Origin: a virus
Taxonomy: Duplodnaviria > Caudoviricetes
Virus record (IMG/VR): IMGVR_UViG_3300007512_001664
Location: 128,001 to 192,000 of that record
Direction: 5' to 3' (one strand)
Length of the DNA stretch: 64,000 nucleotides
Shown: positions 1-64,000 of the stretch, one piece after another
How positions within the stretch are numbered: the stretch's first letter is position 1
How the letters are laid out: each line of letters starts with the position of its first letter
Position numbers and translations under genes: made by a program
Notes under the pieces: generated by a model
What the model saw: only the letters and a program-made list of their open reading frames with translations
Database searches by the model: none
Told to the model about the DNA's origin: nothing

Positions 1-1
1 A

Positions 2-676
2 CCATACTTAGGAATTAATTTTACTTTTAAAGTTCAACCATCTCCTAAGGGTATAGCTGAAGCACTTATTATAGGTGAAGAATGGCAAGGCGATGACGAT
101 GTATGTTTGATTCTTGGAGATAATATTTTTACTGGTATAAGAAAACCGAAACTTGCGCCACTGGTGCATGCTGGACAGCGATTTGGAAATAAGGCATGTA
201 TTGTGAGCTATAAAGTTTCAAATCCATCGGAATATGGTGTGGTTGATTTAAATTCACATGGCGATGTTATTTCTATACAAGAGAAACCAACCTGCCCTGA
301 TAGTAATTTAGCAGTAACGGGTATTTATTTTTATGATAATACTGCTGGAAAAAGAGCACGTGCATTAAAGCCATCTAAGAGAGGTGAGTTAGAAATTACA
401 GATTTAAATAAAAGTTATTTAGAAGATAACGTATTGGGACATAATACATTAAATAGTAATTATGCTTGGTTTGATACCGGTAATCCTGATGAAATGTTCG
501 CTGCGTCTATGTATGTTAAATCTATACAAGATAGAACTCAAACAATGATTGGATGTATTGAAGGAGAGGCATATAAACAAGGGTTTATTACACGAGATGA
601 GTTTATAAAAATTAAAGATAAGATGCCGATGTGCTCATATAAGGCTAATATGGTTATGAGTTATTGCTTTGATTAA
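2..676 (+). CDS. rmlA: Glucose-1-phosphate thymidylyltransferase (RmlA), 5'-truncated by the window edge
   Basis: The frame is open from position 2 (PYLGINFTFKVQPSPKGIAEALIIGEEW..LILGDN), so the listed start at 107 is internal. RmlA motifs: EYGVV, QEKP, SNLAVTGIYFYD, RGELEITD, WFDTG. Confidence 0.93.
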   Translation, partial: PYLGINFTFKVQPSPKGIAEALIIGEEWQGDDDVCLILGDNIFTGIRKPKLAPLVHAGQRFGNKACIVSYKVSNPSEYGVVDLNSHGDVISIQEKPTCPDSNLAVTGIYFYDNTAGKRARALKPSKRGELEITDLNKSYLEDNVLGHNTLNSNYAWFDTGNPDEMFAASMYVKSIQDRTQTMIGCIEGEAYKQGFITRDEFIKIKDKMPMCSYKANMVMSYCFD

Positions 677-679
677 ATA
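674..679 (+). promoter_or_regulatory. T4-type late promoter core TAAATA
   Basis: TAAATA 5 nt before ATG 685; the gp55 late sigma factor is encoded in the window. Confidence 0.55.
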
Positions 680-684
680 TTTTT

Positions 685-861
685 ATGGACGATAAAAAGC
701 AAAAAGAATTAGCAGAGACTATTGCTGCGTTTGAAGAGAGCGAAAAAATTGCAGCTTTATCAGGGAAGTTAGAAGCTAAAAAAATTACAGTTGCAATTGC
801 ACGTGCTAATCGAAGAGATGGAAAGAAAAGGCCTTGTTGCTCTGTTGATCCTATAAAATAA
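685..861 (+). CDS. Small hypothetical protein (58 aa), not in the ORF track
   Basis: MDDKKQKELAETIAAFEESEK...KRPCCSVDPIK*; fills the gap and follows TAAATA. Confidence 0.6.
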   Translation: MDDKKQKELAETIAAFEESEKIAALSGKLEAKKITVAIARANRRDGKKRPCCSVDPIK

Positions 862-868
862 TAAGACG

Positions 869-961
869 ATGATTAGCAAAAAACAAAAATATGTATGGTG
901 GGTAATTATATTTATTTTTGCCATACTAAACGGTGTAATTATTGGTAAGTATCTATCCTAA
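869..961 (+). CDS. Possible 30-aa single-helix membrane peptide
   Basis: MISKKQKYVWWVIIFIFAILNGVIIGKYLS*: basic N-terminus plus a hydrophobic stretch. Confidence 0.4.
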   Translation: MISKKQKYVWWVIIFIFAILNGVIIGKYLS

Positions 962-964
962 ATA
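959..964 (+). promoter_or_regulatory. Late promoter core TAAATA upstream of the DUF1552 gene
   Basis: TAAATA 5 nt before ATG 970. Confidence 0.55.
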
Positions 965-969
965 ATTCT

Positions 970-2214
970 ATGAACAGGAGGCAGTTTATAGGAGCATTAG
1001 GAGCGTCGTTTGCTTTACCGGGATTGGAGTGTTTCGGTAATGTTTCTGAAGACATAAAAAGATTAGCTGTAGTTTATGTACCTAATGGTATAAACATGCA
1101 CCATTGGACTCCAAGTGCATATGGAGATATAATTGATATACCAAATACTCTATCTCCACTTGAAGCTCATTTAAATGAAACGCAAGTTATTTCTGGTTTA
1201 ACCCACGATAAAGCACGAGCTAATGGTGACGGGGCTGGCGATCATGCTCGAGCAGCTTCTACATTTTTAACTGGAAAGCAAGCTCATAAACATGAATCAA
1301 AAATTAGATCAGGTAAATCTGTTGATCAATACATAGCCGACAAATATAATGGAGTCACTCGATTCGATAGTTTACAAGTTACTGGCAGTAAGGCTCGTTT
1401 AGTAGGTAAATGTGATTCAGGTTATAGTTGTGCTTATCAATATAACTTGTCATGGAAGAATGCTCAACTGCCTATGGCAGCAATGCATGACCCGCAAGAT
1501 ATTTTTAATAGACTTTTTAATGTAAAGACGTTAGAGCAAAAACAATTAGTACATAAAAAATCTATTCTTGATTTTGTATTGGAGGAAAGTAAGACCTTGT
1601 CAGAAAAACTACCTACATCTGATAGAGTTAAGCTTGATGAATATATGTATGCAGTAAGGGAGGTTGAAAAGGACTTACAGACTAGAGAAAGGTTTAAACT
1701 TGATAAAGATTTTGAGCTCGATTTTGAAGTAAATAAAAAATCAAATAAAATAAGACTTTTATATAAGCTTATGCATCTAGCGTTCCTTAATGACACAACA
1801 CGTGTTATAACCTTTCTGACACAACACGATGGTTATAATGGCCCGCATAGAGAGATAGGAATAGCTGATGGTCACCATAGTCTGTCTCATCATCAAAAAG
1901 ATCCTAAAAAATTACATGACCTAGCAATGATAGATTTGTTTAATGTAAGATTGTTTTCTGAGTTTATTACTAAACTTAAAAAAGATAACTTACTAGAAAA
2001 TACAGATGTAATTTATGGTGCAGGTATATCAGACGGAAATAGACATAATCATGATGAATTACCGGTATTATTAGTGGGTGGAAAAAATAAAGGTAAACAT
2101 TTTAGAGTAGAAAAAGAAAAACCAATGTGTGATTTATTTGTAAGTTTGTTGCATAAGCATGGAATAGATATGCACCATTTTGGAGATTCTACGGGAGAGT
2201 TAAATATCGTTTAA
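970..2214 (+). CDS. DUF1552-family protein with twin-arginine (Tat) signal
   Basis: N-terminus MNRRQFIGALGASFALPGL; family-like motifs YVPNG, GDHARAASTFLTG, CDSGYSCAY..NLSW, HHSLSHH, GNRHNHDELP. Confidence 0.82.
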   Translation: MNRRQFIGALGASFALPGLECFGNVSEDIKRLAVVYVPNGINMHHWTPSAYGDIIDIPNTLSPLEAHLNETQVISGLTHDKARANGDGAGDHARAASTFLTGKQAHKHESKIRSGKSVDQYIADKYNGVTRFDSLQVTGSKARLVGKCDSGYSCAYQYNLSWKNAQLPMAAMHDPQDIFNRLFNVKTLEQKQLVHKKSILDFVLEESKTLSEKLPTSDRVKLDEYMYAVREVEKDLQTRERFKLDKDFELDFEVNKKSNKIRLLYKLMHLAFLNDTTRVITFLTQHDGYNGPHREIGIADGHHSLSHHQKDPKKLHDLAMIDLFNVRLFSEFITKLKKDNLLENTDVIYGAGISDGNRHNHDELPVLLVGGKNKGKHFRVEKEKPMCDLFVSLLHKHGIDMHHFGDSTGELNIV

Positions 2215-2798
2215 ATTAACTTTGTTTCTAATCGTGTAAATTCAAAAGTAGCAGAAGAGGTAATTTCTTCTCCTGTAGCATAGTTCCATTTAATTTCAGT
2301 TAATCTAGTAGGGAATGCGCCAATATAGTCCCATTGAATTTTTTTATTTTCATATTCATCTAAACCGTATACTGTTAAATTAGAGGAATATATAGGTAGT
2401 TGTTGGGACGGTGCCATTAATTGTTGAGGTGATTTATATTTTATAATATCATCTTCATTAAAATTGCCAGTTTTAACATCGTTAATAATATCAAGCCATT
2501 TATATATTGCCCAATAGTTATTAAATTCATTATCAATTCTAAAATCTAGATTTAAAGATTCATATGCTGGTCGAGCATGAGAACTGACTTTTATAGTTTG
2601 CGCACCGTATGGTAGTGTTTTTTCTGGTATACTAATGGTAGGTGTTACGGTACCAGCGACACTAATTTCTAAACTATTAGCATCGATTCTATTTGTGTTT
2701 CTGGTTATGTTATCTACAATATTTTTTATACCTTCAGGTAAATTTAAAACCAGTATAAATTTATCATGTCTATTTTTATTAAGTGGTGCTTGATTCAT
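2211..2798 (-). CDS. T4 gp3-like tail completion / tail-tube-fold protein
   Basis: Pattern F.L.L...PTISIP...L.LDF.ID.E..NY..IYKWL...FPT.L.EI.W.Y...ATF resembles gp3/gp19-fold proteins; ATGA-coupled to terminase. Confidence 0.65.
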   Translation of the reverse strand: MNQAPLNKNRHDKFILVLNLPEGIKNIVDNITRNTNRIDANSLEISVAGTVTPTISIPEKTLPYGAQTIKVSSHARPAYESLNLDFRIDNEFNNYWAIYKWLDIINDVKTGNFNEDDIIKYKSPQQLMAPSQQLPIYSSNLTVYGLDEYENKKIQWDYIGAFPTRLTEIKWNYATGEEITSSATFEFTRLETKLI

Positions 2799-4513
2799 AC
2801 TTTAATATATCCTTGTGCTTCTAATTCGTCCATATCTGTATTGTAGTTAGGAGCTCCGTCCTCATTAAAAATATTTATATCTGTAAAATGTACTGAAGGC
2901 GGATTCCAGCTGTCATCAATATTTTGCATTTTATAATCTTGCAAGAAGTTACTAAATTTTTGATCAATATATGGACCTAGTTCGATTTTTGCGGGGCGTT
3001 GATTATCGTCGATTTCTATAACATTATAATATTTTTGTATAACGCTATTTTCTAATATTAATAACGCCCATACCATTGCCATTACTCTGTCGTCAAAATC
3101 AAAGCCAGGCTGAGCAGCCCAAGAACCGTTCGGATACCGTACGAAGTTTTTCATTTCTACGACAGATGTTTTTGATTTTATGTCAACACATTTAATATCG
3201 TTAACCCAATATCTCATATTAGTAATACCCTTATATTTGGTATTAGTATGAGCGTATACTCCTAACCTGTCATATTTAATTTGACCTATTTTAGGGGACC
3301 AATTGACGATACTTCTATAATTATATTGGTGATATAAATTATCTACAACTTGACTACCGCAATTATTTCTTTCAATTAACACAGGAGGTGCTCCCCAGTG
3401 ATAACATATATCTCGAACTTTAGTAGTAAATTCAAACGGATTAATTTCGTTAGATGCATACTCTGCAACTTGTTTTATATGTTGTAAGTCAGTTATATCT
3501 AAGACTTGTATAACGCTATAGTTTTGACCGACACCTTCAGCTACATCAACACCAATAGTATATAAATGATCTTTATCTGGTTCTTCCCACACTCTATAAC
3601 ACCCATCGTCAAATACATATGTCGGTTCAGTTGTATTCGATAATAATTTTTCAAAGAAAATTTCATCAATAAACGAATCTCCTGTATCAAGAAACTTACA
3701 ATCAAATTCTTGAGCGAACGCTTCTTCACTACCTATAGACTTAATAGTGTCTTGTTTCCATTTTTCATCTCTACCGGGAACTTCATGCCATAGTATAGTT
3801 TCTGATTTCCAGTTGTTTACTCCTTTTTCTGCTTCTGTATATAACGTATAAAATAAGTTACCACTACCATTAGGGGTAGATGCTACAAATATTTTAGATT
3901 TTGTTGATGAGGAAATAATTGGATATACTGACTTCCAAAATTCTTCAACAAGATTATTTGGGATAAAAGCTAACTCATCTAGAATTAATACATTTACAGA
4001 TTCACCGCGACCAGCGTCCGAGCTAGTAGTGCTAATACCTATACTACTACCGTTTGCTAATTTCATGGATGTTTTACCATATTCTAAAACCCCGGGTTTA
4101 AGATAGTTCGGTAAATTTTCATATGCGAGTCTAACTCTCGAAAAAATACTAATTGCAGTTTGTTCTTTGTTAGCCACGATTAATATTCGCTGATCGTCCT
4201 GAAAGCAGGCAATCCATAAAGCGTAAATCGTCATCATGGTAGTTTTGCCTGTTTGTCTACTAGCTAAGCAAGCTACAAATCTGTTATCTCTCAGACTACG
4301 TAATACTCTTTTCTGACAAGGGTATAAGTTTATTTTTATTTTACCTCGATCAAGGTTAACAATGTGAAAAAAGTTTTCTGCAAAATAGAGAATGTTCTGT
4401 TTAGCTTTTTTAAGCGATTTGACCATGTCTGGAGTCCATTCATACTCCATGTTAGGGTTAGGTAAATTTGTATTACCTAAATAGAATTTATCGTCTTTTT
4501 TTAGCCTGGGCAC
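2795..4513 (-). CDS. terL: Terminase large subunit (gp17-like)
   Basis: Walker A SRQTGKTT, Walker B LILDELAF, ASTPNG, FAQEFDC, nuclease GVDVAEGVG, IERNNCG, DDRVMA; GTG start. Confidence 0.96.
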   Translation of the reverse strand: MPRLKKDDKFYLGNTNLPNPNMEYEWTPDMVKSLKKAKQNILYFAENFFHIVNLDRGKIKINLYPCQKRVLRSLRDNRFVACLASRQTGKTTMMTIYALWIACFQDDQRILIVANKEQTAISIFSRVRLAYENLPNYLKPGVLEYGKTSMKLANGSSIGISTTSSDAGRGESVNVLILDELAFIPNNLVEEFWKSVYPIISSSTKSKIFVASTPNGSGNLFYTLYTEAEKGVNNWKSETILWHEVPGRDEKWKQDTIKSIGSEEAFAQEFDCKFLDTGDSFIDEIFFEKLLSNTTEPTYVFDDGCYRVWEEPDKDHLYTIGVDVAEGVGQNYSVIQVLDITDLQHIKQVAEYASNEINPFEFTTKVRDICYHWGAPPVLIERNNCGSQVVDNLYHQYNYRSIVNWSPKIGQIKYDRLGVYAHTNTKYKGITNMRYWVNDIKCVDIKSKTSVVEMKNFVRYPNGSWAAQPGFDFDDRVMAMVWALLILENSVIQKYYNVIEIDDNQRPAKIELGPYIDQKFSNFLQDYKMQNIDDSWNPPSVHFTDINIFNEDGAPNYNTDMDELEAQGYIKV

Positions 4514-4525
4514 TATAAATATTTA
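4514..4525. promoter_or_regulatory. Palindromic bidirectional late promoter (TATAAATATTTA)
   Basis: TATAAATA (+) at 4514-4521 is 5 nt before ATG 4527; TAAATA (-) at 4520-4525 is 6 nt before the terminase GTG; the intergenic gap is only 13 bp. Confidence 0.7.
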
Positions 4526-4526
4526 C

Positions 4527-5774
4527 ATGAACAGCAAAGATTTAAACTCTATTAATGAAGCCTTTGCAAATGCTACGGCAAAGGTAGTTGCTGAAGACAC
4601 TGCGAAGACGGAAACTATTCTTGAAGAGGATAGTAAGAAAGTTAATGAAGACCTCGGTCCAGATTTTGGTGATGAAGAGGATTTTGGTGATCCTTCTCGT
4701 CATAGTGGTGATTATTTAGATGATGAGCCATTAGATGTCGGGGATCTAGTAGAGGTTGAGGGTGAGGATGATGATTACGTAGTTATTGATGTTGACGGTG
4801 AGTATCTTAATTTAGCTGCCGTTGGCGACGCAATCGAGGTTAAAAGAGACAGTGTTGTAAAGAAAGAATCAGTTAGAGTTGAAAGAAAGCTAGTCACACT
4901 TAAGGAGAAAAAGAAAATTATGAGTTTTACAAATATAATGGAAGAGTATGAAAGTCGGTTATCTTCAGGTTCAAAAGGCTTTTCGTTAAAAGCTAGATTA
5001 AATGAAGAGGACGGTACGTCATATAAGCAGCCTGATGAAAGTAAGTATAATAAGGTTGACGATAAAACACAACGTCCTGCTGAAGAAACCGATTCAACAA
5101 AGGAGTCACCTACATGTAATGTCGAGGATGATTTGCAAGAGCCTAAAGAAGCAGAAGAAAAAGTTGCTGAAAAGGAAGAGAAAGTTGTTGAGGATAGTAT
5201 AAATAATTCTAACAAAGGTAATATTATGTCAGAAGATAAATCTATATTTGATAAGCTCTACGAGCAAGTTATGAATGAAGACGATGAATTCGGTGCTGAG
5301 TTAGGTCTGCCTAGCCCTGATGATCTCGGGTTTGATGACGACGAAACAGGTGATGAAAACGGTGATGTTACTATCACATTAACTGCCGATCAAGCCGCTG
5401 CCATTCAAGCCGTCGCTGATCAATTAGCTCCAGCCGACGACGACACAGCAGAAGATGAATTTGACGCTGCTGAAGAACCGGAAGAGGGAGTTGCACATGA
5501 AAGTGCAGAGAACGCTGAAACAGTGTCTGAGGGAGATGAAACATCTACTGGAAAGCCGACAGGCGCTGGTGCAAAGACAGGTGTTGATCCTTCTGATGGT
5601 GGTGGTAATGCTACAGATCCAGCTGCTGATAGTTTAGGTGGTAAGTCTACAGGTACGGGTGATGCTAAGGTTACGGACGACGATCCGACAACTGGCAAGC
5701 CGACGACTGATGGTAAAAAGACTGGTGATACCAAGTATGGCAAAGGCCCGTTAAAGGCTAATGCAAAGACATAA
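4527..5774 (+). CDS. Acidic late protein, probable prohead core/internal head protein
   Basis: Very D/E-rich with a G/T/D/K-rich C-terminal region and a KOW/SH3-like segment (VGDLVEVEG); late promoter upstream and terminator downstream. Function is inferred. Confidence 0.55.
   Translation: MNSKDLNSINEAFANATAKVVAEDTAKTETILEEDSKKVNEDLGPDFGDEEDFGDPSRHSGDYLDDEPLDVGDLVEVEGEDDDYVVIDVDGEYLNLAAVGDAIEVKRDSVVKKESVRVERKLVTLKEKKKIMSFTNIMEEYESRLSSGSKGFSLKARLNEEDGTSYKQPDESKYNKVDDKTQRPAEETDSTKESPTCNVEDDLQEPKEAEEKVAEKEEKVVEDSINNSNKGNIMSEDKSIFDKLYEQVMNEDDEFGAELGLPSPDDLGFDDDETGDENGDVTITLTADQAAAIQAVADQLAPADDDTAEDEFDAAEEPEEGVAHESAENAETVSEGDETSTGKPTGAGAKTGVDPSDGGGNATDPAADSLGGKSTGTGDAKVTDDDPTTGKPTTDGKKTGDTKYGKGPLKANAKT
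5198..5205 (+). promoter_or_regulatory. Internal perfect late promoter TATAAATA within the 4527-5774 CDS
   Basis: Followed by AAGG (5215-5218) and an in-frame ATG at 5226. Confidence 0.5.
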
Positions 5775-5797
5775 GATAAATATATAATACCTTTGAT

Positions 5798-5829
5798 AGC
5801 CCTCTACATTAATGTAGGGGGCTTTTTTT
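5798..5829 (+). terminator. Rho-independent terminator
   Basis: AGCCCTCTACATTAATGTAGGGGGCT inverted repeat followed by a T run, 24 nt after the stop at 5774. Confidence 0.85.
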
Positions 5830-5831
5830 AT

Positions 5832-5837
5832 TAAATA
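5832..5837 (+). promoter_or_regulatory. Late promoter core TAAATA
   Basis: Directly after the terminator, 6 nt before ATG 5844. Confidence 0.6.
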
Positions 5838-5843
5838 ATTAAA

Positions 5844-6155
5844 ATGTTATTCACTCGAAAATTTCTTGAAGCTTTAGGGTGTAAGAATTTATACAAATTA
5901 AGAGGGAGTACAGGTTCTGGTAGAACTCGTCAGAACTTATTACCTGCAAGTCATAGGGCTGCCGCTGCTTCATGTCGTACATTAGATAATTTAAAAAAGA
6001 AAAAAACTGGTATATTTCTTTTAAATGATCGAGATGTTCAAACCATAAAAGATATATATGGAATTACAGATCTTGAAGAGAAAGGTTCTAGAAATCTAGG
6101 TAATACCGGAATAACATTGTATATTGATAATAACCGATATTATATTAAAAAGTAA
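5844..6155 (+). CDS. Hypothetical late protein (103 aa)
   Basis: ORF after TAAATA; TAATG-coupled to the gp14-like gene. Confidence 0.7.
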   Translation: MLFTRKFLEALGCKNLYKLRGSTGSGRTRQNLLPASHRAAAASCRTLDNLKKKKTGIFLLNDRDVQTIKDIYGITDLEEKGSRNLGNTGITLYIDNNRYYIKK

Positions 6156-6907
6156 TGGCATCAGCATGGAGTACAGATACAGTTACGGCAGTTAACTATC
6201 ATAGTGACGCTGAGAATATTATTCGGTTTAATAATAAATCGTTAGGCGCTAACGAACGTAATAAGACATATAAAAAATGGTGGAAAGAACAAATACGGTT
6301 ATATGGTACTAACGTTAGTTATTATGTCCGAAAATTTGATTTAGATAAGACTGATAAAGTATATGGCGAAAACCCGCTTCAAGGATACCAGTCTCCTCAG
6401 ACCATGACTATGTTAATGGATTTAACTGACGGTGCAGTAACATATTCTCAATACGGTTTAGTATCTGATGATGAATTAACAGCAGTAATAGATATTGAAA
6501 CTTACCAGCAAACTCTTTCTTCTTATTATCACTCCTCTGGTTATACCGGTACTTTAAGTGCTATGCCTAACGCTGGAGATGTATTTCAATTAACCGAATA
6601 CGGTTCAATTGACCGACCTGGAGGAAAGGACGGAAAGATATTTGAAATCACAGAACGTATGGATCAAATGGTTAATGAGATTAACCAGCTTCAAGGTCAT
6701 TATGTGTTTAGACTTAGAGCTCGGAGAAATGATCATACGTTCTTACCAGGATTACCTGCTGAGGCTAAATCTACTCAAGTTGCCGATCAATCTGGTACTG
6801 GTTCTTTAACGGCTATTGATACAGATTATATTAATGATTTGGATACAGAACAATCAACTTATTTTGATTATGGATCTAACGACGATGTGTACGGTGACTA
6901 TTACTAA
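6155..6907 (+). CDS. Neck / head-closure protein, T4 gp14-like
   Basis: EQIRLYG..V.YY.R...DKVYGE...SQYGL..DDELT..I...P.AGDVF...IFEITE resembles gp14. Confidence 0.75.
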   Translation: MASAWSTDTVTAVNYHSDAENIIRFNNKSLGANERNKTYKKWWKEQIRLYGTNVSYYVRKFDLDKTDKVYGENPLQGYQSPQTMTMLMDLTDGAVTYSQYGLVSDDELTAVIDIETYQQTLSSYYHSSGYTGTLSAMPNAGDVFQLTEYGSIDRPGGKDGKIFEITERMDQMVNEINQLQGHYVFRLRARRNDHTFLPGLPAEAKSTQVADQSGTGSLTAIDTDYINDLDTEQSTYFDYGSNDDVYGDYY

Positions 6908-7097
6908 ATTCATATTCAACGTCTTTTAATACTGAAGGGTATCTTTCGTTAATATATTTGTTAATTGGTATTGGCTTTAAGCAATCTTTTCCTCGACCGA
7001 TTTGGTCGGCTTTCTCTGAAATAATATTAACAGCTTCAAATAAGCACAACCATCTTGCTAGTTGTGAGTAGTCTTTCGTGGGTTTTTTATTTATCAT
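6876..7097 (-). CDS. Hypothetical protein (73 aa)
   Basis: Last ORF of a coupled minus-strand trio. Confidence 0.6.
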   Translation of the reverse strand: MINKKPTKDYSQLARWLCLFEAVNIISEKADQIGRGKDCLKPIPINKYINERYPSVLKDVEYEFSNSHRTHRR

Positions 7098-7494
7098 AAA
7101 TCATTGTCCCAGTGTCCGGGAAATTCGTCGGTAATATAGTACTGATATCAATTTGTATTTTATTAAGTGTGCTACAATCTTCACAATTAAATTCATTTTC
7201 TTCAGTTAATTTTACATATACGTTATTCATTTTCTTACATGCCTGACACTCAGCTAAAATTCGATTTTGTTCAGCTAATTGAGATAATTGAAGAGCTTCT
7301 TTTTCTAGGTTTAACCGAGCGATATATCTAAGAACATTATTGTAAATAAAAAAGAATAATATTTGTATTCCGGTTGTACCGATCGCAACTTTTATAAATG
7401 TTATAAGAGAAGGGTAAAATAATGTCGCTATACTACTTATTGAAAGTGAAATTAAAGAAACAATTAATATACTTTTAACTATCTGTCTCGTCAT
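7087..7494 (-). CDS. Membrane protein with C-terminal zinc ribbon
   Basis: Two N-terminal hydrophobic helices; CQAC...CEDC. Confidence 0.7.
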   Translation of the reverse strand: MTRQIVKSILIVSLISLSISSIATLFYPSLITFIKVAIGTTGIQILFFFIYNNVLRYIARLNLEKEALQLSQLAEQNRILAECQACKKMNNVYVKLTEENEFNCEDCSTLNKIQIDISTILPTNFPDTGTMIYDK

Positions 7495-7840
7495 GATCTA
7501 AATCTTCCGACACAGATTTTATAAGATCCTGAATTTTTTGCAACTTTAAATTTGCGGATTTTACAATTTTTTCGTCTAAGTGCACAGAAGGATTTTCAAA
7601 AAGCTGATTTAATAAGTAAGTAGCGTCAGATATGTTTGTGAATGCGCTACCGAGTTGCTCGATTAAATGATCACCAGGAAAAGGAACAAGGTCAGCTGAA
7701 ATTTGATTATACGTCGCAGGACTAGCTTTTGCAATATCATCTAATGTTTTTGTAGTGGGTCGAACATGTCTAGACTTTACGTCTTTCCAGTACTTGTTAG
7801 TGTACTTATATAAATCTTCAAAAAGTATGCCTTTCATCAT
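7475..7840 (-). CDS. Hypothetical late protein
   Basis: Preceded by a minus-strand TAAATA (7844-7849). Confidence 0.7.
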   Translation of the reverse strand: MMKGILFEDLYKYTNKYWKDVKSRHVRPTTKTLDDIAKASPATYNQISADLVPFPGDHLIEQLGSAFTNISDATYLLNQLFENPSVHLDEKIVKSANLKLQKIQDLIKSVSEDLDHDETDS

Positions 7841-7843
7841 AAG

Positions 7844-7856
7844 TATTTAATAAATA
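7844..7856. promoter_or_regulatory. Back-to-back late promoter cores
   Basis: TAAATA (-) at 7844-7849 and TAAATA (+) at 7851-7856 within a 21-bp divergent gap. Confidence 0.6.
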
Positions 7857-7861
7857 ATTAC

Positions 7862-8272
7862 ATGGGAAAGTTTGAAAATAGGTTTTTATCTTTACTTTCA
7901 GAAGATGAACCAGGTCCGCCAATACCTGCTCCAGCGATTGATGCTGCACCAGAAGATGATAAAGAGTCTTTCGCAAATGCTTTAGATGAACCAGGTCATG
8001 CAGCTGATTTCGAGGACGTAATAGATCAAAACCCCAATGAACAGGAAGAACTTAAAGATCTACAAGAGTGGATTACGAACATTGATGATGTATTACAATA
8101 CCTTAACGGCGGTGTTAATAGTGTATTAGGGAAGTTAAGAAACGATAATAAAGTAGGTACTATTTTCGCTGATGTTTCTGATTCAACAAAAAATGAAATT
8201 TTAGATGTATGTGAAAGATTGGCAGGTTTACATCAAATTTTAAAGAACCTTTATATAGAAAAGCATAAATAA
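7862..8272 (+). CDS. Hypothetical acidic late protein
   Basis: MGKFENRFLSLLSED, Pro/acidic linker, helical C-terminus. Confidence 0.75.
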   Translation: MGKFENRFLSLLSEDEPGPPIPAPAIDAAPEDDKESFANALDEPGHAADFEDVIDQNPNEQEELKDLQEWITNIDDVLQYLNGGVNSVLGKLRNDNKVGTIFADVSDSTKNEILDVCERLAGLHQILKNLYIEKHK

Positions 8273-8280
8273 TTAATATT

Positions 8281-8685
8281 ATGGCAACACGAGCAGAATT
8301 ACAAAAAGCAGTAGACGACACAATAGATGCAGCTAAGCTAGCGCGAGCCGAGTGGAAGGCGTTTGATCCAGTCGACCAGGCCAACCCAACCAGCGAAGAG
8401 CAAGATAAATCTGATGCGTTAGAAAGAGTGTATAGAGATGCAAAGAGTGCTAGAAAGAATGCTGATAAAGCATTAGCTGCTTTTGATGCCGAAAATACTG
8501 AAGTTTTCTCTGAACCAGAGCCAAAACCAGAGCCAAAACCAGCGCCAAAGCCAGCTGATAAAGCAGGTTATGCGTCTGAATTAGATAAAAAATGGGCGGT
8601 TTACATAGCTGGTGATAGAGCATTAACTGACAAGGCATGGGCCGATGAAATAGCTGGACCACGGCCTGCAGGTTGGGGTGAATAA
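8281..8685 (+). CDS. Hypothetical protein with EPKP repeat linker
   Basis: TAAATA at 8266-8271; EPEPKPEPKPAPKPA encoded by near-tandem 12-nt repeats around 8515-8555. Confidence 0.75.
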   Translation: MATRAELQKAVDDTIDAAKLARAEWKAFDPVDQANPTSEEQDKSDALERVYRDAKSARKNADKALAAFDAENTEVFSEPEPKPEPKPAPKPADKAGYASELDKKWAVYIAGDRALTDKAWADEIAGPRPAGWGE

Positions 8686-9714
8686 TTAAATCTTAGATAA
8701 TAATAATTTACCTTTTAATTCGGTATAACTATTTTTAATTATAAATTGAGGAGTTATTTCGTCTCGGTCTATCTGCACACATAAGTCATTAAAATCTTTA
8801 TAATTTAATAATTCCTCTGGCCATATAAAACATTTTTCTCCTTGACTGAGTAATAGTCGAGTTTTCTCTTTTGCTGTCTCGTCGCAATATTGATTATCAA
8901 GAACCCAAATACGTTTATGGAAGGGTTTTTGATTTATTTGTTGCTGTTGTCGTTTTGTAAAACAAGATCTACCTTTACTAATACCTCCTACTGCAACACC
9001 ATTTTTAACAAAAAAACTATCTATAGGCCCTTCGAAAATAAAAATATAATCTAAATCGTTATCTATTTTATCAATATTAAATATTGTTTTATCGGCTCCT
9101 ATTTTTGAAAGATATTTTGGCTTTGTATCTTTTTTATTTTGTTTTAATTTTCTCGATTGATAAAATATAATTTTATTGTCGTCATAGAAAGGTATTATTA
9201 TTCTATTTTTATGGACGAAATCATTTCTACTAAACCACAACGTTTTAGGTTTATTAATTGCAGTTAGTAATCTCCTTTCTTTGCATGTAATTATAGCATG
9301 ATTTACCATAGGTTCATGATTATAAAAACTACACTGTACTTTATCATATAAATTAACACAATCACCGGGAAGAGACTGTGGCGGTTTCTCCGGAGTTATG
9401 GGAATGTCCTTTTCAATAGGAATATTAAATACATTTACATTCTTACATTCATTAATTATATCAATGTAATTTTTACCTGTTACCTCTTGAACCCACTTTA
9501 CAGGTGAACCACTCCAACCACAATTATGACAGAAAATATGATTTTCTTTTACTATATAGTAAAGTCTTCTTTTTTTATTCCAAGATTTACCTTCTCTACA
9601 GACCGGGCAACCGCCTTCGTATACATTAGTTAATTTTTTATACTTAGGATACCCTGCGTATTGATAAAATTTTTCTACTATATACTCCTGCGGTATAACG
9701 TCACTTAGGCTCAT
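8686..9714 (-). CDS. 61: DNA primase (gp61-like)
   Basis: Zn domain CPVC..CHNC, RIIIPF, KYL, TOPRIM FEGPIDS, VLDN, KDFND. Confidence 0.93.
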   Translation of the reverse strand: MSLSDVIPQEYIVEKFYQYAGYPKYKKLTNVYEGGCPVCREGKSWNKKRRLYYIVKENHIFCHNCGWSGSPVKWVQEVTGKNYIDIINECKNVNVFNIPIEKDIPITPEKPPQSLPGDCVNLYDKVQCSFYNHEPMVNHAIITCKERRLLTAINKPKTLWFSRNDFVHKNRIIIPFYDDNKIIFYQSRKLKQNKKDTKPKYLSKIGADKTIFNIDKIDNDLDYIFIFEGPIDSFFVKNGVAVGGISKGRSCFTKRQQQQINQKPFHKRIWVLDNQYCDETAKEKTRLLLSQGEKCFIWPEELLNYKDFNDLCVQIDRDEITPQFIIKNSYTELKGKLLLSKI

Positions 9715-9895
9715 CTTTTACTGGTCGGACATCTACTATTTGTTTTGTAATAAATTGACCAGTATGAGGATCGTTATAATGCGCTTCCGTACGTATTTCA
9801 TTACCCATTCTAACCTCTCTCATCGTAGGTGTAATTGTATTACCTGCTGGGCCCATTATGTTATTTGGATTTTTTTTATATTCAACTTTTCGCAT
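9701..9895 (-). CDS. Hypothetical protein (64 aa)
   Basis: Overlaps both neighbours in the operon. Confidence 0.65.
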   Translation of the reverse strand: MRKVEYKKNPNNIMGPAGNTITPTMREVRMGNEIRTEAHYNDPHTGQFITKQIVDVRPVKDEPK

Positions 9896-10784
9896 TTTTA
9901 ATCGCCTTGTTAATAATATTTATTATATTTTCGTTATTATTAAACGATTCGCGCCATGAAGAATAGTTTCTCACAACAGACCACATGTTCAATTTCTTTG
10001 CTTCTTCTATAAACTTTTTATAATCACTCTTATGTTTCTTGCATTTTTCTAATTGCTCTTCATATACTGGTACTTCGTCAGGATAGTAATCATAACCTGT
10101 AGTTAAGTCCATTAATTTTAAATTCCTCTCGTAAATAACTTGTTGTTCATCTGTTAATCGATTTAAATCTAATTTTTTAAATCGAGCAAGACCATATCTA
10201 GGTATTCCAGGTATATTATCAGACTTATCACCTGTTACTGCTCTGTAATTTAAATATTGCTCTTTAGTTACTCCTGTATACTCTTCGAAGTTTTGTAACG
10301 TAACTATTTTCTTTTTTATAGGGCTATAAATTCTAGTATCAACAGAGATTGTTTGTAGTAAATCTTTATCAGTGGTTACTATAACACTTTTACCGGGTAG
10401 GTGAGATGATAACCAAGACATTAAATCATCAGCCTCCATCCTTAACGGATACATATTATGTACACCTAATAAGGAAATAACATCTTGTATTTTTTCTGAG
10501 TATTCATGAACATCTTTGAACTTATCGTCGTCTCTATTTGCTTTATACTCTACGGTAATAACTTCACTCCTGAAATTAGACGAAGGCCATTCTAACTTCT
10601 TATCCCATGTACAATAAATTTGTTTTGGCTGAAACTTGTCTACATACGATTTTAAAGATCGTAAGAATAAAAATACTTGACCAGGACTATCTTTTTCGTC
10701 TAATTTGAAATTATTAGTCCAAAATATTCGGTATAAGAGGTTATTACCATCAATTATGAGATTGTTAGTTCCACCATTTTTCAT
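9882..10784 (-). CDS. rnh: 5'-3' exonuclease / T4 RNase H (FEN-like)
   Basis: IIDGNN, YKANR, EADDL, TTDKDLLQ, GDKSDNIPGI. Confidence 0.92.
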   Translation of the reverse strand: MKNGGTNNLIIDGNNLLYRIFWTNNFKLDEKDSPGQVFLFLRSLKSYVDKFQPKQIYCTWDKKLEWPSSNFRSEVITVEYKANRDDDKFKDVHEYSEKIQDVISLLGVHNMYPLRMEADDLMSWLSSHLPGKSVIVTTDKDLLQTISVDTRIYSPIKKKIVTLQNFEEYTGVTKEQYLNYRAVTGDKSDNIPGIPRYGLARFKKLDLNRLTDEQQVIYERNLKLMDLTTGYDYYPDEVPVYEEQLEKCKKHKSDYKKFIEEAKKLNMWSVVRNYSSWRESFNNNENIINIINKAIKNAKS

Positions 10785-11769
10785 TTTTAATATACCACAT
10801 TATAGTATATTTTAAATCATCGGCAAATGTTTTTTTAGTTTCAGAAAATTCTAATTGATCTCCTGCTTTAATTATCATCGATTTATATATTGAATCACTT
10901 AAGCTATATCTAAGATCATGACCTTTCCTATCCTCAGCAAAACTAATTAATTTTTTAGGTTTATCGAGTATGTCTAATATGAGATTTACAATTTCAATAT
11001 TAGGTATTTCCGATTGATAGTGCGAGTCAGGAGCAAGGTTATATATTGTTCCTGAGGTTCCTAGTTTTAATACGTTATATATTTTTTCGCAATGATCTTT
11101 GACGTATATCCATTGACGTATGTTATCACCTTTACCATATACCGGTATCTGTTCGTCGTTAGTAGCTTTTTGAGCGATAACTGGAATAAGTTTCTCGGGG
11201 TATTGCCTAGGACCAAAATTATTTGTACATCTCGTTACGATAATATCTTTCTTATATGTTTTATGAAAAGATAATGCTAATAAATCAGCGCCTGCTTTTG
11301 TTGCAGAGTATATAGAAGATGGTTCTAATAAGTCATCCTCTTCACTAGGGTTCGAATCAAATTGTAAACTACCATATACTTCATCTGTCCCTACTTGGAG
11401 AAATCTCGTATTGTCAGGTAATTGTTTTAATAATTCATACACACCTACATAATTACTATCAATAAAAACATCCCCGTCGTTAATACTATTATCTACGTGT
11501 GATTCAGCTGCGAAATTTACAATATAATCATATTGTTTATCCAATTTAAAATCCGAGACACTTACATATATTATATCTAATTTATTACTAGACCCATCCG
11601 GGTGCTTATATAAATCCCATAGATAATCTTCAGTGTTCTGTGATACACAATAGGCATAACTATCTATTATTGTTACATTACAGTTTTCACATTCACGGTG
11701 AAGTAGCTCTACGAAATGACTTCCAATGAATCCCAAGCCACCTGTTACTAGGATGTTTTTATCTTTCAT
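10765..11769 (-). CDS. rmlB: dTDP-glucose 4,6-dehydratase
   Basis: VTGGLGFIGS, FAAESHVDNS, QVGTDEVYG, YSATKAG, NNFGPRQYPEKLIP, DRKGHDLRY. Confidence 0.93.
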   Translation of the reverse strand: MKDKNILVTGGLGFIGSHFVELLHRECENCNVTIIDSYAYCVSQNTEDYLWDLYKHPDGSSNKLDIIYVSVSDFKLDKQYDYIVNFAAESHVDNSINDGDVFIDSNYVGVYELLKQLPDNTRFLQVGTDEVYGSLQFDSNPSEEDDLLEPSSIYSATKAGADLLALSFHKTYKKDIIVTRCTNNFGPRQYPEKLIPVIAQKATNDEQIPVYGKGDNIRQWIYVKDHCEKIYNVLKLGTSGTIYNLAPDSHYQSEIPNIEIVNLILDILDKPKKLISFAEDRKGHDLRYSLSDSIYKSMIIKAGDQLEFSETKKTFADDLKYTIMWYIKNEKWWN

Positions 11770-12688
11770 CTGCTATTTCTTTAGTAAAATATGTTTCTTT
11801 TTTACCTAATATTCTAAATAGTGATTCTCGTTCCGTTGGCATATCTAACCCACGTGCTTTTAATTTATCTATTGATAAAACGCAATTAGATCTATTAGCA
11901 ACAATATGTTGTTTTAATTCATTGTAAGTAATAAACTTCCAATGAGGATTCCACAAACCATGCTCATCTAAAATGCTACAAACTTCAGATGTTTGAAGAG
12001 GTTCAGGGTTTACGCAATTATAAACACCACCGGGTAAGTCTTCGATGTTAACTATTTTATTAATTACGACTAGTAAATCCTCAATAACAGTTTTAGAGTT
12101 TACATCGTTTAAGACGTTATTGTATTTTAAAATCTTACTTAAGTAGTTTTTTTGTGAATTAAAATCATTACAAATAGGCATTCTTATGCGTAGAGTATAA
12201 ACATTGCCAAAGTTGTTTAAACATAATTCTGCTGCATGTTTTGTCTTACTATACCAACTACTATCAGGGTTAGTTAACCCGAAATTTGGCTCGTCTTCTT
12301 CAGTAAATGATACTGTGTCAAGCACGTCTAATGTATCATATATACACCCGGAACTTACATTAATAAGTTTCGCGTTATGTTGAGTACAGAATTGAGCTAA
12401 CATAGTAGGTAGTGTTACGTTCAAATCCCAGCATGTTTGTTTTTGTTCTTCACATGCGTCTACATTTGGAGAACCAGTAAAACCAACACAATTAATTACC
12501 CATTTGTTTTGTGATCCTCGGAACTCGGTTATTAAATTAGTAAATAATGTTTCTTTTAACTTTTCGGGTGAAGTATATGGATAGTTCGACAAGCGAACTA
12601 CATCGTATATACCTTCTAAGTTCTCTTCAAAATGCTTATAAGCCTTCTTCCCAATATAACCGTTACCTAAGACAATTATTTTATTCAT
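11759..12688 (-). CDS. NDP-4-keto-6-deoxyglucose 3,5-epimerase/4-reductase (NRS/ER, UER1-like)
   Basis: GFTGSPNVDACE, SSGCIY, EEDEPNF, YSKTK, TLRIRMPI, N..SKILKY..V....NSKTV; closer to plant NRS/ER than to canonical RmlD. Confidence 0.8.
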   Translation of the reverse strand: MNKIIVLGNGYIGKKAYKHFEENLEGIYDVVRLSNYPYTSPEKLKETLFTNLITEFRGSQNKWVINCVGFTGSPNVDACEEQKQTCWDLNVTLPTMLAQFCTQHNAKLINVSSGCIYDTLDVLDTVSFTEEDEPNFGLTNPDSSWYSKTKHAAELCLNNFGNVYTLRIRMPICNDFNSQKNYLSKILKYNNVLNDVNSKTVIEDLLVVINKIVNIEDLPGGVYNCVNPEPLQTSEVCSILDEHGLWNPHWKFITYNELKQHIVANRSNCVLSIDKLKARGLDMPTERESLFRILGKKETYFTKEIADER

Positions 12689-12974
12689 TTGTATTTGTTT
12701 GTTCTTGTATGTCTTTAAAAAAGTCTATGTTACCTACTCGTCGTAATAATGTTTCAATAGCGTCATAATCTTGAGGATTCTTACCTGAAACAATTACTAC
12801 ACTTTCTCCTTTAAGGTCATATCCGAGTAATATAAATGATTTTAGATGCTCAGCAAGATAATCATTAATAAACGACATATCTTGTTCTTCCATAGATTCA
12901 ACAGACTCGGCTGCGTTAATGCTGGATTTTAATAGATTATCAAAATTTTTAGGTTTTGGCATTTGTTTTTTCAT
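12681..12974 (-). CDS. Hypothetical protein
   Basis: Overlapping ORF in the operon. Confidence 0.7.
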   Translation of the reverse strand: MKKQMPKPKNFDNLLKSSINAAESVESMEEQDMSFINDYLAEHLKSFILLGYDLKGESVVIVSGKNPQDYDAIETLLRRVGNIDFFKDIQEQTNTNE

Positions 12975-13263
12975 TAGGCGTAATATTTTTTTCGATTAAT
13001 TTAGTCATAATAACCTCCATACTATCTGTTTTTAATTGAAGATTTTTAAATAACACACCATCATGTAATTCGAATTTAAAGTCACCTGTCCAGTCATAAT
13101 TAACATAACACGTTATAAATAAGGCTGCCTTTTCTGGATTAATCATTATTGTCCAGCGTCTCGGGTCTTCAGAAGTATAATCAGAAAAAATTCTATTGAC
13201 CTTATAACCGTTATCTCTTAAGCGCTTGATAAAATAACCACAAGTTGTGACTTTATTTTTCAT
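12949..13263 (-). CDS. Hypothetical protein
   Basis: TAATG-coupled to the clamp gene. Confidence 0.7.
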   Translation of the reverse strand: MKNKVTTCGYFIKRLRDNGYKVNRIFSDYTSEDPRRWTIMINPEKAALFITCYVNYDWTGDFKFELHDGVLFKNLQLKTDSMEVIMTKLIEKNITPNEKTNAKT

Positions 13264-13994
13264 TAATTTTTATAACTAGTACTGACAAATGTAAGATTAC
13301 TGCCTTCTAATTGAAGTTTAATCATAAGCATTTTATACTCGTTATTTATATATATCGTTGCTTCGGAAAAGCTCAATATGGATATTAGTCTAAATAGCTC
13401 TATATCTAAAATTAATTCATAATCTAATTTATCTCCTTCATACCCTTCGGCGAGTATTGTAGTATAACTGTCAACGTTTTGTAGTTTTTTATCTGACAGT
13501 TCGGCGTACACATTTGTGTTTTCGGTTTTAAGATATAGTTTACTTGATTCGGTAACGAACGGTAGTGCTTTTAATATTGCGCTGTTCTTTTCTTTTGTCA
13601 GTTTAAAGTTAGTACTAAATGTAATGTCATTAATTTTATCAAAATTAAATACACCGTTTTTAGCTATGCTATTATCAAATAAATGATATGTAAATCGATT
13701 AGCACTGCTATTATATTTTATACAATTAGTCTGTATTTCTAGATCAATATTATCTTCATCTAAACATGATAAAATTTTAATTAGTTTTACTGTATCTGGT
13801 AAACATATATTATTTCGATCGGGTTGCTCCACCCAGTTAATCTTATATTCTGCTTTAAGAAAAATATTAGAATTATTATGTACTATAGTAGATATATTGT
13901 CATTTATATCTAGTGTTACAGATGAGTCTAATCGCGAGACTGGATTAAGAAAATTTTGAATAAAATTATCTTTATTCTTTATTGGTAGAATCAT
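13263..13994 (-). CDS. 45: Sliding clamp (gp45-like)
   Basis: 243 aa, beta-rich, N..I.LKAE...I.LPD..KL..IL; located in the replication module. Confidence 0.65.
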   Translation of the reverse strand: MILPIKNKDNFIQNFLNPVSRLDSSVTLDINDNISTIVHNNSNIFLKAEYKINWVEQPDRNNICLPDTVKLIKILSCLDEDNIDLEIQTNCIKYNSSANRFTYHLFDNSIAKNGVFNFDKINDITFSTNFKLTKEKNSAILKALPFVTESSKLYLKTENTNVYAELSDKKLQNVDSYTTILAEGYEGDKLDYELILDIELFRLISILSFSEATIYINNEYKMLMIKLQLEGSNLTFVSTSYKN

Positions 13995-14376
13995 TATCTT
14001 CGTTCAATTTGATTCGTATATTAATTTCTTTTGCGTTTTTTGCAAGTCTACGTTCAATTAGAGTCAGAAATTTTGTAAGTTGTTTCTCAACGGAAGACAC
14101 CCGCTCTATTAAATTGTTTAACAGAGCGGGATCTCCAGTCACTTGTTGTTGAGGGATGGCTTGTTGCTGTGTAGCTAACTGCTGTTGAATAAGGAATTGT
14201 TGCTGTGTAGCTAACTGTTGTTGTGCGGCTGGATTCTTCTTTTTCTTTTTATATATTCCTTTCTCTACAGGAATATCCTGCATTGTAGCGCTTTTTTGAA
14301 CAATATTCTTGTTCATTTCCTTAGCTTGATCATTCATTTGATGAATGAACATTTTTAGTGCAACGTCGTCTTCCAT
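13972..14376 (-). CDS. Hypothetical protein with Gln-rich repeat
   Basis: QQQLATQQQ twice; lies between gp32 and gp45. Confidence 0.7.
   Translation of the reverse strand: MEDDVALKMFIHQMNDQAKEMNKNIVQKSATMQDIPVEKGIYKKKKKNPAAQQQLATQQQFLIQQQLATQQQAIPQQQVTGDPALLNNLIERVSSVEKQLTKFLTLIERRLAKNAKEINIRIKLNEDNDSTNKE
14161..14217. repeat. 21-bp direct repeat, period 36
   Basis: ttgttgctgtgtagctaactg at 14161-14181 and 14197-14217. Confidence 0.9.
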
Positions 14377-14377
14377 T

Positions 14378-15244
14378 TTAATCTAAAGTATCAAGTAGTT
14401 CTTTAACTTTATCATCATCAATAGCAGGTGATTTAGAATCGTCTTTTGATGGAGTAGCATCTAAATCATCAAAATTTAAATCATCATCGTCATCATCTGA
14501 AGAGATTGTTGATGGTACTGTAGCAGTCTCTTGACCAGGGTCTTCTGTAACACCATGATAATGCTCATTAAGCATTGTTTGCAGTTCGTCATAACTCTTA
14601 ACCGGAAAAACATTTTCTAAGTCAAATGTCTGTTCGTAGATATCTTTAATAGTATCACCTGTTACTCCTGAGATTTGAGAAGGTGATGCAAAACGAGAAC
14701 TTACATATGTCGGGTACCCACCCTGCTCTTCAACTTTAACTCTAAAGTTACAACCTTCCTTTGATAGGTCAAAGATCTTTTCACCAAATTCCTCAGCATC
14801 TTCTCCCTCCATAGCTTCCATTACAATCTTATGTAATTGACGACCAAACCTAAGAATCTTTACCTTACCTTCATTCTCCGGTTTTTCCGGATCCTTTACT
14901 ACATAGACATTAACAAGCCAGTTCTCTTTACGGTTTAAAGCTTTCGCCTTGTCTTTTTCTTCTTCAGAACCAGTACGGGAGATTCTATATCGTGCTTCTG
15001 CAATAGGATCCCTCTCTCCCCACGTCTGTGGACTAATTGCACTCTGGAATTGCCCGGTCATTTCACTCACCCAGCCGTGTGAGTAATAATGAAAAAACGT
15101 CTTACCAGGGTCTTTTACAAATGGTACAAGACGCAATACATATGTATTACCTGGTTTCAATCGCATAATATTACCAGTAGATGTCTTTTGTGCGTCTTGA
15201 GCCATTGCTCCTCTAATCGATTCAAACATATTTTTCGTTGTCAT
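14378..15244 (-). CDS. 32: Single-stranded DNA-binding protein (gp32-like)
   Basis: LRLVP..HGW...DPI..R.E.W.VNVYVVKDP.KPENEGKVKILRFG, D...G.NF.VK, Y.SS.F; acidic tail. Confidence 0.9.
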   Translation of the reverse strand: MTTKNMFESIRGAMAQDAQKTSTGNIMRLKPGNTYVLRLVPFVKDPGKTFFHYYSHGWVSEMTGQFQSAISPQTWGERDPIAEARYRISRTGSEEEKDKAKALNRKENWLVNVYVVKDPEKPENEGKVKILRFGRQLHKIVMEAMEGEDAEEFGEKIFDLSKEGCNFRVKVEEQGGYPTYVSSRFASPSQISGVTGDTIKDIYEQTFDLENVFPVKSYDELQTMLNEHYHGVTEDPGQETATVPSTISSDDDDDDLNFDDLDATPSKDDSKSPAIDDDKVKELLDTLD

Positions 15245-15882
15245 TTTCTTTTTAATATTTCGTTAATGGTTTTCGTTAATTTTATTCCCAATGGTTTGAT
15301 TTTTTTCGAAAATGTATATTTCGATCTCAAACTACTTAAAGTATTATAGAAACTACTACATACAAATTCAACTATATTTTTTTCTAGCTTAATATTTTTC
15401 TCTGATACGTTAAGCGCTAATAAACTATAATAACTGATGTCTCTGTTTTTTAAATCTAAAATAAAATTTGGATACATACCTGATTCTACCTGTAGATATT
15501 CATTACACGTTGTAAGGTTATTCTTGACACAGGTATCGTAAATAAATTTAAAGCTATCTCTTAATTTAACAATATTAAATTCGTGATCAGGTTCTGTTAA
15601 TTCTAATTCTGTTACGTATTTTTTATATGTAGAAATAGCATTAAATGTACTGTAGAAATCTAAAGGCACGTATTTTTCTGAATATAATTTATATGGTGCA
15701 TTAAAAAATATATCTGGATCTATATTTTTATTTTTTAAAGTACGTGATATTTTTTTTAATAGAACGTATTTTGTATCGTCTAGTTTTTGAAAATCTTTTC
15801 TTGGTGTGAATCCTTTTTTATTTCTAGAAGTCTTCAGATAAAGATTATATATATTTTTTTCAAAAACTGATAATTCGCTCAT
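15241..15882 (-). CDS. Hypothetical protein, possibly gp59-like helicase loader
   Basis: 213 aa, basic, ATGA-coupled to gp32; the gp59 call rests on size and position only. Confidence 0.4.
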   Translation of the reverse strand: MSELSVFEKNIYNLYLKTSRNKKGFTPRKDFQKLDDTKYVLLKKISRTLKNKNIDPDIFFNAPYKLYSEKYVPLDFYSTFNAISTYKKYVTELELTEPDHEFNIVKLRDSFKFIYDTCVKNNLTTCNEYLQVESGMYPNFILDLKNRDISYYSLLALNVSEKNIKLEKNIVEFVCSSFYNTLSSLRSKYTFSKKIKPLGIKLTKTINEILKRK

Positions 15883-16157
15883 AAATCAATAGAATTTCTT
15901 TTGAGATATTTAGTTATATATTTACTTTTATACAAATAAGGATCATGTTGTAAAAATAATTTAACTAACTCAAAATTACTATCTAATAATAACGACGCTT
16001 TAAATAATTCTCTATACTTTTCTTCTTTAAGAACTAATAAAAATACATTGGCGAGATTAATTTTTCGGTTCTCGGAAATTGAAATAAAACTACATAATGA
16101 CAAGAAAACATGTACAATATCTTTTCGTTCTAAAATTGTATATGGACTGTCTGTCAT
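15879..16157 (-). CDS. Hypothetical protein
   Basis: ATGA-type overlaps on both sides. Confidence 0.65.
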   Translation of the reverse strand: MTDSPYTILERKDIVHVFLSLCSFISISENRKINLANVFLLVLKEEKYRELFKASLLLDSNFELVKLFLQHDPYLYKSKYITKYLKRNSIDL

Positions 16158-17053
16158 TTTGTATCTAGTGGTTCGAATTGCTTGCTCAAAGAGAGCACAT
16201 TATCGTTTAACATACCACCGGCTGCATATTCATGACCACCACCGTCGCATATCTTCTTAGCAAAAGTACTTAAATTAAAATCTATATTTCTATTTCTTCG
16301 GAGATATACTCTTTTGTTTTTTAAATTAATCATCATACATACATCGCAATCATAAGTATCAACAATATATTGACCTAAATCGTTAATATATTCATTTGCA
16401 AATGTACTAATAAAGTTATATTCCTTTCCACCTATAGATAATTTTGCTTTAAATAAATCTATGGTTTCTCTCATTTTTTTAAATTTATAAAAATGATAAC
16501 TAATTATTTTATTTTGTTCGTTTGTGAATCCGAAGAAACCATTTTCAAAATCGTTAATAAAGTTTTGCAGCTTATCACCATTTTTGTACCATAGATAGAA
16601 ATTTAATTTATTACTCTCCGGGTATTTTAATTCATAACAATCATAATCATTTGCAAATGTAATTAATTTTTTCTGTTCCTTAGTAAGATTTACATTTGGA
16701 TATATATGATTTAATATTTGATATAAATGTTTACTGCATGATGGTTGATTTACATTTATATATGTTTTAGCAAAAGAATAATCATCCTCATGAGATTTAT
16801 GATGATCAAAAATAATTACATTTTTTTTGTCTATTAAATCTTTAATTTCTGTAGTATCTAAATCAAAGAAGTATACTCTTTTATAATCCTCAATTTTATT
16901 ATAATTGAGCCATCCTAATAGTTTTTCACGTATGTTAGAAACCTTTAATGTAACAGCTTTTGGTTTAGTCTGTTTAAACCATGTATAAATTAAATAGCTA
17001 CAACAACCGTCGAGATCTAGGTCGGTAAAAATTATTTCATCCTTATTATTCAT
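16154..17053 (-). CDS. DHH/DHHA1 phosphoesterase
   Basis: DLDLDG, FDLD, FDHH, DYD, GGGHEYAAGG. Confidence 0.85.
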   Translation of the reverse strand: MNNKDEIIFTDLDLDGCCSYLIYTWFKQTKPKAVTLKVSNIREKLLGWLNYNKIEDYKRVYFFDLDTTEIKDLIDKKNVIIFDHHKSHEDDYSFAKTYINVNQPSCSKHLYQILNHIYPNVNLTKEQKKLITFANDYDCYELKYPESNKLNFYLWYKNGDKLQNFINDFENGFFGFTNEQNKIISYHFYKFKKMRETIDLFKAKLSIGGKEYNFISTFANEYINDLGQYIVDTYDCDVCMMINLKNKRVYLRRNRNIDFNLSTFAKKICDGGGHEYAAGGMLNDNVLSLSKQFEPLDTK

Positions 17054-17198
17054 TTAGTTCTTCTTCTGTTAAAATATTACCATAATGAGGCCAACCGTAA
17101 TCTTCTGGATGTTCTCCTAAATATCTCCAACGTATTACATTAGTATCGGGATTGCGTTCGTATATCTTTGGTCTTTTTTTATTGTTATCCTCAGACAT
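17046..17198 (-). CDS. Small hypothetical protein (50 aa), not in the ORF track
   Basis: MSEDNNKKRPKIYERNPDTNVIRWRYLGEHPEDYGWPHYGNILTEEELNE*; minus-strand TAAATA at 17205-17210. Confidence 0.65.
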   Translation of the reverse strand: MSEDNNKKRPKIYERNPDTNVIRWRYLGEHPEDYGWPHYGNILTEEELNE

Positions 17199-17207
17199 TA
17201 TATATAT

Positions 17208-18560
17208 TTACATCACTCTTCCGAATTGTACAGCGTCATCTTCCGCAGCGTTCACATCTTCATTTATATTCAAATCGTTATTTTCTGTAAGAGTAAGAGT
17301 GTTATAGTCTATAGACACTCGAGTACTACCCGTGTTAGAACCAAATCGATTTTTAATAATACCTATATGAAGAGCATCATCTTCTTCATCCTCTTCTGTT
17401 CTCCATATACTAACTATTGCATCAGCAGTAGCTCCTAGACCATAACTTTCACCAATAGCATCTAAACCAGGACCACCAGCGTTATTACCTGTACCGTACC
17501 CTGTTCTGTTTACTTGTGTTGCAGATACAATTGGACATTCAAAGGTATATGACATTGCTCTTACTTGTTCAGATATACTTTTTATTCGTTCATATGAATT
17601 ATTACCATATGTACTTGCCATTAAGTTTAAATAATCAAGTACAATAATATCAGGTTTAAATTTTTTGTTTATTAGTTTTTTTATAAAACCTTCTAATTGT
17701 GGAGGTGTAATTGAACTCGGAGCAAATTCTTTAATTATAATATTTCCTCGAGGGTGTGTTATTTTAAATTTACCTACTCTATCTCTCAATTCTTCGACGT
17801 GATCATCTAAATGATTTATAGGTAATCCAGTAAGCTTAGATGTAATTCGTTTACAATAAATCATTTCTGACATTTCGAGAGAAATAACTAAAACATTTTT
17901 ATCTTCTGCTGCAGCGTTACTTGCTATATTACTCAAGAATATAGATTTTCCAACGTTAGTAGGTCCAGCAAAAATATACATACTACGCCCTTGTTCGAGG
18001 AATCCTCCTCCTAATCTAGTATCAAGCCAATCCCAGCCTGTTTTAATTTTTTCTTCCCGTGTCGTTAGGTCAGTAATATGTTGCTCTACATCTTTAAAAT
18101 AATTATGACCTGTATTTGTCGTAATAGAGATGTTACATGCTTTTGAGAACTTATCATGAATGCTTTTTACATCTCTTTCTTTATTATCAACAATTTCTAA
18201 AAACGTATTAAACACAGCTTGTTCTTGTAAAAACTTCTCTGTGTAAGAAAGTAATAAGTCATTAGATAATTCTACTTCTAAAACATCAATGATTTTTTTA
18301 CTTGCTTCGTAATGCTGTTTAAGTTGTGGTGTGTTTAAATATAATTGTAATTCAGTAATAGTCGGACGTCTATTATTCTTCCGATAAAGTGCTTGAATGA
18401 TTTTAATTATTTGCTGAAAGTCTTTATTCTTAAAAAATTTATAATTAAGATTATCAATAATAGAATTTAGATAAACTTCGTCTTCAAGACAATTCTTAAA
18501 AACTACCTTTTCTAAATATTCTAAATCTATATCTAAGTAATTACTTTCGTTTGTTAGCAT
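17208..18560 (-). CDS. 41: Replicative helicase (gp41/DnaB-like)
   Basis: GPTNVGKS, SLEMSE, IIKEF, LDYLNL, ATQVNR, KNRFG. Confidence 0.95.
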   Translation of the reverse strand: MLTNESNYLDIDLEYLEKVVFKNCLEDEVYLNSIIDNLNYKFFKNKDFQQIIKIIQALYRKNNRRPTITELQLYLNTPQLKQHYEASKKIIDVLEVELSNDLLLSYTEKFLQEQAVFNTFLEIVDNKERDVKSIHDKFSKACNISITTNTGHNYFKDVEQHITDLTTREEKIKTGWDWLDTRLGGGFLEQGRSMYIFAGPTNVGKSIFLSNIASNAAAEDKNVLVISLEMSEMIYCKRITSKLTGLPINHLDDHVEELRDRVGKFKITHPRGNIIIKEFAPSSITPPQLEGFIKKLINKKFKPDIIVLDYLNLMASTYGNNSYERIKSISEQVRAMSYTFECPIVSATQVNRTGYGTGNNAGGPGLDAIGESYGLGATADAIVSIWRTEEDEEDDALHIGIIKNRFGSNTGSTRVSIDYNTLTLTENNDLNINEDVNAAEDDAVQFGRVM

Positions 18561-19242
18561 GTTCTAACAGAGTATTATAGAAGTATTCTTCTGATTTGCT
18601 ATATTCTTCTGTGTGGTTGAGTAGGCCAGGTGATTCATGAATAATGTGAATAGGGGCAGTGGTTAAGCGCAAACCAGCTAAATGACAATCTAAACAAAAT
18701 TTTAGATCATAATAATGGAATCCTTTAAGGTTAGTATCAAATTTTATTTTTTTCTCGGAAATTGATTTTGTCCGAATTGCAAGAAACACTCCGTCTAATA
18801 ATACTACTTCTTTAGGTGTTTGGCCGAAGATTGTAGGGGCATAATCTGTATTATTATGATAATGTGACACTATACCAGACATAGTATCTGGCTTACATAA
18901 TAAATGCCATAAACAAGGTTTTTGAACTTGTAACTTACTTCCTCCAGCGACACCGATAATATCAAATCCTCGCTTAAACGCATTACGAATTTCTACTAAG
19001 AAATTTATGCTATCAATAAATACATCATCATGTACAAAAAGGATACAGTCATATTTTTTAAAATTTTCTGGTATAAGATAATTATTATAAACAGCACACA
19101 ATCCACTAGTATTTTTATATGTAGGCTGTAAGTCGAAAGTAGTTATAGTGTTTTCATCGTGATGAGTTAAGCTTTTAGATAATCTAGTTGTTTTAAAGAT
19201 GGCTTCAGTAGTTTGAGTTGCAACCGCAATTAAAGTTTTCAT
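18541..19242 (-). CDS. GT-A fold glycosyltransferase (GT2-like, Glyco_tranf_2_5 type)
   Basis: AVYNN, LFVHDDV, IIGVAG, LDGVFLA, FHYYDL, HES. Confidence 0.75.
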   Translation of the reverse strand: MKTLIAVATQTTEAIFKTTRLSKSLTHHDENTITTFDLQPTYKNTSGLCAVYNNYLIPENFKKYDCILFVHDDVFIDSINFLVEIRNAFKRGFDIIGVAGGSKLQVQKPCLWHLLCKPDTMSGIVSHYHNNTDYAPTIFGQTPKEVVLLDGVFLAIRTKSISEKKIKFDTNLKGFHYYDLKFCLDCHLAGLRLTTAPIHIIHESPGLLNHTEEYSKSEEYFYNTLLEHANKRK

Positions 19243-19877
19243 ATAAAAAATGGAGAATTTAATTTAAATGTATTAGTTTTAGTAAAGTTATTTTTACTAA
19301 AATTAAATTCATATACTGTACCCTCTTCCACCATTTCCCATTCCGAATATGGCGCTGAACTAAATGATTTATTATCAGTAAATAATGTGGAACCGGATCT
19401 AAAAATACGTAACCTACCCATATCTGGTTCATACATCCAGCATCCAAATGTTCCTTCAATTTCCGATAGAGCGTTTTGTATACCAGACATATATATCAAC
19501 GGTAATATTATACTACTATCTACTTTATTTACCTTACTTGATAATGTGTATTTTTCTTTTAATTTATCAAAATTTTGTAGTACGCCGTTATGCGCTAAAT
19601 ATGTATTTTTATATGAAAATGGATGTGATGTATCAATATTAAAAGTTCTAACTTCTGTCGTAGGGGACTGTACATGTCCTAGGTAATATAAACAAAATGG
19701 ATTTTCTTCTATATGTCTATTAAAATCTTGTTCGTATTTCGTCATTACGCGGACATTATTTTTCATTCCGCTAGGAAACATCATTGTTACGCTACGTACA
19801 AAATTACCCCTTTCTGAGTTCTTTGTATATAACTCTCTAAATGTTTTAATATCTGTTGAACCAAAAATACCACACAT
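19239..19877 (-). CDS. Class II (Ntn) glutamine amidotransferase
   Basis: N-terminal MCGIFG nucleophile, GHVQSPT, HPF, AHNG, VDS. Confidence 0.85.
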   Translation of the reverse strand: MCGIFGSTDIKTFRELYTKNSERGNFVRSVTMMFPSGMKNNVRVMTKYEQDFNRHIEENPFCLYYLGHVQSPTTEVRTFNIDTSHPFSYKNTYLAHNGVLQNFDKLKEKYTLSSKVNKVDSSIILPLIYMSGIQNALSEIEGTFGCWMYEPDMGRLRIFRSGSTLFTDNKSFSSAPYSEWEMVEEGTVYEFNFSKNNFTKTNTFKLNSPFFI

Positions 19878-19878
19878 A

Positions 19879-20835
19879 TTATTTTAATTGTATGAACTTT
19901 GTATCACTCAGGCAACTTAAATCTTTACACCCGGCGTATGAAATAGAGCTCTTAAGAGCTTTTTCGATTTCTTTTAATCTAATATTATACTCTGGAGCTA
20001 AGTCTATTGCTATCTCTCTCCCTTCAACGAAATTTAATTTATTTCCCTTTTGCATATATGATGTACTTCCATAATATTCCTTATACCCATCAACAATTTT
20101 AGCTGGTGAGTCTACACACCCTGCAAAGAAAGAACCAGCCATTACACAGTCTGCTCCAGCAACTAATGCTTTTGCGACATCTCCAAATTCTCGACAACCA
20201 CCATCGGCCATTATTTTAGCTTTTGTTTTATGTGAGGTAATTTTTAACAATGTTGAAAACATTGGTGTACCAAAGCCTGTTTTATATCTCGTAGTACAAA
20301 TAACTCCAGATCCGATTCCTACTTTAATAACGTCAGCACCGGAGTCTTCTAAAAAATGGAACCCGTCGTATGTTCCAACATTACCAGCGATAACTATTAC
20401 ATCAGGTAAATTCCTTTTAACGTATCTAATCATATTACCGACTTTTTGATGATGTCCGTGCGCAACGTCAATTGTAATAATATCAACTTTATAATTATTA
20501 TCTATAATCGCTTCTAATTCTTGATATGATTTTTCATTTACCCCTATACTGACACTCACACAATTACAATTAAGCTCATTAAGTTGTCGCACTGTTTCAA
20601 ATACATCCTGAAATCGATGCATAATATAAAAATAATTATTATCATCTAATTGCTTACAGAGTTTGAGATCTATTACCGTTTCCATGTTAGATGGAACAAC
20701 TGGTAGATTAAATGTAAACTTACCTAATTTAAAAGATGTGTCGGCGTTGTTTCGAGTATCTAATTGACTATATCCTGGTACTAATAAGATATCAGAATAT
20801 TCTAGCTCTTTACCATGGTATATCTGTTCGCTCAT
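19879..20835 (-). CDS. guaC: GMP reductase
   Basis: PSNMETV, MHRF, IDVAHGH, AGNV, KVGIGSGVICTT, MADGG, YYGS, VEG. Confidence 0.9.
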   Translation of the reverse strand: MSEQIYHGKELEYSDILLVPGYSQLDTRNNADTSFKLGKFTFNLPVVPSNMETVIDLKLCKQLDDNNYFYIMHRFQDVFETVRQLNELNCNCVSVSIGVNEKSYQELEAIIDNNYKVDIITIDVAHGHHQKVGNMIRYVKRNLPDVIVIAGNVGTYDGFHFLEDSGADVIKVGIGSGVICTTRYKTGFGTPMFSTLLKITSHKTKAKIMADGGCREFGDVAKALVAGADCVMAGSFFAGCVDSPAKIVDGYKEYYGSTSYMQKGNKLNFVEGREIAIDLAPEYNIRLKEIEKALKSSISYAGCKDLSCLSDTKFIQLK

Positions 20836-21496
20836 ATTCGATTGGGTCTTTGATTTTATTCTCTAAAAAGCCTTGTATACGTGAACTACAAGCAGTACAA
20901 TAACCGCATGCAACTTCTTTACCTTCATAACAAGTCCAAGTGTCTTCAAAACGCACACCATTATCTAATCCCAGTTTTACGATTTCTCGTTTAGATAACT
21001 CAATTAACGGTGCTTCTATTTTAATTAGATTTTTTCTATTTAAACTTGTAACGTTATTAATTTCAGTTAAAAATTCCTTACTACCATCCCAGTATCCAGC
21101 CTGACTATCTACCAAGGCTGATCCATGATAAACAGTATTAGCTCCGACCGCTTCAGCATATGAACATGCAATAGACAGCATCATCATATTACGAAATGGC
21201 ACATAGTTTACAGTTTGAGCGTCTCCTAGAACATCTCTCGTATGAGCGACTTTAATTTTATTGTTTGTTAAGGAAGAAGTATTAGCAATAGTTTTAAAAA
21301 ATTGTATATCTAATATTTTATGTTGTTCGATACAATCATAATTAATTAATTGAAACCCTGCGAATTGAATTTCTTTACGATGCTTTTGACCGTAATCAAA
21401 AGTTATTGCATATATATCATCATGTCGATCCGCTGCTATGCTTAGTATTACGGAACTATCTAAACCTCCTGAAATAGGTACAACTGCTTTACTCAT
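20810..21496 (-). CDS. queC: 7-cyano-7-deazaguanine synthase
   Basis: SGGLDS, FDYGQKH, VPFRN, TWTCY, CGYCTAC..R. Confidence 0.93.
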   Translation of the reverse strand: MSKAVVPISGGLDSSVILSIAADRHDDIYAITFDYGQKHRKEIQFAGFQLINYDCIEQHKILDIQFFKTIANTSSLTNNKIKVAHTRDVLGDAQTVNYVPFRNMMMLSIACSYAEAVGANTVYHGSALVDSQAGYWDGSKEFLTEINNVTSLNRKNLIKIEAPLIELSKREIVKLGLDNGVRFEDTWTCYEGKEVACGYCTACSSRIQGFLENKIKDPIEYERTDIPW

Positions 21497-22577
21497 CTTC
21501 TTGTTCTAATATAGCACCCTCGTCTAATGATTTACCATACCGGTATTTTTCATTTATAGAAGATTCTAACTTAGGTAATATAGATTTCCACGTCTCTTCG
21601 TCATTGCGCCAATTCTTATAATAACCTAATTTTTTATCCCCCATACTATATGTAGAACCATTTTGTTGTACAATACCGTGAGATACGGCAATATCTTTTA
21701 ATCCAGAATATTTTTCTAGACCTGTTTTGAAATTTAAATATGCTTCCGCTTGTAAAAATGCTGGAATAAATCTATTTTTTACGGTAAGCATTCTAAGAGT
21801 AACTCCGGAATAGTTTCTACTTTCTGATAGCGCCTCGTCGTTGTCGTTTGAAGCGTCAGTTCTTTCTTTTTTAGCTGCCATTTGGACTAATAAAGAAGCC
21901 ATGTACATAGGGCCCGACCCACCAGCTTGTTGCTTGACTAAGGTAGGATGGAGTGCACCAGGATCAGCATATGTATGATTACTACATATAATAGTTGTAC
22001 CGGTCACCGCGGCCTTATATGTAATAATACGCATCATGGATTTTAGCTGTTTGGCCCGCAGCCCCATGTCCATGGCTCCTTTATTAGACTCAGCATCAAG
22101 AATTTCTTTTGATGATGCTAAATTACCTAATGAATCTATTGATATAATAAATTTTCCGTGAAGTTCTGGTTCATTTTCTACTTCATCTAAAAATGCCATT
22201 ATTTGATTACGACAGTTTTCTACAGTATCTATTGGAACATACTTTACATTAGAAACATCTAGACCTACATTTTCTGCACCTTCTTTTTCAATAGCGACCT
22301 CTGTGTCAAATATTATAGGTATCATTCCTTGCTTTTGAGCTTTAGCGAGAATTTTATTTAAAATAAAAGTCTTACCGCATTGAGACTCTCCAGCGAAAAT
22401 TGTAATTCTACCCTTAGGTACGCCACCATGTAGTGACCCAGATAGGATAGAATTTAATACTAAACAACCTGTATCAATCCACTCTGTTACATTACTCAGA
22501 GTGTTTTTCTCTAAAGTAGTAGCATTGCTGTTAAGCTTTTGGAGCTTAGCAAATGCCTTATCAACCAGTTTTGACAT
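21489..22577 (-). CDS. uvsX: UvsX/RecA-like recombinase
   Basis: IDTG..LN..LSGS..GG.P.GR, GESQCGKT, DTE, IDSLGNL, GGSG, KNRF. Confidence 0.93.
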   Translation of the reverse strand: MSKLVDKAFAKLQKLNSNATTLEKNTLSNVTEWIDTGCLVLNSILSGSLHGGVPKGRITIFAGESQCGKTFILNKILAKAQKQGMIPIIFDTEVAIEKEGAENVGLDVSNVKYVPIDTVENCRNQIMAFLDEVENEPELHGKFIISIDSLGNLASSKEILDAESNKGAMDMGLRAKQLKSMMRIITYKAAVTGTTIICSNHTYADPGALHPTLVKQQAGGSGPMYMASLLVQMAAKKERTDASNDNDEALSESRNYSGVTLRMLTVKNRFIPAFLQAEAYLNFKTGLEKYSGLKDIAVSHGIVQQNGSTYSMGDKKLGYYKNWRNDEETWKSILPKLESSINEKYRYGKSLDEGAILEQEDE

Positions 22578-22578
22578 A

Positions 22579-22935
22579 TTATTCCTCGAATAATGTTACT
22601 TCAGGTATGTTCTCGTCAGATAGCGTGGTCGCGGCAGGTTCAGGGTTTGACTCTTCCTTGACATTAATCTTAGCATTATAATGAACTAATATTTTATCAG
22701 AAATAGTAACCTCGACTTCTGTGTATTGAGTGTTTAGATATTTAAATATTGGCGCTTCACCGCTAGAAAATTCAGTAAAGAATAACGGCATAACATCAAC
22801 TTTCATATTAGCAGCGTCATTGGGCGTTACCATAATCATCGCTGGTGCTTTAACTCTTAAAGATGAATCTGTTTGCTCTACTAGCTCTCCGAAACACGTC
22901 CTACCTATACTATCAATGTATGTAATGATATCCAT
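22579..22935 (-). CDS. Hypothetical protein (Sm-like fold possible)
   Basis: First gene after a sigma70-like promoter; beta-rich. Confidence 0.7.
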   Translation of the reverse strand: MDIITYIDSIGRTCFGELVEQTDSSLRVKAPAMIMVTPNDAANMKVDVMPLFFTEFSSGEAPIFKYLNTQYTEVEVTISDKILVHYNAKINVKEESNPEPAATTLSDENIPEVTLFEE

Positions 22936-22941
22936 GTAATT

Positions 22942-22969
22942 ATTATATTATCAAAAAATTAATTTGCAA
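22942..22969 (-). promoter_or_regulatory. Sigma70-like promoter TTGCAA-16-TATAAT
   Basis: -10 element ends 6 nt before ATG 22935; heads the uvsX-queC-guaC-GATase-GT-41 run. Confidence 0.65.
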
Positions 22970-22974
22970 CGGAT

Positions 22975-25617
22975 TTATTTAAAGAAATCAAATAAATCCG
23001 TATTAACAGCTTCACCGGGTCGAAACGACTTCCAGTTTACGTTGTCATAAAACCTATCAATAACACTATAAACGATTTTATCAAACATTTTTTCATAATC
23101 TATTTTAAAATCTTGTTCAAATTCCGGTGGTATGTCGTACTTAAAACCTAACGAATTCAAACCAAACTTGTTAGGAGAAACTGTATAAAAATATCTTATC
23201 TTATCACCGGAGCTAATATATTCGTGGTTATTAGAGATGTTATAATGATCTAAAAGTTTATTATAATATATAGAAGATTTTACATGAATCGGTGTTCCTT
23301 TTTTAACTGTCCAGTCTTTAGCATATATACTATATTTTTCGTATTCTTTAACACCCATAACAAACGCAATATCTCTTATAGGTAATGATTTAAAAATCTC
23401 ATATGTCTCTTCAAAAATTTCATTTGTAGTGACTTGATTTTCAGTCATAATCATATGTTCAATAATTTTCTTCACATATGGTTTTATTGCATTAGGCATA
23501 GTAGTTCGAACTACTTCTACTCCAGTGTATTTAAATTTATTACAAACAACTCCTTCATCATCTAGTTTGTGTAGGACATATCGCTTCTTTTGTAAAAAAA
23601 TACCTTTATCACAAATAGACTCTCGCTTAAAAACAAATCTAGGATCTTTAGTTAATAGTGTTTCTCTCGCCCATTTTTCAATATGAACATTTAAATCATC
23701 TTCGATGTCTTGTACTAATTTATAAACCCTGTCATCTATTTTATTATTTTCATGCAGCGGAATATTTAAATTCTCAAGGAGCGGAGTTATTGTACAATAC
23801 GAACTATCTGTATCATTATAAATAATAGGATCGTTATTATCTAGTTCTCTATCAGATAATCCTGTTACTCTTTTTATATAATTTCTTAGAATAATATTGC
23901 TCTGTTTAATTACGTCGCGACCAGTTAGCGTAATTGACCGGGCAATATCACCATCAGCCATGGCTGAGTTTTTATTACCGAAATATCCATAAATTCTGTT
24001 AATAAGAATTTTTAGAGTAAATTGCCAGATCCATAATTGATCAATTTTAAATTTAGTATCATTTATCTTTTTTTGTAATTTTTTCTTTGATTCGTTGTTA
24101 GTTTCTTTTTCTAATTTTACCGATAGTTGATGTAATTCTTCACGAGCTTCGTTCCATTCTTGTTTTTTTCCTGATCGTATAGCATAAAAGTGATCTGTAA
24201 TTCTAGGAAAAATTCCTTTGTTCTTTTGTGAAAAAAGCTTCTTAGCTCTTGTTACTGCTATTTCATTTTTAGCGCACCATTTATTAAAATCCCCATAAGA
24301 CATTTCAATATCTTTATTGTTTATTGTCTTTATATATACCTTACCATTATCTGTGCCTACAATACTACCGATCTTTGTTTCTGGACTTAAATTAAGAGTT
24401 ACCATTACACTCGGGTATAGTGAGTTAGCATCAAATGATATAATATTATTTTGAAATCCACGATGAGGTTCACCTACGTAAGCTCCCTCATACTTACCGG
24501 ATCTGTCGTCTCCTTTTATAAAAGTTGGTATAACTCTAGGCGGGTCTGACTTTCTCGCTTCAACGATAGCGCGACCGTTAACTGTACTAATAGTACCTAA
24601 TGCCGCGTTAAATGGAGTTAACCCTATGTAAGACAGCATTCTCGCTAAATCCATATACATGAGCTTAGCATCCAGTTTTACCAGCAATCTTACGTCATGA
24701 ATATTGTAATCAACAAATTTGTCCCAGTCTTCAATAGACAGTGTTGCAAGGTTAGTTTCTCCTATATCTACCTTGTTCTCTCCTAGTTCTATATGAGCTA
24801 TGTTATCTAACTTATAACTGTCTTTCATGCCCATGCTGAAGGTTTTATACACATCTAGATAATCTAGCATTGATACTCCTTCAACTACGTATTTTGATGT
24901 TTGCTGACCGAAATTACCACGGTACACACGTTGGTAAATTGGTTTCATAATTTCATCATGTACGGGTGAAAATAACCGAGTAGCGTCTTCTCCTAATAAG
25001 TTTCTAACTCGATTAATTACATATGGTATATCAAAAGTCTCACTAGCCCAACCAGATAAAATATCAGGTCGATCCTTACAGTAAAAATCTAAAAACTTTT
25101 GCAATAATTCAACCTCAGACTTGCAGTGAATATATTTTACGTCATCGGATTTTGGTTTATATGGATTAATACCCCATGTAAAATACATTTTTTCGACAGT
25201 GTCATAGATTGTAATTACATTAATCATATGACTCGCTTCATCTGGTTTTGGAAATTCGTCAGGGGAATATGTCTCAATATCAAAGAACCATATCTTAAGA
25301 GGGAATTTGCTAAATTCGTCTGTTTCGTTTACTTCCCAAAACCTATCAACTAAAAACTGTTGGTAGGGAGAAATATTTTCATAAATTTTATGATCATTAA
25401 GATCTTCGATTTTTTTTCTTCTATCTAACTCGCTGTTTGCAGTGTGTCTTCGAAGTTTTGTACCGTACAATGAAGTTGCGTCGTATCGATTTGAATTCGT
25501 TTCAGAATAAAAATATGGACGATACGGACAATCAGTTTCAATTCTAACTCCATTCTCATCCCATGTATACAGCCGCATAATGCGCTGATTTGGTATGTAC
25601 GCTAAATTTCTATACAC
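22975..25617 (-). CDS. 43: Family B DNA polymerase (gp43-like)
   Basis: ExoI FDIET, ExoII FDIPY, ExoIII YNIHDV; SFDANSLYPS, K...N..YG, YNDTDS, KKRY; GTG start. Confidence 0.97.
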   Translation of the reverse strand: MYRNLAYIPNQRIMRLYTWDENGVRIETDCPYRPYFYSETNSNRYDATSLYGTKLRRHTANSELDRRKKIEDLNDHKIYENISPYQQFLVDRFWEVNETDEFSKFPLKIWFFDIETYSPDEFPKPDEASHMINVITIYDTVEKMYFTWGINPYKPKSDDVKYIHCKSEVELLQKFLDFYCKDRPDILSGWASETFDIPYVINRVRNLLGEDATRLFSPVHDEIMKPIYQRVYRGNFGQQTSKYVVEGVSMLDYLDVYKTFSMGMKDSYKLDNIAHIELGENKVDIGETNLATLSIEDWDKFVDYNIHDVRLLVKLDAKLMYMDLARMLSYIGLTPFNAALGTISTVNGRAIVEARKSDPPRVIPTFIKGDDRSGKYEGAYVGEPHRGFQNNIISFDANSLYPSVMVTLNLSPETKIGSIVGTDNGKVYIKTINNKDIEMSYGDFNKWCAKNEIAVTRAKKLFSQKNKGIFPRITDHFYAIRSGKKQEWNEAREELHQLSVKLEKETNNESKKKLQKKINDTKFKIDQLWIWQFTLKILINRIYGYFGNKNSAMADGDIARSITLTGRDVIKQSNIILRNYIKRVTGLSDRELDNNDPIIYNDTDSSYCTITPLLENLNIPLHENNKIDDRVYKLVQDIEDDLNVHIEKWARETLLTKDPRFVFKRESICDKGIFLQKKRYVLHKLDDEGVVCNKFKYTGVEVVRTTMPNAIKPYVKKIIEHMIMTENQVTTNEIFEETYEIFKSLPIRDIAFVMGVKEYEKYSIYAKDWTVKKGTPIHVKSSIYYNKLLDHYNISNNHEYISSGDKIRYFYTVSPNKFGLNSLGFKYDIPPEFEQDFKIDYEKMFDKIVYSVIDRFYDNVNWKSFRPGEAVNTDLFDFFK

Positions 25618-25624
25618 TCCTTAT

Positions 25625-25653
25625 AGTATAAAGAATATGAAGCAATAAATCAA
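25625..25653 (-). promoter_or_regulatory. Sigma70-like promoter TTGATT-17-TATACT
   Basis: 7 nt before the gp43 GTG. Confidence 0.65.
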
Positions 25654-26870
25654 CTAATTCCGTTTAAGCGATTAAGATTTTTTCTCTTTGGATCACCATA
25701 CGGAAATGAATATAATTCAGTGTAGAAGTTAATATTATCTTCCATCCATCTGGATTTCATATACTCCCGAGCTCGTTTTACCTCTTTTATATATTTTTTA
25801 TAATCACTAGTTAGATATTTTATTTTATCTATTAAGTCGTCTCCGGTAGTAAATTTATGAAATGCAGTATCATATGTGCATAAGTCTTGACAGATAGTTG
25901 GAATCCCTAGCGCACAACCTTCAATAAATTTTAAATCACTTTTAGCTTTATTAAAATTACTATTTTCTAATGGAGCGTAAAAAACTGTAGGGTTCTTACT
26001 GTATATATATGCAGGGTAATCTACTAAATTAGTCCATTCATGATATTCAATTTTTTTCTGTGATATTAAGTCTCTTAATGTTAATGGAAAGCCCCCTATA
26101 AATACCCATTGAAATTTGTCTACTGTTTTTCTTATCACATCGTTAATATGAAAAAAATCATCTTTCTGTTTGATTCTATTTTCAATATCGAAATGAGCAC
26201 CACTACCACAATATACTACTCTTGGTTTGCGTTTAAATTTTTGAAAATTTTCTTTAATTGTTGTAAGATCAAAATATCTATCCATCCAAAATCTAGGAAT
26301 AAAATTAGGCACAACAGTTACCTGTTTATTACCAGTTTTTTCCATATAGTACTCCTGCATAAACTTATTGGTTACAGTAATTTCGTCACATGCAGCCATG
26401 ATTTCCATACTAGTTTGTCTGATTTTTGGATCTTCAAACGCAAATCTAAATTTATTATAATGAGGTATATCTTCTTTGAATATTATATCGTCTATTTCGT
26501 ATATGACGTTAAAATGTAATTCTTTGGATAATTCTTTTAACCATTTTATATAACTTGCTTGAGTTTTAGTTGCTTGTCGTTGAATTCGGACTGTTTTAAC
26601 TCCACTGTAAAAAGCTTTATCTCCAATCATTACCGTACCACCCTGTACGTTTGCTTTGCTATAGCAGTTAAGCAGCAACTCTGGCCAGATCATTCTCCAA
26701 TGACCACAACCTGAATAATCTGCGTAAAAATTTAAACCTCGGGGAAGATCTGGTGCAGCACCATCTGTCTTAGGACGTTCGTTTTTAGGTCGAGGTAGAG
26801 CTAAAGACGGATTACCTGTCGGTATCGGTGCGAATGGTAAGCGAGGCATATGATTAAGATGCGAAATCAT
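25650..26870 (-). CDS. GT-B-like glycosyltransferase between gp46 and gp43
   Basis: DYSGCGHWRMIWP, QRQ, YEIDD, CDEITV, FN.AKSDLKFIEG.ALG.P..CQD. Confidence 0.72.
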   Translation of the reverse strand: MISHLNHMPRLPFAPIPTGNPSLALPRPKNERPKTDGAAPDLPRGLNFYADYSGCGHWRMIWPELLLNCYSKANVQGGTVMIGDKAFYSGVKTVRIQRQATKTQASYIKWLKELSKELHFNVIYEIDDIIFKEDIPHYNKFRFAFEDPKIRQTSMEIMAACDEITVTNKFMQEYYMEKTGNKQVTVVPNFIPRFWMDRYFDLTTIKENFQKFKRKPRVVYCGSGAHFDIENRIKQKDDFFHINDVIRKTVDKFQWVFIGGFPLTLRDLISQKKIEYHEWTNLVDYPAYIYSKNPTVFYAPLENSNFNKAKSDLKFIEGCALGIPTICQDLCTYDTAFHKFTTGDDLIDKIKYLTSDYKKYIKEVKRAREYMKSRWMEDNINFYTELYSFPYGDPKRKNLNRLNGIS

Positions 26871-26885
26871 TATATAAATTTATTA

Positions 26886-28706
26886 CTAATTACTGGATAA
26901 ATCCACCCGGGTTGTAACGCTATTTTTCTTTTCTAGCATAATAACTTCACCGGAAGCCGCTTTAACAGATTCTTTTCTATGAGAGATAACATATATACTT
27001 TCGTGATGTTTGTCAACTCGTTCTTTAATTATATTTAACACTAGTTCTACTCCCTTCTCATCAAGTGAACTATCTAATAATTCATCGAACATTAATAGAT
27101 TATATGCCACGTCACCTTGTAACCTTCTCATATCTATAAATGTGAATAAAATAGCAAGATCTATATTTTTTCTCTCAGCGCCAGAAAAATTAAAATACGA
27201 GCACTGTTCATTTTTTTCGTTTACAATTTCTTCTTCAAAATATTCATTAAACCTACAAATACAATTCGCGTCCATTTTTTGTAGATAATATAATAATCGT
27301 GTGTTTAAAATATCTAAAATCTTTTTTACAATAAATGATTTGACACCTTCTTCTGATAGAATATATTTTACCACCTCTAATATTTCTAAATCAGAATGTA
27401 TATTATTTGACACCTCTTCTAATTCTTCAACTTCTTTTGCTTTTACTTTTAATTTATTGTTTAATTCTTTTATTTCTAAGCTCGTTTCTCTTTTTGTTAG
27501 TTCTTGTAATTCGCTTTCATTTTCACCGCGATCGTTTTTAAGACTATTAATATGTACCGTGGTTAATCTGTTGTTATTATGAACTGTTTTTATAGTAGAA
27601 ATATATTCATTAAGTTGAGATTCGGCGGTGATATTATTTTCCTTTAAATTAAAAATATTTTTTTGTTGTTGTAATAAGCTTTCAATATCTTGCTCACAAT
27701 TATCGATATCTTTTTTAATTTTATTTTTCTCCTGTAAGATATGATCTCTATCTTCACTAGTAATTTGTCGTAAGCAGACAGGACAACTGTCCCCCTCTGT
27801 GCCTATACTGGAGGTTTGTTTTTTATAAAATTTAATCTCGGTTTGATGTTGAGTAATTTTATTTGAAATAGAATCTAATTGATTTTGAATATCTGTTAGT
27901 TTATTTTTTATAAATTTTAGTTTTTCTTTACTTTTGTTATATAAATCTTTATTTATTTTTTTAATTTTTATTTTATTTTGCTCTATTTCTTCATTTATAA
28001 TTTTTATTCTATCATTTATTTTATCTTTCCTCTCAATAATATTAGTTACTATTTTTTCTTTTTGGTCGTTGAGAAGTTTAAAGATATTAGTTGCATGATC
28101 AAAGTCTTTTGTAATGTGCTCATATTTTTTCTGTACGTCATTATATTCAGACCGTGCTCTTAATAACATATCCGAGAAAATTTCTAAATTTAAAATACCT
28201 TCAATGAATTTTCTTTTTTCAACCTTCTTTTGTGCCATAAAAGGCAACGTAGTGTTGAGTGACATTATAACACAGTTTTGAAATACTTCAGGAGAGCAAC
28301 TAAGTATGTTTTTTATTTTTTTACTAGTGTTCGGTATTGTACTTTCTGTTACATCAACGTCGTTAGCATACAGATAACATTTTGTAGGTTTTAATTTACG
28401 TATAATACGATAGTTATTTGTTTTATTATTTTCGTTTATTGAAAAATGTACTTCAACATATGTATTTTTCTTATTTACAGAATTTACAATAAAGTCTTTC
28501 GACACTTCACGTATAGTCTCGCCAAAAATAGCAAAATGTATTGCATCAGCAATTGTTGACTTACCAACTCCGTTTCTTCTATCTTCCTTATCTCTATTAA
28601 CACCGGTAATTATGTTTAAGCCTGTTTTAAAATTAATCGCGATTGGCTCTTTTCCGATTGATAAGAAATTACTAATTTTTATTGAATTAAAATTTATATA
28701 CTTCAT
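26886..28706 (-). CDS. 46: SMC-like recombination ATPase (gp46)
   Basis: NGVGKST, CPVC hook, FSGAE signature, FDELLDSSLD, ISH. Confidence 0.94.
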   Translation of the reverse strand: MKYINFNSIKISNFLSIGKEPIAINFKTGLNIITGVNRDKEDRRNGVGKSTIADAIHFAIFGETIREVSKDFIVNSVNKKNTYVEVHFSINENNKTNNYRIIRKLKPTKCYLYANDVDVTESTIPNTSKKIKNILSCSPEVFQNCVIMSLNTTLPFMAQKKVEKRKFIEGILNLEIFSDMLLRARSEYNDVQKKYEHITKDFDHATNIFKLLNDQKEKIVTNIIERKDKINDRIKIINEEIEQNKIKIKKINKDLYNKSKEKLKFIKNKLTDIQNQLDSISNKITQHQTEIKFYKKQTSSIGTEGDSCPVCLRQITSEDRDHILQEKNKIKKDIDNCEQDIESLLQQQKNIFNLKENNITAESQLNEYISTIKTVHNNNRLTTVHINSLKNDRGENESELQELTKRETSLEIKELNNKLKVKAKEVEELEEVSNNIHSDLEILEVVKYILSEEGVKSFIVKKILDILNTRLLYYLQKMDANCICRFNEYFEEEIVNEKNEQCSYFNFSGAERKNIDLAILFTFIDMRRLQGDVAYNLLMFDELLDSSLDEKGVELVLNIIKERVDKHHESIYVISHRKESVKAASGEVIMLEKKNSVTTRVDLSSN

Positions 28707-29749
28707 ACAAATTGATTATACAAATGTACGGTTCTTCTTATTACTTCTTCCTTGCTGTCTATGTCTAAGGATTCAATATATTCTATAATACATTGCTTAA
28801 TATTCAAGTCTCCTATCTCATTCGTTATTGCGATATTATCCCCGATACTAAATTTATGTAAATAATCTGTTACTAATGAGAACGGTGCTTCAAAATTTAT
28901 AGCTGCTATTATTTTATCGAGTATGTTTGTCTTTATATCCTTATCAATAACAATTTTTATGGCTAACTTTGACCAACCGACCTCTTTTGCGATTGTTTTT
29001 AGTTTTTCGAGCTCACTTAAGTTTACTTTTACGTGAATAGGTGATATTTTATTTTCAATAAAAGTATATTCTATGCTTTGTCCACTAAGATCAAGAATAT
29101 AAAAGCCTTTCTGGTCTTGTATATCATTAAAATCCATTTCAAACGGATTTCCTGCATAAATTATCTCTCCGTTTGAATATTTTCGACGCTGACGTTTGTG
29201 AAAGTGACCAGATATTATAAGGTTGGATCTTGTTAGTAAGTCACACGATTGAACGCCTGATTCACATACTTTAAAGCTATTAAAATTAAAATTTTCAATT
29301 TCAAAGTGCCCGATTATTAAATCAGAGTCTGAGATCTCACTTACACTGGTTCCCCACGGGCAAAAGCAAATATTAAACCCGAACATATTTTGCACGCTTG
29401 GTTCATTAATAATATGAATATTGTTCCTGTTACTTAAAATAGATAGTGAATGTACGTTAGAGTTATCTTTGTAATATGCGTCATGATTCCCGGGGATCAT
29501 GAATATTTCAAAATCATTAAATAAATCTAGTAAATTATTTGCAAAGTGCAAAGATTTAACGTTTATTTCATCTCTATAGTGAAAAAAATCCCCGCCAAAT
29601 ATTATTTTAGTGATTTTCTCCTTTTTTAACTCCGATGTAAACCATTTCGCCCACTCAAACGCCACATCATGCCATTTTTCACTGTTTTGATGTATACCGA
29701 TATGTAAATCGGAGAAGAAACCGATTTTTTTATTGTTTTCGGTTACCAT
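28703..29749 (-). CDS. 47: Mre11-like nuclease (gp47)
   Basis: SDLHIG, GGDFF, PGNHD, GHF, SGHFH. Confidence 0.94.
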   Translation of the reverse strand: MVTENNKKIGFFSDLHIGIHQNSEKWHDVAFEWAKWFTSELKKEKITKIIFGGDFFHYRDEINVKSLHFANNLLDLFNDFEIFMIPGNHDAYYKDNSNVHSLSILSNRNNIHIINEPSVQNMFGFNICFCPWGTSVSEISDSDLIIGHFEIENFNFNSFKVCESGVQSCDLLTRSNLIISGHFHKRQRRKYSNGEIIYAGNPFEMDFNDIQDQKGFYILDLSGQSIEYTFIENKISPIHVKVNLSELEKLKTIAKEVGWSKLAIKIVIDKDIKTNILDKIIAAINFEAPFSLVTDYLHKFSIGDNIAITNEIGDLNIKQCIIEYIESLDIDSKEEVIRRTVHLYNQFV

Positions 29750-30189
29750 TATGTGTATAATTCTCGATCGTAATCTTTAACTGGTTGTTTATTAAAAATT
29801 TTTTCTTCATTAGCTAAAGATCCATATACTTGCTCTTGATAATCATTAATTGTTTCTCTATATTTTTTTTCCTTCTTTATTCTATTAATAAATGCGTGAT
29901 ATGCAATAGTAGTAAAATATGAAAACGGATTTGACTCAGAATCAAGATTAAATTTTTTATTTTTTACAGCAGCTATCATTTTTACAACAGCATCACCTAT
30001 CATTTCGTCTTTATAACTATAGTTTATAAAGTTCGGAGAATAACTTAAACCGACAGCGATTTTATAAACTGACTCAGCTAGTTCGTCGATTAAATCATCC
30101 GTGCTATAATATTCTGTTAGTTGTTGTAAAAATTGTTTTGGATTAACGTAATATGTTTTTTTATTTGGTTTCTTTGTCTTTGGTTTCAT
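29749..30189 (-). CDS. 55: Late transcription sigma factor (gp55)
   Basis: YYVN, PNFINYSYKDEMIGDA, NPFSYFTTIAYHAFINRIKKEKK. Confidence 0.92.
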   Translation of the reverse strand: MKPKTKKPNKKTYYVNPKQFLQQLTEYYSTDDLIDELAESVYKIAVGLSYSPNFINYSYKDEMIGDAVVKMIAAVKNKKFNLDSESNPFSYFTTIAYHAFINRIKKEKKYRETINDYQEQVYGSLANEEKIFNKQPVKDYDRELYT

Positions 30190-31612
30190 GATACTGGGTA
30201 AATTTATATTTTATATGTTCGCTGTCATACAATGATAACCGTTGCTCTACATGACGTTGACCGTAACGTAGATTATCAGCGATATCAAAGATTATAAGCT
30301 CTTTCTTATCATTATGCAAGCGCAGGCCTCGACCTATACTTTGTATAATTTTTATCTTTGCTTTTCCACCGCTAGCAAACACTAAATAATGTAAATTTTT
30401 AATATTAATACCTGTAGAAAATATTTTTGATATAGCGACGATTATTATATCTTTTTGGCGCTCCATTAATTCTTGTATTTTTTTACGCTCTTTTACTTCC
30501 ACGTCTCCCCTAATAAAATATATTTGTTTATTTTTACAAATATCTGTTAAGGTATTAAGCAATAACTCACCATGTTCTATATAATCGATTAGAATTAATG
30601 CATTATTATCTAATTTATCTGCTAATTTAGCTAATAAATTATTTCTAAAAGAATTCCTTCTTATAAATTCACTCTCTTGTAAATAATACGCATTGGAATT
30701 ATTTCCTTGATAGATTTCAGTCGAGGGAGTGTTGTAAGTTAATTCTAAGACATGTACCTTTGCTGGTACAACATAATTTTCATCTCTTAATTCATGAGCT
30801 TTCTTTTCGAATAATTGCGGTCCTATCTTTCCTAGAATATTCCATTTGTCGAGTAGATCATCTGGTAACGTTCCTGTGAAACCGAAGCGGTGAGGAGTAG
30901 TAATTTTTTTAAGAATATTATTTATTTTATTACCTCTCCTTACTTTATGTACTTCATCTACAATTAAAAAATCAATATGCTCTATCCATGAAATATCTTG
31001 CTTCGAACTTTGTAGTATGCCTAGATTAGCTATAATAATATTGCGAGACAATATTAATTCATCTTTACCTGTATATTTGGTAGTCGAAAAGGATACTCCA
31101 TATTCTTCGAAATCAGAAGTTGTTTGATTTACTAATCCTAAATCAGGTACAATAATTAACCCTTTAAAATTTTTACTGTAATTTTGATAATAAAATTCTA
31201 ATAGCCCTGCCATGGTTAAAGTCTTACCTCCTGCAGTAGCTAATATTATTGTACCACGTCCTTGATTAATACATTTAGTAATTATATCCTGTTGATAATC
31301 TCTAAATTTTAAATTTAAATCATAGTCGATAATATTATCTTTACGTAATGTCGGTATAAGTGAATTTTTTATATCTTTAGAAAAATTAATTTTTATATCT
31401 TTTGTTTTGCAGAGTTTTGCAATTTCAACCAAAAGACCAACATCGGTTTTTCCTTGTTGAGTAATTACATAAGTTCGTGGAGGTACAAACCTTCCAAATC
31501 TTCTTTGAAAATGCGCATTTTCATTTTTTACACTAAAATGCTCTCTAATAATATCTAACTCAGGTCCCTTTAATACAGCTTGAGAGTTTGAATTTAATGT
31601 TATATCAATCAT
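30161..31612 (-). CDS. uvsW: UvsW SF2 helicase
   Basis: RDYQ, ATAGGKT, IIVP..GL..Q, DEVH, GFTGT, FSTGINI, QSIGRGLR. Confidence 0.94.
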   Translation of the reverse strand: MIDITLNSNSQAVLKGPELDIIREHFSVKNENAHFQRRFGRFVPPRTYVITQQGKTDVGLLVEIAKLCKTKDIKINFSKDIKNSLIPTLRKDNIIDYDLNLKFRDYQQDIITKCINQGRGTIILATAGGKTLTMAGLLEFYYQNYSKNFKGLIIVPDLGLVNQTTSDFEEYGVSFSTTKYTGKDELILSRNIIIANLGILQSSKQDISWIEHIDFLIVDEVHKVRRGNKINNILKKITTPHRFGFTGTLPDDLLDKWNILGKIGPQLFEKKAHELRDENYVVPAKVHVLELTYNTPSTEIYQGNNSNAYYLQESEFIRRNSFRNNLLAKLADKLDNNALILIDYIEHGELLLNTLTDICKNKQIYFIRGDVEVKERKKIQELMERQKDIIIVAISKIFSTGINIKNLHYLVFASGGKAKIKIIQSIGRGLRLHNDKKELIIFDIADNLRYGQRHVEQRLSLYDSEHIKYKFTQYHETKDKETK

Positions 31613-32013
31613 TGAGTTTCGAGTTTCATTAACTCTACTAAATTTTTTATATCATTTGTTGCGAAGCTTATGTTTTTATATATATTTTCTAAAAAACTAA
31701 TAATCAGAATTTCATTTTCAATTTTCCGATCTATACTTTTAATTTCTTTTTTATTCTCAACGGCTTTTTGAGCAATTGATTTATTCACCCGTACGGGTTC
31801 TTTATCTTGATAATCAGTTATATATTTTTCTAGGAGAGTAGATCGCTCAGATTTAAAATTATTTAATTTAATTTTATGATTAATTAATCTAGCCGACCAC
31901 TTATGCTTATTAGCAACTAGCTGTTCTTGCGTAGATGTAACTTCTAATCGATCTAAATTTGTATCTATACTTGCTTCTTTAAGATACTGATTGATAATAT
32001 CACCAATCTCCAT
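31609..32013 (-). CDS. uvsY: UvsY-like recombination mediator
   Basis: 134-aa helical protein ATGA-coupled to uvsW, as in T4-like genomes. Confidence 0.7.
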   Translation of the reverse strand: MEIGDIINQYLKEASIDTNLDRLEVTSTQEQLVANKHKWSARLINHKIKLNNFKSERSTLLEKYITDYQDKEPVRVNKSIAQKAVENKKEIKSIDRKIENEILIISFLENIYKNISFATNDIKNLVELMKLETQ

Positions 32014-32019
32014 TTATTT

Positions 32020-32046
32020 ATTATACCGTTTTTTAAAAAAAGTCAA
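32020..32046 (-). promoter_or_regulatory. Sigma70-like promoter TTGACT-15-TATAAT
   Basis: -10 element 6 nt before ATG 32013; the spacer is short. Confidence 0.5.
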
Positions 32047-32077
32047 CTTATTAACCGTTATGCGATAAATACTTAAT

Positions 32078-32305
32078 ATGCCTCTTAAGTTATTCGATCA
32101 AGCAGTTACACACTATCTAACTGATAATACCGTTGCGTCTGCTAATATAGGTCCAACAGGAGCGCAAGGCGCAGGAGATTTTACTACTGCGGATTCATAT
32201 GCACCTGGTGATGCAAGAATGCCTAAGATATTAGGTGATACTATTACACGTAAAGGTAAAGCAAAAAAGAAGCGCAAAAAGAAAAAAGTTGCAAGTTCTA
32301 GCTAA
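32078..32305 (+). CDS. Small late protein with basic C-terminus
   Basis: TAAATA at 32066-32071; ends RKGKAKKKRKKKK. Confidence 0.7.
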   Translation: MPLKLFDQAVTHYLTDNTVASANIGPTGAQGAGDFTTADSYAPGDARMPKILGDTITRKGKAKKKRKKKKVASSS

Positions 32306-32322
32306 AGAATAAGTAACTATAT

Positions 32323-32826
32323 ATGCCTAGCGCAGCCAAACAGAAGGGTAACGCATGGGAGAGAGAAGTTGCTAAGGATTTAAGTGAAGTTTTTAATGAA
32401 AATTTTATTAGAGTTCCAAATTCCGGAGCCTATACTGGAGGCGCTAATTTTCACCGACTTGATCAATTAACCGAAGACCAAAAACGTATGATGGATGGAG
32501 ATATAATGGTACCTCCGTGCATGTCTAAATTTAAATTAGAATGTAAGAATTATAAAACGTTTGAATATCATAGGTTATTTACTGAAAATAAAACATTAGA
32601 TAAATGGATTAAACAAGCAGAGAGTGGTAGATTATGGTTTTTAATAATTAAAGTAACTAGAAAAGGTAGTTATTTATTATTCCATAAAGATATATCTCAT
32701 TATTTCCGTTTTGAAAATTACTTGCGTTATACAAAGAATTATATTATAATTAAGTATGATAATTTTTGGAAGAGTAATGTAGATGCAATTAGAAAACTTA
32801 ACGAAAATCCACCACCAGAGCTATAA
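32323..32826 (+). CDS. Holliday-junction resolvase-like PD-(D/E)xK nuclease
   Basis: KQKGNAWEREVAK, SGA..G, GDI, LECKNY. Confidence 0.78.
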   Translation: MPSAAKQKGNAWEREVAKDLSEVFNENFIRVPNSGAYTGGANFHRLDQLTEDQKRMMDGDIMVPPCMSKFKLECKNYKTFEYHRLFTENKTLDKWIKQAESGRLWFLIIKVTRKGSYLLFHKDISHYFRFENYLRYTKNYIIIKYDNFWKSNVDAIRKLNENPPPEL

Positions 32827-33325
32827 GTTACCTAATTCTTTTTTCAATATTGTTAATTTTACTCCGGTTATAGAATATATTCATAATTCATCGATTGATA
32901 AGATATCTGAATTTGATAGTGAGTTAAAGTTTAATAACAAACAGCATAAAAAATATATATTTCATTATTTTATACATTATACTTGTGAAGTATTAAAAAT
33001 TTGTAATAATAAGAAAAAACCGGTAATATATTTTGACGTCACTAACGCGCTTAATAAAGAGTATATTCCCTTTTTAAACGTTTTTGCGAAGAAATTTCCA
33101 GTTATTATAATACGTGAACCATTATCCTTTAAAGAATTTAAGAAAACACTTAAATGTGATGGTGTTTCAATAGAGTTAATTATATTGTTAATGAGAAAAC
33201 TTAAAAAGATACAAATCGGTAAGTTTTATTTTAGTAAATTACAATACTTTTGTAAGCGTTATGAGTTAACCTTTTTAGATAAAACATATTTCAATGATAT
33301 AAGAAATAAGCTTTCGCTGCTATAA
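32783..33325 (+). CDS. Hypothetical protein
   Basis: 180-aa ORF filling the gap. Confidence 0.65.
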   Translation: MQLENLTKIHHQSYKLPNSFFNIVNFTPVIEYIHNSSIDKISEFDSELKFNNKQHKKYIFHYFIHYTCEVLKICNNKKKPVIYFDVTNALNKEYIPFLNVFAKKFPVIIIREPLSFKEFKKTLKCDGVSIELIILLMRKLKKIQIGKFYFSKLQYFCKRYELTFLDKTYFNDIRNKLSLL

Positions 33326-33328
33326 ATA
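33321..33328 (+). promoter_or_regulatory. Late promoter TATAAATA
   Basis: Perfect T4 consensus 6 nt before ATG 33335. Confidence 0.7.
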
Positions 33329-33334
33329 ATTAAG

Positions 33335-34501
33335 ATGAGTAAGTTTCTTAAAAAAATCGCTGAATTGACAACAGGTCATGATGATACGCACTCTACTGAG
33401 ACTCAAACCCTTGCTAACCTAAGAAAAAAGCAGAAGGAGACGCCTAATGATCTTACTGATGATGAAAAGCGAGCATTAAAAGATGATGATGAAAGAACTA
33501 AAAAGCTCCAAACCAAGGTTCAACGGGATATACAGGCCTTAAATTCTTCAACAGAAGTAATTAACTCAATGCTCATCGAGGCTCCAGGAGATGAATTTGT
33601 TCCTAGACAAGGACCACCTGTTGGTGGTGAATTTGAACCAGCTATTCCGCCTCCTGGAGTTGGAGCTCCACCGTTACCGGATCCTGTTCAAGAGCCAGCT
33701 GAACCGTTAACGACAGAAGGAGAAACATTTTTAGTAAATCTTGCTCGTAAAGCATTACATATTAACTTAGATGATGTATTACTATCAGACGCTGATAGAG
33801 AACTTATTAATAAAGATGCTGAACCAGAAACTGCTAAAAAGGTAGCTAAAATTGTACACAAGATACTAGTCGATCAAGGATATACTGAAAGTTTTGTTAA
33901 TAAAGCAGACATGGTCCTCGAGGATCTATTAAAAAAAAACGATAAAGTAGTTGTTCTTGTTCCTGGTAGCTTTAAACCACCTCATAAAGGTCATTATGAA
34001 ATGGTCGAACATTATAGCCGAGCCTATCCTGATGGTCATGTACATGTTTTAATTTCTGCACCGTCTGCTAAGAGTGAGAGAAGAACTAAAGACGGTAAAG
34101 TAATTACTCCATCTGCTGCTGCGCAGATTTTTGAACTATACGTTCAACCTCTTAATAATGTAACAGTAAGTATTTCTGAATATCCGTCCCCAGTTACGGC
34201 AGCGTATGAATCTCTTAAGACGTTAGATACTGGAACAACGGTAGTTTTAGGAGCTAGTACAAAAGATAATGATTGGAAGCGCTGGTCATATGCACGTCCA
34301 TGGGCCGAGAAAGAAGGATTAGGTTTAAATATCCTCGACCCGGAACAGACTGCAGTTAATGTTAGTACAAATCCATCAGGCCGTCCTTATAGCGCTAGTA
34401 ATATTAGAGATAATTTTGACGATTTTGAAAAAATAAGGACTGACATACCGGAGCATGTCAATCCTGAGGAGGTTAAGCAAGTTTTTGATTCTCTTCAGTA
34501 A
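33335..34501 (+). CDS. Unknown N-terminal domain fused to a cytidylyltransferase-like (HxGH) domain
   Basis: PGSFKPPHKGH and SASNIR motifs in the C-terminal half; Pro-rich linker. Confidence 0.78.
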   Translation: MSKFLKKIAELTTGHDDTHSTETQTLANLRKKQKETPNDLTDDEKRALKDDDERTKKLQTKVQRDIQALNSSTEVINSMLIEAPGDEFVPRQGPPVGGEFEPAIPPPGVGAPPLPDPVQEPAEPLTTEGETFLVNLARKALHINLDDVLLSDADRELINKDAEPETAKKVAKIVHKILVDQGYTESFVNKADMVLEDLLKKNDKVVVLVPGSFKPPHKGHYEMVEHYSRAYPDGHVHVLISAPSAKSERRTKDGKVITPSAAAQIFELYVQPLNNVTVSISEYPSPVTAAYESLKTLDTGTTVVLGASTKDNDWKRWSYARPWAEKEGLGLNILDPEQTAVNVSTNPSGRPYSASNIRDNFDDFEKIRTDIPEHVNPEEVKQVFDSLQ

Positions 34502-35140
34502 TTATTTTAAATCTCTGACAAAATCATAGAACTCTTGACGAGTTAAATCTGTTTTATCTAAAAACGCTCCTGACATTCTAGCAGTTTTCATAATACTATC
34601 ATGCTTTACTCCACGAAGACCAGCACAAGTATGATTAGCTGATACTAAAACAGCAACCCCTTTATTATCTTTACATACTTCATTCATATAATTATGAATT
34701 TGCATAGTTAAGTTTTCTTGTACTTGTGGTCTTCTTGAAAACCATTCAACAATTCGGTTAATTTTACTTAAACCAATCACCTTACCATCTTTACCTGGTA
34801 TATAAGATACATGAGCTTGACCGATAAACGGTAAATGGTGGTGAGAACAAAAAGAATTAACTTTAATATTACCTTGAAATACTAATCCATCATATTTATC
34901 AACATTATCAAATGCTGTGATTTTAGGAGGTTCATTATAACAACCCTCAGCTAATTCATTAACAAACGCTTTTGCTACTCGTCTCGGTGTGTCTGCGCTG
35001 TTTGGATCATTTCTCCAGTCGAAACCTAAGGCATCCATATAACACTCATAAGCAGCAGAGGCCTTTTCAATAATTAATTCTTTTTCTTGTTCAGTTCTGG
35101 GCTTGTTACCATTAGCGTATTGAAGTAAATCCTCATTCAT
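34502..35140 (-). CDS. folE: GTP cyclohydrolase I
   Basis: DTPRRVAK, SFCSHHHLPF, GLSK..R, RPQVQE, HTC...RG; likely start is ATG 35140 (MNEDLL). Confidence 0.95.
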   Translation of the reverse strand: MNEDLLQYANGNKPRTEQEKELIIEKASAAYECYMDALGFDWRNDPNSADTPRRVAKAFVNELAEGCYNEPPKITAFDNVDKYDGLVFQGNIKVNSFCSHHHLPFIGQAHVSYIPGKDGKVIGLSKINRIVEWFSRRPQVQENLTMQIHNYMNEVCKDNKGVAVLVSANHTCAGLRGVKHDSIMKTARMSGAFLDKTDLTRQEFYDFVRDLK

Positions 35141-35147
35141 ATGAATC

Positions 35148-35182
35148 ATTATAGTGTATTCGATTTATAAATCAACTAAATA
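35148..35182. promoter_or_regulatory. Divergent control region: sigma70-like TTGATT-16-TATAAT (minus, folE) and TAAATA (plus)
   Basis: -10 at 35148-35153, -35 at 35170-35175; TAAATA at 35177-35182 is 5 nt before ATG 35188. Confidence 0.6.
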
Positions 35183-35187
35183 ATTAC

Positions 35188-35361
35188 ATGAAATCTATTT
35201 TATTATGCGGAGGAAAAGCATGCTGTCCGACGTTATCCTTATATGAAGACAAAAAAACAGTCCAAATTACGGATGATGATAATAATACTATTAAGATGGA
35301 TGTATCTCAAGCTAAATTAATTGATAAAGCCTTAAGGGACCTCTTAAAGGAGGATCAATAA
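35188..35361 (+). CDS. Small Cys-motif protein (57 aa), not in the ORF track
   Basis: MKSILLCGGKACCPTLSLYEDKK...LKEDQ*. Confidence 0.7.
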   Translation: MKSILLCGGKACCPTLSLYEDKKTVQITDDDNNTIKMDVSQAKLIDKALRDLLKEDQ

Positions 35362-35645
35362 TAATTATTATCGATATATTAGCGTGTATCGGTTTAACGT
35401 TTATTCTTAAATACGGTACTATTCTTAATTTTCCTAGAAAACTTCTTACTAGATTGTCGTTTTTACGAGAGTTGTTTAAATGTAGTTTATGTTTAGGGTT
35501 CTGGTCAGGTGTTATTGTGTATTTTGTAAGTAAAAACGATTATATTTTGTTTCCATTTGTCAGCGCTGGTGTATGTTGGATAGTCGATAATTTTAATAAT
35601 GTTTTACAATCCATAGAATTAAAACTTGATAAAGAAGAGAAATAA
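35358..35645 (+). CDS. DUF1360-like membrane protein, probable ATA start
   Basis: ELFKCSLCLGFW motif. The frame is open from 35328 with no ATG/GTG/TTG before 35454, yet encodes a TM helix (IIIIDILACIGLTFILKYG); AAGGAGG lies just upstream. Confidence 0.65.
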   Translation: MIIIIDILACIGLTFILKYGTILNFPRKLLTRLSFLRELFKCSLCLGFWSGVIVYFVSKNDYILFPFVSAGVCWIVDNFNNVLQSIELKLDKEEK

Positions 35646-35653
35646 TATATAAT
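35626..35653 (+). promoter_or_regulatory. Sigma70-like promoter TTGATA-16-TATAAT
   Basis: 7 nt before the queD ATG. Confidence 0.6.
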
Positions 35654-35660
35654 CTCATTT

Positions 35661-36146
35661 ATGAGTTTTACTAGTACAAAAATTATTGAACTCGGTAGTT
35701 GTGCTTTCCGACAACCAAAAGCAGAATCACATTGCAGATTTATACATGGATATAGATTAACTGCTAAGTTCTGGTTCGGGGCTAATCAATTAGATAAAAA
35801 TAATTGGGTAGTTGATTTCGGTAGTTTAAAGCATCTTAAAAAAGTACTACAAGGTCAATTTGATCACACTCTAGTAATTGCTGCAGATGATCCTGCGATA
35901 AGAGCCTTTAAAATGTTAAATGACGATGACATTGTGGATTTAAGAATTATGGATGGTGTTGGTATTGAGAAATTTGCTGAGTATTGTTTTAATACTGCTA
36001 ATAATTTTATTAAAGAGAGTACAGAGGGTAGGTGCTGGGTAGATAAAGTCGAAGTATTTGAACACGAAAATAATTCTGCTATTTATACAGATAAAATGGT
36101 CACAACTATGAGATTTGTTGACCACACGGATCAAGATAATGGGTAA
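35661..36146 (+). CDS. queD: 6-carboxytetrahydropterin synthase
   Basis: HCRFIHGY, VVDFGSLK, FDH, E. Confidence 0.9.
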   Translation: MSFTSTKIIELGSCAFRQPKAESHCRFIHGYRLTAKFWFGANQLDKNNWVVDFGSLKHLKKVLQGQFDHTLVIAADDPAIRAFKMLNDDDIVDLRIMDGVGIEKFAEYCFNTANNFIKESTEGRCWVDKVEVFEHENNSAIYTDKMVTTMRFVDHTDQDNG

Positions 36147-36288
36147 AGGTAGTAAGCGCCGGAAAGAGGATACCAGTAAACTTAATGATAACTGGGATGA
36201 CATAAAGTGGGATAAACCTAAGAAGAAGGAAGTAGAACCGAAGGCTCGAGACATAAAAGACTTATATTTAAATGACAAATCTTTATAA
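36139..36288 (+). CDS. Small basic protein (49 aa), not in the ORF track
   Basis: MGKGSKRRKEDTSKLNDNWDDIKWDK...; overlaps both queD and queE. Confidence 0.65.
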   Translation: MGKGSKRRKEDTSKLNDNWDDIKWDKPKKKEVEPKARDIKDLYLNDKSL

Positions 36289-37033
36289 AGAAGATCTTAG
36301 TGATAAGACAATACTGCTATCTGATGATAAAGTATTTTATACTGTAGAAGGAGAAGGAGAGTTTGTAGGATATCCTTCAGTCTTTATGCGATTATCTATG
36401 TGTAACCTTACATGTCAGGGTTTCGCTTCAGATGACTCTCCGCATGGTTGTGATAGTTATGTATCTTGGAGTGTAAAGAATAGAATTACAAATGCTGACT
36501 TATTACAACACTTAGAACAGGAAGGTTTTGAAAAGCATTTATATAACGGAGCTATATGGAAGATTACAGGCGGTGAGCCTTTAGTACAGCAGCCCGCATT
36601 GCTTAGGTTTTTAGCATATATGGAGGTAGAATGGGGTTGGGTACCTAGAATTGATTTTGAAACCAACGCTACAATTATGCCTGATAAAGAATGGATTAGA
36701 GTTGGTGCTACATTTACTACTTCTCCTAAGCTTAGTAATAACGGTGACCCAGAAAATAGGAGATATAAACCTAATGTATTAGAATGGCATGCAAACCAGG
36801 GATCTGGTTTTAAATTCGTCATAAGTAAAGAATCAGATTTAGATGAAGTAATGAAAAAGTATGTTGATAAGTTTGATATACCTACAGGTCGTGTCTGGTT
36901 AATGCCTTGCGCTGGTAGTAGAAAAGAGCATATTGAAGTTGCTCCTATGGTTGCAGAGTTAGCTAAAAAGCATCACTTTAATTTTAGTCCTAGGCTGCAT
37001 TTACTAGTATGGGATATGGCCTTAAAGGTATAA
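36272..37033 (+). CDS. queE: 7-carboxy-7-deazaguanine synthase (radical SAM)
   Basis: FYTVEGEG, FMRL..CNLTC...CDS, ITGGEP, ETN, TTSPK, SPRLH. Confidence 0.9.
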   Translation: MTNLYKEDLSDKTILLSDDKVFYTVEGEGEFVGYPSVFMRLSMCNLTCQGFASDDSPHGCDSYVSWSVKNRITNADLLQHLEQEGFEKHLYNGAIWKITGGEPLVQQPALLRFLAYMEVEWGWVPRIDFETNATIMPDKEWIRVGATFTTSPKLSNNGDPENRRYKPNVLEWHANQGSGFKFVISKESDLDEVMKKYVDKFDIPTGRVWLMPCAGSRKEHIEVAPMVAELAKKHHFNFSPRLHLLVWDMALKV

Positions 37034-37053
37034 CTAAATAAATATTAATTAAT

Positions 37054-37812
37054 ATGAGGATTGCAATTAGTGGAACCGCGTGTCAGGGTAAAACTACTTT
37101 AATTAAAGACTTCTTAGAGCAATGGCCGAGTTATACTACCCCTAAAAAGACCTATAGAGACATAATTAAAGAAAATAATCTCGAGCATTCATCAAAAACT
37201 AATAAAAAAACACAAAAGAAAATATTAGATTTTATGATTAAAGAGCAAAAAAAATATCGTAGCTCTGATAATGTAATTTTTGATAGATGTCCACTAGATA
37301 ATCTTGTATATAGCATGTGGGCAACCGAACAACCTGAGGTAGATATAGATGATGATTTTGTACAGGAATGTATTCCTCTCGTTAGAGAGAGTTTTCGTAA
37401 TTTAGATATTATATTTTTTACACCTATAACAAAAGTTGCTCCTGTTGAATTAACAGAAGACGATTTACGAGATACTGACCCTAAAGTTATAGAGGAAGTA
37501 GATAATATTTTTAAAGCTATGCACCGAGAATACATGAATAATGATTCGAGTGTGTTTTTTATTAAAGATGATAAACCTGGTATTATAGAAGTATTTGGTA
37601 ATCAGAGAGAACGTATACAAATACTTAAACTTTATATTGATGCTGAGGGAGATATACATCCGGGCGGCGATCTTATCGATGAAGATATGCTATCTGATAT
37701 GAAAGCATTAAGTGGTGTGTGGGCAGATGTAGATCCTACAGAGCATTCTCATTTACGAAAAGCATTAGAAGAGCAAATTGAGAAAGATAAGGCGGGTCGT
37801 ATGAATAAATAA
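37054..37812 (+). CDS. P-loop NMP/dNMP kinase-like (AAA_28/NadR-type) protein
   Basis: IAISGTACQGKTT, FDRCPLD; double TAAATA at 37035-37044. Confidence 0.75.
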   Translation: MRIAISGTACQGKTTLIKDFLEQWPSYTTPKKTYRDIIKENNLEHSSKTNKKTQKKILDFMIKEQKKYRSSDNVIFDRCPLDNLVYSMWATEQPEVDIDDDFVQECIPLVRESFRNLDIIFFTPITKVAPVELTEDDLRDTDPKVIEEVDNIFKAMHREYMNNDSSVFFIKDDKPGIIEVFGNQRERIQILKLYIDAEGDIHPGGDLIDEDMLSDMKALSGVWADVDPTEHSHLRKALEEQIEKDKAGRMNK

Positions 37813-37816
37813 TTAT

Positions 37817-38008
37817 ATGACGGATTATGATAAATTATGTGAACGATATATGACTAGACAGGTGCGTTCATTTTATCCACGTAAATTTGAATTATCACAA
37901 GAATTTATTGATGCATTTAAATTAGAATATTCTCGATTAGCTGAAAGCGGTCAAAACAAAAAAACATTATTAGAAAGAATTCGTAAAGCCTTAAGCTTCC
38001 ATCTTTAA
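37817..38008 (+). CDS. Small late protein
   Basis: TAAATA at 37806-37811. Confidence 0.65.
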   Translation: MTDYDKLCERYMTRQVRSFYPRKFELSQEFIDAFKLEYSRLAESGQNKKTLLERIRKALSFHL

Positions 38009-38791
38009 ATCTCTCAATACTTTTACAATATATTTTAAGATTTCAGACCGTACAATATCCAACTCATTAAATTTAAATGTACATATACCGTGCTTATAGG
38101 ACTCCTCCGTATTAAATGCATTTAAAATTGATTTAAAACCAGTCTTACTTCCTATATCACTTTGCTGAGTATCTCCGGTTACTATATATTTTGTATTTTC
38201 ACCGAATCGTGTTAAAATTGTAGTTAATTCCCCGGAGGTTAAATTTTGTGCTTCATCAATTAAAACACAGGCGTTATTAAACGTTAATCCACGTACGTAA
38301 TTTACCGGAACACACTTAATATATTGTTCAGTTATTAGACTAGAAGATAAAGACTTATCTAAAAATTCATTTAATTTTTCAAATAACGGAAAACACCACG
38401 GTAAAAATTTATCATCAACTTCTCCCGGTAATGAGCCCATGCTTTTTGACGCTGACTCTACAATACTTCGTATGTAGATAATTTCTTGTACTTTTTGTGT
38501 ACGTAATAATTGTAATGCGACATATACTGATAAATATGTCTTTGCCGACCCGGCAGGCCCATCGACTAACGCCATTCTACATATATCCTTAAAACATGTT
38601 TCAAGGAATTGTTCGTGAACGGGTGTTATTTCATATTTTTGTTTAACATCAAAATTTAGGAATGTATTCTTCTCTATACTTTCTTTAATTTCCTTATTGT
38701 TAACTAATTTTTTCTTACTAACTCGTCTGCCACTTAATGCAGTCTTTTTAGTTGAGTTAGAAACCGACGCGGAACGTCCTTTTCTAGCCAT
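37991..38791 (-). CDS. phoH: PhoH-like ATPase
   Basis: GPAGSAKT, RS.VE..G.LPG, RGLTF, IDEAQN, GD..QSD, DIVRS; minus-strand TAAATA at 38801-38806. Confidence 0.92.
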   Translation of the reverse strand: MARKGRSASVSNSTKKTALSGRRVSKKKLVNNKEIKESIEKNTFLNFDVKQKYEITPVHEQFLETCFKDICRMALVDGPAGSAKTYLSVYVALQLLRTQKVQEIIYIRSIVESASKSMGSLPGEVDDKFLPWCFPLFEKLNEFLDKSLSSSLITEQYIKCVPVNYVRGLTFNNACVLIDEAQNLTSGELTTILTRFGENTKYIVTGDTQQSDIGSKTGFKSILNAFNTEESYKHGICTFKFNELDIVRSEILKYIVKVLRDLKMEA

Positions 38792-38845
38792 ATCTTTAAA
38801 TATTTATTGCAATTTACCTAGATCGAAATCAATAATTAACAGTTA

Positions 38846-39649
38846 TTGGTGATAAAAATATTTACAGGATGGAGTAATCCCGGTGGTTCTACTACAGCAT
38901 TTATTAATTTATGCAATTTATTTAATAACAACGGTCATGAATGTATAATGTACGGTCCTCATGACTGGCATCTCGATAAATGTAATGGTGCAAAGTTACA
39001 GACTGCAACCACTAAAGAATCAGATAAAGTTATATATCACTTTTTACATGTAAGAAAAACTAGACCTAATGTTGATAAATTTATTTTAAGCTTACATGAA
39101 AAAGAGCTATATCCGTTAAAGCAAACACCTGTTCATATTTTTGATAAAATACATTTTTTAAATAAACAGCAGTTACTATGGCACGAAGCTCATACTATAA
39201 AAAATTTATCTTGGTTTATTTGCGGTAACGTAAATGAAGATTTAAAACCTTTTAACAAACCTAAACAAAAAATTGCTGGTATTATAGGTAGTATTGATAA
39301 AAATAAACAAGTACATGTTTCTATAGAGAGAGCTATAAAAGATGGTCATACTGATATTCGAATATACGGGACAATAAATGATCCTGATTATTACGAAAGT
39401 GACGTAAAACCTGTTATTGAAAAGTATTCTAAACAAGTCAAACTAATTGGTTATGTAGAAGAGAAACAAACAATATATGATACCATAACTGACGTGTATC
39501 ATTCGTCATTATCCGAAAATGCTTCTCTTGTATCAGATGAGTGTAAGTTAACTGATGTAAGCTTTCATGGTAATGAAAATATTATAGAACAAAGTTTGTG
39601 GTCGAATGTTGGTATTTTAAAGATTTGGAGAGATCAATTAGAGTTATGA
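38846..39649 (+). CDS. GT-B-like glycosyltransferase
   Basis: GWSNPGGS, IAGIIGSID..K, VYHSS..E; start is TTG 38846 or GTG 38849. Confidence 0.65.
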   Translation: MVIKIFTGWSNPGGSTTAFINLCNLFNNNGHECIMYGPHDWHLDKCNGAKLQTATTKESDKVIYHFLHVRKTRPNVDKFILSLHEKELYPLKQTPVHIFDKIHFLNKQQLLWHEAHTIKNLSWFICGNVNEDLKPFNKPKQKIAGIIGSIDKNKQVHVSIERAIKDGHTDIRIYGTINDPDYYESDVKPVIEKYSKQVKLIGYVEEKQTIYDTITDVYHSSLSENASLVSDECKLTDVSFHGNENIIEQSLWSNVGILKIWRDQLEL

Positions 39650-40371
39650 GCAATATTATTCAAACATTATGGATCGGAGATACACTTTCATGTATGGAGA
39701 TTCTGTCTTTAAATTCGTTTGTTAAAAACGATATGGAAATTCATTTATATTGTTATGAAGACATAAAGAATGTACCAGATGGTGTTATCATAAAAGACGG
39801 TAAGGATATTCTTCCTAAAGAAGATGTTTTTGCTTATCAAGTGGGACCTGGTAAGGGCTCATATTCTGCTTTTTCTAATTATTTTCGGTATAAACTATTG
39901 TACGAAAAGGGAGGCTGGTGGGTTGATACTGATATGGTCTGCTTACAGCCATGGGAATTTGAAGACGAATATGTATTTTGCTCAGAGGAAGACTACGATA
40001 CACATAAACCTATATTAAACACAGGAGCCATTAAATGTCCGAAGGGAGATAAGTTAATGGATTATTGTTATAATGAGTGTTTAAAGAAAGATAAAAAAAC
40101 ATTAGAGTGGGGAATTGTCGGTCCTAGGTTATTGAATGAAGCTGTAAACAAATTTAATTATAATGAGTATATTAAACCTATACATACTTTTTGTTTTATT
40201 GCTCCCTTTAGATCAAATTTGTTCATCACTCCAGGCAAAGTAATGAAACCTAGTAATAGTATATACGGATTACATTTATGGAATGAAGCATGGAGACGTA
40301 TAGGTTTAGATAAGAAGGGTACTTATCCACCGACTTCAATCTATGAGCAATTAAAAGCAAAATATGTATAA
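39646..40371 (+). CDS. GT32-like (DXD) glycosyltransferase
   Basis: QTLWIG, FRYKLLYEKGGWWVDTD, GPRLL, HLWN; ATGA-coupled start at 39646. Confidence 0.82.
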   Translation: MSNIIQTLWIGDTLSCMEILSLNSFVKNDMEIHLYCYEDIKNVPDGVIIKDGKDILPKEDVFAYQVGPGKGSYSAFSNYFRYKLLYEKGGWWVDTDMVCLQPWEFEDEYVFCSEEDYDTHKPILNTGAIKCPKGDKLMDYCYNECLKKDKKTLEWGIVGPRLLNEAVNKFNYNEYIKPIHTFCFIAPFRSNLFITPGKVMKPSNSIYGLHLWNEAWRRIGLDKKGTYPPTSIYEQLKAKYV

Positions 40372-42004
40372 TATAGTATTTTTAGTTAATAAACAATATT
40401 TTGATACTAAAATGTCTCGTGTTAGGTTTCATTCTATACGAGCTTTATTTGATCATGTAGATGTTAACGGTATATATACTGGTCCGGGTTGGGATAATTG
40501 GGATTCTGGTTTATTAGCACAGGAGAATTTAGATAATATCCTTCAAGGAGATGAATGTCATTTAGTTATTGGTTATAAACCTCTTGAGATTTCTGGTTTT
40601 GCGGATATTACTTATACTAAATGTATTCGTTATAATGAAATGTATGATAAACAATGGACCTTAAGAGAAATAACTGAGAGTAAAGCTAATGTTATTGTAT
40701 GTCATCATTATAATGACTATAAAGAATATATAACTATCTTAAAAAATAAAAAACTTAATCATATTAAATCTTTAACATGGGTCCCCCATAGCGCAGAGTC
40801 TAGTATATTTAAACCTAAACCTGAAATAGAAAAAAAATATGATGTAGCATTAGTTGGTGCCACAAATGTTACAACAATGTTAGGCGAGCATTATCCTTTA
40901 AGAGCAAGAATGGCTAGATTACTTAATTTAATGCCATCAAAATATAAATGGGCAGTTATTCCTCATGTCGGTGGATCACATTCTGATGCATATACAGATA
41001 AATATGCACACGATTTTGCAGACAAAATAAATTCTTCGAAGATTATTATTACAGATAGTGGTGCACCTAAATCTAGGTTTGGAAAATATATAGAAGTCCC
41101 TATGTGCGGGGTCGCCTTAGCGGGTGATGTATACGATGATCATCCAAAAGATGTCGATCTGTTAAAATCTTTTTTGATTGATATTAATATGCAAATGTCT
41201 GATCAAGAAATTATTAAAAAACTTATTTATTATTTAGAAAATGACTCTGAAAGAGAAAAAAAAGTAAACTCCGGTATTCAGTATACTAAAGATTTTACTC
41301 AAGAAAGATATGCAGAGAGATTTATTAACATATTAAGCAGTATTCGAAAAAAACCTAGAGTTAATTATTTTGATTTAGGCTTACATACTGGTTTAGAATT
41401 GAAGTATGTTCTTACTCACATATTAACGCCTCATAAAAAGGTAATAGATTTTAAAACTTACGGCTTCGAGGCATCTGAGAAGTTCGCCCTACGTCTCGAG
41501 GAGCAATATCATCCCCAACCAGAGTTAAATACAACAATAATTCATAAGGCTATCTCAAATACAGAAGATAAGATTAAACTCTATCACGTTAACTTGGATA
41601 TACAACCGAACGAAGTTGGTAACTCTATTTTTAGAACTAAAAATAATGTAACAGATGAGTACGAGGAAGTTAAAGGTATTATATTTTCTAAATGGTTAAA
41701 AGAAAACGTACCTGATTATGAAGAGCATTTTAATATTTTAAAGGTTAATATAGAGGGTGCGGAATGGCATTTATTTAACGACATGGTAGATAATGATATG
41801 TTACAATACTTTCCGGTTATTTTAGGAGCGGGTCATGACGTGGATAAAGTCTCTGAACTTGATTCTGACAAATATTGGAAGCTTATTAAAGACAATAATA
41901 TAAACATTCATAGATTTGTAGCTGATTGGCGCCCGGAACTGAATGCGAATATATCTGAGATAATAAGAAAGGAGTTTAAATTATGGAAACAAAATCGGAT
42001 ATAG
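40364..42004 (+). CDS. GT-B-like glycosyltransferase fused to an FkbM-type methyltransferase
   Basis: N-terminus KYDVALVG..KYIEVPMCG; C-terminus YFDLGLHTG, YGFEA, LKVNIEGAE. Confidence 0.72.
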   Translation: MYNIVFLVNKQYFDTKMSRVRFHSIRALFDHVDVNGIYTGPGWDNWDSGLLAQENLDNILQGDECHLVIGYKPLEISGFADITYTKCIRYNEMYDKQWTLREITESKANVIVCHHYNDYKEYITILKNKKLNHIKSLTWVPHSAESSIFKPKPEIEKKYDVALVGATNVTTMLGEHYPLRARMARLLNLMPSKYKWAVIPHVGGSHSDAYTDKYAHDFADKINSSKIIITDSGAPKSRFGKYIEVPMCGVALAGDVYDDHPKDVDLLKSFLIDINMQMSDQEIIKKLIYYLENDSEREKKVNSGIQYTKDFTQERYAERFINILSSIRKKPRVNYFDLGLHTGLELKYVLTHILTPHKKVIDFKTYGFEASEKFALRLEEQYHPQPELNTTIIHKAISNTEDKIKLYHVNLDIQPNEVGNSIFRTKNNVTDEYEEVKGIIFSKWLKENVPDYEEHFNILKVNIEGAEWHLFNDMVDNDMLQYFPVILGAGHDVDKVSELDSDKYWKLIKDNNINIHRFVADWRPELNANISEIIRKEFKLWKQNRI

Positions 42005-42591
42005 ATTTTATAGTAAAAAAACATCACTTAAACGATACTGGTTTAACGAGACATTATTTAACTTTATACTCTATAGTTTTAGGAATGGAGTCGAAGAATG
42101 TATTTGAATTCGGCGCCGGTTTTTCGACTCAAGCAATGGTTGAGGCGTTAAAATTAACTGGCGGTAAATTAACTAGTGTAGATAAAAGGTCTCTATCTGA
42201 GCGAGAAGATATTCCTGATGATTTTGTAACTGATAGTAAGGATATATGGTCATTTTGCCCAGGAAACTCTTTAGATGTTGTACCTACTTTAGATCATAGT
42301 GAATGTTATGATGTTGTATTACATGACGGTTCTCATACTGATGTAGAAGTTACTAAAGATTTAAATAATATAGCTCCATATGTTAAAAGTGGAGGATTAG
42401 TTTTAGTACACGACACAGCTCATTATGATCTCGGTCCTGAAATGAGACGAGGCCTAGCAAATAGTGATTTAATTAAAAAATATAAACACGACGGAACAAC
42501 ATTACCTTATGGTTACGGTCTGACTATTGTAAAAATATTTGATAACCCTGATAATAATAAAAAAGTTAACATACTATGGAGAAAAGAATAA
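41983..42591 (+). CDS. Class I SAM methyltransferase (Methyltransf_24-like)
   Basis: VFEFGAGFST, LHDGSH, GGLVLVHD. Confidence 0.85.
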   Translation: METKSDIDFIVKKHHLNDTGLTRHYLTLYSIVLGMESKNVFEFGAGFSTQAMVEALKLTGGKLTSVDKRSLSEREDIPDDFVTDSKDIWSFCPGNSLDVVPTLDHSECYDVVLHDGSHTDVEVTKDLNNIAPYVKSGGLVLVHDTAHYDLGPEMRRGLANSDLIKKYKHDGTTLPYGYGLTIVKIFDNPDNNKKVNILWRKE

Positions 42592-43541
42592 CATTTCTTA
42601 CAACTCATCGTGACTTCAACACAGGCTCTTACAGGATCTGGATTCATGATCTTAATAATTATTTTCAACAATTAAATATACCCTCTCAGATTGCTCATGA
42701 TATTGGAGATGAAGAGATTGTTATTGTTGTAAAGGGTGAACTTGAATTAGCTCACAATATAAAAATAGCTCACCCAGAAAAAAAGGTAGGATTAATAAAT
42801 CCCGCGATAGGTAAATATGATTATTGTGATTTTCTTATTGTAGGTTCGATAGAAGAACAAGCAAGTTTATCAATGAACAAAAATGTATTTTTGTATCCGT
42901 TAATTGAAGAATTATATCAAAATATAGATATAAAAGAACATACTGATACAGATGTATTACGTTTTTGCTTTCATGGTCATTACCCTCATTTAGCTAAGTT
43001 TGATCCACATGTCAAACTCGCATTGGAAGAATTTTCTAAAGAGAGGGAAATTGAGCTGCTTATTATTCATGGCCATCCAGAGTTTGATTGGCAAATTGGT
43101 CGACCGGATATAAAAATAAAATATAAGCCATGGCATGCAGGTACAATAGCTCAGAATATTCTATCAGCTGATATAGGATTATGCCCTAATGTTACATATA
43201 TAGATGATTATAAGCGAGATCAGGTTATTGATACTGGAGCATATGACACGGATTATGTAGTTAGGTTTAAAAATAAATCTAACGCTGGTAGAGCGTTTGT
43301 TTTTCATCAATTAGGGTTACCTGTTGTAACAGATCTTACTCCCAGCAACTTACATATTCTAGGAAACCCTGAACATGGTTTAATTGCCGCAGATAAAGAC
43401 GGGTGGCTAAAGGCATTTAGACAGCTATCATCTTCTAATAACAGAAACGAAATGGCATTAAAGGCGAAACAAGAATTTGACAGGCTTTATGATCCGTTAG
43501 TATGGGCGAAGAGAATATATACACAGCTAAATGAGTTATAA
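42576..43541 (+). CDS. GT-B-like glycosyltransferase
   Basis: GSYRIW, DIGLCP, KSNAGR......LGLPVV. Confidence 0.65.
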   Translation: MEKRITFLTTHRDFNTGSYRIWIHDLNNYFQQLNIPSQIAHDIGDEEIVIVVKGELELAHNIKIAHPEKKVGLINPAIGKYDYCDFLIVGSIEEQASLSMNKNVFLYPLIEELYQNIDIKEHTDTDVLRFCFHGHYPHLAKFDPHVKLALEEFSKEREIELLIIHGHPEFDWQIGRPDIKIKYKPWHAGTIAQNILSADIGLCPNVTYIDDYKRDQVIDTGAYDTDYVVRFKNKSNAGRAFVFHQLGLPVVTDLTPSNLHILGNPEHGLIAADKDGWLKAFRQLSSSNNRNEMALKAKQEFDRLYDPLVWAKRIYTQLNEL

Positions 43542-44163
43542 AGAATTAGTTTCAAAATATGGCCGTGGTTTAATGAGTCATGTTCAGTATACTGAAATAG
43601 CTAAAGAGTTAGAGCCACACTGTCCTTGTAATTTACTAGTTTTCGGTTTAGGAGACGACTCTCATTTGTGGCAAAACTTAAACATTAAGGGTGTAACAGT
43701 TTTTTTAGAAGATGATCAATCTTGGATAGATAAAATTTCAAATAAAAGCACAGAAGATTGTTCATATTTTGAGAATACTAATGAATTAACGGTACATCAT
43801 ATAAATTATAAAACAAAGATACAAGATTATCATCAAATAAATCTCGGTGTTAGAGATGATTCATTTTTTGATGAGGAAGAAATTAAAATCGATTTACCTT
43901 CTGAAGTAACGGATATTTTATGGGATTTTATAATTGTAGATGGCCCGTTAGGTCATCAACCACCACGGCCATATAATGGACCAGGTCGGATGAGTAGTAT
44001 TTTTTCCGCTTATTCATTGATAAAAGAAGATGGCATTATTGTTATAGATGATTATAATAGAGGTATTGAAAAAACATATTCAGATCATTATTTTGGGAAA
44101 GAAAATTTATTTAAAATGGTAGAAGGAAAGGTAGGTTTTTTTAAAAATGCAAAAAAGAGATAA
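43531..44163 (+). CDS. DUF579 / Polysacc_synt_4 (GXM/IRX15-like) polysaccharide O-methyltransferase
   Basis: CNLLVFGLG.DS..W..LN..G.TVFLE.D..WI, WDFIIVDGP.G, PGRMSSI. Confidence 0.78.
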   Translation: MSYKELVSKYGRGLMSHVQYTEIAKELEPHCPCNLLVFGLGDDSHLWQNLNIKGVTVFLEDDQSWIDKISNKSTEDCSYFENTNELTVHHINYKTKIQDYHQINLGVRDDSFFDEEEIKIDLPSEVTDILWDFIIVDGPLGHQPPRPYNGPGRMSSIFSAYSLIKEDGIIVIDDYNRGIEKTYSDHYFGKENLFKMVEGKVGFFKNAKKR

Positions 44164-44890
44164 AGGTATAATTTATACAGTTTATAATGCACTGGGTAAT
44201 ATGGAATTTTTTAGAGAATTAAGTATCTCTGTAGAGTCTTTTAGAAAATTTCATCCTGATCTTCATATTACTTGCTTTTCTGATATGAAGCCAGATGAGT
44301 TATTAAAGTTAGTACCAGGTATTGATGAATGCATACAAATTAATTGCCAGATATTAAGAGCAAAGGTCGATGTACTTAAGCATTCTCCATATGAAAAGAC
44401 ATTGTTCCTTGATACAGACACAGTTTTTAACTATAATGTTTACGACATATTTGATATGTTAGATGAATATGAGCTAGTTATTACTCATTGTTTGGCTAGA
44501 AAGAGAGAAAAATATTCAAAATGTATACCTGAATATAAAAACATTCCATATGCTTTTTCAGAAGTTAATACTGGTGTTTTAGGATTTAAAAAGTGTGATA
44601 ATATAGATAACTTATTTGATCTTTGGCCGAAATATTATCGTAAGTATTACAATGTTTGTCCATATGATCAACCTACATTTAGAGTTTCTTTATGGGAATC
44701 AAAAGCTAGATTATATATTTTACCTCCAGAGTATAATGCTAGGAGTAAACAGAACAGAGAAAAACAAAGAACGTTTCATCATGAATTTGGTCATGAGCAT
44801 CTTAGAGAGAGAATTCTTCATATGCATCATAAACAAAAAAATCTCGATTCAGCATTACAATATTGCTTAGAGAATTATCTTGAATATTAA
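44147..44890 (+). CDS. GT-A (DXD) nucleotide-diphospho-sugar transferase
   Basis: AKVD, TLFLDTD, NTGV, DQP.FR, EYN. Confidence 0.75.
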   Translation: MQKRDKGIIYTVYNALGNMEFFRELSISVESFRKFHPDLHITCFSDMKPDELLKLVPGIDECIQINCQILRAKVDVLKHSPYEKTLFLDTDTVFNYNVYDIFDMLDEYELVITHCLARKREKYSKCIPEYKNIPYAFSEVNTGVLGFKKCDNIDNLFDLWPKYYRKYYNVCPYDQPTFRVSLWESKARLYILPPEYNARSKQNREKQRTFHHEFGHEHLRERILHMHHKQKNLDSALQYCLENYLEY

Positions 44891-46488
44891 TGATTTGGAC
44901 CAATACATCTCTTTTTGATTCTCTTTTACCAAAAGAGCTAGTAACAACTACTCCAAGTAAAGCTACGTCAATTATATTAGGTGCTCCGCCTATAGATATA
45001 AAATTATTCCCTAATGTTAAATTTGTTTTTCGTGCAGGAGTTGGTACAGATAATGTAAATTTTTCTTCTGACATACAAGTAGAGTTTCCTTCAGTAAAAA
45101 CTAAGAATTACATCTATGAAGAAACTGCAAATTTTACTTGTAGTTTAATATTTAAAATGTTATATGATGGTATAGGAGACTTAACATCATGGAGTAGTAC
45201 TCAAAGACACGTTCTTACAAATAAGACTCTTCTTATTATCGGTCTAGGTAATATAGGACAAAGAGTTAAACATAAAATGGCTCCGTTTATTAAAAATATA
45301 TTAACTTATGATATTTTAAATGATGATAGACCTCCTGATTACAGTAAAGCTGATATAGTTACTCTTCATATACCTTATACTCCTCAAAATAAGAATTTTA
45401 TTAATAAAGAAAATCTTAAGAGATTTAAATCTGATGCTATTTTAATTAATACGGCTCGCGGTCCTTTAGTTAATGAAGATGATCTTTACCATCACTTAAA
45501 AATTACTAACATGCGTGCCGCGTTTGATGCTTTTTGGGAAGAGCCGTATACAGGTAAGCTTACTGAATTTAAAAGTGATAAGTTTTTCATGACACCTCAT
45601 ATAGCTAGTTCTAGTATAGAGTTTATTGAAGGTTGTTACGAAGATTTTAAATCACATCATGTACAAATTGCCGGTGCCGCTCGTCATCTGACGGATAAAA
45701 CCCCGGAACTAGATAAAGCCATAGAGTATACGGCGGGGTCGTATACTAACTTCTTAAAAGGTAAGAAAGTTATTATTATTGGCCCAGCACAGTATGTTAC
45801 TACTAAACCGTTCTATGGTTTTGGTGAAAAAATAGATAAAGAATTTGACGTTGTAGTAAGATTGAACAGAGGGTTAGATGTCATAGATAAGTACAAACCA
45901 TATATCGGCTCTAAAACAGATGTATTTTATAATTGTCTTATAGAGCATAAAGATAATGGAGGTATAATAGATATTAATAGACTTAAAGATCATAACATAC
46001 AGTGGGTATGTACAATACCACATTCTGATATTAAAGGTAATTGCCATAATAACAGGTTAAGTCCGATGGTCAATTTACAAACCGTATCTAAGATAGCAAA
46101 CAATTTTAATTTTCACGTAATGGATTATAGATTGTATGGAGAATTAAACAAAGGAGTAGCTTGTAGAGCTAATACTGGTTTTGCAGCGATATTTGATCTG
46201 TTAAATCGCGATGTTGAGTCTCTTTACGTTACTGGCTTTAGTTTTTATTTAGATAATTTTACACCAGGTTATAAAGAAGGTTGTACGAGAGATGAAGAGG
46301 AATTTGCTAAGCAATGTTTTGCATCTAAACGACATAATCAAGTAAATCAATGGGAGTATTCTCGTAAACATTTAAAAGATAACCCTAAAGTTATTTTAGA
46401 CGACGTATTAACTAAAATTTTAAATTTAAAAACTCTTAGTAGAGAAGAATTTAATGAAAAAACTCAAGATTTATATAGTAACGTATAA
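44890..46488 (+). CDS. D-2-hydroxyacid dehydrogenase fused to a GT29 sialyltransferase-like domain
   Basis: GLGNIG, TLHIP, INTARG, EEP, TPHIA; then sialylmotif-L-like VIIIGPA..GEKID..DVVVRLN..GSKTD, motif-S-like NTGFAAI..LYVTGF, and H. Confidence 0.8.
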   Translation: MIWTNTSLFDSLLPKELVTTTPSKATSIILGAPPIDIKLFPNVKFVFRAGVGTDNVNFSSDIQVEFPSVKTKNYIYEETANFTCSLIFKMLYDGIGDLTSWSSTQRHVLTNKTLLIIGLGNIGQRVKHKMAPFIKNILTYDILNDDRPPDYSKADIVTLHIPYTPQNKNFINKENLKRFKSDAILINTARGPLVNEDDLYHHLKITNMRAAFDAFWEEPYTGKLTEFKSDKFFMTPHIASSSIEFIEGCYEDFKSHHVQIAGAARHLTDKTPELDKAIEYTAGSYTNFLKGKKVIIIGPAQYVTTKPFYGFGEKIDKEFDVVVRLNRGLDVIDKYKPYIGSKTDVFYNCLIEHKDNGGIIDINRLKDHNIQWVCTIPHSDIKGNCHNNRLSPMVNLQTVSKIANNFNFHVMDYRLYGELNKGVACRANTGFAAIFDLLNRDVESLYVTGFSFYLDNFTPGYKEGCTRDEEEFAKQCFASKRHNQVNQWEYSRKHLKDNPKVILDDVLTKILNLKTLSREEFNEKTQDLYSNV

Positions 46489-47347
46489 GAGATCAGATGT
46501 TTTAAATGATACATTAGAAAAATTATTTAAATCTGATTTCTCTCAAATACCAAATACAGAAGTTAATATAATTAACAATCATACTGACTTTAAACTTAAT
46601 TCGCAATTTAAAGACAAGGTTAATGTATTACATAACGTCCTTAGACCAGATTGGTCTAACGGTAATTTAGCTGAAAATTGGAACCAAGCTTTAATTAATG
46701 GGTTTAAAGATCTCAATAAACCAGATTGTGAGTATCTAGTTACAATGCAAAATGATACAAGTGTTCATCCTAACTGGTGTAGTAATCTTTTAAAAATGCA
46801 TAAGAAGTATAATTTTATCGTAGGTAAGTTTGGCGATAATTTAGTAAGCTATACACCAGCAGCTGTTAAGAAGATTGGCATTTGGGATGAAAATTTCTTT
46901 GGAGTACAGTATAAAGAAGCAGATTATTGGTTACGAGCTTTAATTTTTAATAAAGAAAAATCGTGTATTAATGACATCCTACATGGTATTGAATTGAATA
47001 ACACTGATGCTCTTGAATTAGACACAGTAGCTGATCGAGTATTTGTTAAAGAACAAGGTTTTAGAGGAGATGAAACGTTAAAGCGAAGAGCAGATGACTC
47101 CGAGCATCAAGAAATTTGGAAAACTAGATCTGGTATATATAAAGAATATGCTTGGATGTATTTTTTTAATAAATGGAACGGTACATGGATTAAAAAACCG
47201 GAAAAATCTCAGTGGGTCAAGGCATGGCCAGCGGAACTTATTAATAACCCACCTGATATAACAAAATCTAAAATTAAATCTATCATAAAGTATTTGTATT
47301 TCGAAAAAGATATAGAAAACTTGAAAGGTAAAAATTATTTGTTATAG
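46454..47347 (+). CDS. GT2-like glycosyltransferase
   Basis: IVTYKR, WNQAL, QNDT, IGIWDENF...Y.EADY. Confidence 0.7.
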   Translation: MKKLKIYIVTYKRSDVLNDTLEKLFKSDFSQIPNTEVNIINNHTDFKLNSQFKDKVNVLHNVLRPDWSNGNLAENWNQALINGFKDLNKPDCEYLVTMQNDTSVHPNWCSNLLKMHKKYNFIVGKFGDNLVSYTPAAVKKIGIWDENFFGVQYKEADYWLRALIFNKEKSCINDILHGIELNNTDALELDTVADRVFVKEQGFRGDETLKRRADDSEHQEIWKTRSGIYKEYAWMYFFNKWNGTWIKKPEKSQWVKAWPAELINNPPDITKSKIKSIIKYLYFEKDIENLKGKNYLL

Positions 47348-47352
47348 ACTAT

Positions 47353-47382
47353 TTGACAAACTATTGTAATTATATATATAAG
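47353..47382 (+). promoter_or_regulatory. Sigma70-like promoter TTGACA...TATATA
   Basis: Perfect -35 at 47353-47358 and a TA-rich -10 at 47375-47382, immediately before ATG 47384. Confidence 0.6.
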
Positions 47383-47383
47383 G

Positions 47384-48085
47384 ATGAAGATTTTTATACC
47401 AATTAAACATGAATCTCAGAGAGTACCTGGTAAGAATTTTCGGCAATTAAGCGGTCTACCTCTTTACAAACATACACTTTACAAATTAAAAGATTATAAG
47501 GTTTTTGTTGATACGGATAGTGATGAAATAATTCATAATATACGTAATGATGTTAATTTAAGGAATGTTGTTACTCTTAAGAGACCTCATTATTTATGTG
47601 GTAACGATGTATCAGTAAATAAACTTATTGATAATCTTTTAAATGGGCATTGGCGCGGCGGAGCAGAGACATCTACAGTTATAGAGCCTAGCGATGTCGT
47701 ATGTCAAATTCATGTAACTAGTCCTTTCCTTAAATTAGAAACTTTAGAGAAGGCGTATAAGTTTTTTGAAAATGATAAGTGTGATTCCGTTGTTAGTTGT
47801 AATTTAATAAATTCTCGTTTATGGAGAAAGGAAGAATATGGTTATTGTCCCGTAAATCACAACCCTCTAAAACTAGAACAAACTCAATCACTTCCAACGT
47901 TGTATGAAGAGAATTCTGCTTTTTATATGTTTAAAAAAAGTGTATTTACTACTATTAAAAATAGGGTAGGTAAAAACCCAGCTTTCTTTAAAGTCGATCA
48001 TCCTGAGAATTTTGATATTGACACAGAAGATAATTGGCGGGAGTGTTTAAAAATTAATGAGACTCTTATGGCAACAACTTCCTAG
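47384..48085 (+). CDS. Acylneuraminate cytidylyltransferase-like (NeuA/KdsB family) 1
   Basis: IPIK.ESQRVPGKN, VDTDS, HVTSPF, YEENSAFY, DIDT. Confidence 0.88.
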   Translation: MKIFIPIKHESQRVPGKNFRQLSGLPLYKHTLYKLKDYKVFVDTDSDEIIHNIRNDVNLRNVVTLKRPHYLCGNDVSVNKLIDNLLNGHWRGGAETSTVIEPSDVVCQIHVTSPFLKLETLEKAYKFFENDKCDSVVSCNLINSRLWRKEEYGYCPVNHNPLKLEQTQSLPTLYEENSAFYMFKKSVFTTIKNRVGKNPAFFKVDHPENFDIDTEDNWRECLKINETLMATTS

Positions 48086-48737
48086 TCCAACAATTACAGA
48101 GATATTATGTAATTCTACATTTGACGGAGTAGTCTTCGATCTCGAACATGGATGCTTTAATAATGAGACATTGTATACCTGTATACAGGTATGTTTACTT
48201 AAAAACAAATTATGTTTTATTAGAGTTACTTGGCTAGATAAGACTGTTATTAGAATGAGTTTAGATGCTGGTGTGTCAGGAGTTATATTTTCAACAGTAC
48301 AGAATTATTTTAAAGCTAAGGAGTATTATAATTACTGTTTTTACCCACCTAAAGGTAGTAGAGGACAAGGTTTAGTCAGAGAAAATGAGTGGGGTAATAA
48401 AGATTTTAAAAAACGTGACCCTATAGTTGTAGCTCAAATAGAAACACGAACAGGTTTAGATAATATAAGCATTATCGCAGAAGTAGATTTTGATTATTTT
48501 ATGGTTGGGCCATATGATTTATCCGCAAGCTTAGGATGTGTTGGTAATTTTGATTCCCCTGTATATAAAACAGCTATAGAAAAATTAAAATCGAAAGTCG
48601 GAAATAAACTTGGTTATCACATAGTTAAAAATATTGAAGATCAATTAGATATTTACAGAGATTCAGAGTTTTTAGCTTTATCAATGGATACACTTTTTCT
48701 TATTGACGGAATAAAGAGGATCGAGGACGTAAAGTGA
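48057..48737 (+). CDS. HpcH/HpaI class II pyruvate aldolase
   Basis: DLEHG, RV, LDAG..GV, YPP.G.RG, QIET, GPYDLS.S.G. Confidence 0.88.
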   Translation: MRLLWQQLPSPTITEILCNSTFDGVVFDLEHGCFNNETLYTCIQVCLLKNKLCFIRVTWLDKTVIRMSLDAGVSGVIFSTVQNYFKAKEYYNYCFYPPKGSRGQGLVRENEWGNKDFKKRDPIVVAQIETRTGLDNISIIAEVDFDYFMVGPYDLSASLGCVGNFDSPVYKTAIEKLKSKVGNKLGYHIVKNIEDQLDIYRDSEFLALSMDTLFLIDGIKRIEDVK

Positions 48738-49171
48738 TTTTAATCTCTCATAGAGGTAATTTAACTGGTAAAAATTCTAAATTAGAGAATAAACCTCTCC
48801 AAATTCAAACGGTATTAGACTTAGGGTTTCATTGTGAGATAGATGTTTGGTTTATAAACGGCGAATATTTATTAGGACATGATGAACCGAAAATTCGTAT
48901 TAAGGAGTATGCACTTGAACATCCTCATCTATGGTGTCATGCTAAAAATTTAGAAGCATTACAGATGATGTTAAAGAATCGTAACATACATTGCTTTTGG
49001 CATGAAACAGATCAATATACTATTACTTCGGAGCAATTTATTTGGACGTATCCAGGTAAATACGCTTCAGAAAATTGCATTATTGTAGATAATTCGAAAA
49101 ACCCTCCTAATTATAATTGTAAGGGTATTTGCTCCGACTATGTACAATCATATAAAACACGTTATTTTTGA
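48734..49171 (+). CDS. PLC-like / GDPD-like phosphodiesterase-fold protein
   Basis: ISHRGN, EIDVW, LGHD, WCHAKN, GICSD; GTGA-coupled. Confidence 0.75.
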   Translation: MILISHRGNLTGKNSKLENKPLQIQTVLDLGFHCEIDVWFINGEYLLGHDEPKIRIKEYALEHPHLWCHAKNLEALQMMLKNRNIHCFWHETDQYTITSEQFIWTYPGKYASENCIIVDNSKNPPNYNCKGICSDYVQSYKTRYF

Positions 49172-50540
49172 TCTCGACGGTGTTTTACTAGATAGTAGAG
49201 ATTTACATTATTACGCATTTAATGACGCCTTACGTTCAATTAATGAGTCCTATGTTATTTCTCGAGAAGAGCATCTATCTTCATATGACGGTCATACAAC
49301 TACCACAAAACTTAAATTGTTAACTAAGGCCAAGCAGCTTCCAGAGAGCAAGTATGACGAAATTTGGAATCTAAAACAACAATTTACAACCGACCGCCTT
49401 CAATCCTTACAAGAGAATTTAGACTTACAACGGTTATTTAAATTTTTAAAAGATAAAGGATTAAAAATATCTATTGCATCTAATGCAATACGTCAAACAG
49501 TGTGGACATGCCTTGATAAAATAGGAGTACTTAGGTATTGTGATCATGTATTAACTAATGAAGATGTGTTTCTTTGTAAACCTAATGCAGAAATGTATAT
49601 GAGATGTATGATACACACAAAGACTAATCCAGATGAAACTGTAATTGTTGAAGATTCTCATACTGGAAGAAAAGGAGCTATTAGAAGTGGTTCTCATCTG
49701 TGTCCTGTAACAGGGCCAGAAGAGGTAACATTTAATTATATAACTAATTTTATTCAAAATAAAGATAAGACTATGGAAGAAATAAAACCTAAATGGCTAG
49801 GTGGTGATATGAATGTATTAATTCCCATGGCTGGTGCTGGTACGCGGTTTGAAAAAGCTGGTTACACCTTTCCAAAGCCGTTAGTTGATGTAAATGGTAA
49901 ACCGATGATACAGACGGTGGTCGATAATTTAAATATTGAAGCCAATTATATTTTTATTGTCCAAAAATCTCATTATGAGAAATATCATTTACAAACAGTA
50001 CTAGAAAACATAGTACCGAAATGCACAATTGTACAAGTTGAAGGTATAACAGAGGGTGCGGCATGTACTACTCTATTAGCTAAAGAGTTTATTAATAATG
50101 ATAAACCGTTAATTATGGCTAATTCTGATCAATATGTAGATTGGGATAGTAATGAATTTATGTATTCTATGGTCGGAGATAACGTGGATGGTGGTATTTT
50201 AACTTTTAAATCTACACATCCTAAATGGAGTTATGCAAGATTAGGAGATAACGGGTTTGTTACAGAGGTCGCTGAAAAGAAACCTATATCTAATATTGCT
50301 ACAGTTGGTATTTATTATTGGTCTAAAGGGTCCGATTATGTAAAATATGCTGAGCAAATGATAGATAAAAATATTAGGACAAATAATGAATTTTATGTTT
50401 GTCCTGTGTTTAACGAAGCTATAGAAGATGGAAAAAATATTAAAATTTTTGATGTACCGAAAATGTGGGGTCTAGGTACCCCGGAGGATTTGAATAATTT
50501 TATATCTAATTATGAAAGTATGCGCGACAATTCCAATTAA
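49140..50540 (+). CDS. HAD phosphatase fused to an NTP-transferase (nucleotidyltransferase)
   Basis: FDLDG, ASN, KP, EDS; then IPMAGAG.RF, PKPL, ANSDQ, EKK.IS, EFYV.PVFN, LGTPEDL. Confidence 0.88.
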   Translation: MYNHIKHVIFDLDGVLLDSRDLHYYAFNDALRSINESYVISREEHLSSYDGHTTTTKLKLLTKAKQLPESKYDEIWNLKQQFTTDRLQSLQENLDLQRLFKFLKDKGLKISIASNAIRQTVWTCLDKIGVLRYCDHVLTNEDVFLCKPNAEMYMRCMIHTKTNPDETVIVEDSHTGRKGAIRSGSHLCPVTGPEEVTFNYITNFIQNKDKTMEEIKPKWLGGDMNVLIPMAGAGTRFEKAGYTFPKPLVDVNGKPMIQTVVDNLNIEANYIFIVQKSHYEKYHLQTVLENIVPKCTIVQVEGITEGAACTTLLAKEFINNDKPLIMANSDQYVDWDSNEFMYSMVGDNVDGGILTFKSTHPKWSYARLGDNGFVTEVAEKKPISNIATVGIYYWSKGSDYVKYAEQMIDKNIRTNNEFYVCPVFNEAIEDGKNIKIFDVPKMWGLGTPEDLNNFISNYESMRDNSN

Positions 50541-51156
50541 AAGTAATTCTACTAGAGTAAAGGATAAGAATTTTAAAGATTTAGGAGGTAAGCCTTTATA
50601 TCAGTATATTATTGATCATTGCATACAAGCAGAATGTTTTGATGATATATATGTAGATACTGATAGTCCTGAGATTAATAGTTATTGTGTAAAAAATCAG
50701 GTAATATGCATTAAACGTAAACCTGAACTCACATTAGACACTGCAAATGGTAATGATGTCTTTCACTATGATATAGATTTTATAGGGCATTACGATTTTT
50801 ACTTTCAATTATATGCTACAGCACCATTTTTAAAGCCAGAAACTATTAGAGAGTGTGTAGATAAGTTAACTCATAGTTCAAAGCATGATTCTATACTTAC
50901 AGCTACAGAAGAATTTGGGTGGTTTTGGCATAAAGATCAACCTGTAAATTATCAGCCTAATATCTTACCTAGATCTCAAGATGCTACACCTGTTATAAAG
51001 GAGACAACCGGTTTATATGGTATATCGAAAAGCGCATATGATAGGTTTAGATGTCGTGTAGGTGCTACTCCGTATTTCTATATAATTAATGATAGAGCAG
51101 AGTGTATTGATTTAGATACAAATGAAGATTTTAGTTTAGCAGAGAACATGTTATAA
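50512..51156 (+). CDS. Acylneuraminate cytidylyltransferase-like (NeuA/KdsB family) 2
   Basis: IPIKSNSTRVKDKN, VDTDS, ATAPF, RSQD, ETTGLY, DLDT.EDF. Confidence 0.88.
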   Translation: MKVCATIPIKSNSTRVKDKNFKDLGGKPLYQYIIDHCIQAECFDDIYVDTDSPEINSYCVKNQVICIKRKPELTLDTANGNDVFHYDIDFIGHYDFYFQLYATAPFLKPETIRECVDKLTHSSKHDSILTATEEFGWFWHKDQPVNYQPNILPRSQDATPVIKETTGLYGISKSAYDRFRCRVGATPYFYIINDRAECIDLDTNEDFSLAENML

Positions 51157-51162
51157 GAATAT

Positions 51163-51759
51163 ATGGAAATTATTAATAATACAGATCCGAATATAGTAAG
51201 AAAAACATATGAGTGGTTCGATCAGCACACACGCTATGGTTCATCTTTTCACGGTGAGTCATTATTGCCGATTGTAAAATCATTAAAAAATGTTAATTCT
51301 GTTTTAGATATCGGAACTGGTCGCGGAGACTTTTGTAATTGGGCTATTGAAAATTTATGTCAAGACGTTACAGGCTTGGATTTTGCTATTACCCCGAATC
51401 CAAATTATTTAAATAAAAATATTAAATTTATTAAAAATACATCACACGAAATACCATTGCTAGATAACTCTGTTGATCTTGTGGTTTCGTTTGATGTATT
51501 AGAACATATAAGACCAGAAGATATAACAGAAACAATAAAAGAGTTTTCTAGAGTAACAAAAAAATACATGCTACATAAAATATCTTCAACCGCCGCATCA
51601 GCAGAATATGGAAAAAATAATCCGCATATACAAGAAATCGGTAACTTGCATCTTATACAGCAATCCCGTGGTTGGTGGTTTAATAAATTTAAAGAGTATA
51701 TTCCTAATTCATCTATATACAGATTGGATCGTTGTTTATTTGTAGTTAAAGATGTATAA
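51163..51759 (+). CDS. Class I SAM methyltransferase (Methyltransf_11-like)
   Basis: VLDIGTGRG, GLD, IP..DNSVDLV..FDVLEH. Confidence 0.85.
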   Translation: MEIINNTDPNIVRKTYEWFDQHTRYGSSFHGESLLPIVKSLKNVNSVLDIGTGRGDFCNWAIENLCQDVTGLDFAITPNPNYLNKNIKFIKNTSHEIPLLDNSVDLVVSFDVLEHIRPEDITETIKEFSRVTKKYMLHKISSTAASAEYGKNNPHIQEIGNLHLIQQSRGWWFNKFKEYIPNSSIYRLDRCLFVVKDV

Positions 51760-52429
51760 AGCGTGTTGTATTACTAGTATTACGGGTGATAGGTCTAAAT
51801 TAGTTGATCCGCTATTTGTTCATCCTAATATCGATTATTTTGCGTTCGTCGATAAAACATATAATAATATAAAAGTATGGAACCAAAAAAAGATTTATGA
51901 TTTTAGCACTATAGATAATTATTCAAATAGGAGAAATGCAAAGATATATAAAATTTTACCTCACCTATTTTTACCTGGGTATGATTATTATATATGGTGT
52001 GACGCAAACTGTATTTTTAAGGAAGACCCGGTTAAATTAATTGAACAGTACTCTGTTGACGCTATATTTTTTTATCATTATAGATATAATACTATTTTTA
52101 ATGATATAGAAAAAATAATTAAGCGCAAGAAAGATCATTTAATTAATATAGATAATTATATAGAATTTTTATCTAATTCTAATTACATAGACGATATGCT
52201 CTTACAATTTTCTATGTTTATTACTACTAATAGTCATGAAAGTATGTTAATGAGATTAATTTGGTGGGAATTAATATGTAAATTTTCTTCTCGTGATCAA
52301 ATCTCAGGACCGTATGCTATAAAAAAATCAAAAATTAGTTATCACATAATTAAACAGTCTTTAGGGCATGTAACACCATTAAGTAGTAATAATATAGGTA
52401 TAAAATTTAACCCAAGCAAGCATGATTAA
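51752..52429 (+). CDS. DUF616 (TOD1/MUCI70-like) glycosyltransferase-like protein
   Basis: TSITG, DYFAF.D, AKIYKILPH, IWCDAN, RDQIS. Confidence 0.72.
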   Translation: MYKACCITSITGDRSKLVDPLFVHPNIDYFAFVDKTYNNIKVWNQKKIYDFSTIDNYSNRRNAKIYKILPHLFLPGYDYYIWCDANCIFKEDPVKLIEQYSVDAIFFYHYRYNTIFNDIEKIIKRKKDHLINIDNYIEFLSNSNYIDDMLLQFSMFITTNSHESMLMRLIWWELICKFSSRDQISGPYAIKKSKISYHIIKQSLGHVTPLSSNNIGIKFNPSKHD

Positions 52430-53267
52430 AATATGTCATATACGTGGTACACCGGAATATTGGAAGCATGAAAATCTTCCTAGAATTTCAGGTTGTCCTT
52501 CAGAAGAAAATAGAGACTTAATGTATAAATGTTGGAAAGAATATTTTAACATACCGTATCAAGAATTTAAATTACGCATAAGAGAAGCGACTATAAACTA
52601 TATTAAAGAATTAAATCAATTTGATGTTATTTTATATAACAATGAACTGTATCGTGATTTTTTAAAAAATAATAAAATTGATAATATAATGCTATATAGT
52701 CAAGACGATGATGATATATTATACTTTATACCGGACCATATATCTCCCGGTATGAACATTTATAATTATAGTTATATTGATATAACAAATACTAAAAGAC
52801 TTGACTATGAATTGGATGATAATTTTTGTACGTTTCTTCCTAAAAAATTACAATCAAATCATGCAATATATTTTGTGTTAAATGAGCCAGATTTTATTCA
52901 AAACATAAAATCATATGGTTATATTCGCGCTCATACTATTTATGATTCATACAAAGAGTGTTTAATAGAAAAAAATGTACATATTTCTTATCATGACTAT
53001 TTTTTTACAACCCAATTTTATCATTTAACTAGCTTATCTTTATGGAAAAATATTGCTGGTACTAGTAAAACATCTAGGCATATTAGAGAGTATTTTTTTG
53101 AGAAAAAGCAGTTCGATAGAGATTGTATTTTTAAAATATTTGATTGTTATATAGATTTTATAAAAAAATTTAATATACCAAGACAATTGAACGACGTAAA
53201 ATATAAAAAAGGAGCGGAGTTAATTAATACATTTAAAAATCTATACATTGATGTAAGTACTTTATAA
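52422..53267 (+). CDS. Hypothetical protein (DDD motif, possibly GT-A)
   Basis: QDDDD; coupled within the island. Confidence 0.55.
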   Translation: MIKICHIRGTPEYWKHENLPRISGCPSEENRDLMYKCWKEYFNIPYQEFKLRIREATINYIKELNQFDVILYNNELYRDFLKNNKIDNIMLYSQDDDDILYFIPDHISPGMNIYNYSYIDITNTKRLDYELDDNFCTFLPKKLQSNHAIYFVLNEPDFIQNIKSYGYIRAHTIYDSYKECLIEKNVHISYHDYFFTTQFYHLTSLSLWKNIAGTSKTSRHIREYFFEKKQFDRDCIFKIFDCYIDFIKKFNIPRQLNDVKYKKGAELINTFKNLYIDVSTL

Positions 53268-54394
53268 TGAAAATAGCTATTTTATGTTTTGGTCAGCCTA
53301 GATTTTTAGATCTAACACATGAATATATTAAGCAGGAATTTAATATGCCCGGTCATGATGTCGATTACTTCTTCCATCTATGGAGAGGTGTAGGTTATAA
53401 CCCAGAAGATTCAATTAATAGTACATATGACACAGTACCAGATCTTGATAAGCTAGTTCAGAGCTTTAATCCAAAAATGTGGATTCTCGAGGATTATAAA
53501 TCTACCGGTTGTCAGATTATGTTTGAAAAACATAGGAAGTGGCGCTGGAAAGATCAACATTCATTGGTAGATCTGTGTAATGCTTGGAGTGTTATGAATG
53601 ATTTTGTTAGTTATAATAGAGATACTCCTATACCTAATTCCAAACGATTGGAGTATTTCTTCGGACAACATTACAGTATACAAAAATGTTTTAATTTAAT
53701 TGAACAGTACGAAGAGTTAAATGGTTTTAAATATGACATTGTAATAAAAATTAGAACAGATATAGTCTATAGAACGCCTAATTTATATAAATCTCCAGAG
53801 GTGTATGATTTGCATAAAGTAGAACATTATACAGATTTTCCTACGGATTATCCTTGTATTAATGTTAAAGGATTACGTATTAATAGATTACAGATAAAAG
53901 AGAATACATGGAAAGGTCAAGATATATCATGTTTTTATAAAGGAAAGTATAGTTTACCGGATGAAGATTATGCTAAGAAGAAAAAATCTATTAAATTTGA
54001 TTTAAATACACGGTTATGTTTTAACGACTGGACTATTATCGCTAATCGAGCGGCAGCTCATTATTATTTTGGTAGATGGTTTGAGACATATTTAATAACT
54101 TATGGAGAAGATTTATTGTATCGTAAAGACAGATATTGGTATAAAAGTCAATCTGATCATACCCTTCAAGGTCATATAGCTTTATATAATGACATTAAAG
54201 TTAACAGAGTCAATAGACGAGATATGAAACTGGTCAGAGAAGATAAACTTGAAGGAGAAAAATCTAAAGATAGTTTATCTAATAAAGCCGTAGTACCGTC
54301 GAATAATGAAATAGATCTCGATAGTTGGATATGGGATAGATGGAAACCAAAAACAAAAACAAAATCAGATTGGACAGTTCAGCAAAAAAAATAA
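53267..54394 (+). CDS. G(Q/E)PR-family putative glycosyltransferase, paralog 1
   Basis: MKIAILCFGQPR, FFHLW, YFFGQ..S, YDIVIKIRTD. Confidence 0.7.
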   Translation: MKIAILCFGQPRFLDLTHEYIKQEFNMPGHDVDYFFHLWRGVGYNPEDSINSTYDTVPDLDKLVQSFNPKMWILEDYKSTGCQIMFEKHRKWRWKDQHSLVDLCNAWSVMNDFVSYNRDTPIPNSKRLEYFFGQHYSIQKCFNLIEQYEELNGFKYDIVIKIRTDIVYRTPNLYKSPEVYDLHKVEHYTDFPTDYPCINVKGLRINRLQIKENTWKGQDISCFYKGKYSLPDEDYAKKKKSIKFDLNTRLCFNDWTIIANRAAAHYYFGRWFETYLITYGEDLLYRKDRYWYKSQSDHTLQGHIALYNDIKVNRVNRRDMKLVREDKLEGEKSKDSLSNKAVVPSNNEIDLDSWIWDRWKPKTKTKSDWTVQQKK

Positions 54395-55395
54395 AAATTG
54401 CTATTTTACTATATGGTCAGCCTCGCTTTTTTGAGCATACATATAAAAACATACAAGAGGCGTATACTATAGACGGGTGTGAAACCGATTTTTTTGCTCA
54501 TTTCTGGGAAGATGTTGGGTTTTATCCTGGTGACGACTATACAGATACATATATAAGGACTAAAGAGAGAGTAGAGAAGTGCCTTATAGATTTACAGGTT
54601 AAAGATTATATACAAGAAGATTATACTGAGTTAGATCTCCTTGGTGATTCGCAAAAGATAATATATGATTTTTTAACTCAGTCGCGCCGTGACATTTCTC
54701 GAATCCGTCCAGTTACTAATACACGAGGCCGGTATCATTATGGACAACACTTGAGTTTACATAAATGTTTTTGCTTAATGGAGAAATTTGAACGTCGAAA
54801 GAACTTTAAGTATGATGTCGTTATAAAGGTTCGTAGTGATTGGATCTATTCACCTAGTGACTCCATTACAAAATATAAAGCATATATTGAAAAATTAGTT
54901 GAACCTAATTTCATGAAGTTCGAATGCAAACGACTTACGACTCTTAGTCTCAAAAAATATGACTTACGTACGAAAACAGAATATCATTTATAAAAAGCGG
55001 ATTGTAAAAAGGCTGATCTACACAATTGTGTGATATCTATATCTGATATTTTTATTAATTGTAGTCGAGGCGCCGCGAAGTATATTTTTAAAGATTGGTT
55101 ATTTTATTATAATTATCTTCAATGCATATACACCCATAATTATGGTTCTTTAAAAAATATACTCGAAGAAAAAGAAAAATCATATAATAAAATTAATCGT
55201 ATTTTAGGCGATATTTGTATGATAAATGGTATCGGAGCTTTTAAGTGTTCAAAATCAAGTATAAAAATTCATCGACTTATGTTAAAGGATAAATGTAAGA
55301 AAAAATGGGTGAACTCTAGGCGTCGTATAGTCTTACCGGATTTGAATTGTAATATACCACAATATATCGAACAAGCTTTACATGAAAACAAATGA
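54391..55395 (+). pseudogene. G(Q/E)PR-family paralog 2 with ATA start and in-frame TAA at 54991-54993
   Basis: Track ORFs 54340-54993 and 55030-55395 are in the same frame, separated by one TAA, and together match full-length paralogs; the 5' DNA is near-identical to the paralog at 55981 except ATG>ATA. Confidence 0.7.
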
Positions 55396-55984
55396 CATAA
55401 TAATAGTCCCTAAAGTTCCTAAATGGGAGTCTCATAAAACAGAAGGAGAAGTCATTGGTCCATGTAAAACTCGAAAAGATATAGGAGCATTATGTCAAAA
55501 ACTAGGTTGTAACAAGCGTGGTGTTGAATTAGGTGTGGCAAAAGGTAATTTCACATTTCAAGTACATAAGTATTTTGATCAGTTTTGGAGCATTGATAGT
55601 TGGTGTGATGTGCGACATGATACTAAACAATATGAGCGATTTAAACGCAAGATATCACGCAAAAAAATTACAAATATTAATGTAGTTCGCTCTGATTTTA
55701 ACACAGTAGTTAAATCGTTTGACGATTATTTTTTTGATTTTATTTATATTGACGGTTATGCTAAAGCCCATCATCAATTACGACTTAATTTAAAAAATTG
55801 GTTTATTAAACTAACTCCAGGAGGTATTTTCTCAGGTCATGACTGGCAATATCCACACGTACAGGAGATTATTAATGAGTTCGCAATTGATAAAAAATTA
55901 AATTTAAATGTTACCGGTGAACAGCATTATGGTTTGTCTGGTAGAATAAACACAAAAGGTCCTACATGGTGGTTTAAAACATGA
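55382..55984 (+). CDS. Class I SAM methyltransferase (Methyltransf_24-like)
   Basis: GVELGVAKG, SID.W, DFIYIDG, GGIFSGHD. Confidence 0.85.
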   Translation: MKTNDIIIVPKVPKWESHKTEGEVIGPCKTRKDIGALCQKLGCNKRGVELGVAKGNFTFQVHKYFDQFWSIDSWCDVRHDTKQYERFKRKISRKKITNINVVRSDFNTVVKSFDDYFFDFIYIDGYAKAHHQLRLNLKNWFIKLTPGGIFSGHDWQYPHVQEIINEFAIDKKLNLNVTGEQHYGLSGRINTKGPTWWFKT

Positions 55985-56910
55985 AAATTGCTATTTTACT
56001 ACACGGTCAGCCTCGTTTTTTTAAATATACTTATAAGAGAATAAAAGAAGAGTTTAATTTACCTGGTGTAGAGTTTAATTTTTTCGCTCATTTTTGGGAT
56101 AAAGTAGGGTATACTCCCGCGAGCACTGAGACTAATATTATAGATTTAATTCCTTTATTGGAGCAGTTAAATATAAAAAAATATTTAATTACTAATTACG
56201 ACAAATTAAATACTATTACTTCTTCAAATGAAGTCGTTAGATCTCTTGCTAAAGGTAATATATCAATAAAACCATTTAATCCCGATAATAGGTATCACTA
56301 CGGTCAATATGTTAGTTTATTAGAGGTTTTTAATCTAATGGAGCAATACGAACGTGATAATGATATAAAATATGATATCGTTATAAAAGTTCGTAGCGAC
56401 TGGGTATATAAAGATAAGAGTTGTTATACATCAGAGTTAGACTATCTTACGGCAAAGAAAGAAAATTATCTTTTCTCTGATGTGAGCAGAAAAATGATAA
56501 GAACAACATATGTAAATAAGAAAATTTATAATAATAAAGAATATGTAAGGAGCTTTGACCCGTATATTATAGCAACACGCCCAGCAGCGCCTTGTTTTTT
56601 TAAATATTGGTTTTTAGCTAATCTTAATGCCTTAATTAAAGATGTTTTGGTTCCTATAGATATTAAATTACATGTAAAGCACGATTTTATGATTGGAGAA
56701 ATTGCTAATTTATTCGACATACAAGTCGAAGAGATTACTTTAAATTATGGAATTGGTAGATGTCATAGAGTAGTTAATTTTGAAGATTGTAAGAAATTTT
56801 GGATTACAGATGATAAGAATATATCTATTATATTACCTACTTTGCAGTGTAATGTTAAAGAAGAAATACAAAAACAATTATTAACAATAAACCAAAGGAA
56901 ATCAAAATGA
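55981..56910 (+). CDS. G(Q/E)PR-family paralog 3
   Basis: MKIAILLHGQPRFF, FFAHFW, YHYGQYVS, YDIVIKVRSD. Confidence 0.7.
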   Translation: MKIAILLHGQPRFFKYTYKRIKEEFNLPGVEFNFFAHFWDKVGYTPASTETNIIDLIPLLEQLNIKKYLITNYDKLNTITSSNEVVRSLAKGNISIKPFNPDNRYHYGQYVSLLEVFNLMEQYERDNDIKYDIVIKVRSDWVYKDKSCYTSELDYLTAKKENYLFSDVSRKMIRTTYVNKKIYNNKEYVRSFDPYIIATRPAAPCFFKYWFLANLNALIKDVLVPIDIKLHVKHDFMIGEIANLFDIQVEEITLNYGIGRCHRVVNFEDCKKFWITDDKNISIILPTLQCNVKEEIQKQLLTINQRKSK

Positions 56911-57941
56911 GAATAGCAGTTTTATTATATGGACAGCCTCGCTTTTTTGAGCAAACATGGCAATATTTAAAAGAAGAGTTTAATCTACCCGGTGTAGAAT
57001 TTGATTTTTTCGCTCATTTTTGGAAAGGTGTTGGTTTTTCACCGAAAGACGATAAACAATTACGGTATATTGATAATTGTAGTTTAGTTAAAGATCGATT
57101 AACTAAATTAAATGTAAAAAAACAGTTGATCGAAGACTATAAACGTTTAGACGTCTTGTGTAAAACGTTTAACACTGTTCATAACTTTCTATTAAAGGGA
57201 AGCTTTAAAGAAGTATCTAATCCACTAGGGTATCGATATTATCTAGGTCAATATGTCAGTGTGTATAATGCACATTGCCTAATGGAGGAATATGAGGTTG
57301 AAAACAAGTTTAAATATGACGTTGTAGTTAAGGCTCGGTCTGATTTTATTTATAAAGATCGACGGTTTTATAAATCTGACGAAGAATATTTAGCTGCGAA
57401 GCGAGAAAATTATGTAGATAATTTTGAAGAAAATAAACATAAAAGATTTGCTAAGACTATTGATATAATTTATAAAAAATGGCTTCCATTTAACGACCCT
57501 CCGCAGTGGACAACATATAAAAAGATTGATTATTTTAAAAAAGATTGTATGGTACAAAACCGAGATAGACATAATATCTTAAGAATGGGAGATGTAAATA
57601 TAGCGACTAACAGATTAGCATCGGATTGCTTTTTTAAGTATTTTTTCACTACCACTTTTTGTACATTAGCTAATGATATACATAATCATAATACAGATCA
57701 ATTATTAATATACAAAAGACATGATGCTATGTTTGGCGATATTGCTATATTGTTTGACATAGAAGTTAAAAGAATTAAGAGATGTAGATATTTTAGGGTG
57801 GCGTATTTAAATAGTTGTAAGGAAACTTGGCTAAGAAATAAACACGGCACTATAGTTATAGATGATTTAAATTCAGACATATATGACGAAATAGAAGTGC
57901 AATTAAACCGTAACAAATGGATTCTTAAATATGGGATGTAA
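56907..57941 (+). CDS. G(Q/E)PR-family paralog 4
   Basis: MRIAVLLYGQPRFF, FFAHFW, YYLGQYVS, YDVVVKARSD. Confidence 0.7.
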   Translation: MRIAVLLYGQPRFFEQTWQYLKEEFNLPGVEFDFFAHFWKGVGFSPKDDKQLRYIDNCSLVKDRLTKLNVKKQLIEDYKRLDVLCKTFNTVHNFLLKGSFKEVSNPLGYRYYLGQYVSVYNAHCLMEEYEVENKFKYDVVVKARSDFIYKDRRFYKSDEEYLAAKRENYVDNFEENKHKRFAKTIDIIYKKWLPFNDPPQWTTYKKIDYFKKDCMVQNRDRHNILRMGDVNIATNRLASDCFFKYFFTTTFCTLANDIHNHNTDQLLIYKRHDAMFGDIAILFDIEVKRIKRCRYFRVAYLNSCKETWLRNKHGTIVIDDLNSDIYDEIEVQLNRNKWILKYGM

Positions 57942-59340
57942 GATATTTTATAAGGATGAAGTAATAAATCCTAAAAAGGAAATTGTACCGATATACGATG
58001 ATAATTTAGATATACAGGTTGAAAAACGATATTATAGTAGTAAAAATCAATTAGGTGTAGCTGGTCCCGAGCAATACTTATTCGAAAAAAAGTGCTTAAC
58101 TTTATTGGAACAAAATTATGAAGATTTGTATAATGTAAATTTTTATCCTTTCCCTAGAATTATAAAAGATGATCCTACAGAGCCTAAACTATGGTTAAAT
58201 TTTTGTGGTAATACAATTAAAAACGTGTATCATTGTACATTGCTACAACAATCTCACAGTGAGTATAATAATGTATTAGATAATATTAACGATCAAATAA
58301 AAAATATTATTTATAATTTAAAAAAGAATAATATTTATCATTTAGACGTAAAACAATCAAATGTTTGCGTGAATAAGGCAGGATATATTTCTCTTATAGA
58401 CTTCGGTATTGGTTTTATTGATTCCGCTGAGTCAGTTGAATACGTTTATCTAAATCAAAAACGAAAACGAGATAGACAGCATTGGTTTGATACTAAATTA
58501 GTTAACGATTTTAATGTTATTGTTAGTCATCTTAAAAGACCAGTTATTACTGCCGTGATGCCATGTTATAACCGTCCAAATGGAGCTAAAAGACAAATTT
58601 TAAATATTTGTAAGCAAAATATTAATAGTTGGGAAGCTTTTATAGTAGGAGATTGTTGCGAACAGTTTGAAAAAGAAGTTATACCGAATGTTGAGGTTAA
58701 TAAAAACTTAAACAGAGCCAGAAGACGTGGTAATATAATACATTCAAGTAAGCAATGGGGAGAAAGTGTGCTCCCGGTACCTCATTTTTTTAACAGATCG
58801 AAAGGATCTGGGCCATATGGTTATAAAAAATATCCTATATTAGGAAGCCCCGGCAAGTGGGGCACCGGTATTATAAATTTTGCACGTAAATATGCTATAG
58901 GAGAATATTTTATATGGCTCAGTGATGATGATATTATAACTAAAAATCATTTTGAAAATTATCTTTCTTATATTAAAGATACTGATTACGATATGATTAT
59001 TCTCGATGATTATGCCGGTGAGTCGCGAACACGCCGAGGAGCTCGAAAAAGTAAAACGTATATTCGGTCTAAAGGTAAGAAAAAAAATGAGAATGATGGT
59101 ATTGTAAGAGGGAGTGTAGGTCATAGTAATGTGATTGTTAGGACTGATTTTTTAAGAACGATTCCAGAAACTTCTAGAGAGCGTCGCACTCATGATTTTG
59201 TTATGATATCTGATATAATAAATGCAGGAGGTAAATATAAAATCGTACATGACAATCAGTGTACATATTGGACCAAATACACTGATAGATTTGATAATTG
59301 GGATGGTCAACGCGAGGGGGTGTATCTCGGTAACCGGTAA
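57931..59340 (+). CDS. Protein-kinase-like domain fused to a GT2 domain
   Basis: EK.CL, FPRI, HLDVKQSN, LIDFG; then VMPCYNR, IVGD, YFIWLSDDD. Confidence 0.75.
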   Translation: MGCKIFYKDEVINPKKEIVPIYDDNLDIQVEKRYYSSKNQLGVAGPEQYLFEKKCLTLLEQNYEDLYNVNFYPFPRIIKDDPTEPKLWLNFCGNTIKNVYHCTLLQQSHSEYNNVLDNINDQIKNIIYNLKKNNIYHLDVKQSNVCVNKAGYISLIDFGIGFIDSAESVEYVYLNQKRKRDRQHWFDTKLVNDFNVIVSHLKRPVITAVMPCYNRPNGAKRQILNICKQNINSWEAFIVGDCCEQFEKEVIPNVEVNKNLNRARRRGNIIHSSKQWGESVLPVPHFFNRSKGSGPYGYKKYPILGSPGKWGTGIINFARKYAIGEYFIWLSDDDIITKNHFENYLSYIKDTDYDMIILDDYAGESRTRRGARKSKTYIRSKGKKKNENDGIVRGSVGHSNVIVRTDFLRTIPETSRERRTHDFVMISDIINAGGKYKIVHDNQCTYWTKYTDRFDNWDGQREGVYLGNR

Positions 59341-59342
59341 AA

Positions 59343-60131
59343 ATGTCTAAAGTTATATATACTATTTGTAGTTATGAAGATGAACATTCTGATATAGTAA
59401 ATGGCTGTATTAATAGCTCTCTTGTAACTATAAAAAGATATGCCGATTTTCATGGTGCTGATTTAAAAATTATAAAGGATATACCCGACGACATTACTAA
59501 CTTACTCAACGATATATCTATTGTTTATAATAAAAAAATAAAGCATGAATATAAAGCATGGAATACAAAATTTTTCTTAATACGTGAATTTTATAAAAGT
59601 AATTATGATAAGATGATTTATATTGATTGTGATCATTTTATTAAAAATTATAATATTGATGTATTTAAATATGACGAGTGTTTTAATATAAAAAGAAAAA
59701 TTCAGAAACCCGGTAGAATAGTTCATGATCCTATTAAATTATGTAGACAATTTTTAGATAAAGATATTAATACATATTTTAATGCTAGTTTTTTTTATTT
59801 AACAAAAAACTATAAATATAATTTAGCTGAGATATTTAATTTTAATGATATATATAATTTATGGAAATTAGATATTGGGTTTTTGAGAGAAGAGTGTAGT
59901 TTGGCACACTTAATGCATACGCATAATATACAAAAACATATAGATTTTGAATTAGCGGATAATTTATATATTTACAGTAAAAATAATAAGAAGAATATTG
60001 GATTATATACGGGTATACCTGGTAGAACTGGTGAAATGAAATATGATTTTTTAAAAAATGTAATACTTAGCGATTCATCGTTTGATTATTCCTTAGCGCT
60101 ACAGCAGTGGCGCGACACCCGAAAAAAGTAA
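59343..60131 (+). CDS. GT-A (DXD) glycosyltransferase-like protein
   Basis: YADFHG, WNTKF, MIYIDCD, FNASFF, EE..L. Confidence 0.65.
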   Translation: MSKVIYTICSYEDEHSDIVNGCINSSLVTIKRYADFHGADLKIIKDIPDDITNLLNDISIVYNKKIKHEYKAWNTKFFLIREFYKSNYDKMIYIDCDHFIKNYNIDVFKYDECFNIKRKIQKPGRIVHDPIKLCRQFLDKDINTYFNASFFYLTKNYKYNLAEIFNFNDIYNLWKLDIGFLREECSLAHLMHTHNIQKHIDFELADNLYIYSKNNKKNIGLYTGIPGRTGEMKYDFLKNVILSDSSFDYSLALQQWRDTRKK

Positions 60132-60133
60132 AT

Positions 60134-61036
60134 ATGTCAAAGTGTAATATTGCTATTTGTTTAAGCGGCGAGCCGCGATTGAGTAATTTATCGAGTGCTA
60201 GTATTAAAAGATTAAAAGCTTTTTGTTATAAGCAATATGGAGCAGATGTTAATATTGATGTATTTTATCATTTTTGGGATTCCGTAACAGAAAATATTTA
60301 TAAGCAATATAAATATGAATTTGACAGGGATAATGTTAAAATAAAATATGCAAATTCAAGTGATCTAAAAAATGAGTTTGAGCCTACTATAGGTGTATGT
60401 GAAAGTAAAGAAGAATTAAACGACCCAATAGATAAAAGTTTTAATTATATTCACAGTTTCCTGACTAAAGACTTTATCATCAAACCAACGTATTTTAAAG
60501 GATGGTGTTCCTATTTTAAAGATTTAAAGGTATTTAGGGATATAGTAAAATATACTAATATCCCTACTCTATCACAAGTAATAAGTTTATGTAAATGTCA
60601 ATTATTAAGACTTAAATACGAAAAAAACCATAATATAAAATATGATCTAATTATTAGAACTAGATCTGATATAGAAATAAAATTACCTGAATGTGATATT
60701 ATATCATATTGTAGACGTCCAAAAATGAGAATGTTAATACAATTTCCATTTGGTAATATAGATATTAAATATCATAATGATCCATTATTTTATTATACAA
60801 GATATGTGGATCTCCATTTCCAGTGTTGTTTTTTTCTTTCGACATCACACGTTTTAGTCGAGGGTATTTTTGATAATTATGTAGAAAAAATATACAAACA
60901 GATGTTTTCAATTGACAAACAAAGCGATCGTTTAGGTCTGTTGACCGATCATCAGGTAATACCTCAGTTTTTCGCAAGTCAAGGGTGTAAATTTAAAATA
61001 CCTTTAGACGGTATAGATTATCGTCTAATACATTAA
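60134..61036 (+). CDS. G(Q/E)PR-family paralog 5
   Basis: IAICLSGEPR, FYHFW, SQVIS, YDLIIRTRSD; likely start is ATG 60134. Confidence 0.7.
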   Translation: MSKCNIAICLSGEPRLSNLSSASIKRLKAFCYKQYGADVNIDVFYHFWDSVTENIYKQYKYEFDRDNVKIKYANSSDLKNEFEPTIGVCESKEELNDPIDKSFNYIHSFLTKDFIIKPTYFKGWCSYFKDLKVFRDIVKYTNIPTLSQVISLCKCQLLRLKYEKNHNIKYDLIIRTRSDIEIKLPECDIISYCRRPKMRMLIQFPFGNIDIKYHNDPLFYYTRYVDLHFQCCFFLSTSHVLVEGIFDNYVEKIYKQMFSIDKQSDRLGLLTDHQVIPQFFASQGCKFKIPLDGIDYRLIH

Positions 61037-61038
61037 TC

Positions 61039-61046
61039 TATAAATA
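61039..61046 (+). promoter_or_regulatory. Late promoter TATAAATA
   Basis: Perfect consensus 11 nt before ATG 61058. Confidence 0.6.
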
Positions 61047-61057
61047 ATTACATTGAT

Positions 61058-61963
61058 ATGGTGATATTAAACGACGGGTGCTCACATTCTGCAAAATCGG
61101 TAACTGATGAAGAAATCAATTACCATGGAAGCAGAACATCTTATTGTGATTTTTTACCGGGTCAAATATATAATATTGCTAAACCAGGGACTGGTATTGA
61201 TTCCTCTCGTGTTGAGAAATTTATAAAGAAGACCGAGCTTGATAGTTTAAATAACGAATTAACACATTTTATTTTTCAAATACCAAGCCCGTCAAGACAA
61301 ACCCTGTATTTAAACTTAACTGACGAAAAATTTTTTGAAGCTCCAATGAATTATTGGACTGATAAGGCAGGTCGAGACTTGAGAGGTTTTATGAAAAAGA
61401 AACGAGAAGTGCTACCAGAGGTCGATTTTGGTTGTTCCGTTGATCATAAAACCAAATCAGCATTACGTGTCGTCAGTGTTGTTGAACTTGAGCCAGATGA
61501 TTATAATAAACATTTTTTTAAATTTACGTATGATAATTTTTCATGGACTCATATTAAGGATAATTTTTGTATACCAGCTACTTTGTGGAGTACTTTAAGA
61601 GCACATACTGCTATATCAATTAATTCATTTATTATGGATATATTTAAATCGGAAGACAAATATTTTAAAAAAGCAATAAACGAAGTAGATAGAGCGGTTC
61701 GTTTAGTTAAAGAACAATGGCCAAATATAAAAATTATATTCTTACGCTATGAAGAAAGTGGCATGCCGTTAATTTATGAGTTTTGTAAACCGTTTTATAA
61801 AAAAGACTTATCAGATTATTGTAATAAAAATGATATAACATACATAAATGAAAAAAACTTTAATACAGAATGGTTCCGTTTAAATAATCTTACGAACGAT
61901 ACTCGACATCCTAATGATGAAGGAGCAAAATTAATAGCAGAAAAAATTAAACAGTTTTTATGA
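61058..61963 (+). CDS. SGNH-hydrolase-like protein
   Basis: DGCSHS, NIAKPGTG, DTRHPNDEG...IA. Confidence 0.65.
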   Translation: MVILNDGCSHSAKSVTDEEINYHGSRTSYCDFLPGQIYNIAKPGTGIDSSRVEKFIKKTELDSLNNELTHFIFQIPSPSRQTLYLNLTDEKFFEAPMNYWTDKAGRDLRGFMKKKREVLPEVDFGCSVDHKTKSALRVVSVVELEPDDYNKHFFKFTYDNFSWTHIKDNFCIPATLWSTLRAHTAISINSFIMDIFKSEDKYFKKAINEVDRAVRLVKEQWPNIKIIFLRYEESGMPLIYEFCKPFYKKDLSDYCNKNDITYINEKNFNTEWFRLNNLTNDTRHPNDEGAKLIAEKIKQFL

Positions 61964-62073
61964 AAAAAATATTATTAAAAATACGATTAAAGATTGCGTC
62001 TTTAAAACAATGGTATTTGCAGAAATATCATAAAAAGAGATATGATTCTGGTAATAATTATCCTTTTATGTAG
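61960..62073 (+). CDS. Possible 37-aa basic peptide
   Basis: ATGA-coupled to the SGNH gene: MKKILLKIRLKIASLKQWYLQKYHKKRYDSGNNYPFM*. Confidence 0.3.
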   Translation: MKKILLKIRLKIASLKQWYLQKYHKKRYDSGNNYPFM

Positions 62074-62081
62074 CCTGGTGA

Positions 62082-62909
62082 ATGAATTATATTTTTACCC
62101 AACATATAACACCCAGTACAGGAAAACATCATCCCGGTATTAATATACTTTTAGACTCTATACAGTCATTAAATGATGATACAATAAGAGTAATTTTATT
62201 TTACCATGGGTATGATGATGATCTATTTCACAAATATAAAGACTTCCTTACAATTGTAGACATTAATAATAGAGGTAACTGGATTCCAGTTATGTACTCA
62301 CCAGTTCAACGATGGTATTTATATAGAAACTATATTGAACAAAATATACATAGATTTAATAACAATGATAAATTCTTTCATTGTAATAGTAAAGATACAA
62401 TTTTCCAAAAAAATATTTTTAATGAAATAGAAAACAAAAACAAAACAGTGTTCTTCACAGAGCAAGACGAATTTACCATATCACATAATAATATCATATG
62501 TGGAGGTGCTATATATTTTGATACATTAGCAAACTTCCTCCAGTTTTTATCCGCATATACATCATATCAACTCATATGTATGAATAATAACAGTAAATTT
62601 AAAAGATGTGTTTATAATAGAATGGGAAAAGTAAATGATCAAGGTGTAATTAATAGTCTTGTCTATAATGAACCACGTCCTCAATATAAAATTCTTAAGA
62701 ATAATTATTTGAGGTTAGTATGTGCAATGTCGTCAATGACGCAATGTAATGAACAACCTGATATTAAAATAAAAAATAATATAATTTATATTAATAGTGT
62801 TATTCCATGTGTTATACATCAATATGATAAATTTGTAAAAATTACTGACTTTTTTAAAAAAATTAACCTTATGTATAGGCTCTATATGGTGCCACTTTCA
62901 TCTTATTAA
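62082..62909 (+). CDS. Hypothetical protein, GT-A-like
   Basis: R..LY..Y, KDTIFQ, ICGGAI, NDQGVIN, IHQYD. Confidence 0.6.
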   Translation: MNYIFTQHITPSTGKHHPGINILLDSIQSLNDDTIRVILFYHGYDDDLFHKYKDFLTIVDINNRGNWIPVMYSPVQRWYLYRNYIEQNIHRFNNNDKFFHCNSKDTIFQKNIFNEIENKNKTVFFTEQDEFTISHNNIICGGAIYFDTLANFLQFLSAYTSYQLICMNNNSKFKRCVYNRMGKVNDQGVINSLVYNEPRPQYKILKNNYLRLVCAMSSMTQCNEQPDIKIKNNIIYINSVIPCVIHQYDKFVKITDFFKKINLMYRLYMVPLSSY

Positions 62910-63998
62910 TTTTTTATATTGTTCCTCTACCGATATATCAGAATCCGCTAATACTCTAACATGAGGTCGGTTTAAAATAAATTCTTTAGTATGTTCATTA
63001 GCAATTTTTATAAATCGGTTAGGAATAATCATTTTATTATAATGCTCAAAACCTAATTCTGAAGCACATATACCATTTAAACCTAAAACTTCTCCGCATA
63101 CGAGCTCCCCAGCAGCCCAGTTATTATCTATACCATTTTCTATTAGAAATTGTTTAGATTTTTTAATTAAATGTATAATAGTGTTAACATATTGTTTCAT
63201 ACTTAATAACATTTCTGAACCAGATCCTACCATAAACCAGTCTTTCATGTGTAAGTATTGTGTTTCAGGGTTATATGTATGAGATTTTGTATTTTTACTA
63301 TTCGATGTATGTAGCTTCTTCGTTATGCTCGATTTATGTGGCCTTGCTGTCATTTTGTTATTCGCATACTTAAATCTACTACAAAAAATTCTTTCCTTAG
63401 GTCCGTAGTTTGGTAACCCAGATTTATTTTTTACACCTACATCGTCTGAATGACATGATCCTTCCCAGATTTGCAAATCCCCGGTTCTACAGAAAATACC
63501 TTTATCTAAATTTTCTATTCTATTATAAAATAATTGTTTATCATTTAAGTAATCTGTTTTATTTTTATATAAGTCAGGAGTAACAAATAATACATCCGTT
63601 CTTAATCTAAAAATATAATCATATTCCTCTCCTTCTTCTTCTACCAACTTCGCTCCCTCTTGTAATGATACAAACTGACCAAGAAAATATGTTAAATTTT
63701 TCGGTTGTGTGACTTCAAAAATAGTCTTCCTTAAACGACTGGCGTGTCTCTGTATATTATCATTGTTAAGTTTTTGAACATTGTTTATAATATCTTCTAT
63801 AGTATCTGTTGGTAGTAATTCTTTTTCTGGTGTACCGTGTTTTTCATCTAAAAATTTGTTTAATTCTTTTTTTTGTTTTTTTACTATACGGTATACATCA
63901 TCGCATGTTTCTTCTAATACAGAATAATCAGTAAAAGAATATTTTTTGGGTTTATAAGTGTCTACTATATTTGCTTTGTCTGTATCGGTTAATTTATA
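62898..63998 (-). CDS. G(Q/E)PR-family paralog 6, 5'-truncated by the window edge
   Basis: The frame is open from the window end (..TYFLGQFVSLQEG..EYDYIFRLRTDV..KDWFMVG), so the listed start at 63647 is internal. Confidence 0.7.
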   Translation of the reverse strand, partial: YKLTDTDKANIVDTYKPKKYSFTDYSVLEETCDDVYRIVKKQKKELNKFLDEKHGTPEKELLPTDTIEDIINNVQKLNNDNIQRHASRLRKTIFEVTQPKNLTYFLGQFVSLQEGAKLVEEEGEEYDYIFRLRTDVLFVTPDLYKNKTDYLNDKQLFYNRIENLDKGIFCRTGDLQIWEGSCHSDDVGVKNKSGLPNYGPKERIFCSRFKYANNKMTARPHKSSITKKLHTSNSKNTKSHTYNPETQYLHMKDWFMVGSGSEMLLSMKQYVNTIIHLIKKSKQFLIENGIDNNWAAGELVCGEVLGLNGICASELGFEHYNKMIIPNRFIKIANEHTKEFILNRPHVRVLADSDISVEEQYKKLIR

Positions 63999-64000
63999 CT

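Follow-up and report, generated by a model that had tools for sequence, protein, structure and literature searches.

Coordinates below refer to the window, i.e. the whole stretch of 64,000 nt that was analysed (positions 128,001 to 192,000 of record IMGVR_UViG_3300007512_001664), unless genome positions are given. The genome is that of an uncultured marine T4-like phage (200,819 bp, 66% A+T), the DNA polymerase of which is only ~30% identical to that of any cultured phage. Four minus-strand ORFs encoding QueC, a GMP reductase (GuaC), a class II (Ntn) glutamine amidotransferase (GAT) and a GT-A fold glycosyltransferase (GT) form a tightly packed block flanked by the uvsX and gp41 helicase genes (Table 1). 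An earlier note had described four genes overlapping or 1 nt apart at the uvsX-gp41 site, and this was borne out by the ORF coordinates and domain matches: overlaps of 8 nt (uvsX/queC), 26 nt (queC/guaC), 4 nt (GAT/GT) and 20 nt (GT/gp41) were observed, with a spacing of 1 nt between guaC and the GAT gene. Given that the arrangement is kept at more than 100 metagenomic viral loci, the block is not the product of chance.

The same note had assigned the block to one sigma70-like promoter at 22942-22969. A TTGCAA-16-TATAAT site does occupy the sole intergenic gap; however, the density of promoter-like matches in this AT-rich stretch equals chance (41 observed versus 40.6 in shuffles), and position is the only argument for the site. 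The transcription unit that it would head is also wider than four genes and would take in orf118, uvsX and gp41.

The score of QueC exceeded the TIGR00364 cut-off (150.3 bits), and its translation shows an SGGLDS loop and a C-terminal Cys cluster. The score of GuaC fell just below the PRK05458 cut-off of 344 bits; the protein nevertheless gave a full-length match (E 4e-74) to the Bacillus anthracis GMP reductase 1ypf and keeps the catalytic loop GIGSGVICTT. Judged by its sequence, GuaC looks like an ordinary, bona fide GMP reductase, and it is optional within the clade, being absent from L029, L033, L034, L037, L038, L044, L046, L047 and many other relatives.

Table 1. Features of the window discussed in the text, with the matches on which their assignment is based.
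Feature	Position	Strand	Evidence
NDP-sugar 4,6-dehydratase and RmlD-like reductase	10765..12688	-	GDP_Man_Dehyd E 4.7e-50; RmlD_sub_bind E 9.7e-13
gp41-type replicative helicase (DnaB-type), downstream flank	17208..18560	-	DnaB_C E 2.5e-27
GT-A fold glycosyltransferase (GT)	18541..19242	-	PF13712 E 2.6e-13
Stand-alone class II (Ntn) glutamine amidotransferase (GAT)	19239..19877	-	GATase_6 E 6e-11; N-terminus MCGIFG
GuaC-type GMP reductase, no CBS domain	19879..20835	-	IMPDH/GMPR domain E 8e-61; PRK05458 316.8 bits
QueC, preQ0 (7-cyano-7-deazaguanine) synthase, PP-loop ATPase	20810..21496	-	PF06508 E 2e-59; TIGR00364 177.9 bits
UvsX/RecA-type recombinase, upstream flank	21489..22577	-	PF00154 E 3.7e-17
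orf118, small conserved protein	22579..22935	-	First gene past the promoter-like site; kept upstream of uvsX in relatives; no Pfam family matched
Promoter-like TTGCAA-16-TATAAT	22942..22969	-	10/12 consensus positions; 39-nt gap separating orf118 from the DNA polymerase gene
FolE, GTP cyclohydrolase I	34502..35149	-	PF01227 E 2.7e-47; 52% identical to immuto FolE
QueD (CPH4 synthase)	35661..36146	+	PTPS E 1.1e-17; 42% identical to immuto and phiST QueD
QueE-like radical SAM protein, divergent (weak assignment)	36272..37033	+	Weak Fer4_12 E 0.004; 23% identity, E 3e-6, to immuto QueE
AAA_28/dNK-like P-loop kinase, second copy	37054..37812	+	AAA_28 E 4.6e-15; phrog_2107 'thymidylate kinase' E 3e-16

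Deazaguanine genes in three loci

The deazaguanine genes of this phage are scattered over three loci: the uvsX-gp41 block, 34.5-37 kb of the window, and genome positions 10.4-13.6 kb. In the second of these, folE, queD and queE were found where the earlier note had placed them; the QueE assignment is weak, and the QueE-like gene adjoins queD in relatives. The second kinase copy accompanies queD-queE in one of the alternative layouts seen among relatives (arrangement C), and the first lies beside QueF. Outside the window, the third locus carries the genes of DpdA3 and QueF, together with those of a DpdN-type formyltransferase and a kinase-like protein. DpdA and QueF had been missed earlier because both genes lie outside the window; the search of the whole genome recovered them, found neither TGT (PF01702) nor DpdA4 (PF20314), and strengthened the proposed context of 7-deazaguanine DNA modification. 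DpdA3 shares 46% identity (E 9e-56) with the DNA-guanine transglycosylase of immuto_2-6A and matches phrog_19058 (5e-44), and the formyltransferase, which contains a PF00551 domain, is 40% identical (E 9e-40) to immuto DpdN. QueF is bimodular, with QueF_N and QueF domains, a catalytic Cys motif and the NADPH motif ESKSxKLY. Each of the four near-complete genomes that carry QueC-GAT-GT (G000, G001, G023 and G024) also has DpdA3.

The closest described system is that of immuto_2-6A (PMC10516641), with which the phage shares all seven functions (QueF 43% identical), the gene order DpdA3-DpdN-(small ORF)-kinase-QueF and a phosphoribosyltransferase (PRT) homologue, the latter also found in Cellulophaga phage phiST. 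In contrast to immuto_2-6A, this T4-like genome has its genes at three separate loci, QueC is paired with a stand-alone amidotransferase, and the set is extended by a GMP reductase and a PF13712 GT; no homologue of GAT or GT was detectable in immuto. DpdA3-family proteins are also found in Campylobacter phage CP220 (dADG; 40% identity) and phiST (dDG, DpdL; 27%), both with complete replacement. Unlike in the studied phage, these two pathways stop before preQ0, without QueF or DpdN, and phiST also has MazG.

The predicted base and its incorporation

On balance, we favour the reading that the block is part of a DpdA3-type system by which a 7-deazaguanine takes the place of guanine in DNA. The most likely base is 7-(formylamino)methyl-7-deazaguanine (fdPreQ1), and on this reading the amidotransferase would serve as the glutaminase of QueC, GuaC would be an accessory and the GT is probably not dedicated to deazaguanine. 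The pathway type has already been described, and the contribution of the four genes to it is a single step, that of QueC with its glutamine-splitting partner. FolE, QueD and the QueE-like protein would convert GTP to CDG, and QueC would convert CDG to preQ0, with GAT feeding ammonia from glutamine; the two proteins would thus act as a split Gat-QueC with an asparagine-synthetase-like division of labour. QueF would then yield preQ1, the DpdN-type enzyme would formylate it, and DpdA3 would insert the modified base into DNA. We infer the nature of the base from the gene identities, genome-wide content, synteny and distribution that were observed. The DNA of immuto is 100% fdPreQ1, and no one has yet reconstituted the activity of a DpdA3 (PMC10516641); the immuto base was measured, whereas that of the studied phage is predicted from its genes.

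It is unlikely, if worth weighing, that the base is incorporated at the nucleotide level, with PRT and the two P-loop kinases building a modified (d)NTP, GuaC (or dGTP diphosphohydrolase in relatives) clearing G nucleotides, and DpdA3 either using a nucleotide as its substrate or having just a back-up role. PRT and the kinase-like gene are kept with DpdA3 in both immuto and the studied genome, phiST has the PRT, and MazG-type or dGTP-diphosphohydrolase genes occur in the phiST, pf16 and L049 cassettes; in addition, replacement is 100% in DpdA3 phages and the ADG nucleoside occurs in infected cells (PMC10516641). However, no MazG or PF18909 protein was found in the studied genome, and in the published view DpdA exchanges the base after replication, with the kinase and PRT roles being putative. 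Insertion by DpdA3 is the route that we prefer.

The glycosyltransferase

The GT has the invariant residues H71-D72-D73, D150 and H202, and was modelled with AlphaFold2 at pLDDT 94.4. The closest solved or predicted folds, at TM 0.67-0.73 and profile E 1.2e-5, were majastridin (Rhodobacter blasticus ATPase-operon ORF6, PDB 2qgi/2nxv; TM 0.67 for the UDP complex 2qgi) and StrF; majastridin binds UDP, but identity of the two to the studied GT is only 17-19%. No tblastn match was obtained in 50,697 deposited phage records. A profile search yielded 5,471 representatives, and five of the eight top-ranked matches scanned were domains of cellular TPR-GT41 proteins. The alpha- and beta-glucosyltransferases of T4 glucosylate hydroxymethylcytosine in DNA, and a glycosyltransferase is encoded in the T4 replication module, as is the case here. 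The T4 enzymes, however, are GT-B and need hydroxymethylcytosine, whereas the studied GT is GT-A and no ThyA-family hydroxymethylase was found in the genome, which therefore offers no classical DNA sugar acceptor. The dehydratase and reductase of Table 1 are a possible sugar-donor supply; the RmlD-like reductase retains its place downstream of gp32 throughout the clade, and in the que-less relatives L129 and L133 as well.

The earlier note had suggested that the GT may glycosylate the deazaguanine, a coupling undermined by the partial independence of the GT's distribution from the que genes. The order uvsX...GT...gp41, with GTs that look orthologous, was seen without QueC/GAT at 10 loci. One of the que-less genomes, G018 (complete, 202,205 bp with terminal repeats), has a PF13712 GT in the uvsX-gp41 interval, while DpdA3, TGT, FolE and PTPS/QueD were all not found in it and its sole QueC-profile match (25 bits) was to the PP-loop only. 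At least four changes are required to account for the que-less type in the GT tree, where it interleaves with que-linked clades. These distributions suggest that the GT is independent of the pathway and probably not a dedicated deazaguanine-modifying enzyme. Most likely it belongs to the standing content of the uvsX-gp41 interval in this phage superclade and probably has its own acceptor; the RmlD-like reductase, plus the 4,6-dehydratase in the studied clade, may provide its donor.

We regard as quite improbable the alternative that the GT glycosylates a base derived from preQ1, either in DNA or at the precursor stage, with an NDP-(deoxy)hexose from the phage dehydratase and reductase; if true, this would give a sugar-decorated 7-deazaguanine, a base not yet described. 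A literature search found no publication on a glycosylated deazaguanine in DNA. Several features of the gene neighbourhood speak for it. The 4-nt GAT-GT overlap persists across deep divergence, down to 37% GT identity; in arrangement C, QueC-GAT-x-x-GT moved as a block to a different neighbourhood beside structural genes, such that the GT follows QueC-GAT in two genomic contexts; and in arrangement B the GT lies among QueD, the QueE-like gene and kinase-QueF. In L049, dATP/dGTP diphosphohydrolase and GNAT genes flank the GT in a cassette that also has a PMI-type cupin, and sub-lineages have exchanged GT alleles, as would be expected of an arms-race gene. Furthermore, the GTs of que-less genomes are only ~35% identical, and their acceptor could differ. 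Against these stand the same-site GT of G018, the interleaving in the tree, and the lack of an obvious sugar acceptor on fdPreQ1; DpdN would also compete for the preQ1 amine. Immuto_2-6A, moreover, makes fdPreQ1 without this GT, and cellular relatives of the GT are fused to protein-glycosylation domains.

Proposed roles of the amidotransferase and the GMP reductase

In Schizotequatroviruses, Pseudomonas phage pf16 and Vibrio phage 2.275.O, the gene immediately following QueC is a GAT homologue, and the pair stands beside QueF in VH7D, KVP40, nt-1, phi-Grn1, phi-ST2, pf16 and Vibrio 2.275.O, a neighbourhood that recurs in four phage lineages. These modules differ from the studied one in being without GT or GuaC, their GAT is only ~27-31% identical, and VH7D and nt-1 use DpdA2 rather than DpdA3; substitution measured in this group is ~0.1% (PMC10516641, PMC6884629). 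The earlier note had instead linked QueC and GAT to archaeosine-type dG+. This base is made by Enterobacteria phage 9g, in which class II amidotransferase and QueC functions are combined in a single fused polypeptide without QueF (Hutinet et al. 2019, PMC6884629). Fused Gat-QueC with DpdA yields dG+ in E. coli DNA (PMC6884629), which counts against a glutaminase role, and the Ntn Cys is intact in the studied GAT. In this phage, however, the proteins are separate, and canonical QueF and DpdN share one operon with DpdA3. Since split pairs are always accompanied by QueF, and two carriers, phi-Grn1 and phi-ST2, contain dPreQ1/mdPreQ1 with dG+ at 0 (PMC10516641 Table 1), DNA with dG+ is highly unlikely, and GAT would be the glutaminase partner of QueC.

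Auxiliary roles in tRNA queuosine have been proposed for que genes of marine phages, and QueA, QueG and TGT would be unneeded if supplied by the host. That the genes only boost host queuosine while the DNA stays unmodified is nonetheless extremely unlikely, since DpdA is regarded as the signature of DNA modification (PMC10516641), a DpdA3 occurs here with a DpdN orthologue and QueF in the immuto gene order, and the genome is without a tRNA-type TGT.

The earlier suggestion that the phage lowers guanine nucleotides was tempered by the absence of guaC from many relatives, whereas the genuine appearance of GuaC and the dATP/dGTP diphosphohydrolase in one relative's cassette agree with it. As an accessory of the DpdA3 system, GuaC may drain or rebalance guanine nucleotides towards IMP and AMP in this 66% A+T genome; one source of its substrate could be guanine that base exchange sets free and that the phage phosphoribosyltransferase then salvages.

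The DpdA3 system and its gene neighborhood

The phage belongs to a new, uncultured T4-like clade recovered mostly from marine metagenomes, and its cassette is part of a DpdA3/DpdN-type deazaguanine DNA modification system of a known kind. This version adds to the known system an amidotransferase (Gat) that is split from QueC, a GuaC that is optional and a neighboring glycosyltransferase (GT). The window covers bases 128001–192000 of an IMG/VR virus record of 200,819 bp, with 119-bp terminal repeats, a completeness estimate of 100% and 33.6% G+C. Among cultured phages, Pelagibacter phage HTVC008M and the cyanomyoviruses come closest to its DNA polymerase, at only approximately 30% identity. A search of the full genome for DpdA and QueF, which had not been visible in the window, located both at genome 10.4–13.6 kb, within a minus-strand string of five genes (DpdA3, a formyltransferase, a 116-aa protein, a kinase-like protein and QueF) whose order matches that of the cultured Flavobacterium phage immuto_2-6A. 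The DpdA3 is also ~40% identical to its counterpart in CP220 and 27% identical to phiST CGPG_00065, and matched phrog_19058 at 5e-44. The QueF aligned with that of Vibrio cholerae (3bp1, E 7e-43), including the catalytic Cys motif LLKSNC...QPDWG and the NADPH motif ESKSxKLY. No match to the TGT domain (PF01702) or to DUF6610/DpdA4 was observed in the whole genome, and DpdA1, DpdA2 and DpdA4 were accordingly rejected as the transglycosylase.

Features of the modification system, the cassette and associated genes (genome, full record; window, positions in this stretch)
Feature	Position	Strand	Evidence
DpdA3	genome 12799-13617	minus	46% identity over 92% of length, E 9e-56, to immuto_2-6A "DNA guanine transglycosylase"
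DpdN-type formyltransferase	adjoins DpdA3	minus	PF00551, E 2.6e-11; 40% identity, E 9e-40, to immuto DpdN
AAA_28 kinase-like protein	genome 11333-11908, five-gene string	minus	"thymidylate-kinase-like"
Bimodular QueF	five-gene string	minus	QueF_N, 5.5e-33; QueF, 3.7e-17
Small phosphoribosyltransferase (PRT)	genome 19011-19490		homologues in immuto and phiST
QueC	cassette	minus	PF06508, E 2e-59; TIGR00364, score above cut-off
GuaC-type protein	cassette	minus	CBS-less IMPDH/GMP-reductase family; full-length alignment to 1ypf, E 4e-74
Stand-alone class II amidotransferase (GAT)	cassette	minus	N-terminus MCGIFG; GATase_6, E 6e-11
GT-A glycosyltransferase	cassette	minus	PF13712
QueE-like protein	window 36272-37033		Fer4_12, E 0.004; 23% identity, E 3e-6, to immuto QueE
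Second AAA_28 "thymidylate-kinase-like" protein	window 37054-37812		AAA_28
NDP-sugar 4,6-dehydratase and RmlD-like reductase	window 10765-12688

The gene assignments made from the sequence alone were confirmed. The four cassette genes at window 18541–21496 are minus-strand ORFs, overlapping or abutting, between UvsX and a gp41-type helicase. At 34.5–37 kb lie the genes for FolE, QueD and a QueE-like protein of divergent sequence, with the AAA_28/dNK-like kinase after them. The preQ0 pathway is complete, with strong matches for FolE, QueD and QueC and a weak one for QueE; the QueE-like protein is kept beside QueD in relatives at ~50–55% identity. Its Cys residues are spaced C-x3-C-x11-C rather than in the canonical CxxxCxxC, and it barely fits radical-SAM models. 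The claim of a promoter over the cassette stood only in part: there is a promoter-like site at 22969–22942, though such sites were equally frequent in shuffled sequence, and the gene string below it takes in orf118, uvsX and gp41 besides the cassette. The gene order in T4 is uvsX-40-41. In L048 and L123, two loci of the present phage group, uvsX directly abuts gp41. When the cassette DNA was compared with deposited phages, the sole match was a short stretch of guaC in Staphylococcus phages.

In immuto_2-6A DNA, dG is fully replaced by 7-(formylamino)methyl-7-deazaguanine (fdPreQ1), and complete replacement is the pattern in phages with DpdA3 (Cui, Hutinet et al. 2023, PMC10516641). The present gene set most likely belongs to this fdPreQ1 subtype. 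Its discovery carries the DpdA3/DpdN (formyl-preQ1) full-replacement system beyond a single group of cultured Flavobacterium phages into a large T4-like clade known only from uncultured members, and DNA devoid of ordinary G, if confirmed, would bear on restriction escape and on the capture of such phages by sequencing and cloning. The presence of DpdA3 gives a first answer on the incorporation route that the earlier note had left open. A less likely rival, incorporation at the nucleotide level, is suggested by the conserved PRT and kinases: two AAA_28 kinase-like proteins and a small PRT accompany the DpdA3 system here, a kinase and a PRT do so in immuto, and a PRT is found in phiST. These enzymes hint at nucleotide-level steps beyond the published post-replicative model.

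The split QueC-amidotransferase pair and the GMP reductase

In this genome guaC separates the GAT and QueC ORFs, and in all relatives too the two are encoded by distinct ORFs, no Gat-QueC fusion being present. A fusion is known from archaea (Crenarchaeota) and from phage 9g, where this single polypeptide leads to the archaeosine-type base dG+ (PMC6884629). Homologues of GAT (26–31% identity) lie directly after QueC, with QueF adjoining, in Schizotequatroviruses (VH7D, KVP40, nt-1, phi-Grn1, phi-ST2 and others), Pseudomonas phage pf16 and Vibrio phage 2.275.O; QueC-GAT is thus a recurrent two-gene module, found in four phage lineages that include the KVP40-type vibriophages.

The suggestion that the cassette yields dG+ is unlikely to be correct. 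Both phi-Grn1 and phi-ST2 carry the split pair, and their DNA contains dPreQ1 and mdPreQ1 with dG+ = 0 (PMC10516641 Table 1). Since these phages show no detectable dG+, and since DpdA3 is encoded in one operon with QueF and DpdN in the present genome, we infer that GAT acts as a glutaminase partner of QueC and not as an amidine maker. Its N-terminal nucleophile Cys is retained, and GAT would feed glutamine-derived ammonia to the PP-loop enzyme QueC, in the manner of asparagine synthetase B, instead of serving amidine synthesis. The split QueC-GAT pair probably makes preQ0 synthesis glutamine-dependent. A complex prediction for QueC, GT and GAT, run without controls, scored 0.01, which weighs neither for nor against an interaction, and a search of solved structures with the GAT sequence returned no match.

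From its alignment, GuaC is a putative divergent member of the GMP reductase family and resembles the common type-2 enzymes. Residues 7–315 aligned with Bacillus anthracis GMP reductase (1ypf) with no CBS insert, and the catalytic Cys loop GIGSGVICTT corresponded to GIGPGKVCIT of that enzyme; the scores fell below the NCBIfam equivalog cut-offs (316.8 vs 344 bits for PRK05458; 288.6 vs 465.65 for TIGR01306). Its distribution among unrelated phages is patchy (Bacillus phage G, Caulobacter Cr30, Thermus phiYS40 and jumbo phages). We regard GuaC as an accessory insertion because many relatives keep QueC-GAT-GT without it (L029, L033, L034, L037, L038, L044, L046, L047, L072, L078 and onward). A Campylobacter-type phage in which GuaC makes dI was dismissed, as no guaC homologue turned up in Campylobacter phages and the polymerase is only ~30% identical to those of cultured phages.

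The idea that the phage lowers its guanine nucleotides gains partial support, as enzymes that remove G nucleotides recur near these pathways: MazG-type genes adjoin que genes in pf16 and phiST, and the metagenomic locus L049 encodes a dATP/dGTP diphosphohydrolase (PF18909, E 1.5e-19). In the present genome no MazG-type dGTP removal was found, the PF18909 search having been run without a positive control. The L049 cassette (L049:385-4717) reads QueC, a reverse ORF, GAT, a GNAT protein, the diphosphohydrolase, GT, a PMI-type cupin and then gp41; here the GNAT might substitute for DpdN by acylating preQ1. Based on the G+C count, whole-genome base exchange would release ~67,575 guanines. It is plausible that the freed guanine would be salvaged by the PRT and then diverted by GuaC. 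A literature search combining GMP reductase with deazaguanine found nothing relevant.

Fold and distribution of the glycosyltransferase

The GT matched PF13712 (Glyco_tranf_2_5) at 50.6 bits, with a cut-off of 27. Its predicted model (pLDDT 94.4) adopts a GT-A fold, for which the nearest structures are the UDP-binding protein majastridin (TM 0.67) and StrF; majastridin was also the only hit when solved structures were searched by sequence. Residues H71-D72-D73, an acidic DxD-type motif, together with D150 and H202, are invariant across 30 homologues. No homologue was found by tblastn among 50,697 deposited phage records, and a Protein Atlas search returned only the GT's own family, while metagenomic homologues amounted to 107 clusters, 562 viral stretches and, by profile, 5,471 representatives. 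Five of the eight top-ranked profile matches that were scanned are domains within TPR-GT41 (OGT-like) multidomain proteins; these proteins (P0117, P0115, P0119, P0124 and P0139), which combine TPR and O-GlcNAc-transferase-like GT41 regions with the GT-related domain, are 550–2000 aa in length. Such fusions among the best-scoring cellular relatives suggest protein or glycan acceptors for the family. T4-type DNA glycosyltransferases differ in having a GT-B fold and a hydroxymethyl-pyrimidine acceptor; no match to a ThyA-family hydroxymethylase (PF00303) was detected in the complete genome, and therefore the phage DNA would offer no classical sugar acceptor.

The GT was observed in four gene contexts. 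Context A, uvsX-QueC-(GuaC)-GAT-GT-gp41, accounts for more than 100 loci, among which the polymerase identity falls as low as ~46%. In context B no GAT adjoins it, and its neighbors are QueD, a QueE-like gene and kinase-QueF (L036, L099, L101-103). In context C the order queD-queE-kinase-...-QueC-GAT-two small ORFs-GT is placed by structural genes, away from uvsX/gp41 (L132, L155, L172 and others). Context D retains uvsX-...-GT-...-gp41 without QueC or GAT (L129, L133, L147, L157, L168, L170, L171, L174 and L176), and probably includes L177, whose contig stops after GT. In L048/L123 the gene that the GT overlaps is a dNMP kinase, located upstream of the polymerase, and L045 is a bacterial context without que genes.

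Co-occurrence was scored on five near-complete genomes: four carry GT, QueC-GAT and DpdA3, and one carries the GT only. DpdA3 was hence present in 4/4 genomes with QueC-GAT-GT, and C-type contigs carry it too; where tested, DpdN was found in G000 and G001, and FolE in G000, G023 and G024. The remaining genome, G018, from which L176 derives, spans 202,205 bp and is complete, with terminal repeats; no DpdA3, TGT, FolE or QueD (PTPS) was detected in it, and the QueC profile matched at only 25 bits, to the PP-loop alone. Its interval contains UvsX, three reverse ORFs with no assigned function, GT (PF13712), two small ORFs and gp41. The gp41 helicase of this que-less relative (L176:11280-12632) gave a weak C-terminal intein-splicing match (E 7e-4). 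In a midpoint-rooted maximum-likelihood tree of 90 GTs, from which near-identical A-type rows (>60% identity) were left out except four, the que-less type required at least four changes and interleaved with que-linked clades. As G018, the bacterial L045 and the TPR-GT41 fusions show, the GT is not restricted to genomes with the deazaguanine pathway. It can be separated from that pathway and has probably been in the uvsX-gp41 interval for longer.

A functional link between GT and the pathway is possible in view of the conserved GAT-GT overlap, the movement of QueC-GAT-GT as a block in context C and the neighborhood of que genes in context B. The same three observations favor a sugar-decorated base, the possibility raised in the earlier note. 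In a more specific form, the GT-A enzyme would use an NDP-sugar made by the phage to attach a (6-deoxy)hexose to a 7-deazaguanine derived from preQ1, either in DNA or at the precursor stage. The case is weakened by the occurrence of the GT in que-less genomes, and we consider a glycosylated deazaguanine in these phages improbable. Because the GT is separable from the pathway, claims of this sort need chemistry, not synteny. If true, no glycosylated deazapurine would have been described from a genome before. A literature search pairing glycosyltransferase with deazaguanine found nothing relevant.

Possible sugar supply, allele exchange and other window genes

Throughout the clade the NDP-sugar 4,6-dehydratase and RmlD-like reductase, which might supply the GT with a donor, are kept as a pair a few kb downstream, after gp32. 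The que-less L129 and L133 have the reductase as well, so that its presence follows the GT and not QueC; in L049, the PMI-type cupin directly follows the GT.

Compared with its nearest backbone, L069 (97–99% nucleotide identity), the window contains two sharply bounded divergent patches, one in the 5′ half of queC (21200–21500; 75–79% nucleotide identity) and one coinciding almost exactly with the GT (18650–19250; 71–82%). The alignments indicate that these patches arose by allele exchange through recombination. L051/L053 share the window's GT allele at 93% identity but have a backbone that reaches only 82–86%; the allele has therefore been exchanged between sub-lineages. Should the glycosylated base prove real, such GT allele swapping between otherwise 97–99% identical phages would reflect an arms race over the sugar.

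Positions 38846–64000, which were partly scanned, hold a large glycan-gene island with several GTs, methyltransferases and two cytidylyltransferase-type enzymes, as well as an HpcH aldolase, a HAD-NTP-transferase fusion and a 2-hydroxyacid dehydrogenase. At the other end of the window (970–2214), a 414-aa protein with an HXXSHH/DUF1552 match (E 4.5e-78), which is unusual for a phage, adjoins the large terminase.

What the first reader, a model, noticed from the sequence alone, without database searches (positions are those of the whole stretch)
38846..64000. A 25-kb soluble glycan-assembly island in a T4-like phage, resembling giant-virus glycosylation loci
Seen: about 28 coupled genes, including roughly 10 GT domains of several families, 6 GQPR-family paralogs, 5 methyltransferase domains, 2 cytidylyltransferases, an aldolase, HAD-NTase, a kinase and an SGNH protein; the island continues past the window edge. 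I see no signal peptides, TM-rich flippase/polymerase (Wzx/Wzy), ABC exporter or undecaprenyl-P initiating transferase here. Established: chloroviruses and mimiviruses glycosylate their own virion proteins with soluble virus-encoded enzymes. Inference: this phage builds a complex, methylated, acidic glycan in the cytoplasm, most plausibly on capsid or fibre proteins (a glycan shield or adhesion coat). Alternatives are DNA or host-surface remodelling.
Basis: partly seen in the sequence, partly recalled or inferred. Interest (0 to 1): 0.8.

Follow-up and report, generated by a model that had tools for sequence, protein, structure and literature searches.

The report
Variable glycan-building island in marine phage
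A complete 200-kb T4-like marine phage spends about 14% of its genome on soluble sugar-activating, sugar-transferring and methylating enzymes whose central part is swapped between near-identical strains; islands of this kind are already known in marine T4-like phages, and what the sugar chain is attached to (virus particle or host surface) cannot be told from sequence.

Summary
Window 38846-62909 carries 28 tightly coupled plus-strand genes. The island runs about 4 kb past the window edge, roughly 28 kb of a complete 200,819-bp T4-like phage genome. It is phage DNA: it is collinear in three other IMG/VR contigs and present in at least 20 marine metagenome runs.

Content:
- five Pfam-level glycosyltransferase domains and several weaker ones;
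- five methyltransferase domains;
- two NeuA-like cytidylyltransferases, an intact HpcH pyruvate aldolase, a HAD-nucleotidyltransferase fusion, and a dehydrogenase fused to a GT29-like domain;
- six "GQPR" paralogs, which model (pLDDT 96) as GT-A-fold transferases of a large, mostly viral family.

No ORF of at least 60 aa in the genome is a polytopic membrane protein.

New here: the middle of the island (51163-62909) is replaced by a different cassette in a strain whose flanks are 95-100% identical. Across about 70 related contigs, GQPR arrays vary between conserved anchor genes.

The acceptor is unresolved. Soluble enzymes fit virion glycosylation (about 0.4) and also LOS-type host-envelope remodelling (about 0.35). 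GT-rich islands are published for cyanomyoviruses and pelagimyophages, and this scan has noted about 179 soluble phage glycosyltransferase islands in other genomes. I class it as a new variant of a known kind.

The parts
38846..51156 (+). Left module: 14 genes for sugar activation, transfer and methylation, conserved in strains of this phage
   Evidence: 95-99% protein identity in contigs L004 and L005. Pfam content.
51163..62909 (+). Variable cassette: 14 genes (5 GQPR paralogs, 2 methyltransferases, TOD1-like GT, kinase-GT2, SGNH-like, unknowns)
   Evidence: In strain G001 it is replaced by a different 8-gene, 7.2-kb cassette between flanks 95-100% identical. It is collinear but diverged in L007.
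38846..39649 (+). Candidate GT-B (GT4-like) glycosyltransferase
   Evidence: Weak Glyco_trans_1_4 match (E 0.14) and a GT4-type N-terminal GGS...GHE motif read from the sequence. Lead only.
39598..40371 (+). GT32-type glycosyltransferase (DXD sugar-binding region)
   Evidence: PF04488, 29.7 bits, above cut-off.
40364..42004 (+). Two-domain protein: GT1-like domain plus FkbM methyltransferase
   Evidence: PF13524 and PF05050, both just under cut-off; TIGR01444 6e-7. The C-terminal part differs in L004/L005.
41983..42591 (+). SAM methyltransferase (Methyltransf_24)
   Evidence: PF13578, 5.5e-16.
42576..43541 (+). GT-B glycosyltransferase
   Evidence: ESM Atlas features score 0.97 to Glyco_trans_1_2 clusters. 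No direct Pfam hit.
43531..44163 (+). GXM/IRX15-type (glucuronoxylan 4-O-methyltransferase-like) methyltransferase
   Evidence: PF21729, 2e-32; TIGR01627, 1e-31.
44147..44890 (+). Candidate GT8-like GT-A transferase
   Evidence: PF01501, E 0.02; DTD motif. Lead only.
44890..46488 (+). Fusion of a D-2-hydroxyacid dehydrogenase (residues ~1-250) with a GT29 sialyltransferase-like domain (~255-532)
   Evidence: PF02826, 2.6e-32. The Arg/Glu/His triad is present. For the C-terminal domain: atlas score 0.87 to viral GT29 clusters, homologues P0152/P0153 carry PF00777 on the aligned stretch, and there is no direct PF00777 hit.
46454..47347 (+). GT2 glycosyltransferase
   Evidence: PF00535, 22.1 bits, just under cut-off. 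Homologues 48-50% identical sit in distant T4-like cassettes.
47384..48085 (+). Cytidylyltransferase A (CMP-ulosonic acid synthetase type)
   Evidence: PF02348, 1.7e-13; PseF 2e-15. 32% identical to cytidylyltransferase B.
48057..48737 (+). HpcH/HpaI class II pyruvate aldolase
   Evidence: PF03328, 3.8e-19. HpaI residues E44-H45, R70, E149 and D175 are conserved in the alignment to 4b5s.
48734..49171 (+). Small GDPD-like protein
   Evidence: HRG and E-x-D-V motifs only; no family hit. It co-occurs with the HAD-NTase in 11 related loci.
49140..50540 (+). HAD (beta-phosphoglucomutase-type) fused to a sugar-1-phosphate nucleotidylyltransferase
   Evidence: PF13419, 1e-27, and PF00483, 2e-12. NCBIfam bPGM and RmlA/GlmU-type hits.
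50512..51156 (+). Cytidylyltransferase B (NeuA-like); conserved left anchor of the variable cassette
   Evidence: PF02348, 1e-20. Best PDB matches are NeuA, 8e-19, ahead of KdsB, 1e-4. 82-91% identical in related phages with different cassettes.
51163..51759 (+). SAM methyltransferase (Methyltransf_11)
   Evidence: PF08241, 7.7e-13.
51752..52429 (+). TOD1/MUCI70-type glycosyltransferase-like protein
   Evidence: PF04765, 6.8e-12.
52422..53267 (+). Unknown protein, possible glycosyltransferase
   Evidence: Atlas score 0.88-0.89 to GT10 and RXYLT1_C clusters, a lead only. Homologues occur in other cassettes.
53267..54394 (+). GQPR paralog 1 (GT-A fold family)
   Evidence: phrog_13607, 8e-20.
54340..55395 (+). 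GQPR paralog 2, interrupted by a premature stop (TAA at 54991)
   Evidence: Read as two ORFs, 54340-54993 and 55030-55395. It is intact (351 and 333 aa) in L004 and L007. A single AAA to TAA change separates it from L004.
55382..55984 (+). SAM methyltransferase (Methyltransf_24)
   Evidence: PF13578, 1.2e-8.
55981..56910 (+). GQPR paralog 3
56907..57941 (+). GQPR paralog 4 (the one modelled)
   Evidence: AF2 model, pLDDT 95.9, pTM 0.93. VIA Z 10-13 to GT-A glycosyltransferases only. Foldseek.
57931..59340 (+). Kinase-like domain (Kdo-kinase/Bud32-like) fused to GT2
   Evidence: PF00535, 5.5e-10; Pkinase 7e-6, below cut-off. Weak KdkA/Bud32 hits.
59343..60131 (+). Unknown protein, GT-A-like by motif
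   Evidence: DCD motif; phrog_28746, 5e-4. Homologue in L016.
60107..61036 (+). GQPR paralog 5 (divergent, GEPR)
   Evidence: faint DUF7796.
61058..61963 (+). SGNH/GDSL-like hydrolase or acyl-esterase candidate
   Evidence: N-terminal DGCSHS and C-terminal D-x-x-H motifs only; no family hit. TATAAATA lies 12 nt upstream.
62082..62909 (+). Unknown protein
   Evidence: No hit. 71% identical in L007.
62898..64000 (-). GQPR paralog 6 (416 aa, runs to window-equivalent 64148); right anchor of the variable cassette
   Evidence: 96% identical in G001 and 50-57% identical in wider relatives, always next to the radical SAM gene.

Best explanation
The island is a phage-owned, wholly soluble glycan assembly line that works in the infected cell's cytoplasm.

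Shown from sequence:
- Enzymes for activated sugars: an intact class II pyruvate aldolase, two NeuA-like cytidylyltransferases, and a HAD-mutase/phosphatase fused to a sugar-1-phosphate nucleotidylyltransferase.
- About 15 transferase-like domains of GT-A, GT-B and GT29-like types.
- Five O-methyltransferase-type domains, a kinase-like domain and a possible esterase.
- No membrane protein.

Inferred:
1. The aldolase condenses pyruvate with an aldose to give a 2-keto-3-deoxy (ulosonic) acid. This stands in for the missing NeuB/KdsA.
2. A cytidylyltransferase makes the CMP-sugar.
3. The GT29-like domain and the other transferases add residues one linkage each.
4. Methylation and phosphorylation finish an acidic, methylated oligosaccharide.

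The left module and cytidylyltransferase B are kept. The transferase cassette between cytidylyltransferase B and the GQPR/radical-SAM anchor is exchanged between strains, so the population carries several 'glycotypes' built on a common activated sugar.

My preferred acceptor, held with low confidence, is the phage's own virion proteins (head, tail or fibre), glycosylated before or during assembly. The model is flagellin glycosylation by Maf enzymes, mycobacteriophage capsids and giant-virus capsids or fibrils.
For: Phage origin:
- Complete genome with a 119-bp terminal repeat and T4-like core genes on both sides.
- Uniform GC.
- Collinear in three other IMG/VR contigs and present in at least 20 marine runs from 15 studies.

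Enzyme content:
- Family hits.
- Aldolase catalytic residues are kept.
- Cytidylyltransferase B is nearest to NeuA.
- No NeuB or KdsA in the genome.
- GT29-like domain by transitive homology.
- The GQPR family has a GT-A fold.

No membrane parts.

Cassette exchange.

For a virion acceptor (all indirect):
- The GQPR and GT29-like families sit in clusters that are 77-100% viral in the ESM Atlas. This suggests a long-resident phage system rather than freshly captured host O-antigen genes.
- The island is co-oriented with, and directly upstream of, the helicase-gp15-sheath-tube-portal-gp23 block across the genome end.
- In distant T4-likes a GQPR + NTase + GT2 + GDPD-like cassette lies 3-5 kb from gp23.
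- In close relatives a methyltransferase plus a GQPR fragment sits beside the variable 1247-aa homologue of the 1379-aa protein.
- Virion glycosylation has precedent in mycobacteriophages (Freeman 2023, as cited in PMC12619734).
Against: - No evidence identifies the acceptor.
- The island is not inside the structural operon. It is separated from gp15 by about 8 kb that includes a helicase.
- gp23 has ordinary length, and no ORF carries a Ser/Thr-rich tag.
- Timing is unknown. Promoter scans gave fewer sites than shuffles, and TATAAATA is not enriched overall.
- No RNA run holding the stretch was listed.
- Several families here (GT25, GT8-like, GT2, NeuA-like, Kdo-kinase-like) are the classic lipooligosaccharide set.
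- Published work reads such genes in marine T4-like phages as host-surface modification (PMC7029224, PMC12801897), though without experiments.
- The aldolase route to a ulosonic acid is inference only. The aldolase and the DH-GT29 gene are confined to this strain cluster, so they are accessory rather than core.
Confidence: 0.4

Rival explanations
1. Host-envelope remodelling. The soluble transferases extend or rebuild the host's lipid A-core (LOS-type), or an undecaprenyl-linked O-antigen or capsule intermediate, at the cytoplasmic face of the inner membrane. The host's own MsbA/Lpt, Wzx/Wzy or ABC machinery exports the product. The changed surface would block superinfection by competing phages or alter grazing and adhesion during the long latent period of marine infections. 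Cassette variation would track variable host glycan acceptors.
For: - The family set GT25, GT8-like, GT2, NeuA-like cytidylyltransferases, a sialyltransferase-like domain and a Kdo-kinase-like domain mirrors bacterial LOS outer-core loci. Those enzymes are soluble or peripheral (established knowledge), so the lack of phage membrane proteins fits equally well.
- This is the published reading for pelagimyophage and cyanomyovirus GT clusters (PMC7029224; PMC12801897).
- Hypervariable cassettes between conserved flanks resemble bacterial O-antigen/LOS loci.
- There are no glycosylation tags on virion proteins.
Against: - The main transferase families are overwhelmingly viral in the Atlas. The aldolase has no counterpart in cultured phages beyond two Staphylococcus records.
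- A strictly lytic phage gains little from new LPS in a non-growing cell whose old receptors stay in place (inference).
- 28 kb is a large price next to the single small exclusion proteins T4 uses (established knowledge).
- Several families (GXM-type methyltransferase, TOD1/MUCI70, GT29-like, RXYLT1-like lead) are not typical of bacterial LPS loci.
- The host is unknown.
Confidence: 0.35
2. Another acceptor: a non-virion phage or host protein, a secreted or lysis-released polysaccharide, or a small glycoconjugate made during infection.
For: - Nothing in the data fixes the acceptor.
- The genome also encodes two pilin-like proteins, a protein class often glycosylated in bacteria (established knowledge).
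- An N-terminal-twitch radical SAM enzyme is the conserved neighbour of the cassette.
Against: No specific support. About 15 transferases suggest a long structural glycan rather than a metabolite.
Confidence: 0.15
3. DNA hypermodification: the transferases decorate modified bases in phage DNA with glycans.
For: - Phage glycosyltransferases that hypermodify DNA are known (Pyle 2024, cited in PMC12619734).
- According to other first-reader notes, not checked here, this genome has deazaguanine genes elsewhere.
Against: - Known DNA glycosylation uses one to a few transferases.
- CMP-ulosonic acid enzymes, about 15 transferases, sugar O-methyltransferases of the GXM/FkbM type and strain-level cassette swapping fit a structural glycan, not a base modification.
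- No base-hydroxymethylase lies in the island.
Confidence: 0.04
4. Artefact: host DNA joined to a phage contig by mis-assembly.
For: None found.
Against: - The same gene order occurs in independent contigs from three other samples, with phage genes on both sides.
- The record is complete and terminally repeated.
- GC is uniform.
- Two further GQPR paralogs lie in other parts of the phage genome.
- 71 other viral contigs carry the family.
Confidence: 0.01

Closest known systems
Cell-wall/LPS gene clusters of large T4-like cyanomyoviruses (P-SSM2, S-SCSM1, S-SCSM2R; PMC12801897)
   Same: Lytic marine T4-like myoviruses of about 200 kb or more with clustered glycosyltransferases of several families (13 in S-SCSM2R, reported there as possibly the record), nucleotide-sugar enzymes and a CMP-Kdo synthetase. 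The target is untested.
   Different: - The DNA polymerase here is only about 30% identical to any cultured phage, and there is no psbA.
- About 15 transferase-like domains lie in one co-directional block.
- An aldolase stands in place of KdsA or NeuB.
- There is a DH-GT29-like fusion.
- The dominant transferase family (GQPR) is nearly absent from cultured phages: 5 weak hits.
Pelagimyophage host-recognition cluster, a hypervariable island with glycosyltransferases (PMC7029224)
   Same: A large non-syntenic island in marine T4-like phages, next to the neck and structural genes and rich in glycosyltransferases. Its content varies between relatives.
   Different: - That island holds tail-fibre genes and mostly GT8 enzymes. 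Here no fibre gene was seen inside the island.
- The variable part here is bounded by a conserved cytidylyltransferase and a GQPR/radical-SAM pair.
- Relatedness to HTVC008M is remote.
Mycobacteriophage virion glycosylation (Che8, Corndog, Myrna; Freeman et al. 2023, cited in PMC12619734 and PMC12801897)
   Same: Phage-encoded soluble glycosyltransferases with no export machinery. This is the only experimentally shown case of phage self-glycosylation.
   Different: There, two to four genes lie beside the structural genes and the glycans sit on C-terminal parts of the capsid and tail-tube subunits. Here the island has about 30 genes, lies outside the structural operon, and no tag or extension is visible.
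Giant-virus glycosylation loci (chlorovirus PBCV-1 A064R and others; mimivirus fibril clusters); from my own knowledge
   Same: Virus-encoded nucleotide-sugar synthesis together with multi-domain soluble transferases and methyltransferases (FkbM type). Content is clade-specific.
   Different: Those are eukaryotic viruses with no shared gene order. The only sequence links are leads: one GVMAG-labelled contig with GQPR genes and a Nucleocytoviricota cluster near 52422.
Campylobacter LOS and flagellin-glycosylation loci (CstII/NeuA sets; Maf paralog families); from my own knowledge
   Same: Soluble enzymes only, CMP-nonulosonic acid activation, expanded paralogous transferase families and strain-to-strain cassette variation.
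   Different: These are bacterial chromosomal loci that use NeuB-type synthases. No Maf (PF01973) or GT42 hit was obtained here.

Membership tests
T4-like myovirus | gp23-type major capsid protein | tested here: met
   PF07068, 5.2e-90, at genome 9064-10230.
T4-like myovirus | T4-type replication and neck/tail genes (family B DNA polymerase, gp41-like helicase, gp46/47, gp15, TerL) | tested here: met
   PHROG and Pfam hits. Identity to cultured T4-likes is only about 30%.
GT-A fold glycosyltransferase (for the GQPR/phrog_13607/DUF7796-like paralogs) | Rossmann-like GT-A fold | tested here: met
   Model pLDDT 95.9. VIA Z 10.4-12.9 over 180-230 residues, and all 50 top entries are GT-A transferases. 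Foldseek probability 0.96-1.0, but TM only 0.3-0.46.
GT-A fold glycosyltransferase (for the GQPR/phrog_13607/DUF7796-like paralogs) | DxD metal/nucleotide-sugar motif after strand 4 | tested here: inconclusive
   The family has an invariant R-x-D (R144, D146) plus D138, not a classical DxD. Metal-independent GT6 enzymes are among the best fold matches.
GT-A fold glycosyltransferase (for the GQPR/phrog_13607/DUF7796-like paralogs) | Glycosyl transfer activity | not testable with these tools
   Sugar nucleotidyltransferases share the fold (GMPPA and AGPase among the Foldseek hits). The N-terminal G-Q-P-R resembles their G-x-G-x-R loop (my reading).
GT29 sialyltransferase family (C-terminal domain of 44890) | Match to the family profile PF00777 | tested here: not met
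   No match in the genome at E up to 10, nor in Pfam scans.
GT29 sialyltransferase family (C-terminal domain of 44890) | Homology to proteins that do match PF00777, over the same stretch | tested here: met
   P0152, 8e-11, and P0153, 2e-4. BLASTP 4e-13. Their PF00777 matches cover the aligned motif-L region. Atlas score 0.87, with 219 of 256 features shared.
GT29 sialyltransferase family (C-terminal domain of 44890) | Sialyl motifs L and S | tested here: inconclusive
   Motif-L-like and motif-S-like stretches were read by eye. They were not aligned to a curated GT29 set, and no usable model was obtained.
Undecaprenyl-phosphate-dependent surface-polysaccharide locus (Wzx/Wzy or ABC type) | Priming phosphoglycosyl transferase | tested here: not met
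   No PF02397 match. No hydrophobic segment in any island ORF.
Undecaprenyl-phosphate-dependent surface-polysaccharide locus (Wzx/Wzy or ABC type) | Polytopic flippase, polymerase or permease | tested here: not met
   No ORF of at least 60 aa in the whole genome has more than three hydrophobic segments, and none looks polytopic.
CMP-ulosonic/nonulosonic acid pathway | CTP_transf_3 cytidylyltransferase | tested here: met
   Two copies. Copy B is nearest to NeuA structures.
CMP-ulosonic/nonulosonic acid pathway | PEP-dependent synthase (NeuB or KdsA) | tested here: not met
   No PF03102 or PF00793 match in the genome. An HpcH pyruvate aldolase with intact active site is adjacent instead. Its role as the synthase is inference.
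Phage virion-glycosylation system (mycobacteriophage type) | Transferase genes embedded in or abutting the virion structural operon | tested here: inconclusive
   The island is co-oriented with and upstream of the gp15-to-gp23 block but about 8 kb from gp15. In distant relatives a similar cassette lies 3-5 kb from gp23.
Phage virion-glycosylation system (mycobacteriophage type) | Acceptor tags or extensions on virion proteins | tested here: not met
   No Ser/Thr tracts. gp23 is 523 aa.
Phage virion-glycosylation system (mycobacteriophage type) | Glycan present on virions | not testable with these tools
   Needs purified particles.
Hypervariable island of marine T4-like phages | Non-syntenic content between conserved flanks at a fixed genome position | tested here: met
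   Cassette replacement in G001. Variable GQPR arrays lie between cytidylyltransferase B (82-91% identical) and the GQPR/rSAM/GT25/DUF366 anchors in L016, L019, L020, L023, L025 and L081.

The most novel reading that the evidence does not exclude
A widespread lineage of marine T4-like phages coats its own particles with an acidic, methylated glycan. The structure of that glycan is switched between strains by exchanging cassettes of a phage-specific GT-A transferase family (GQPR/DUF7796-like). All variants are built on a conserved CMP-activated sugar, in this strain supplemented by an aldolase-made ulosonic acid. That would be a 'viral serotype' system in bacteriophages, comparable in scale to giant-virus glycosylation.
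Probability: 0.35. Interest if true: 0.8.

Novelty: new variant of a known kind. Interest (0 to 1): 0.6.

Why it matters
Glycosyltransferase-rich islands in marine T4-like phages have been described for years, but their target has never been tested.

This locus is a clean, complete and environmentally widespread example. It has three features that make the question tractable:
1. The whole genome lacks any membrane export part.
2. The dominant transferases belong to a large family (more than 3,000 clusters at 50% identity), mostly viral and until now unannotated. It models confidently as a GT-A fold.
3. The transferase cassette is exchanged between otherwise near-identical strains, flanked by conserved anchors. 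This is the signature of diversifying selection on an exposed glycan.

If the glycan is on the virion, marine phages have serotype-like coats that would affect adsorption, decay, grazing and particle stickiness. If it is on the host, it is an unusually costly superinfection or surface-masking strategy.

The aldolase plus NeuA-like pair also suggests a route to CMP-ulosonic acids without NeuB or KdsA.

Tried and rejected
- Megablast of 11 kb of the island against cultured phages: no match.
- Single-sequence AlphaFold of the DH-GT29 fusion: unusable, pLDDT 32. It used one of the two structure jobs, so the GT29-like domain has no model.
- Direct PF00777 search of the genome: nothing.
- Relaxed Pfam and NCBIfam on the unknown ORFs: almost nothing.
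- PHROGs on the unknowns: only families of unknown function.
- Sigma-70 promoter and terminator scan: fewer sites than in shuffles, so no timing information. TATAAATA is not enriched genome-wide (51 found against about 59 expected). It sits 2-12 nt before 11 start codons, including a ribonucleotide reductase, so it is not a usable late-gene marker.
- Sequencing runs: DNA holders only. No RNA run holding the stretch was listed.
The share of the GQPR family in cellular genomes was therefore not measured; only Atlas taxon shares are available.
- Ser/Thr-tag search prompted by earlier scan notes: negative.
- Literature search for DUF7796: no paper. Search for phage GT29: nothing relevant.
- Mis-assembly and DNA modification were considered and rejected as main explanations (see rivals).

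Full report
**Where the window lies.** The window is bases 128001-192000 of a 200,819-bp IMG/VR virus record classed as having direct terminal repeats and 100% complete. I found a 119-bp exact terminal repeat. The phage is T4-like:
- gp23 major capsid protein, PF07068 5e-90;
- gp15 tail-sheath stabiliser;
- T4-type DNA polymerase, gp41-like helicase, gp46/47-like nuclease and large terminase.

It is far from anything cultured. The DNA polymerase is at most 31% identical to phages such as Pelagibacter phage HTVC008M and Synechococcus myoviruses. There is no psbA. GC is 0.27-0.34 throughout, with no break at the island. Sequence words from the island occur in at least 20 marine, seawater or estuary metagenome runs from 15 studies.

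**The observation.** From 38846 to 62909 there are 28 plus-strand ORFs. They overlap or are separated by less than 40 nt, except for one 118-nt gap. Pfam and NCBIfam confirm:
- five glycosyltransferase domains: 39598, 40364 N-terminal, 46454, 51752 and 57931 C-terminal (two of them just under the curated cut-off);
- five methyltransferase domains: 40364 C-terminal FkbM, 41983, 43531 GXM type, 51163 and 55382;
- two CTP_transf_3 cytidylyltransferases (47384, 50512);
- an HpcH aldolase (48057);
- a HAD plus NTP_transferase fusion (49140);
- a D-2-hydroxyacid dehydrogenase with a 280-residue extension (44890);
- a kinase-like domain fused to GT2 (57931).

Weaker evidence adds these:
- 42576 as GT-B (Atlas 0.97);
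- 38846 and 44147 (weak Pfam plus motifs);
- 59343 and 52422 (motifs, or an Atlas lead below 0.9);
- 61058 as SGNH-like and 48734 as GDPD-like, by motifs only.

The island continues past the window edge. It includes the sixth GQPR gene (to 64148, minus strand), an N-terminal-twitch radical SAM enzyme (NF033640, 1e-23), a GT25 and another methyltransferase. The total is about 28 kb, or 14% of the genome.

**No membrane machinery.** A hydropathy scan of all 258 ORFs of at least 60 aa finds no hydrophobic segment in any island ORF and no polytopic membrane protein in the whole genome. A six-frame search for the priming transferase family PF02397 finds nothing.

**The GQPR paralogs.** BLASTP and alignment define six island copies and two distant copies elsewhere (genome 28253-29188 and 94601-95596).
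- Conserved positions are an N-terminal G-Q-P-R, H-x-W, G-Q-x-x-S and Y-D-x-V-x-x-x-R-x-D.
- The family matches phrog_13607 (function unknown). Distantly it matches Pfam DUF7796: 29 of 82 members, best 5e-8.
- A profile search of 1.8 billion cluster representatives finds 3,153 at E up to 1e-3.
- With an 82-sequence alignment, AlphaFold gives a model of 56907 with pLDDT 95.9 and pTM 0.93.
- Foldseek against the PDB and Swiss-Prot returns only GT-A or nucleotide-diphospho-sugar-transferase folds, with high probability but TM 0.3-0.46.
- VIA-align gives Z 10.4-12.9 over 180-230 residues. All 50 listed entries are GT-A glycosyltransferases, including ColGalT1, BoGT6a, chlorovirus hyaluronan synthase, GnT-I, WrtF and LH3.
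- The nearest ESM Atlas shapes (TM 0.6-0.7) are unnamed clusters that are 96-100% viral.

I read the family as a phage-typical GT-A-fold transferase. Activity is untested. The classical DxD is replaced by R-x-D. Nucleotidyltransferases share the fold, so that alternative stays open.

One copy (54340) is cut by a single AAA to TAA change at 54991. It is intact in two relatives.

**The sugar-activation block.**
- The aldolase keeps the HpaI catalytic and metal residues E44-H45, R70, E149 and D175.
- Cytidylyltransferase B is closest to NeuA structures (8e-19), well ahead of KdsB (1e-4).
- The genome has neither NeuB nor KdsA.
- The dehydrogenase domain of 44890 keeps its Arg/Glu/His triad.
- The C-terminal domain of 44890 has no direct PF00777 hit. 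It is, however, homologous (8e-11; BLASTP 4e-13) to metagenomic proteins whose aligned stretch does match PF00777. Atlas features point to viral GT29-like clusters (0.87). I also see motif-L-like and motif-S-like stretches.

The inferred route is pyruvate plus aldose, to a 2-keto-3-deoxy acid, to a CMP-sugar, to transfer by the GT29-like domain. Other first-reader notes on this genome proposed the same route. It remains inference. The HAD-nucleotidyltransferase fusion probably supplies an NDP-hexose.

**Comparative genomics, the main new result.** Three other IMG/VR contigs carry the island in the same order at 84-99% nucleotide identity. This, together with the phage genes on both sides, rules out mis-assembly.

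In one of them (G001) the genes up to cytidylyltransferase B are 91-99% identical and the genes from the minus-strand GQPR onward are 92-100% identical. Yet the 14 genes of 51163-62909 (11.7 kb) are replaced by a different 8-gene, 7.2-kb cassette. Its GQPR genes are only 27-36% identical to those here.

A pattern search found 71 further viral contigs with the family, often as arrays of three to six copies within 20 kb. In the relatives with most context (L016, L019, L020, L023, L025, L081):
- cytidylyltransferase B (82-91% identical) marks one side;
- the GQPR(-)/radical SAM/GT25/DUF366 group (50-95% identical) marks the other side;
- the genes between differ in number, order and strand.

The aldolase and the DH-GT29 gene occur only in this strain cluster. 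The island is thus a fixed-position hypervariable locus: a conserved activated-sugar gene with exchangeable transferase cassettes.

**What the glycan is attached to.** This cannot be decided here.

For virion proteins:
- the main transferase families are overwhelmingly viral;
- the island is co-oriented with and directly upstream of the helicase, gp15, sheath, tube, portal and gp23 block across the genome end;
- in distant T4-likes a GQPR, NTase, GT2 and GDPD-like cassette lies 3-5 kb from gp23, and in close relatives a methyltransferase plus a GQPR fragment sits beside a variable 1247-aa structural-region protein;
- experimental precedent exists in mycobacteriophages (cited in PMC12619734).

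Against virion proteins:
- the island is not inside the structural operon;
- gp23 has ordinary length;
- no Ser/Thr tags exist;
- timing is unknown.

For the host envelope:
- GT25, GT8-like, GT2, NeuA-like, sialyltransferase-like and Kdo-kinase-like enzymes form the classic lipooligosaccharide set;
- those enzymes are soluble and need no phage exporter;
- this is the published, though untested, reading for pelagimyophages and cyanomyoviruses (PMC7029224; PMC12801897).

I put virion glycosylation at about 0.4, host-envelope remodelling at 0.35, another acceptor at 0.15, DNA modification at 0.04 and artefact at 0.01.

**Comparison and novelty.** The kind is known.
- S-SCSM2R is reported with 13 glycosyltransferases and 22 cell-wall genes, including KdsA and KdsB.
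- Pelagimyophages have a hypervariable island rich in glycosyltransferases.
- This scan has logged about 179 notes on soluble phage glycosyltransferase islands in at least 173 other genomes.

What differs here:
- the scale in one operon-like block;
- the GQPR GT-A family and its arrays;
- the anchor-cassette architecture with strain-level replacement;
- the aldolase in place of NeuB or KdsA;
- the dehydrogenase-GT29-like fusion.

I class it as a new variant of a known kind, with interest 0.6.

Noticed in passing
genome 63416-64411 and 64393-65385, minus strand (L008:1416-2411 and 2393-3385); outside the window: Two adjacent paralogs (42% identical, about 330 aa) start with a prokaryotic N-terminal methylation (type IV pilin-like) motif and a single hydrophobic helix. 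One has TATAAATA 9 nt upstream. Pilin-like proteins encoded by a T4-like phage are unusual.
   Followed up: partly
window 54991: A single AAA to TAA change splits one GQPR paralog into ORFs 54340-54993 and 55030-55395. The gene is intact in contigs L004 and L007. It is either a strain-specific pseudogene or a consensus error.
   Followed up: yes
window-equivalent 64145-65194, minus strand (L002:2145-3194): A radical SAM enzyme of the N-terminal-twitch class (NF033640, 1e-23) is the most constant neighbour of GQPR arrays: 25 of 71 loci, 67-78% identical. Its substrate is unknown. It may be a sugar-modifying radical enzyme.
   Followed up: partly
window-equivalent 68027-68614 (L002:6027-6614): A DUF366 protein is 91-96% identical across phages whose neighbouring genes are only 40-80% identical. 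That is unusually strong conservation for an unknown function.
   Followed up: no
whole genome; e.g. window 4514, 33321, 61039: TATAAATA lies 2-12 nt upstream of 11 start codons, much closer than a T4 late promoter would sit. The genes are of mixed function and include a ribonucleotide reductase. The motif is not enriched genome-wide. It may be a translation-initiation or leaderless-transcript signal.
   Followed up: partly
window 25650-26870, minus strand: A 406-aa glycosyltransferase (phrog_7162, 1e-21) sits directly beside the DNA polymerase gene, apart from the island. No Pfam hit.
   Followed up: no
L037-L039 (IMG/VR contigs related to genome 17-24 kb): In close relatives a small methyltransferase and a 103-aa GQPR N-terminal fragment are inserted next to the variable 1247-aa homologue of the 1379-aa protein (38% identical, while the neighbours are 80-89% identical). 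This looks like a second variable spot in the structural region.
   Followed up: partly
L058 (IMGVR_UViG_GVMAG-M-3300009001-5_000001, 7.5 kb): A contig binned as a giant-virus MAG carries two GQPR-family genes. The bin assignment of so short a contig is uncertain.
   Followed up: no
genome 41898-41984 and 46023-46099: Only two tRNA genes (Leu-TAA, Thr-TGT) in a 200-kb phage genome.
   Followed up: no

Follow-up and report, generated by a model that had tools for sequence, protein, structure and literature searches.

The question that this locus raises is how a phage that carries two putative CMP-transferases and a sialyltransferase-like domain, and no PEP-dependent synthase, might come by the acid sugar on which those enzymes would act. 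Enzymes of the CTP_transf_3 family activate C2 of 2-keto-3-deoxy acid sugars, and GT29, GT42 and Maf enzymes take CMP-ulosonates. The source is a marine, T4-like phage whose complete genome of 200,819 bp (approximately 200 kb) has direct terminal repeats and a completeness rating of 100%; the window analysed here is a stretch of 64,000 nucleotides of that genome. A sequence-only reading of the window had proposed that an unusual 3-deoxy acid sugar is made by pyruvate aldol chemistry, activated with CMP and transferred by a ‘eukaryote-style’ GT29 enzyme. All of the genes that it listed are present where it placed them, as seven closely packed and frequently overlapping + strand open reading frames across 44890-51156:

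44890-46488, + strand: dehydrogenase-GT29 fusion reading frame, 532 aa (2-Hacid_dh_C at residues 102-239, E 2.6e-32)
44890..45672, + strand: D-2-hydroxyacid dehydrogenase domain, fusion residues 1-261 (PF02826, E 2.6e-32)
45673..46488, + strand: GT29-like domain, fusion residues 262-532 (sialyltransferase fold, GT-A variant 2, from the family profile and an AF2 model)
46454..47347, + strand: GT2x, a divergent GT2-family glycosyltransferase (weak PF00535 match, 22.1 bits, E 1.6e-4)
47384..48085, + strand: CTase 1, a NeuA/PseF-like CMP-transferase (PF02348, CTP_transf_3, 51 bits; PseF TIGR03584, 57 bits)
48057..48737, + strand: class II (metal-dependent) pyruvate aldolase, HpcH/HpaI family (PF03328, HpcH_HpaI, 69 bits; TIGR02311, HpaI, 96 bits)
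48734..49171, + strand: mini-GDPD (‘PDE-fold’), a glycerophosphodiester-phosphodiesterase-like barrel of 145 aa with the HRGN...E.D...GHD motif of GDPD
49140-50540, + strand: HAD-NTase reading frame (HAD_2 plus NTP_transferase)
49140..49784, + strand: its HAD-IA domain, beta-phosphoglucomutase / sugar-phosphatase-like (PF13419, E 1.2e-27; TIGR02009, 80 bits)
49785..50540, + strand: its sugar-1-phosphate nucleotidylyltransferase domain, RmlA/GlmU-like (PF00483, E 2.3e-12; rmlA_long, 56 bits)
50512..51156, + strand: CTase 2, a second NeuA/PseF-like CMP-transferase (PF02348, CTP_transf_3, 75 bits; PseF, 87 bits)
38846..62909, + strand: surrounding single-strand glycan island of ~24 kb, with many glycosyltransferases and methyltransferases

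The absence of a PEP-dependent synthase from the window, noted in the earlier reading, was confirmed for both NeuB (PF03102) and KdsA (PF00793), and a search of the whole 200,819-bp genome returned neither of them (KdsA also sought as DAHP_synth_1), nor a NeuC-type epimerase, a DegT aminotransferase or an SIS isomerase. As the candidate synthase of a 4-hydroxy-2-oxo acid skeleton, which is the defining substructure of Kdo, Kdn and sialic acids, we propose the aldolase, a 226 aa protein; HpcH-family aldolases produce acids of exactly this kind. Its top PDB match is HpaI 4b5s (8e-22), and in alignment with that structure all of the HpaI catalytic residues are kept (the His of DxEH, the Arg, and the QIE and GPxD metal ligands) and are invariant across 21 family members. 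The phage enzyme thus shares with HpaI, GarL and YfaU a fold family and an identical set of catalytic His, Arg and Glu/Asp metal ligands, and the reaction common to that class joins pyruvate and an aldehyde, reversibly, into a 4-hydroxy-2-oxo acid; it differs in being only ~25-30% identical to them, in its shorter length and in scoring far under the equivalog cut-offs.

The characterised members of the family (HpaI, GarL and YfaU) are catabolic, and on that precedent the phage enzyme might cleave a 2-keto-3-deoxy acid sugar of the host during infection, with the cluster recycling the fragments. We regard this as very improbable, because the gene sits among glycosyltransferases, methyltransferases and nucleotidyltransferases in a one-strand biosynthetic island, its synteny with a CMP-transferase is conserved, and the transporters, sialidases and kinases typical of catabolic loci are missing. 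Its setting is glycan biosynthesis beside a CMP-transferase, whereas that of HpaI, GarL and YfaU is aromatic or sugar-acid catabolism. The island, which presumably builds the acceptor glycan, has Pfam matches to Gly_transf_sug, FkbM, Methyltransf_24, IRX15/GXM, TOD1/MUCI70 and Methyltransf_11, and also includes DUF7796-like paralogues and a kinase-GT2 fusion.

The genes at 44890-51156 do not stand together by chance: the set is seen again in 28 viral contigs, with aldolase identities of 43-99%, the aldolase and the CTase 1 type of CMP-transferase remaining syntenic across phages, and two of these loci (L026 and L034) contain aldolase-dehydrogenase-CMP-transferase triads. Among the 80 closest prokaryotic loci, inspected over a 10 kb neighbourhood, the core of the set was found in 80/80, to differing extents; a CTP_transf_3 gene lies at <=10 kb in 64 of them (adjacent in 27), and a 2-hydroxyacid dehydrogenase at <=10 kb in 50. 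The recurrent prokaryotic order is dehydrogenase, SDR, HAD, aldolase, CMP-transferase, often accompanied by a lactonase-like or cyclase-like gene and by MptE-like transferases. Culturable bacteria that carry the cassette include Leptospira gomenensis and L. fluminis (loci L085 and L086). The co-occurrence of aldolase, CMP-transferase and dehydrogenase in phages and bacteria is new in this analysis, and strengthens the link between aldolase and CMP-transferase on which the earlier proposal depended.

The two CMP-transferases are themselves only ~30% identical, and their best PDB matches are to NeuA types for CTase 1 and to PpNeuA (8e-19) for CTase 2. In a tree of such enzymes both fall inside a 27-row clade of aldolase-cassette CMP-transferases (support 98/95), within which CTase 1 groups with viral aldolase-linked sequences (support 100/96); the aldolase-linked enzymes form clades of their own, apart from those linked to NeuB. 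The nearness of both to NeuA, PseF and KdsB types admits a second reading, that they charge an acid sugar of the host (Kdo from its KdsA, or a nonulosonic acid from its NeuB), which the GT29-like domain then transfers, while the aldolase and dehydrogenase are otherwise employed, such as in the synthesis or cleavage of small keto or hydroxy acids or as an auxiliary metabolic gene. Kdo would be available in a Gram-negative host and nonulosonic acids are in many marine ones, so the CMP-transferases could act on those; ordinary kdsA and kdsB genes are carried by other marine phages (PMC12801897). NeuB is moreover present in 4/5 tested cassette-bearing bacterial genomes and lies at <=10 kb in 22/80 prokaryotic loci, so that the cassette could modify what NeuB makes and not stand in for it. 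Such host-fed activation is a serious but unlikely alternative, for it leaves unexplained why, in so many unrelated lineages, a dedicated CMP-transferase gene adjoins or overlaps that of the aldolase, and why the aldolase-linked clades are distinct. Nor does it account for the Tara contigs L031-33, in which one CMP-transferase adjoins the aldolase and another is grouped with NanE, NeuB and GT29; this split suggests two independent CMP-sugar routes.

The remaining enzyme of an acid-sugar route would be the transferase, and here the evidence comes from the fusion protein. Its dehydrogenase domain is of a compact form, matching PGDH (TIGR01327, E 8e-29) and, as its top PDB match, phosphoglycerate dehydrogenase 1wwk (E 2e-20), to which it aligns with the Arg/Glu/His catalytic triad kept and with NTARG, EEP and TPHI conserved. 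The C-terminal ~270 aa have no Pfam or PDB sequence match of their own, the PF00777 score lying below the Pfam threshold; of the Pfam families named in the earlier reading, PF02826, PF02348 and PF03328 are matched directly and PF00777 is matched by homologues of the domain. Those homologues number 919, and 61 of the 71 that were aligned match PF00777 (best 1e-12). The family profile reaches ST3Gal-I (2wml, 7.9e-7) and CstII (0.003), and the L- and S-like sialylmotifs previously reported are found in the family consensus, as K.V.IVGPA...G..ID..D.VVR.N and RPNTG..AI.DLL...LYITGF; for motifs III and VS no alignment to solved GT29s was obtained. An AF2 model (pLDDT 94) gives VIA Z scores of 13-15 (14.7-13.3) to GT29 and ~12 to GT42, against <=4.4 for unrelated folds, so that the domain as modelled is GT29-like by fold, and by transitive profile homology. 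Plant GT29 proteins (GALT29A and rice STLPs) are among its top AlphaFold DB matches. In Swiss-Prot GALT29A appears as a galactosyltransferase, and a CMP-sugar donor for the phage domain is therefore not guaranteed; plant GT29 proteins have also been proposed as RG-II Kdo/Dha transferases.

The description of this transferase as ‘eukaryote-style’ did not hold. The cysteines of motifs L and S are missing, as they are from a group of bacterial GT29-like sialyltransferases (Petit et al. 2018, PMC5811610), which the domain resembles. Like that group and the plant GT29s it is soluble and has neither a transmembrane anchor nor those cysteines; unlike them it is encoded by a phage, is joined to a dehydrogenase and itself falls under the PF00777 threshold. 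The fusion is confined to this sublineage, and in L005, L009, L016 and L020 the GT29-like domain is a separate reading frame. That it joins a cassette member to a transferase of the CMP-ulosonate type, where close relatives have two reading frames, supports a shared acid-sugar route.

Co-occurrence and adjacency in many phage and bacterial lineages, with a CMP-transferase clade specific to aldolase cassettes, lend strong support to the aldolase-CMP-transferase link. Together with that link, the features of the fusion protein incline us, with some reservation, towards a CMP-ulosonate pathway that is independent of PEP, is built on an aldolase and ends with a GT29 transferase of bacterial type. 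From the enzyme families we infer its chemical steps, including the CMP activation, the part played by the dehydrogenase and the kind of sugar made. The aldolase would condense pyruvate (or hydroxypyruvate) with an aldehyde or aldose taken from the host, giving a 4-hydroxy-2-oxo acid. The dehydrogenase may make or trim one of the partners, for example by converting glycerate or 3-phosphoglycerate to (phospho)hydroxypyruvate, or by an oxidation adjoining a carboxylate; it could instead reduce the 2-keto group of the aldol product, which would cost the anomeric centre required for CMP activation. CTase 1, and probably also CTase 2 acting on a variant, would then form the CMP-beta-glycoside, and the dehydrogenase-fused GT29 domain would move the sugar onto the glycan of the 24-kb island. 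The recurrence of aldolase, CMP-transferase and dehydrogenase in many marine phages and bacteria suggests that a sialic-acid-like or Kdo-like sugar is made by a route not yet studied.

Such a route would share with the Kdo pathway (KdsD-KdsA-KdsC-KdsB and the Kdo transferases) the logic of joining a C3 unit to an aldose or its phosphate to give a 3-deoxy-2-keto acid sugar, followed by HAD dephosphorylation, CMP activation by a CTP_transf_3 enzyme and transfer, and weak SIS-like and lactonase-like genes occur in some cassettes related to that of the phage. It would differ in its C3 donor, which with a metal-dependent HpcH aldolase and no KdsA would be pyruvate and not PEP, in CMP-transferases nearer NeuA/PseF than KdsB, and in a transferase that is GT29-like and not of GT30, GT73, GT99 or GT107. 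With sialic and nonulosonic acid pathways (NeuC/NeuB/NeuA, Pse, Leg; GT29, GT42, Maf) the phage has in common NeuA-like CMP-transferases, a predicted sialyltransferase fold and L- and S-type motifs, and on the related contigs L031-33 a bona fide NanE-NeuB-GT29-CMP-transferase set stands next to the aldolase set; it departs from them in the synthase, epimerase and aminotransferase that it lacks and in the separate clades of its CMP-transferases.

The original interpretation is supported in part. Two outcomes that it had named as refuting, a C-terminal domain unlike GT29 in structure and a neuB or kdsA gene elsewhere in the genome, were looked for and neither was found. The GT29-like fold, the missing synthase and the aldolase link stand; the eukaryotic label does not, and the membership of the GT2, PDE-fold and HAD-NTase genes probably does not. 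GT2x, mini-GDPD and the phage-type HAD-NTase travel together in viruses only. Since the cassettes of bacteria lack them, they probably take no part in making the acid sugar; they form a second, virus-specific unit that would supply another building block. GT2x, whose nearest ESM Atlas clusters are viral GT2 proteins, retains 47-88% identity between distant loci and is invariably accompanied by the other two. Mini-GDPD has no Pfam match, PF03009 included; its family profile matches GDPD 7e0v (E 0.0014), its AF2 model (pLDDT 93.6) returns only the GDPD / phospholipase-D (PLC-like phosphodiesterase) fold among the top 22 hits of a whole-PDB VIA search (Z 8.3-10.8), and His6, Arg7, Glu35, Asp37, His49 and Asp50 are invariant. 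It shares with GlpQ and the C-terminal domain of phage K gp155 the barrel topology and the His/Arg/Glu/Asp/His catalytic constellation, but at 145 aa against ~240 aa has most helices trimmed, and is confined to the viral module, adjoining the NTase and GT2 genes.

In phages mini-GDPD always lies between the NTase and the aldolase, and the usual reaction of D-2-hydroxyacid dehydrogenases is between 2-keto and 2-hydroxy acids. Both facts would suit a further reading, in which the product of aldolase, dehydrogenase and HAD is a hydroxy acid that is not a sugar (such as one of glycerate, lactate or 2,4-dihydroxybutyrate type) but is attached to one through an acyl, ether or phosphodiester link, with a phospho-linked form handled by the NTase and mini-GDPD and with CMP-transferases unrelated to the aldolase product; the genetics of N-glyceroyl and related groups on nonulosonic acids are not known (PMC5378307). 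This seems distinctly unlikely, since bacterial cassettes that lack mini-GDPD, GT2x and the phage-type NTase still have a CMP-transferase adjoining the aldolase, and the joining of the dehydrogenase to an enzyme of sialyltransferase fold speaks for a glycosyl-donor pathway. In the HAD-NTase protein the HAD-IA domain, a stand-alone gene in L016, has its DxD motif intact (FDLDGV) and matches TM1254 sugar phosphatase and beta-PGM in the PDB. The NTase domain (54-92% identity among phages; best PDB match the NDP-sugar pyrophosphorylase 4evw, 1.5e-19) probably feeds a separate NDP-sugar route, and RmlB-like and RmlD-like genes are found at window positions 10765-12688.

The seven ORFs reported at positions 44890-51156 in the sequence-only reading are all present and tightly packed, on the + strand of a glycan island of approximately 24 kb (38.8-62.9 kb) that houses many glycosyl- and methyltransferases in addition to the cassette genes. 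Their coordinates and Pfam/NCBIfam assignments are as follows.

44890-46488 (+): fusion ORF; 2-Hacid_dh_C, then a C-terminal 270 aa without a Pfam match
46454-47347 (+): GT2x, a divergent GT2; weak GT2 match
47384-48085 (+): cytidylyltransferase (CTase) 1; CTP_transf_3, best equivalog PseF at 57 bits
48057-48737 (+): aldolase; HpcH/HpaI
48734-49171 (+): ‘mini-GDPD’; no Pfam/NCBIfam match
49140-50540 (+): HAD-NTase; HAD_2 plus NTP_transferase
50512-51156 (+): CTase 2; CTP_transf_3, PseF at 87 bits

The observation that no PEP-dependent synthase accompanies these genes was confirmed over the entire phage record, which spans 200,819 bp (the window being bases 128,001-192,000), carries direct terminal repeats and is rated 100% complete in IMG/VR: neither NeuB (PF03102) nor KdsA (PF00793) was matched anywhere in that genome, nor was a NeuC-type epimerase, a DegT aminotransferase or a SIS isomerase, although control genomes were matched. 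CTase 1 and CTase 2 are its only CTP_transf_3 genes. An unannotated 321-aa ORF (42576-43541), considered as the missing SIS isomerase, proved not to be the SIS-like protein that adjoins the aldolase in the related viral contig L031, and was rejected.

To our knowledge, every route so far characterised to a CMP-activated keto-acid sugar (Kdo, Kdn, Neu5Ac, Pse or Leg) starts with a PEP-dependent synthase of the NeuB or KdsA type. The most economical reading of the phage locus would be that the aldolase takes over the carbon-carbon bond-forming step of that synthase in a CMP-ulosonate pathway, a model that we favour with moderate confidence. The 4-hydroxy-2-oxo acids produced by HpcH-type aldolases make up the substructure by which Kdo, Kdn and the sialic acids are defined; it is this substructure that CTP_transf_3 enzymes activate and that GT29, GT42 and Maf-type enzymes transfer, and the aldolase could for that reason stand in for the synthase.

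The aldolase scores 69.3 bits against PF03328 (cut-off 25), and a full-length alignment to HpaI (4b5s) shows retention of the catalytic histidine of the DxEH motif, the arginine and the QIE and GPxD metal ligands; the histidine, arginine and metal ligands are invariant in 21 family members. Its scores do not reach the equivalog cut-offs of HpaI, GarL or RhmA, and it is thus none of these enzymes itself, and its PDB matches include solved ‘hydroxyketoacid aldolases’ of the HpcH/HpaI family. A PEP mutase or phosphonate enzyme was ruled out, because the best full-length matches are HpaI, GarL and RhmA and the aldolase catalytic residues are in place. A catabolic role for the gene set is considered very improbable.

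Both cytidylyltransferases clear the PF02348 cut-off of 22.6 bits (CTase 1 at 51.4 and CTase 2 at 74.9), fall far under the PseF and KdsB equivalog cut-offs, and have NeuA-type enzymes as their nearest solved structures. In a maximum likelihood tree of 86 CTases, those linked to aldolases form two large clades apart from those linked to NeuB. CTase 1 clusters with the aldolase-linked enzymes of viruses (support 100/96), and CTase 2 lies within a 27-row clade (support 98/95) that also holds CTase 1 and includes CTases of bacterial cassettes. The proposal that two CTases indicate two donors finds parallels elsewhere, as several bacterial cassettes carry two CTases beside a single aldolase.

The dehydrogenase portion of the fusion ORF scores 112 bits against PF02826 (cut-off 25.1) and displays the Arg/Glu/His catalytic triad when aligned to 1wwk. 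It is a shortened form, closest to phosphoglycerate dehydrogenases and glyoxylate/hydroxypyruvate reductases; its score against the PF00389 catalytic-domain model (18.3, below the cut-off of 24.6) fits a shortened substrate-binding domain. Its in-frame union with the GT29-like domain is found in the window and in two further contigs at 94-99% identity, while in relatives at 75-78% identity (loci L005-L007 and L010) each has its own ORF, overlapping the other at ATGA; the GT29-like protein also occurs on its own in L009, L016 and L020. An assembly artefact was ruled out on the basis of the three in-frame contigs, their distinct junction linker of ~50 nt and the split, overlapping ORFs of the relatives. 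The fusion is therefore regarded as recent and real, which argues that the dehydrogenase and the GT29-like protein act in one pathway. The dehydrogenase might convert (3-phospho)glycerate to (phospho)hydroxypyruvate, from which the aldolase would build a 3-hydroxylated ulosonate; or it might make or oxidise the aldehyde partner, so as to yield an ulosaric acid. The contrary idea that the dehydrogenase reduces the aldol product to a hydroxy acid, supplying a side chain and not a glycosyl unit, is judged improbable.

Assignment of the C-terminal domain required a less direct route. Taken alone it matched nothing in Pfam or among PDB sequences, and PF00777 failed to match it even at E values up to 10. 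A word-indexed search of 5.8 billion proteins, in which the full length of the 532-aa fusion restricted the candidates, returned only the query protein; it took HMMER, run exhaustively against 1.84 billion representatives, to find relatives of the domain, 919 in all (318 at E <=1e-10). Although the phage domain is itself unmatched, 61 of 71 aligned homologues match PF00777 (best 1e-12), and a distant homologue in L011 reaches 22.4 bits, where the cut-off is 23; the case for GT29 membership is therefore one of transitive homology. The consensus of the 71 contains L- and S-like sialylmotifs (K.V.IVGPA..G..ID..D.VVR.N and RPNTG..AI.DLL..LYITGF), and the family profile matches ST3Gal-I (2wml, E 7.9e-7, with both motifs aligned), ST6Gal1 and ST8SiaIII, as well as, more weakly, the GT42 enzyme CstII.

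An AlphaFold2 model of the domain (pLDDT 94, pTM 0.91) was compared with known structures: the top Foldseek structures are ST8SiaIII, ST6GalNAc2 and ST3Gal-I, plant and animal GT29 entries are matched among Swiss-Prot models, and VIA-align Z scores run from 14.7 to 13.3 for GT29, through ~12 for GT42 and 10.5 for an MptE-like HPPK protein, to at most 4.4 for unrelated folds. In its predicted fold (GT-A variant 2) and in motifs L and S, the domain corresponds to a GT29-type sialyltransferase, as had been proposed; the accompanying label ‘eukaryote-style’ is wrong, because the disulfide cysteines of animal GT29 enzymes are missing from the phage domain, as the motif cysteines are from a bacterial GT29-like group (PMC5811610). 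Tyr200 and His221 (domain numbering) are nearly invariant and follow motif S, where alignments to solved GT29 enzymes end; we can only infer that His221 would be the equivalent of the catalytic histidine of sialylmotif III/VS. The presence of two CTases is consistent with use of a CMP-beta-ulosonate donor by this domain.

Co-occurrence of the gene set in other genomes was examined, and the combination of aldolase, CTase and dehydrogenase recurs in both viral contigs and prokaryotic loci. The aldolase was found in 28 viral contigs (43-99% identity), in which two modules can be distinguished. Module A pairs the aldolase with a CTase 1-type enzyme, to which a GT29-like protein and a 2-hydroxyacid dehydrogenase may be added (the latter directly after the aldolase in L016, L026 and L034). 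Module B comprises the mini-GDPD, the NTase and the divergent GT2, with or without HAD and often with a TylF-like methyltransferase. In the Tara contigs L031-33, one CTase adjoins the aldolase and a second accompanies NanE, NeuB and a PF00777 protein, an arrangement that suggests two separate CMP-sugar routes within one locus.

A scan covering 185,579 species of bacteria and archaea (one genome per species) returned at least 587 relatives of the aldolase subfamily, and neighbourhoods were counted for the best 80 of these (31-52% identity), which belong to Pelagibacteraceae, Prochlorococcus, SAR86, Flavobacteriales, Bacteriovoracaceae, Legionellaceae, Leptospira, Desulfovibrio, Ilumatobacteraceae and others. 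Among these best 80, a CTP_transf_3 gene lies within 10 kb of the aldolase in 64 (directly adjacent in 27), a 2-hydroxyacid dehydrogenase in 50 (adjacent in 11) and NeuB in 22 (adjacent in 1). The viral GT29-like family (profile A2), GT2x and the mini-GDPD occur in none of the 80 loci, and the phage-type NTase occurs in two, several kb away. Clustering of the neighbours revealed a recurrent order: a first gene that is either 6-phosphogluconolactonase/NagB-like or PF04199 ‘cyclase’-like, followed by the dehydrogenase, an SDR epimerase, HAD_2, the aldolase, an optional methyltransferase and the CTase, often with a 634-aa protein or an MptE-like transferase close by. Running from an isomerase- or lactonase-like gene through the dehydrogenase, SDR, HAD phosphatase and aldolase to the CTase, this cassette follows the same logic as KdsD-KdsA-KdsC-KdsB.

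It is possible, and we propose it tentatively, that the cassette represents a widespread and so far uncharacterised pathway that yields a CMP-activated ulosonic or ulosaric acid independently of PEP, used by marine bacteria, Leptospira and Desulfovibrio, and captured by marine T4-like phages that coupled it to GT29-type transferases. The marine users would include SAR11, Prochlorococcus, SAR86, Flavobacteriales and Bacteriovoracaceae, and the sugar may be an undescribed one, such as a hexulosonic, heptulosonic or 3-hydroxylated ulosonic acid. Phages that had acquired the cassette together with GT29-type transferases would re-decorate the infected cell or decorate the virion. Alternatively, the host may feed the phage CTases with Kdo or nonulosonic acids. 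We consider this rather unlikely, though it is favoured by a check for NeuB-independence in bacteria, in which four of five cassette-bearing genomes proved to have NeuB as well.

If true, the pyruvate-aldolase route would constitute a new biosynthetic entry point to CMP-activated keto-acid sugars, could account for the orphan CTases and the genes resembling sialyltransferases that abundant marine bacteria carry in their hypervariable glycan islands, and would mean that phages bring a full set of genes both for making the donor of an acidic sugar and for transferring it, without recourse to host synthases. Surface sugars of this kind control phage adsorption, grazing and immune recognition. Because the cassette is also present in genomes of Leptospira isolates (L. 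gomenensis and L. fluminis), the idea is directly testable. Our literature search found no relevant paper tying an HpcH aldolase to cytidylyltransferases, nonulosonic acids, heptulosaric acid or CMP-sugar synthesis, and papers on the nonulosonic acids of Tannerella and Leptospira make no mention of such genes. Phage kdsA/kdsB (PMC12801897) and bacterial GT29 (PMC5811610) were already known.

The closest ‘cellular’ relative of the aldolase (52% identity; L034/L035, WJJM01000013.1, labelled as a Candidatus Woesearchaeota MAG) shares its contig with a CTase, a sulfotransferase, DUF386 (YhcH-like) and a dehydrogenase, with giant Laminin_G_3 proteins alongside, and the contig may be viral or mis-binned. 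In L019, the aldolase is flanked by a ThDP-dependent, acetolactate-synthase-like enzyme of 595 aa (L019:8217-10004) and a second, divergent HpcH-like protein (L019:10681-11424), perhaps a sign that a decarboxylase there supplies the aldolase with an aldehyde.

The mini-GDPD (145 aa), which in phages always has the NTase on one side and the aldolase on the other and which bacterial cassettes lack, has no Pfam match and carries the invariant HRGN...E.D...GHD constellation of glycerophosphodiester phosphodiesterases. Over 50 residues, its family profile matches the solved GDPD 7e0v with an E value of 0.0014. For the model (pLDDT 93.6), Foldseek matches were weak and spread over various TIM barrels; an independent whole-PDB VIA search pointed to GDPD, the top 22 rows all being of the GDPD/phospholipase-D fold (Z 8.3-10.8). 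Although the protein falls short of every solved GDPD by ~100 residues, a closed barrel-like fold is confidently predicted and all catalytic residues are kept; it may be a minimal phosphodiesterase scaffold. The GT2x family profile gave nothing useful against PDB sequences.

Module B, together with an RmlB/GDP-mannose-dehydratase-like SDR (window 10765-11769, - strand) and an RmlD-like reductase (11759-12688, - strand), more likely provides a conventional NDP-sugar and a phospho-linked unit. This pair (10.8-12.7 kb) lies within the replication gene block, remote from the glycan island, and two more SDR genes are found at positions 44792-45526 and 62631-63383 of the complete genome (G000 coordinates); all of these may process the NDP-sugar product of the HAD-NTase. 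In two related loci the HAD beside the NTase is replaced, by a RuBisCO-like protein (L018:8352-9536; PF00016, 1.4e-34) or by a fusion of a phosphoribulokinase-family kinase with a class II aldolase/adducin domain (L020:6063-7475), which for module B recalls pentulose-phosphate or methionine-salvage-type chemistry.

The source phage is a distant T4-like marine myovirus, with a family-B DNA polymerase, gp46/47-type SbcCD, a DnaB-like helicase, gp32 and a large terminase; psbA is absent from it. Its best relatives (Phage C48C1, Pelagibacter phage HTVC008M and cyanomyoviruses) show just 29-37% identity, and the cassette stretch was met again in metagenomes of seawater, marine and estuary origin that stem from over ten studies. 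A DHH/DHHA1 phosphoesterase is located in the replication block (window 16154-17053, - strand), and a PhoH-like ATPase (37991-38791, - strand) lies immediately upstream of the glycan island. An IRX15/GXM (glucuronoxylan 4-O-methyltransferase-like) domain (E 2e-32) and a TOD1/MUCI70 glycosyltransferase-like domain (E 7e-12), from families best known in plant cell-wall synthesis, are encoded at window 43531-44163 and 51752-52429. Five island paralogues (53267-54394, 54340-54993, 55981-56910, 56907-57941 and 60107-61036) share 28-45% mutual identity and a faint similarity to DUF7796, and differ in copy number among related contigs. Finally, the ORF at 57931-59340 fuses a protein-kinase/ABC1-like N-terminal domain to a GT2 C-terminal domain, and may couple a sugar or lipid kinase to a transferase.
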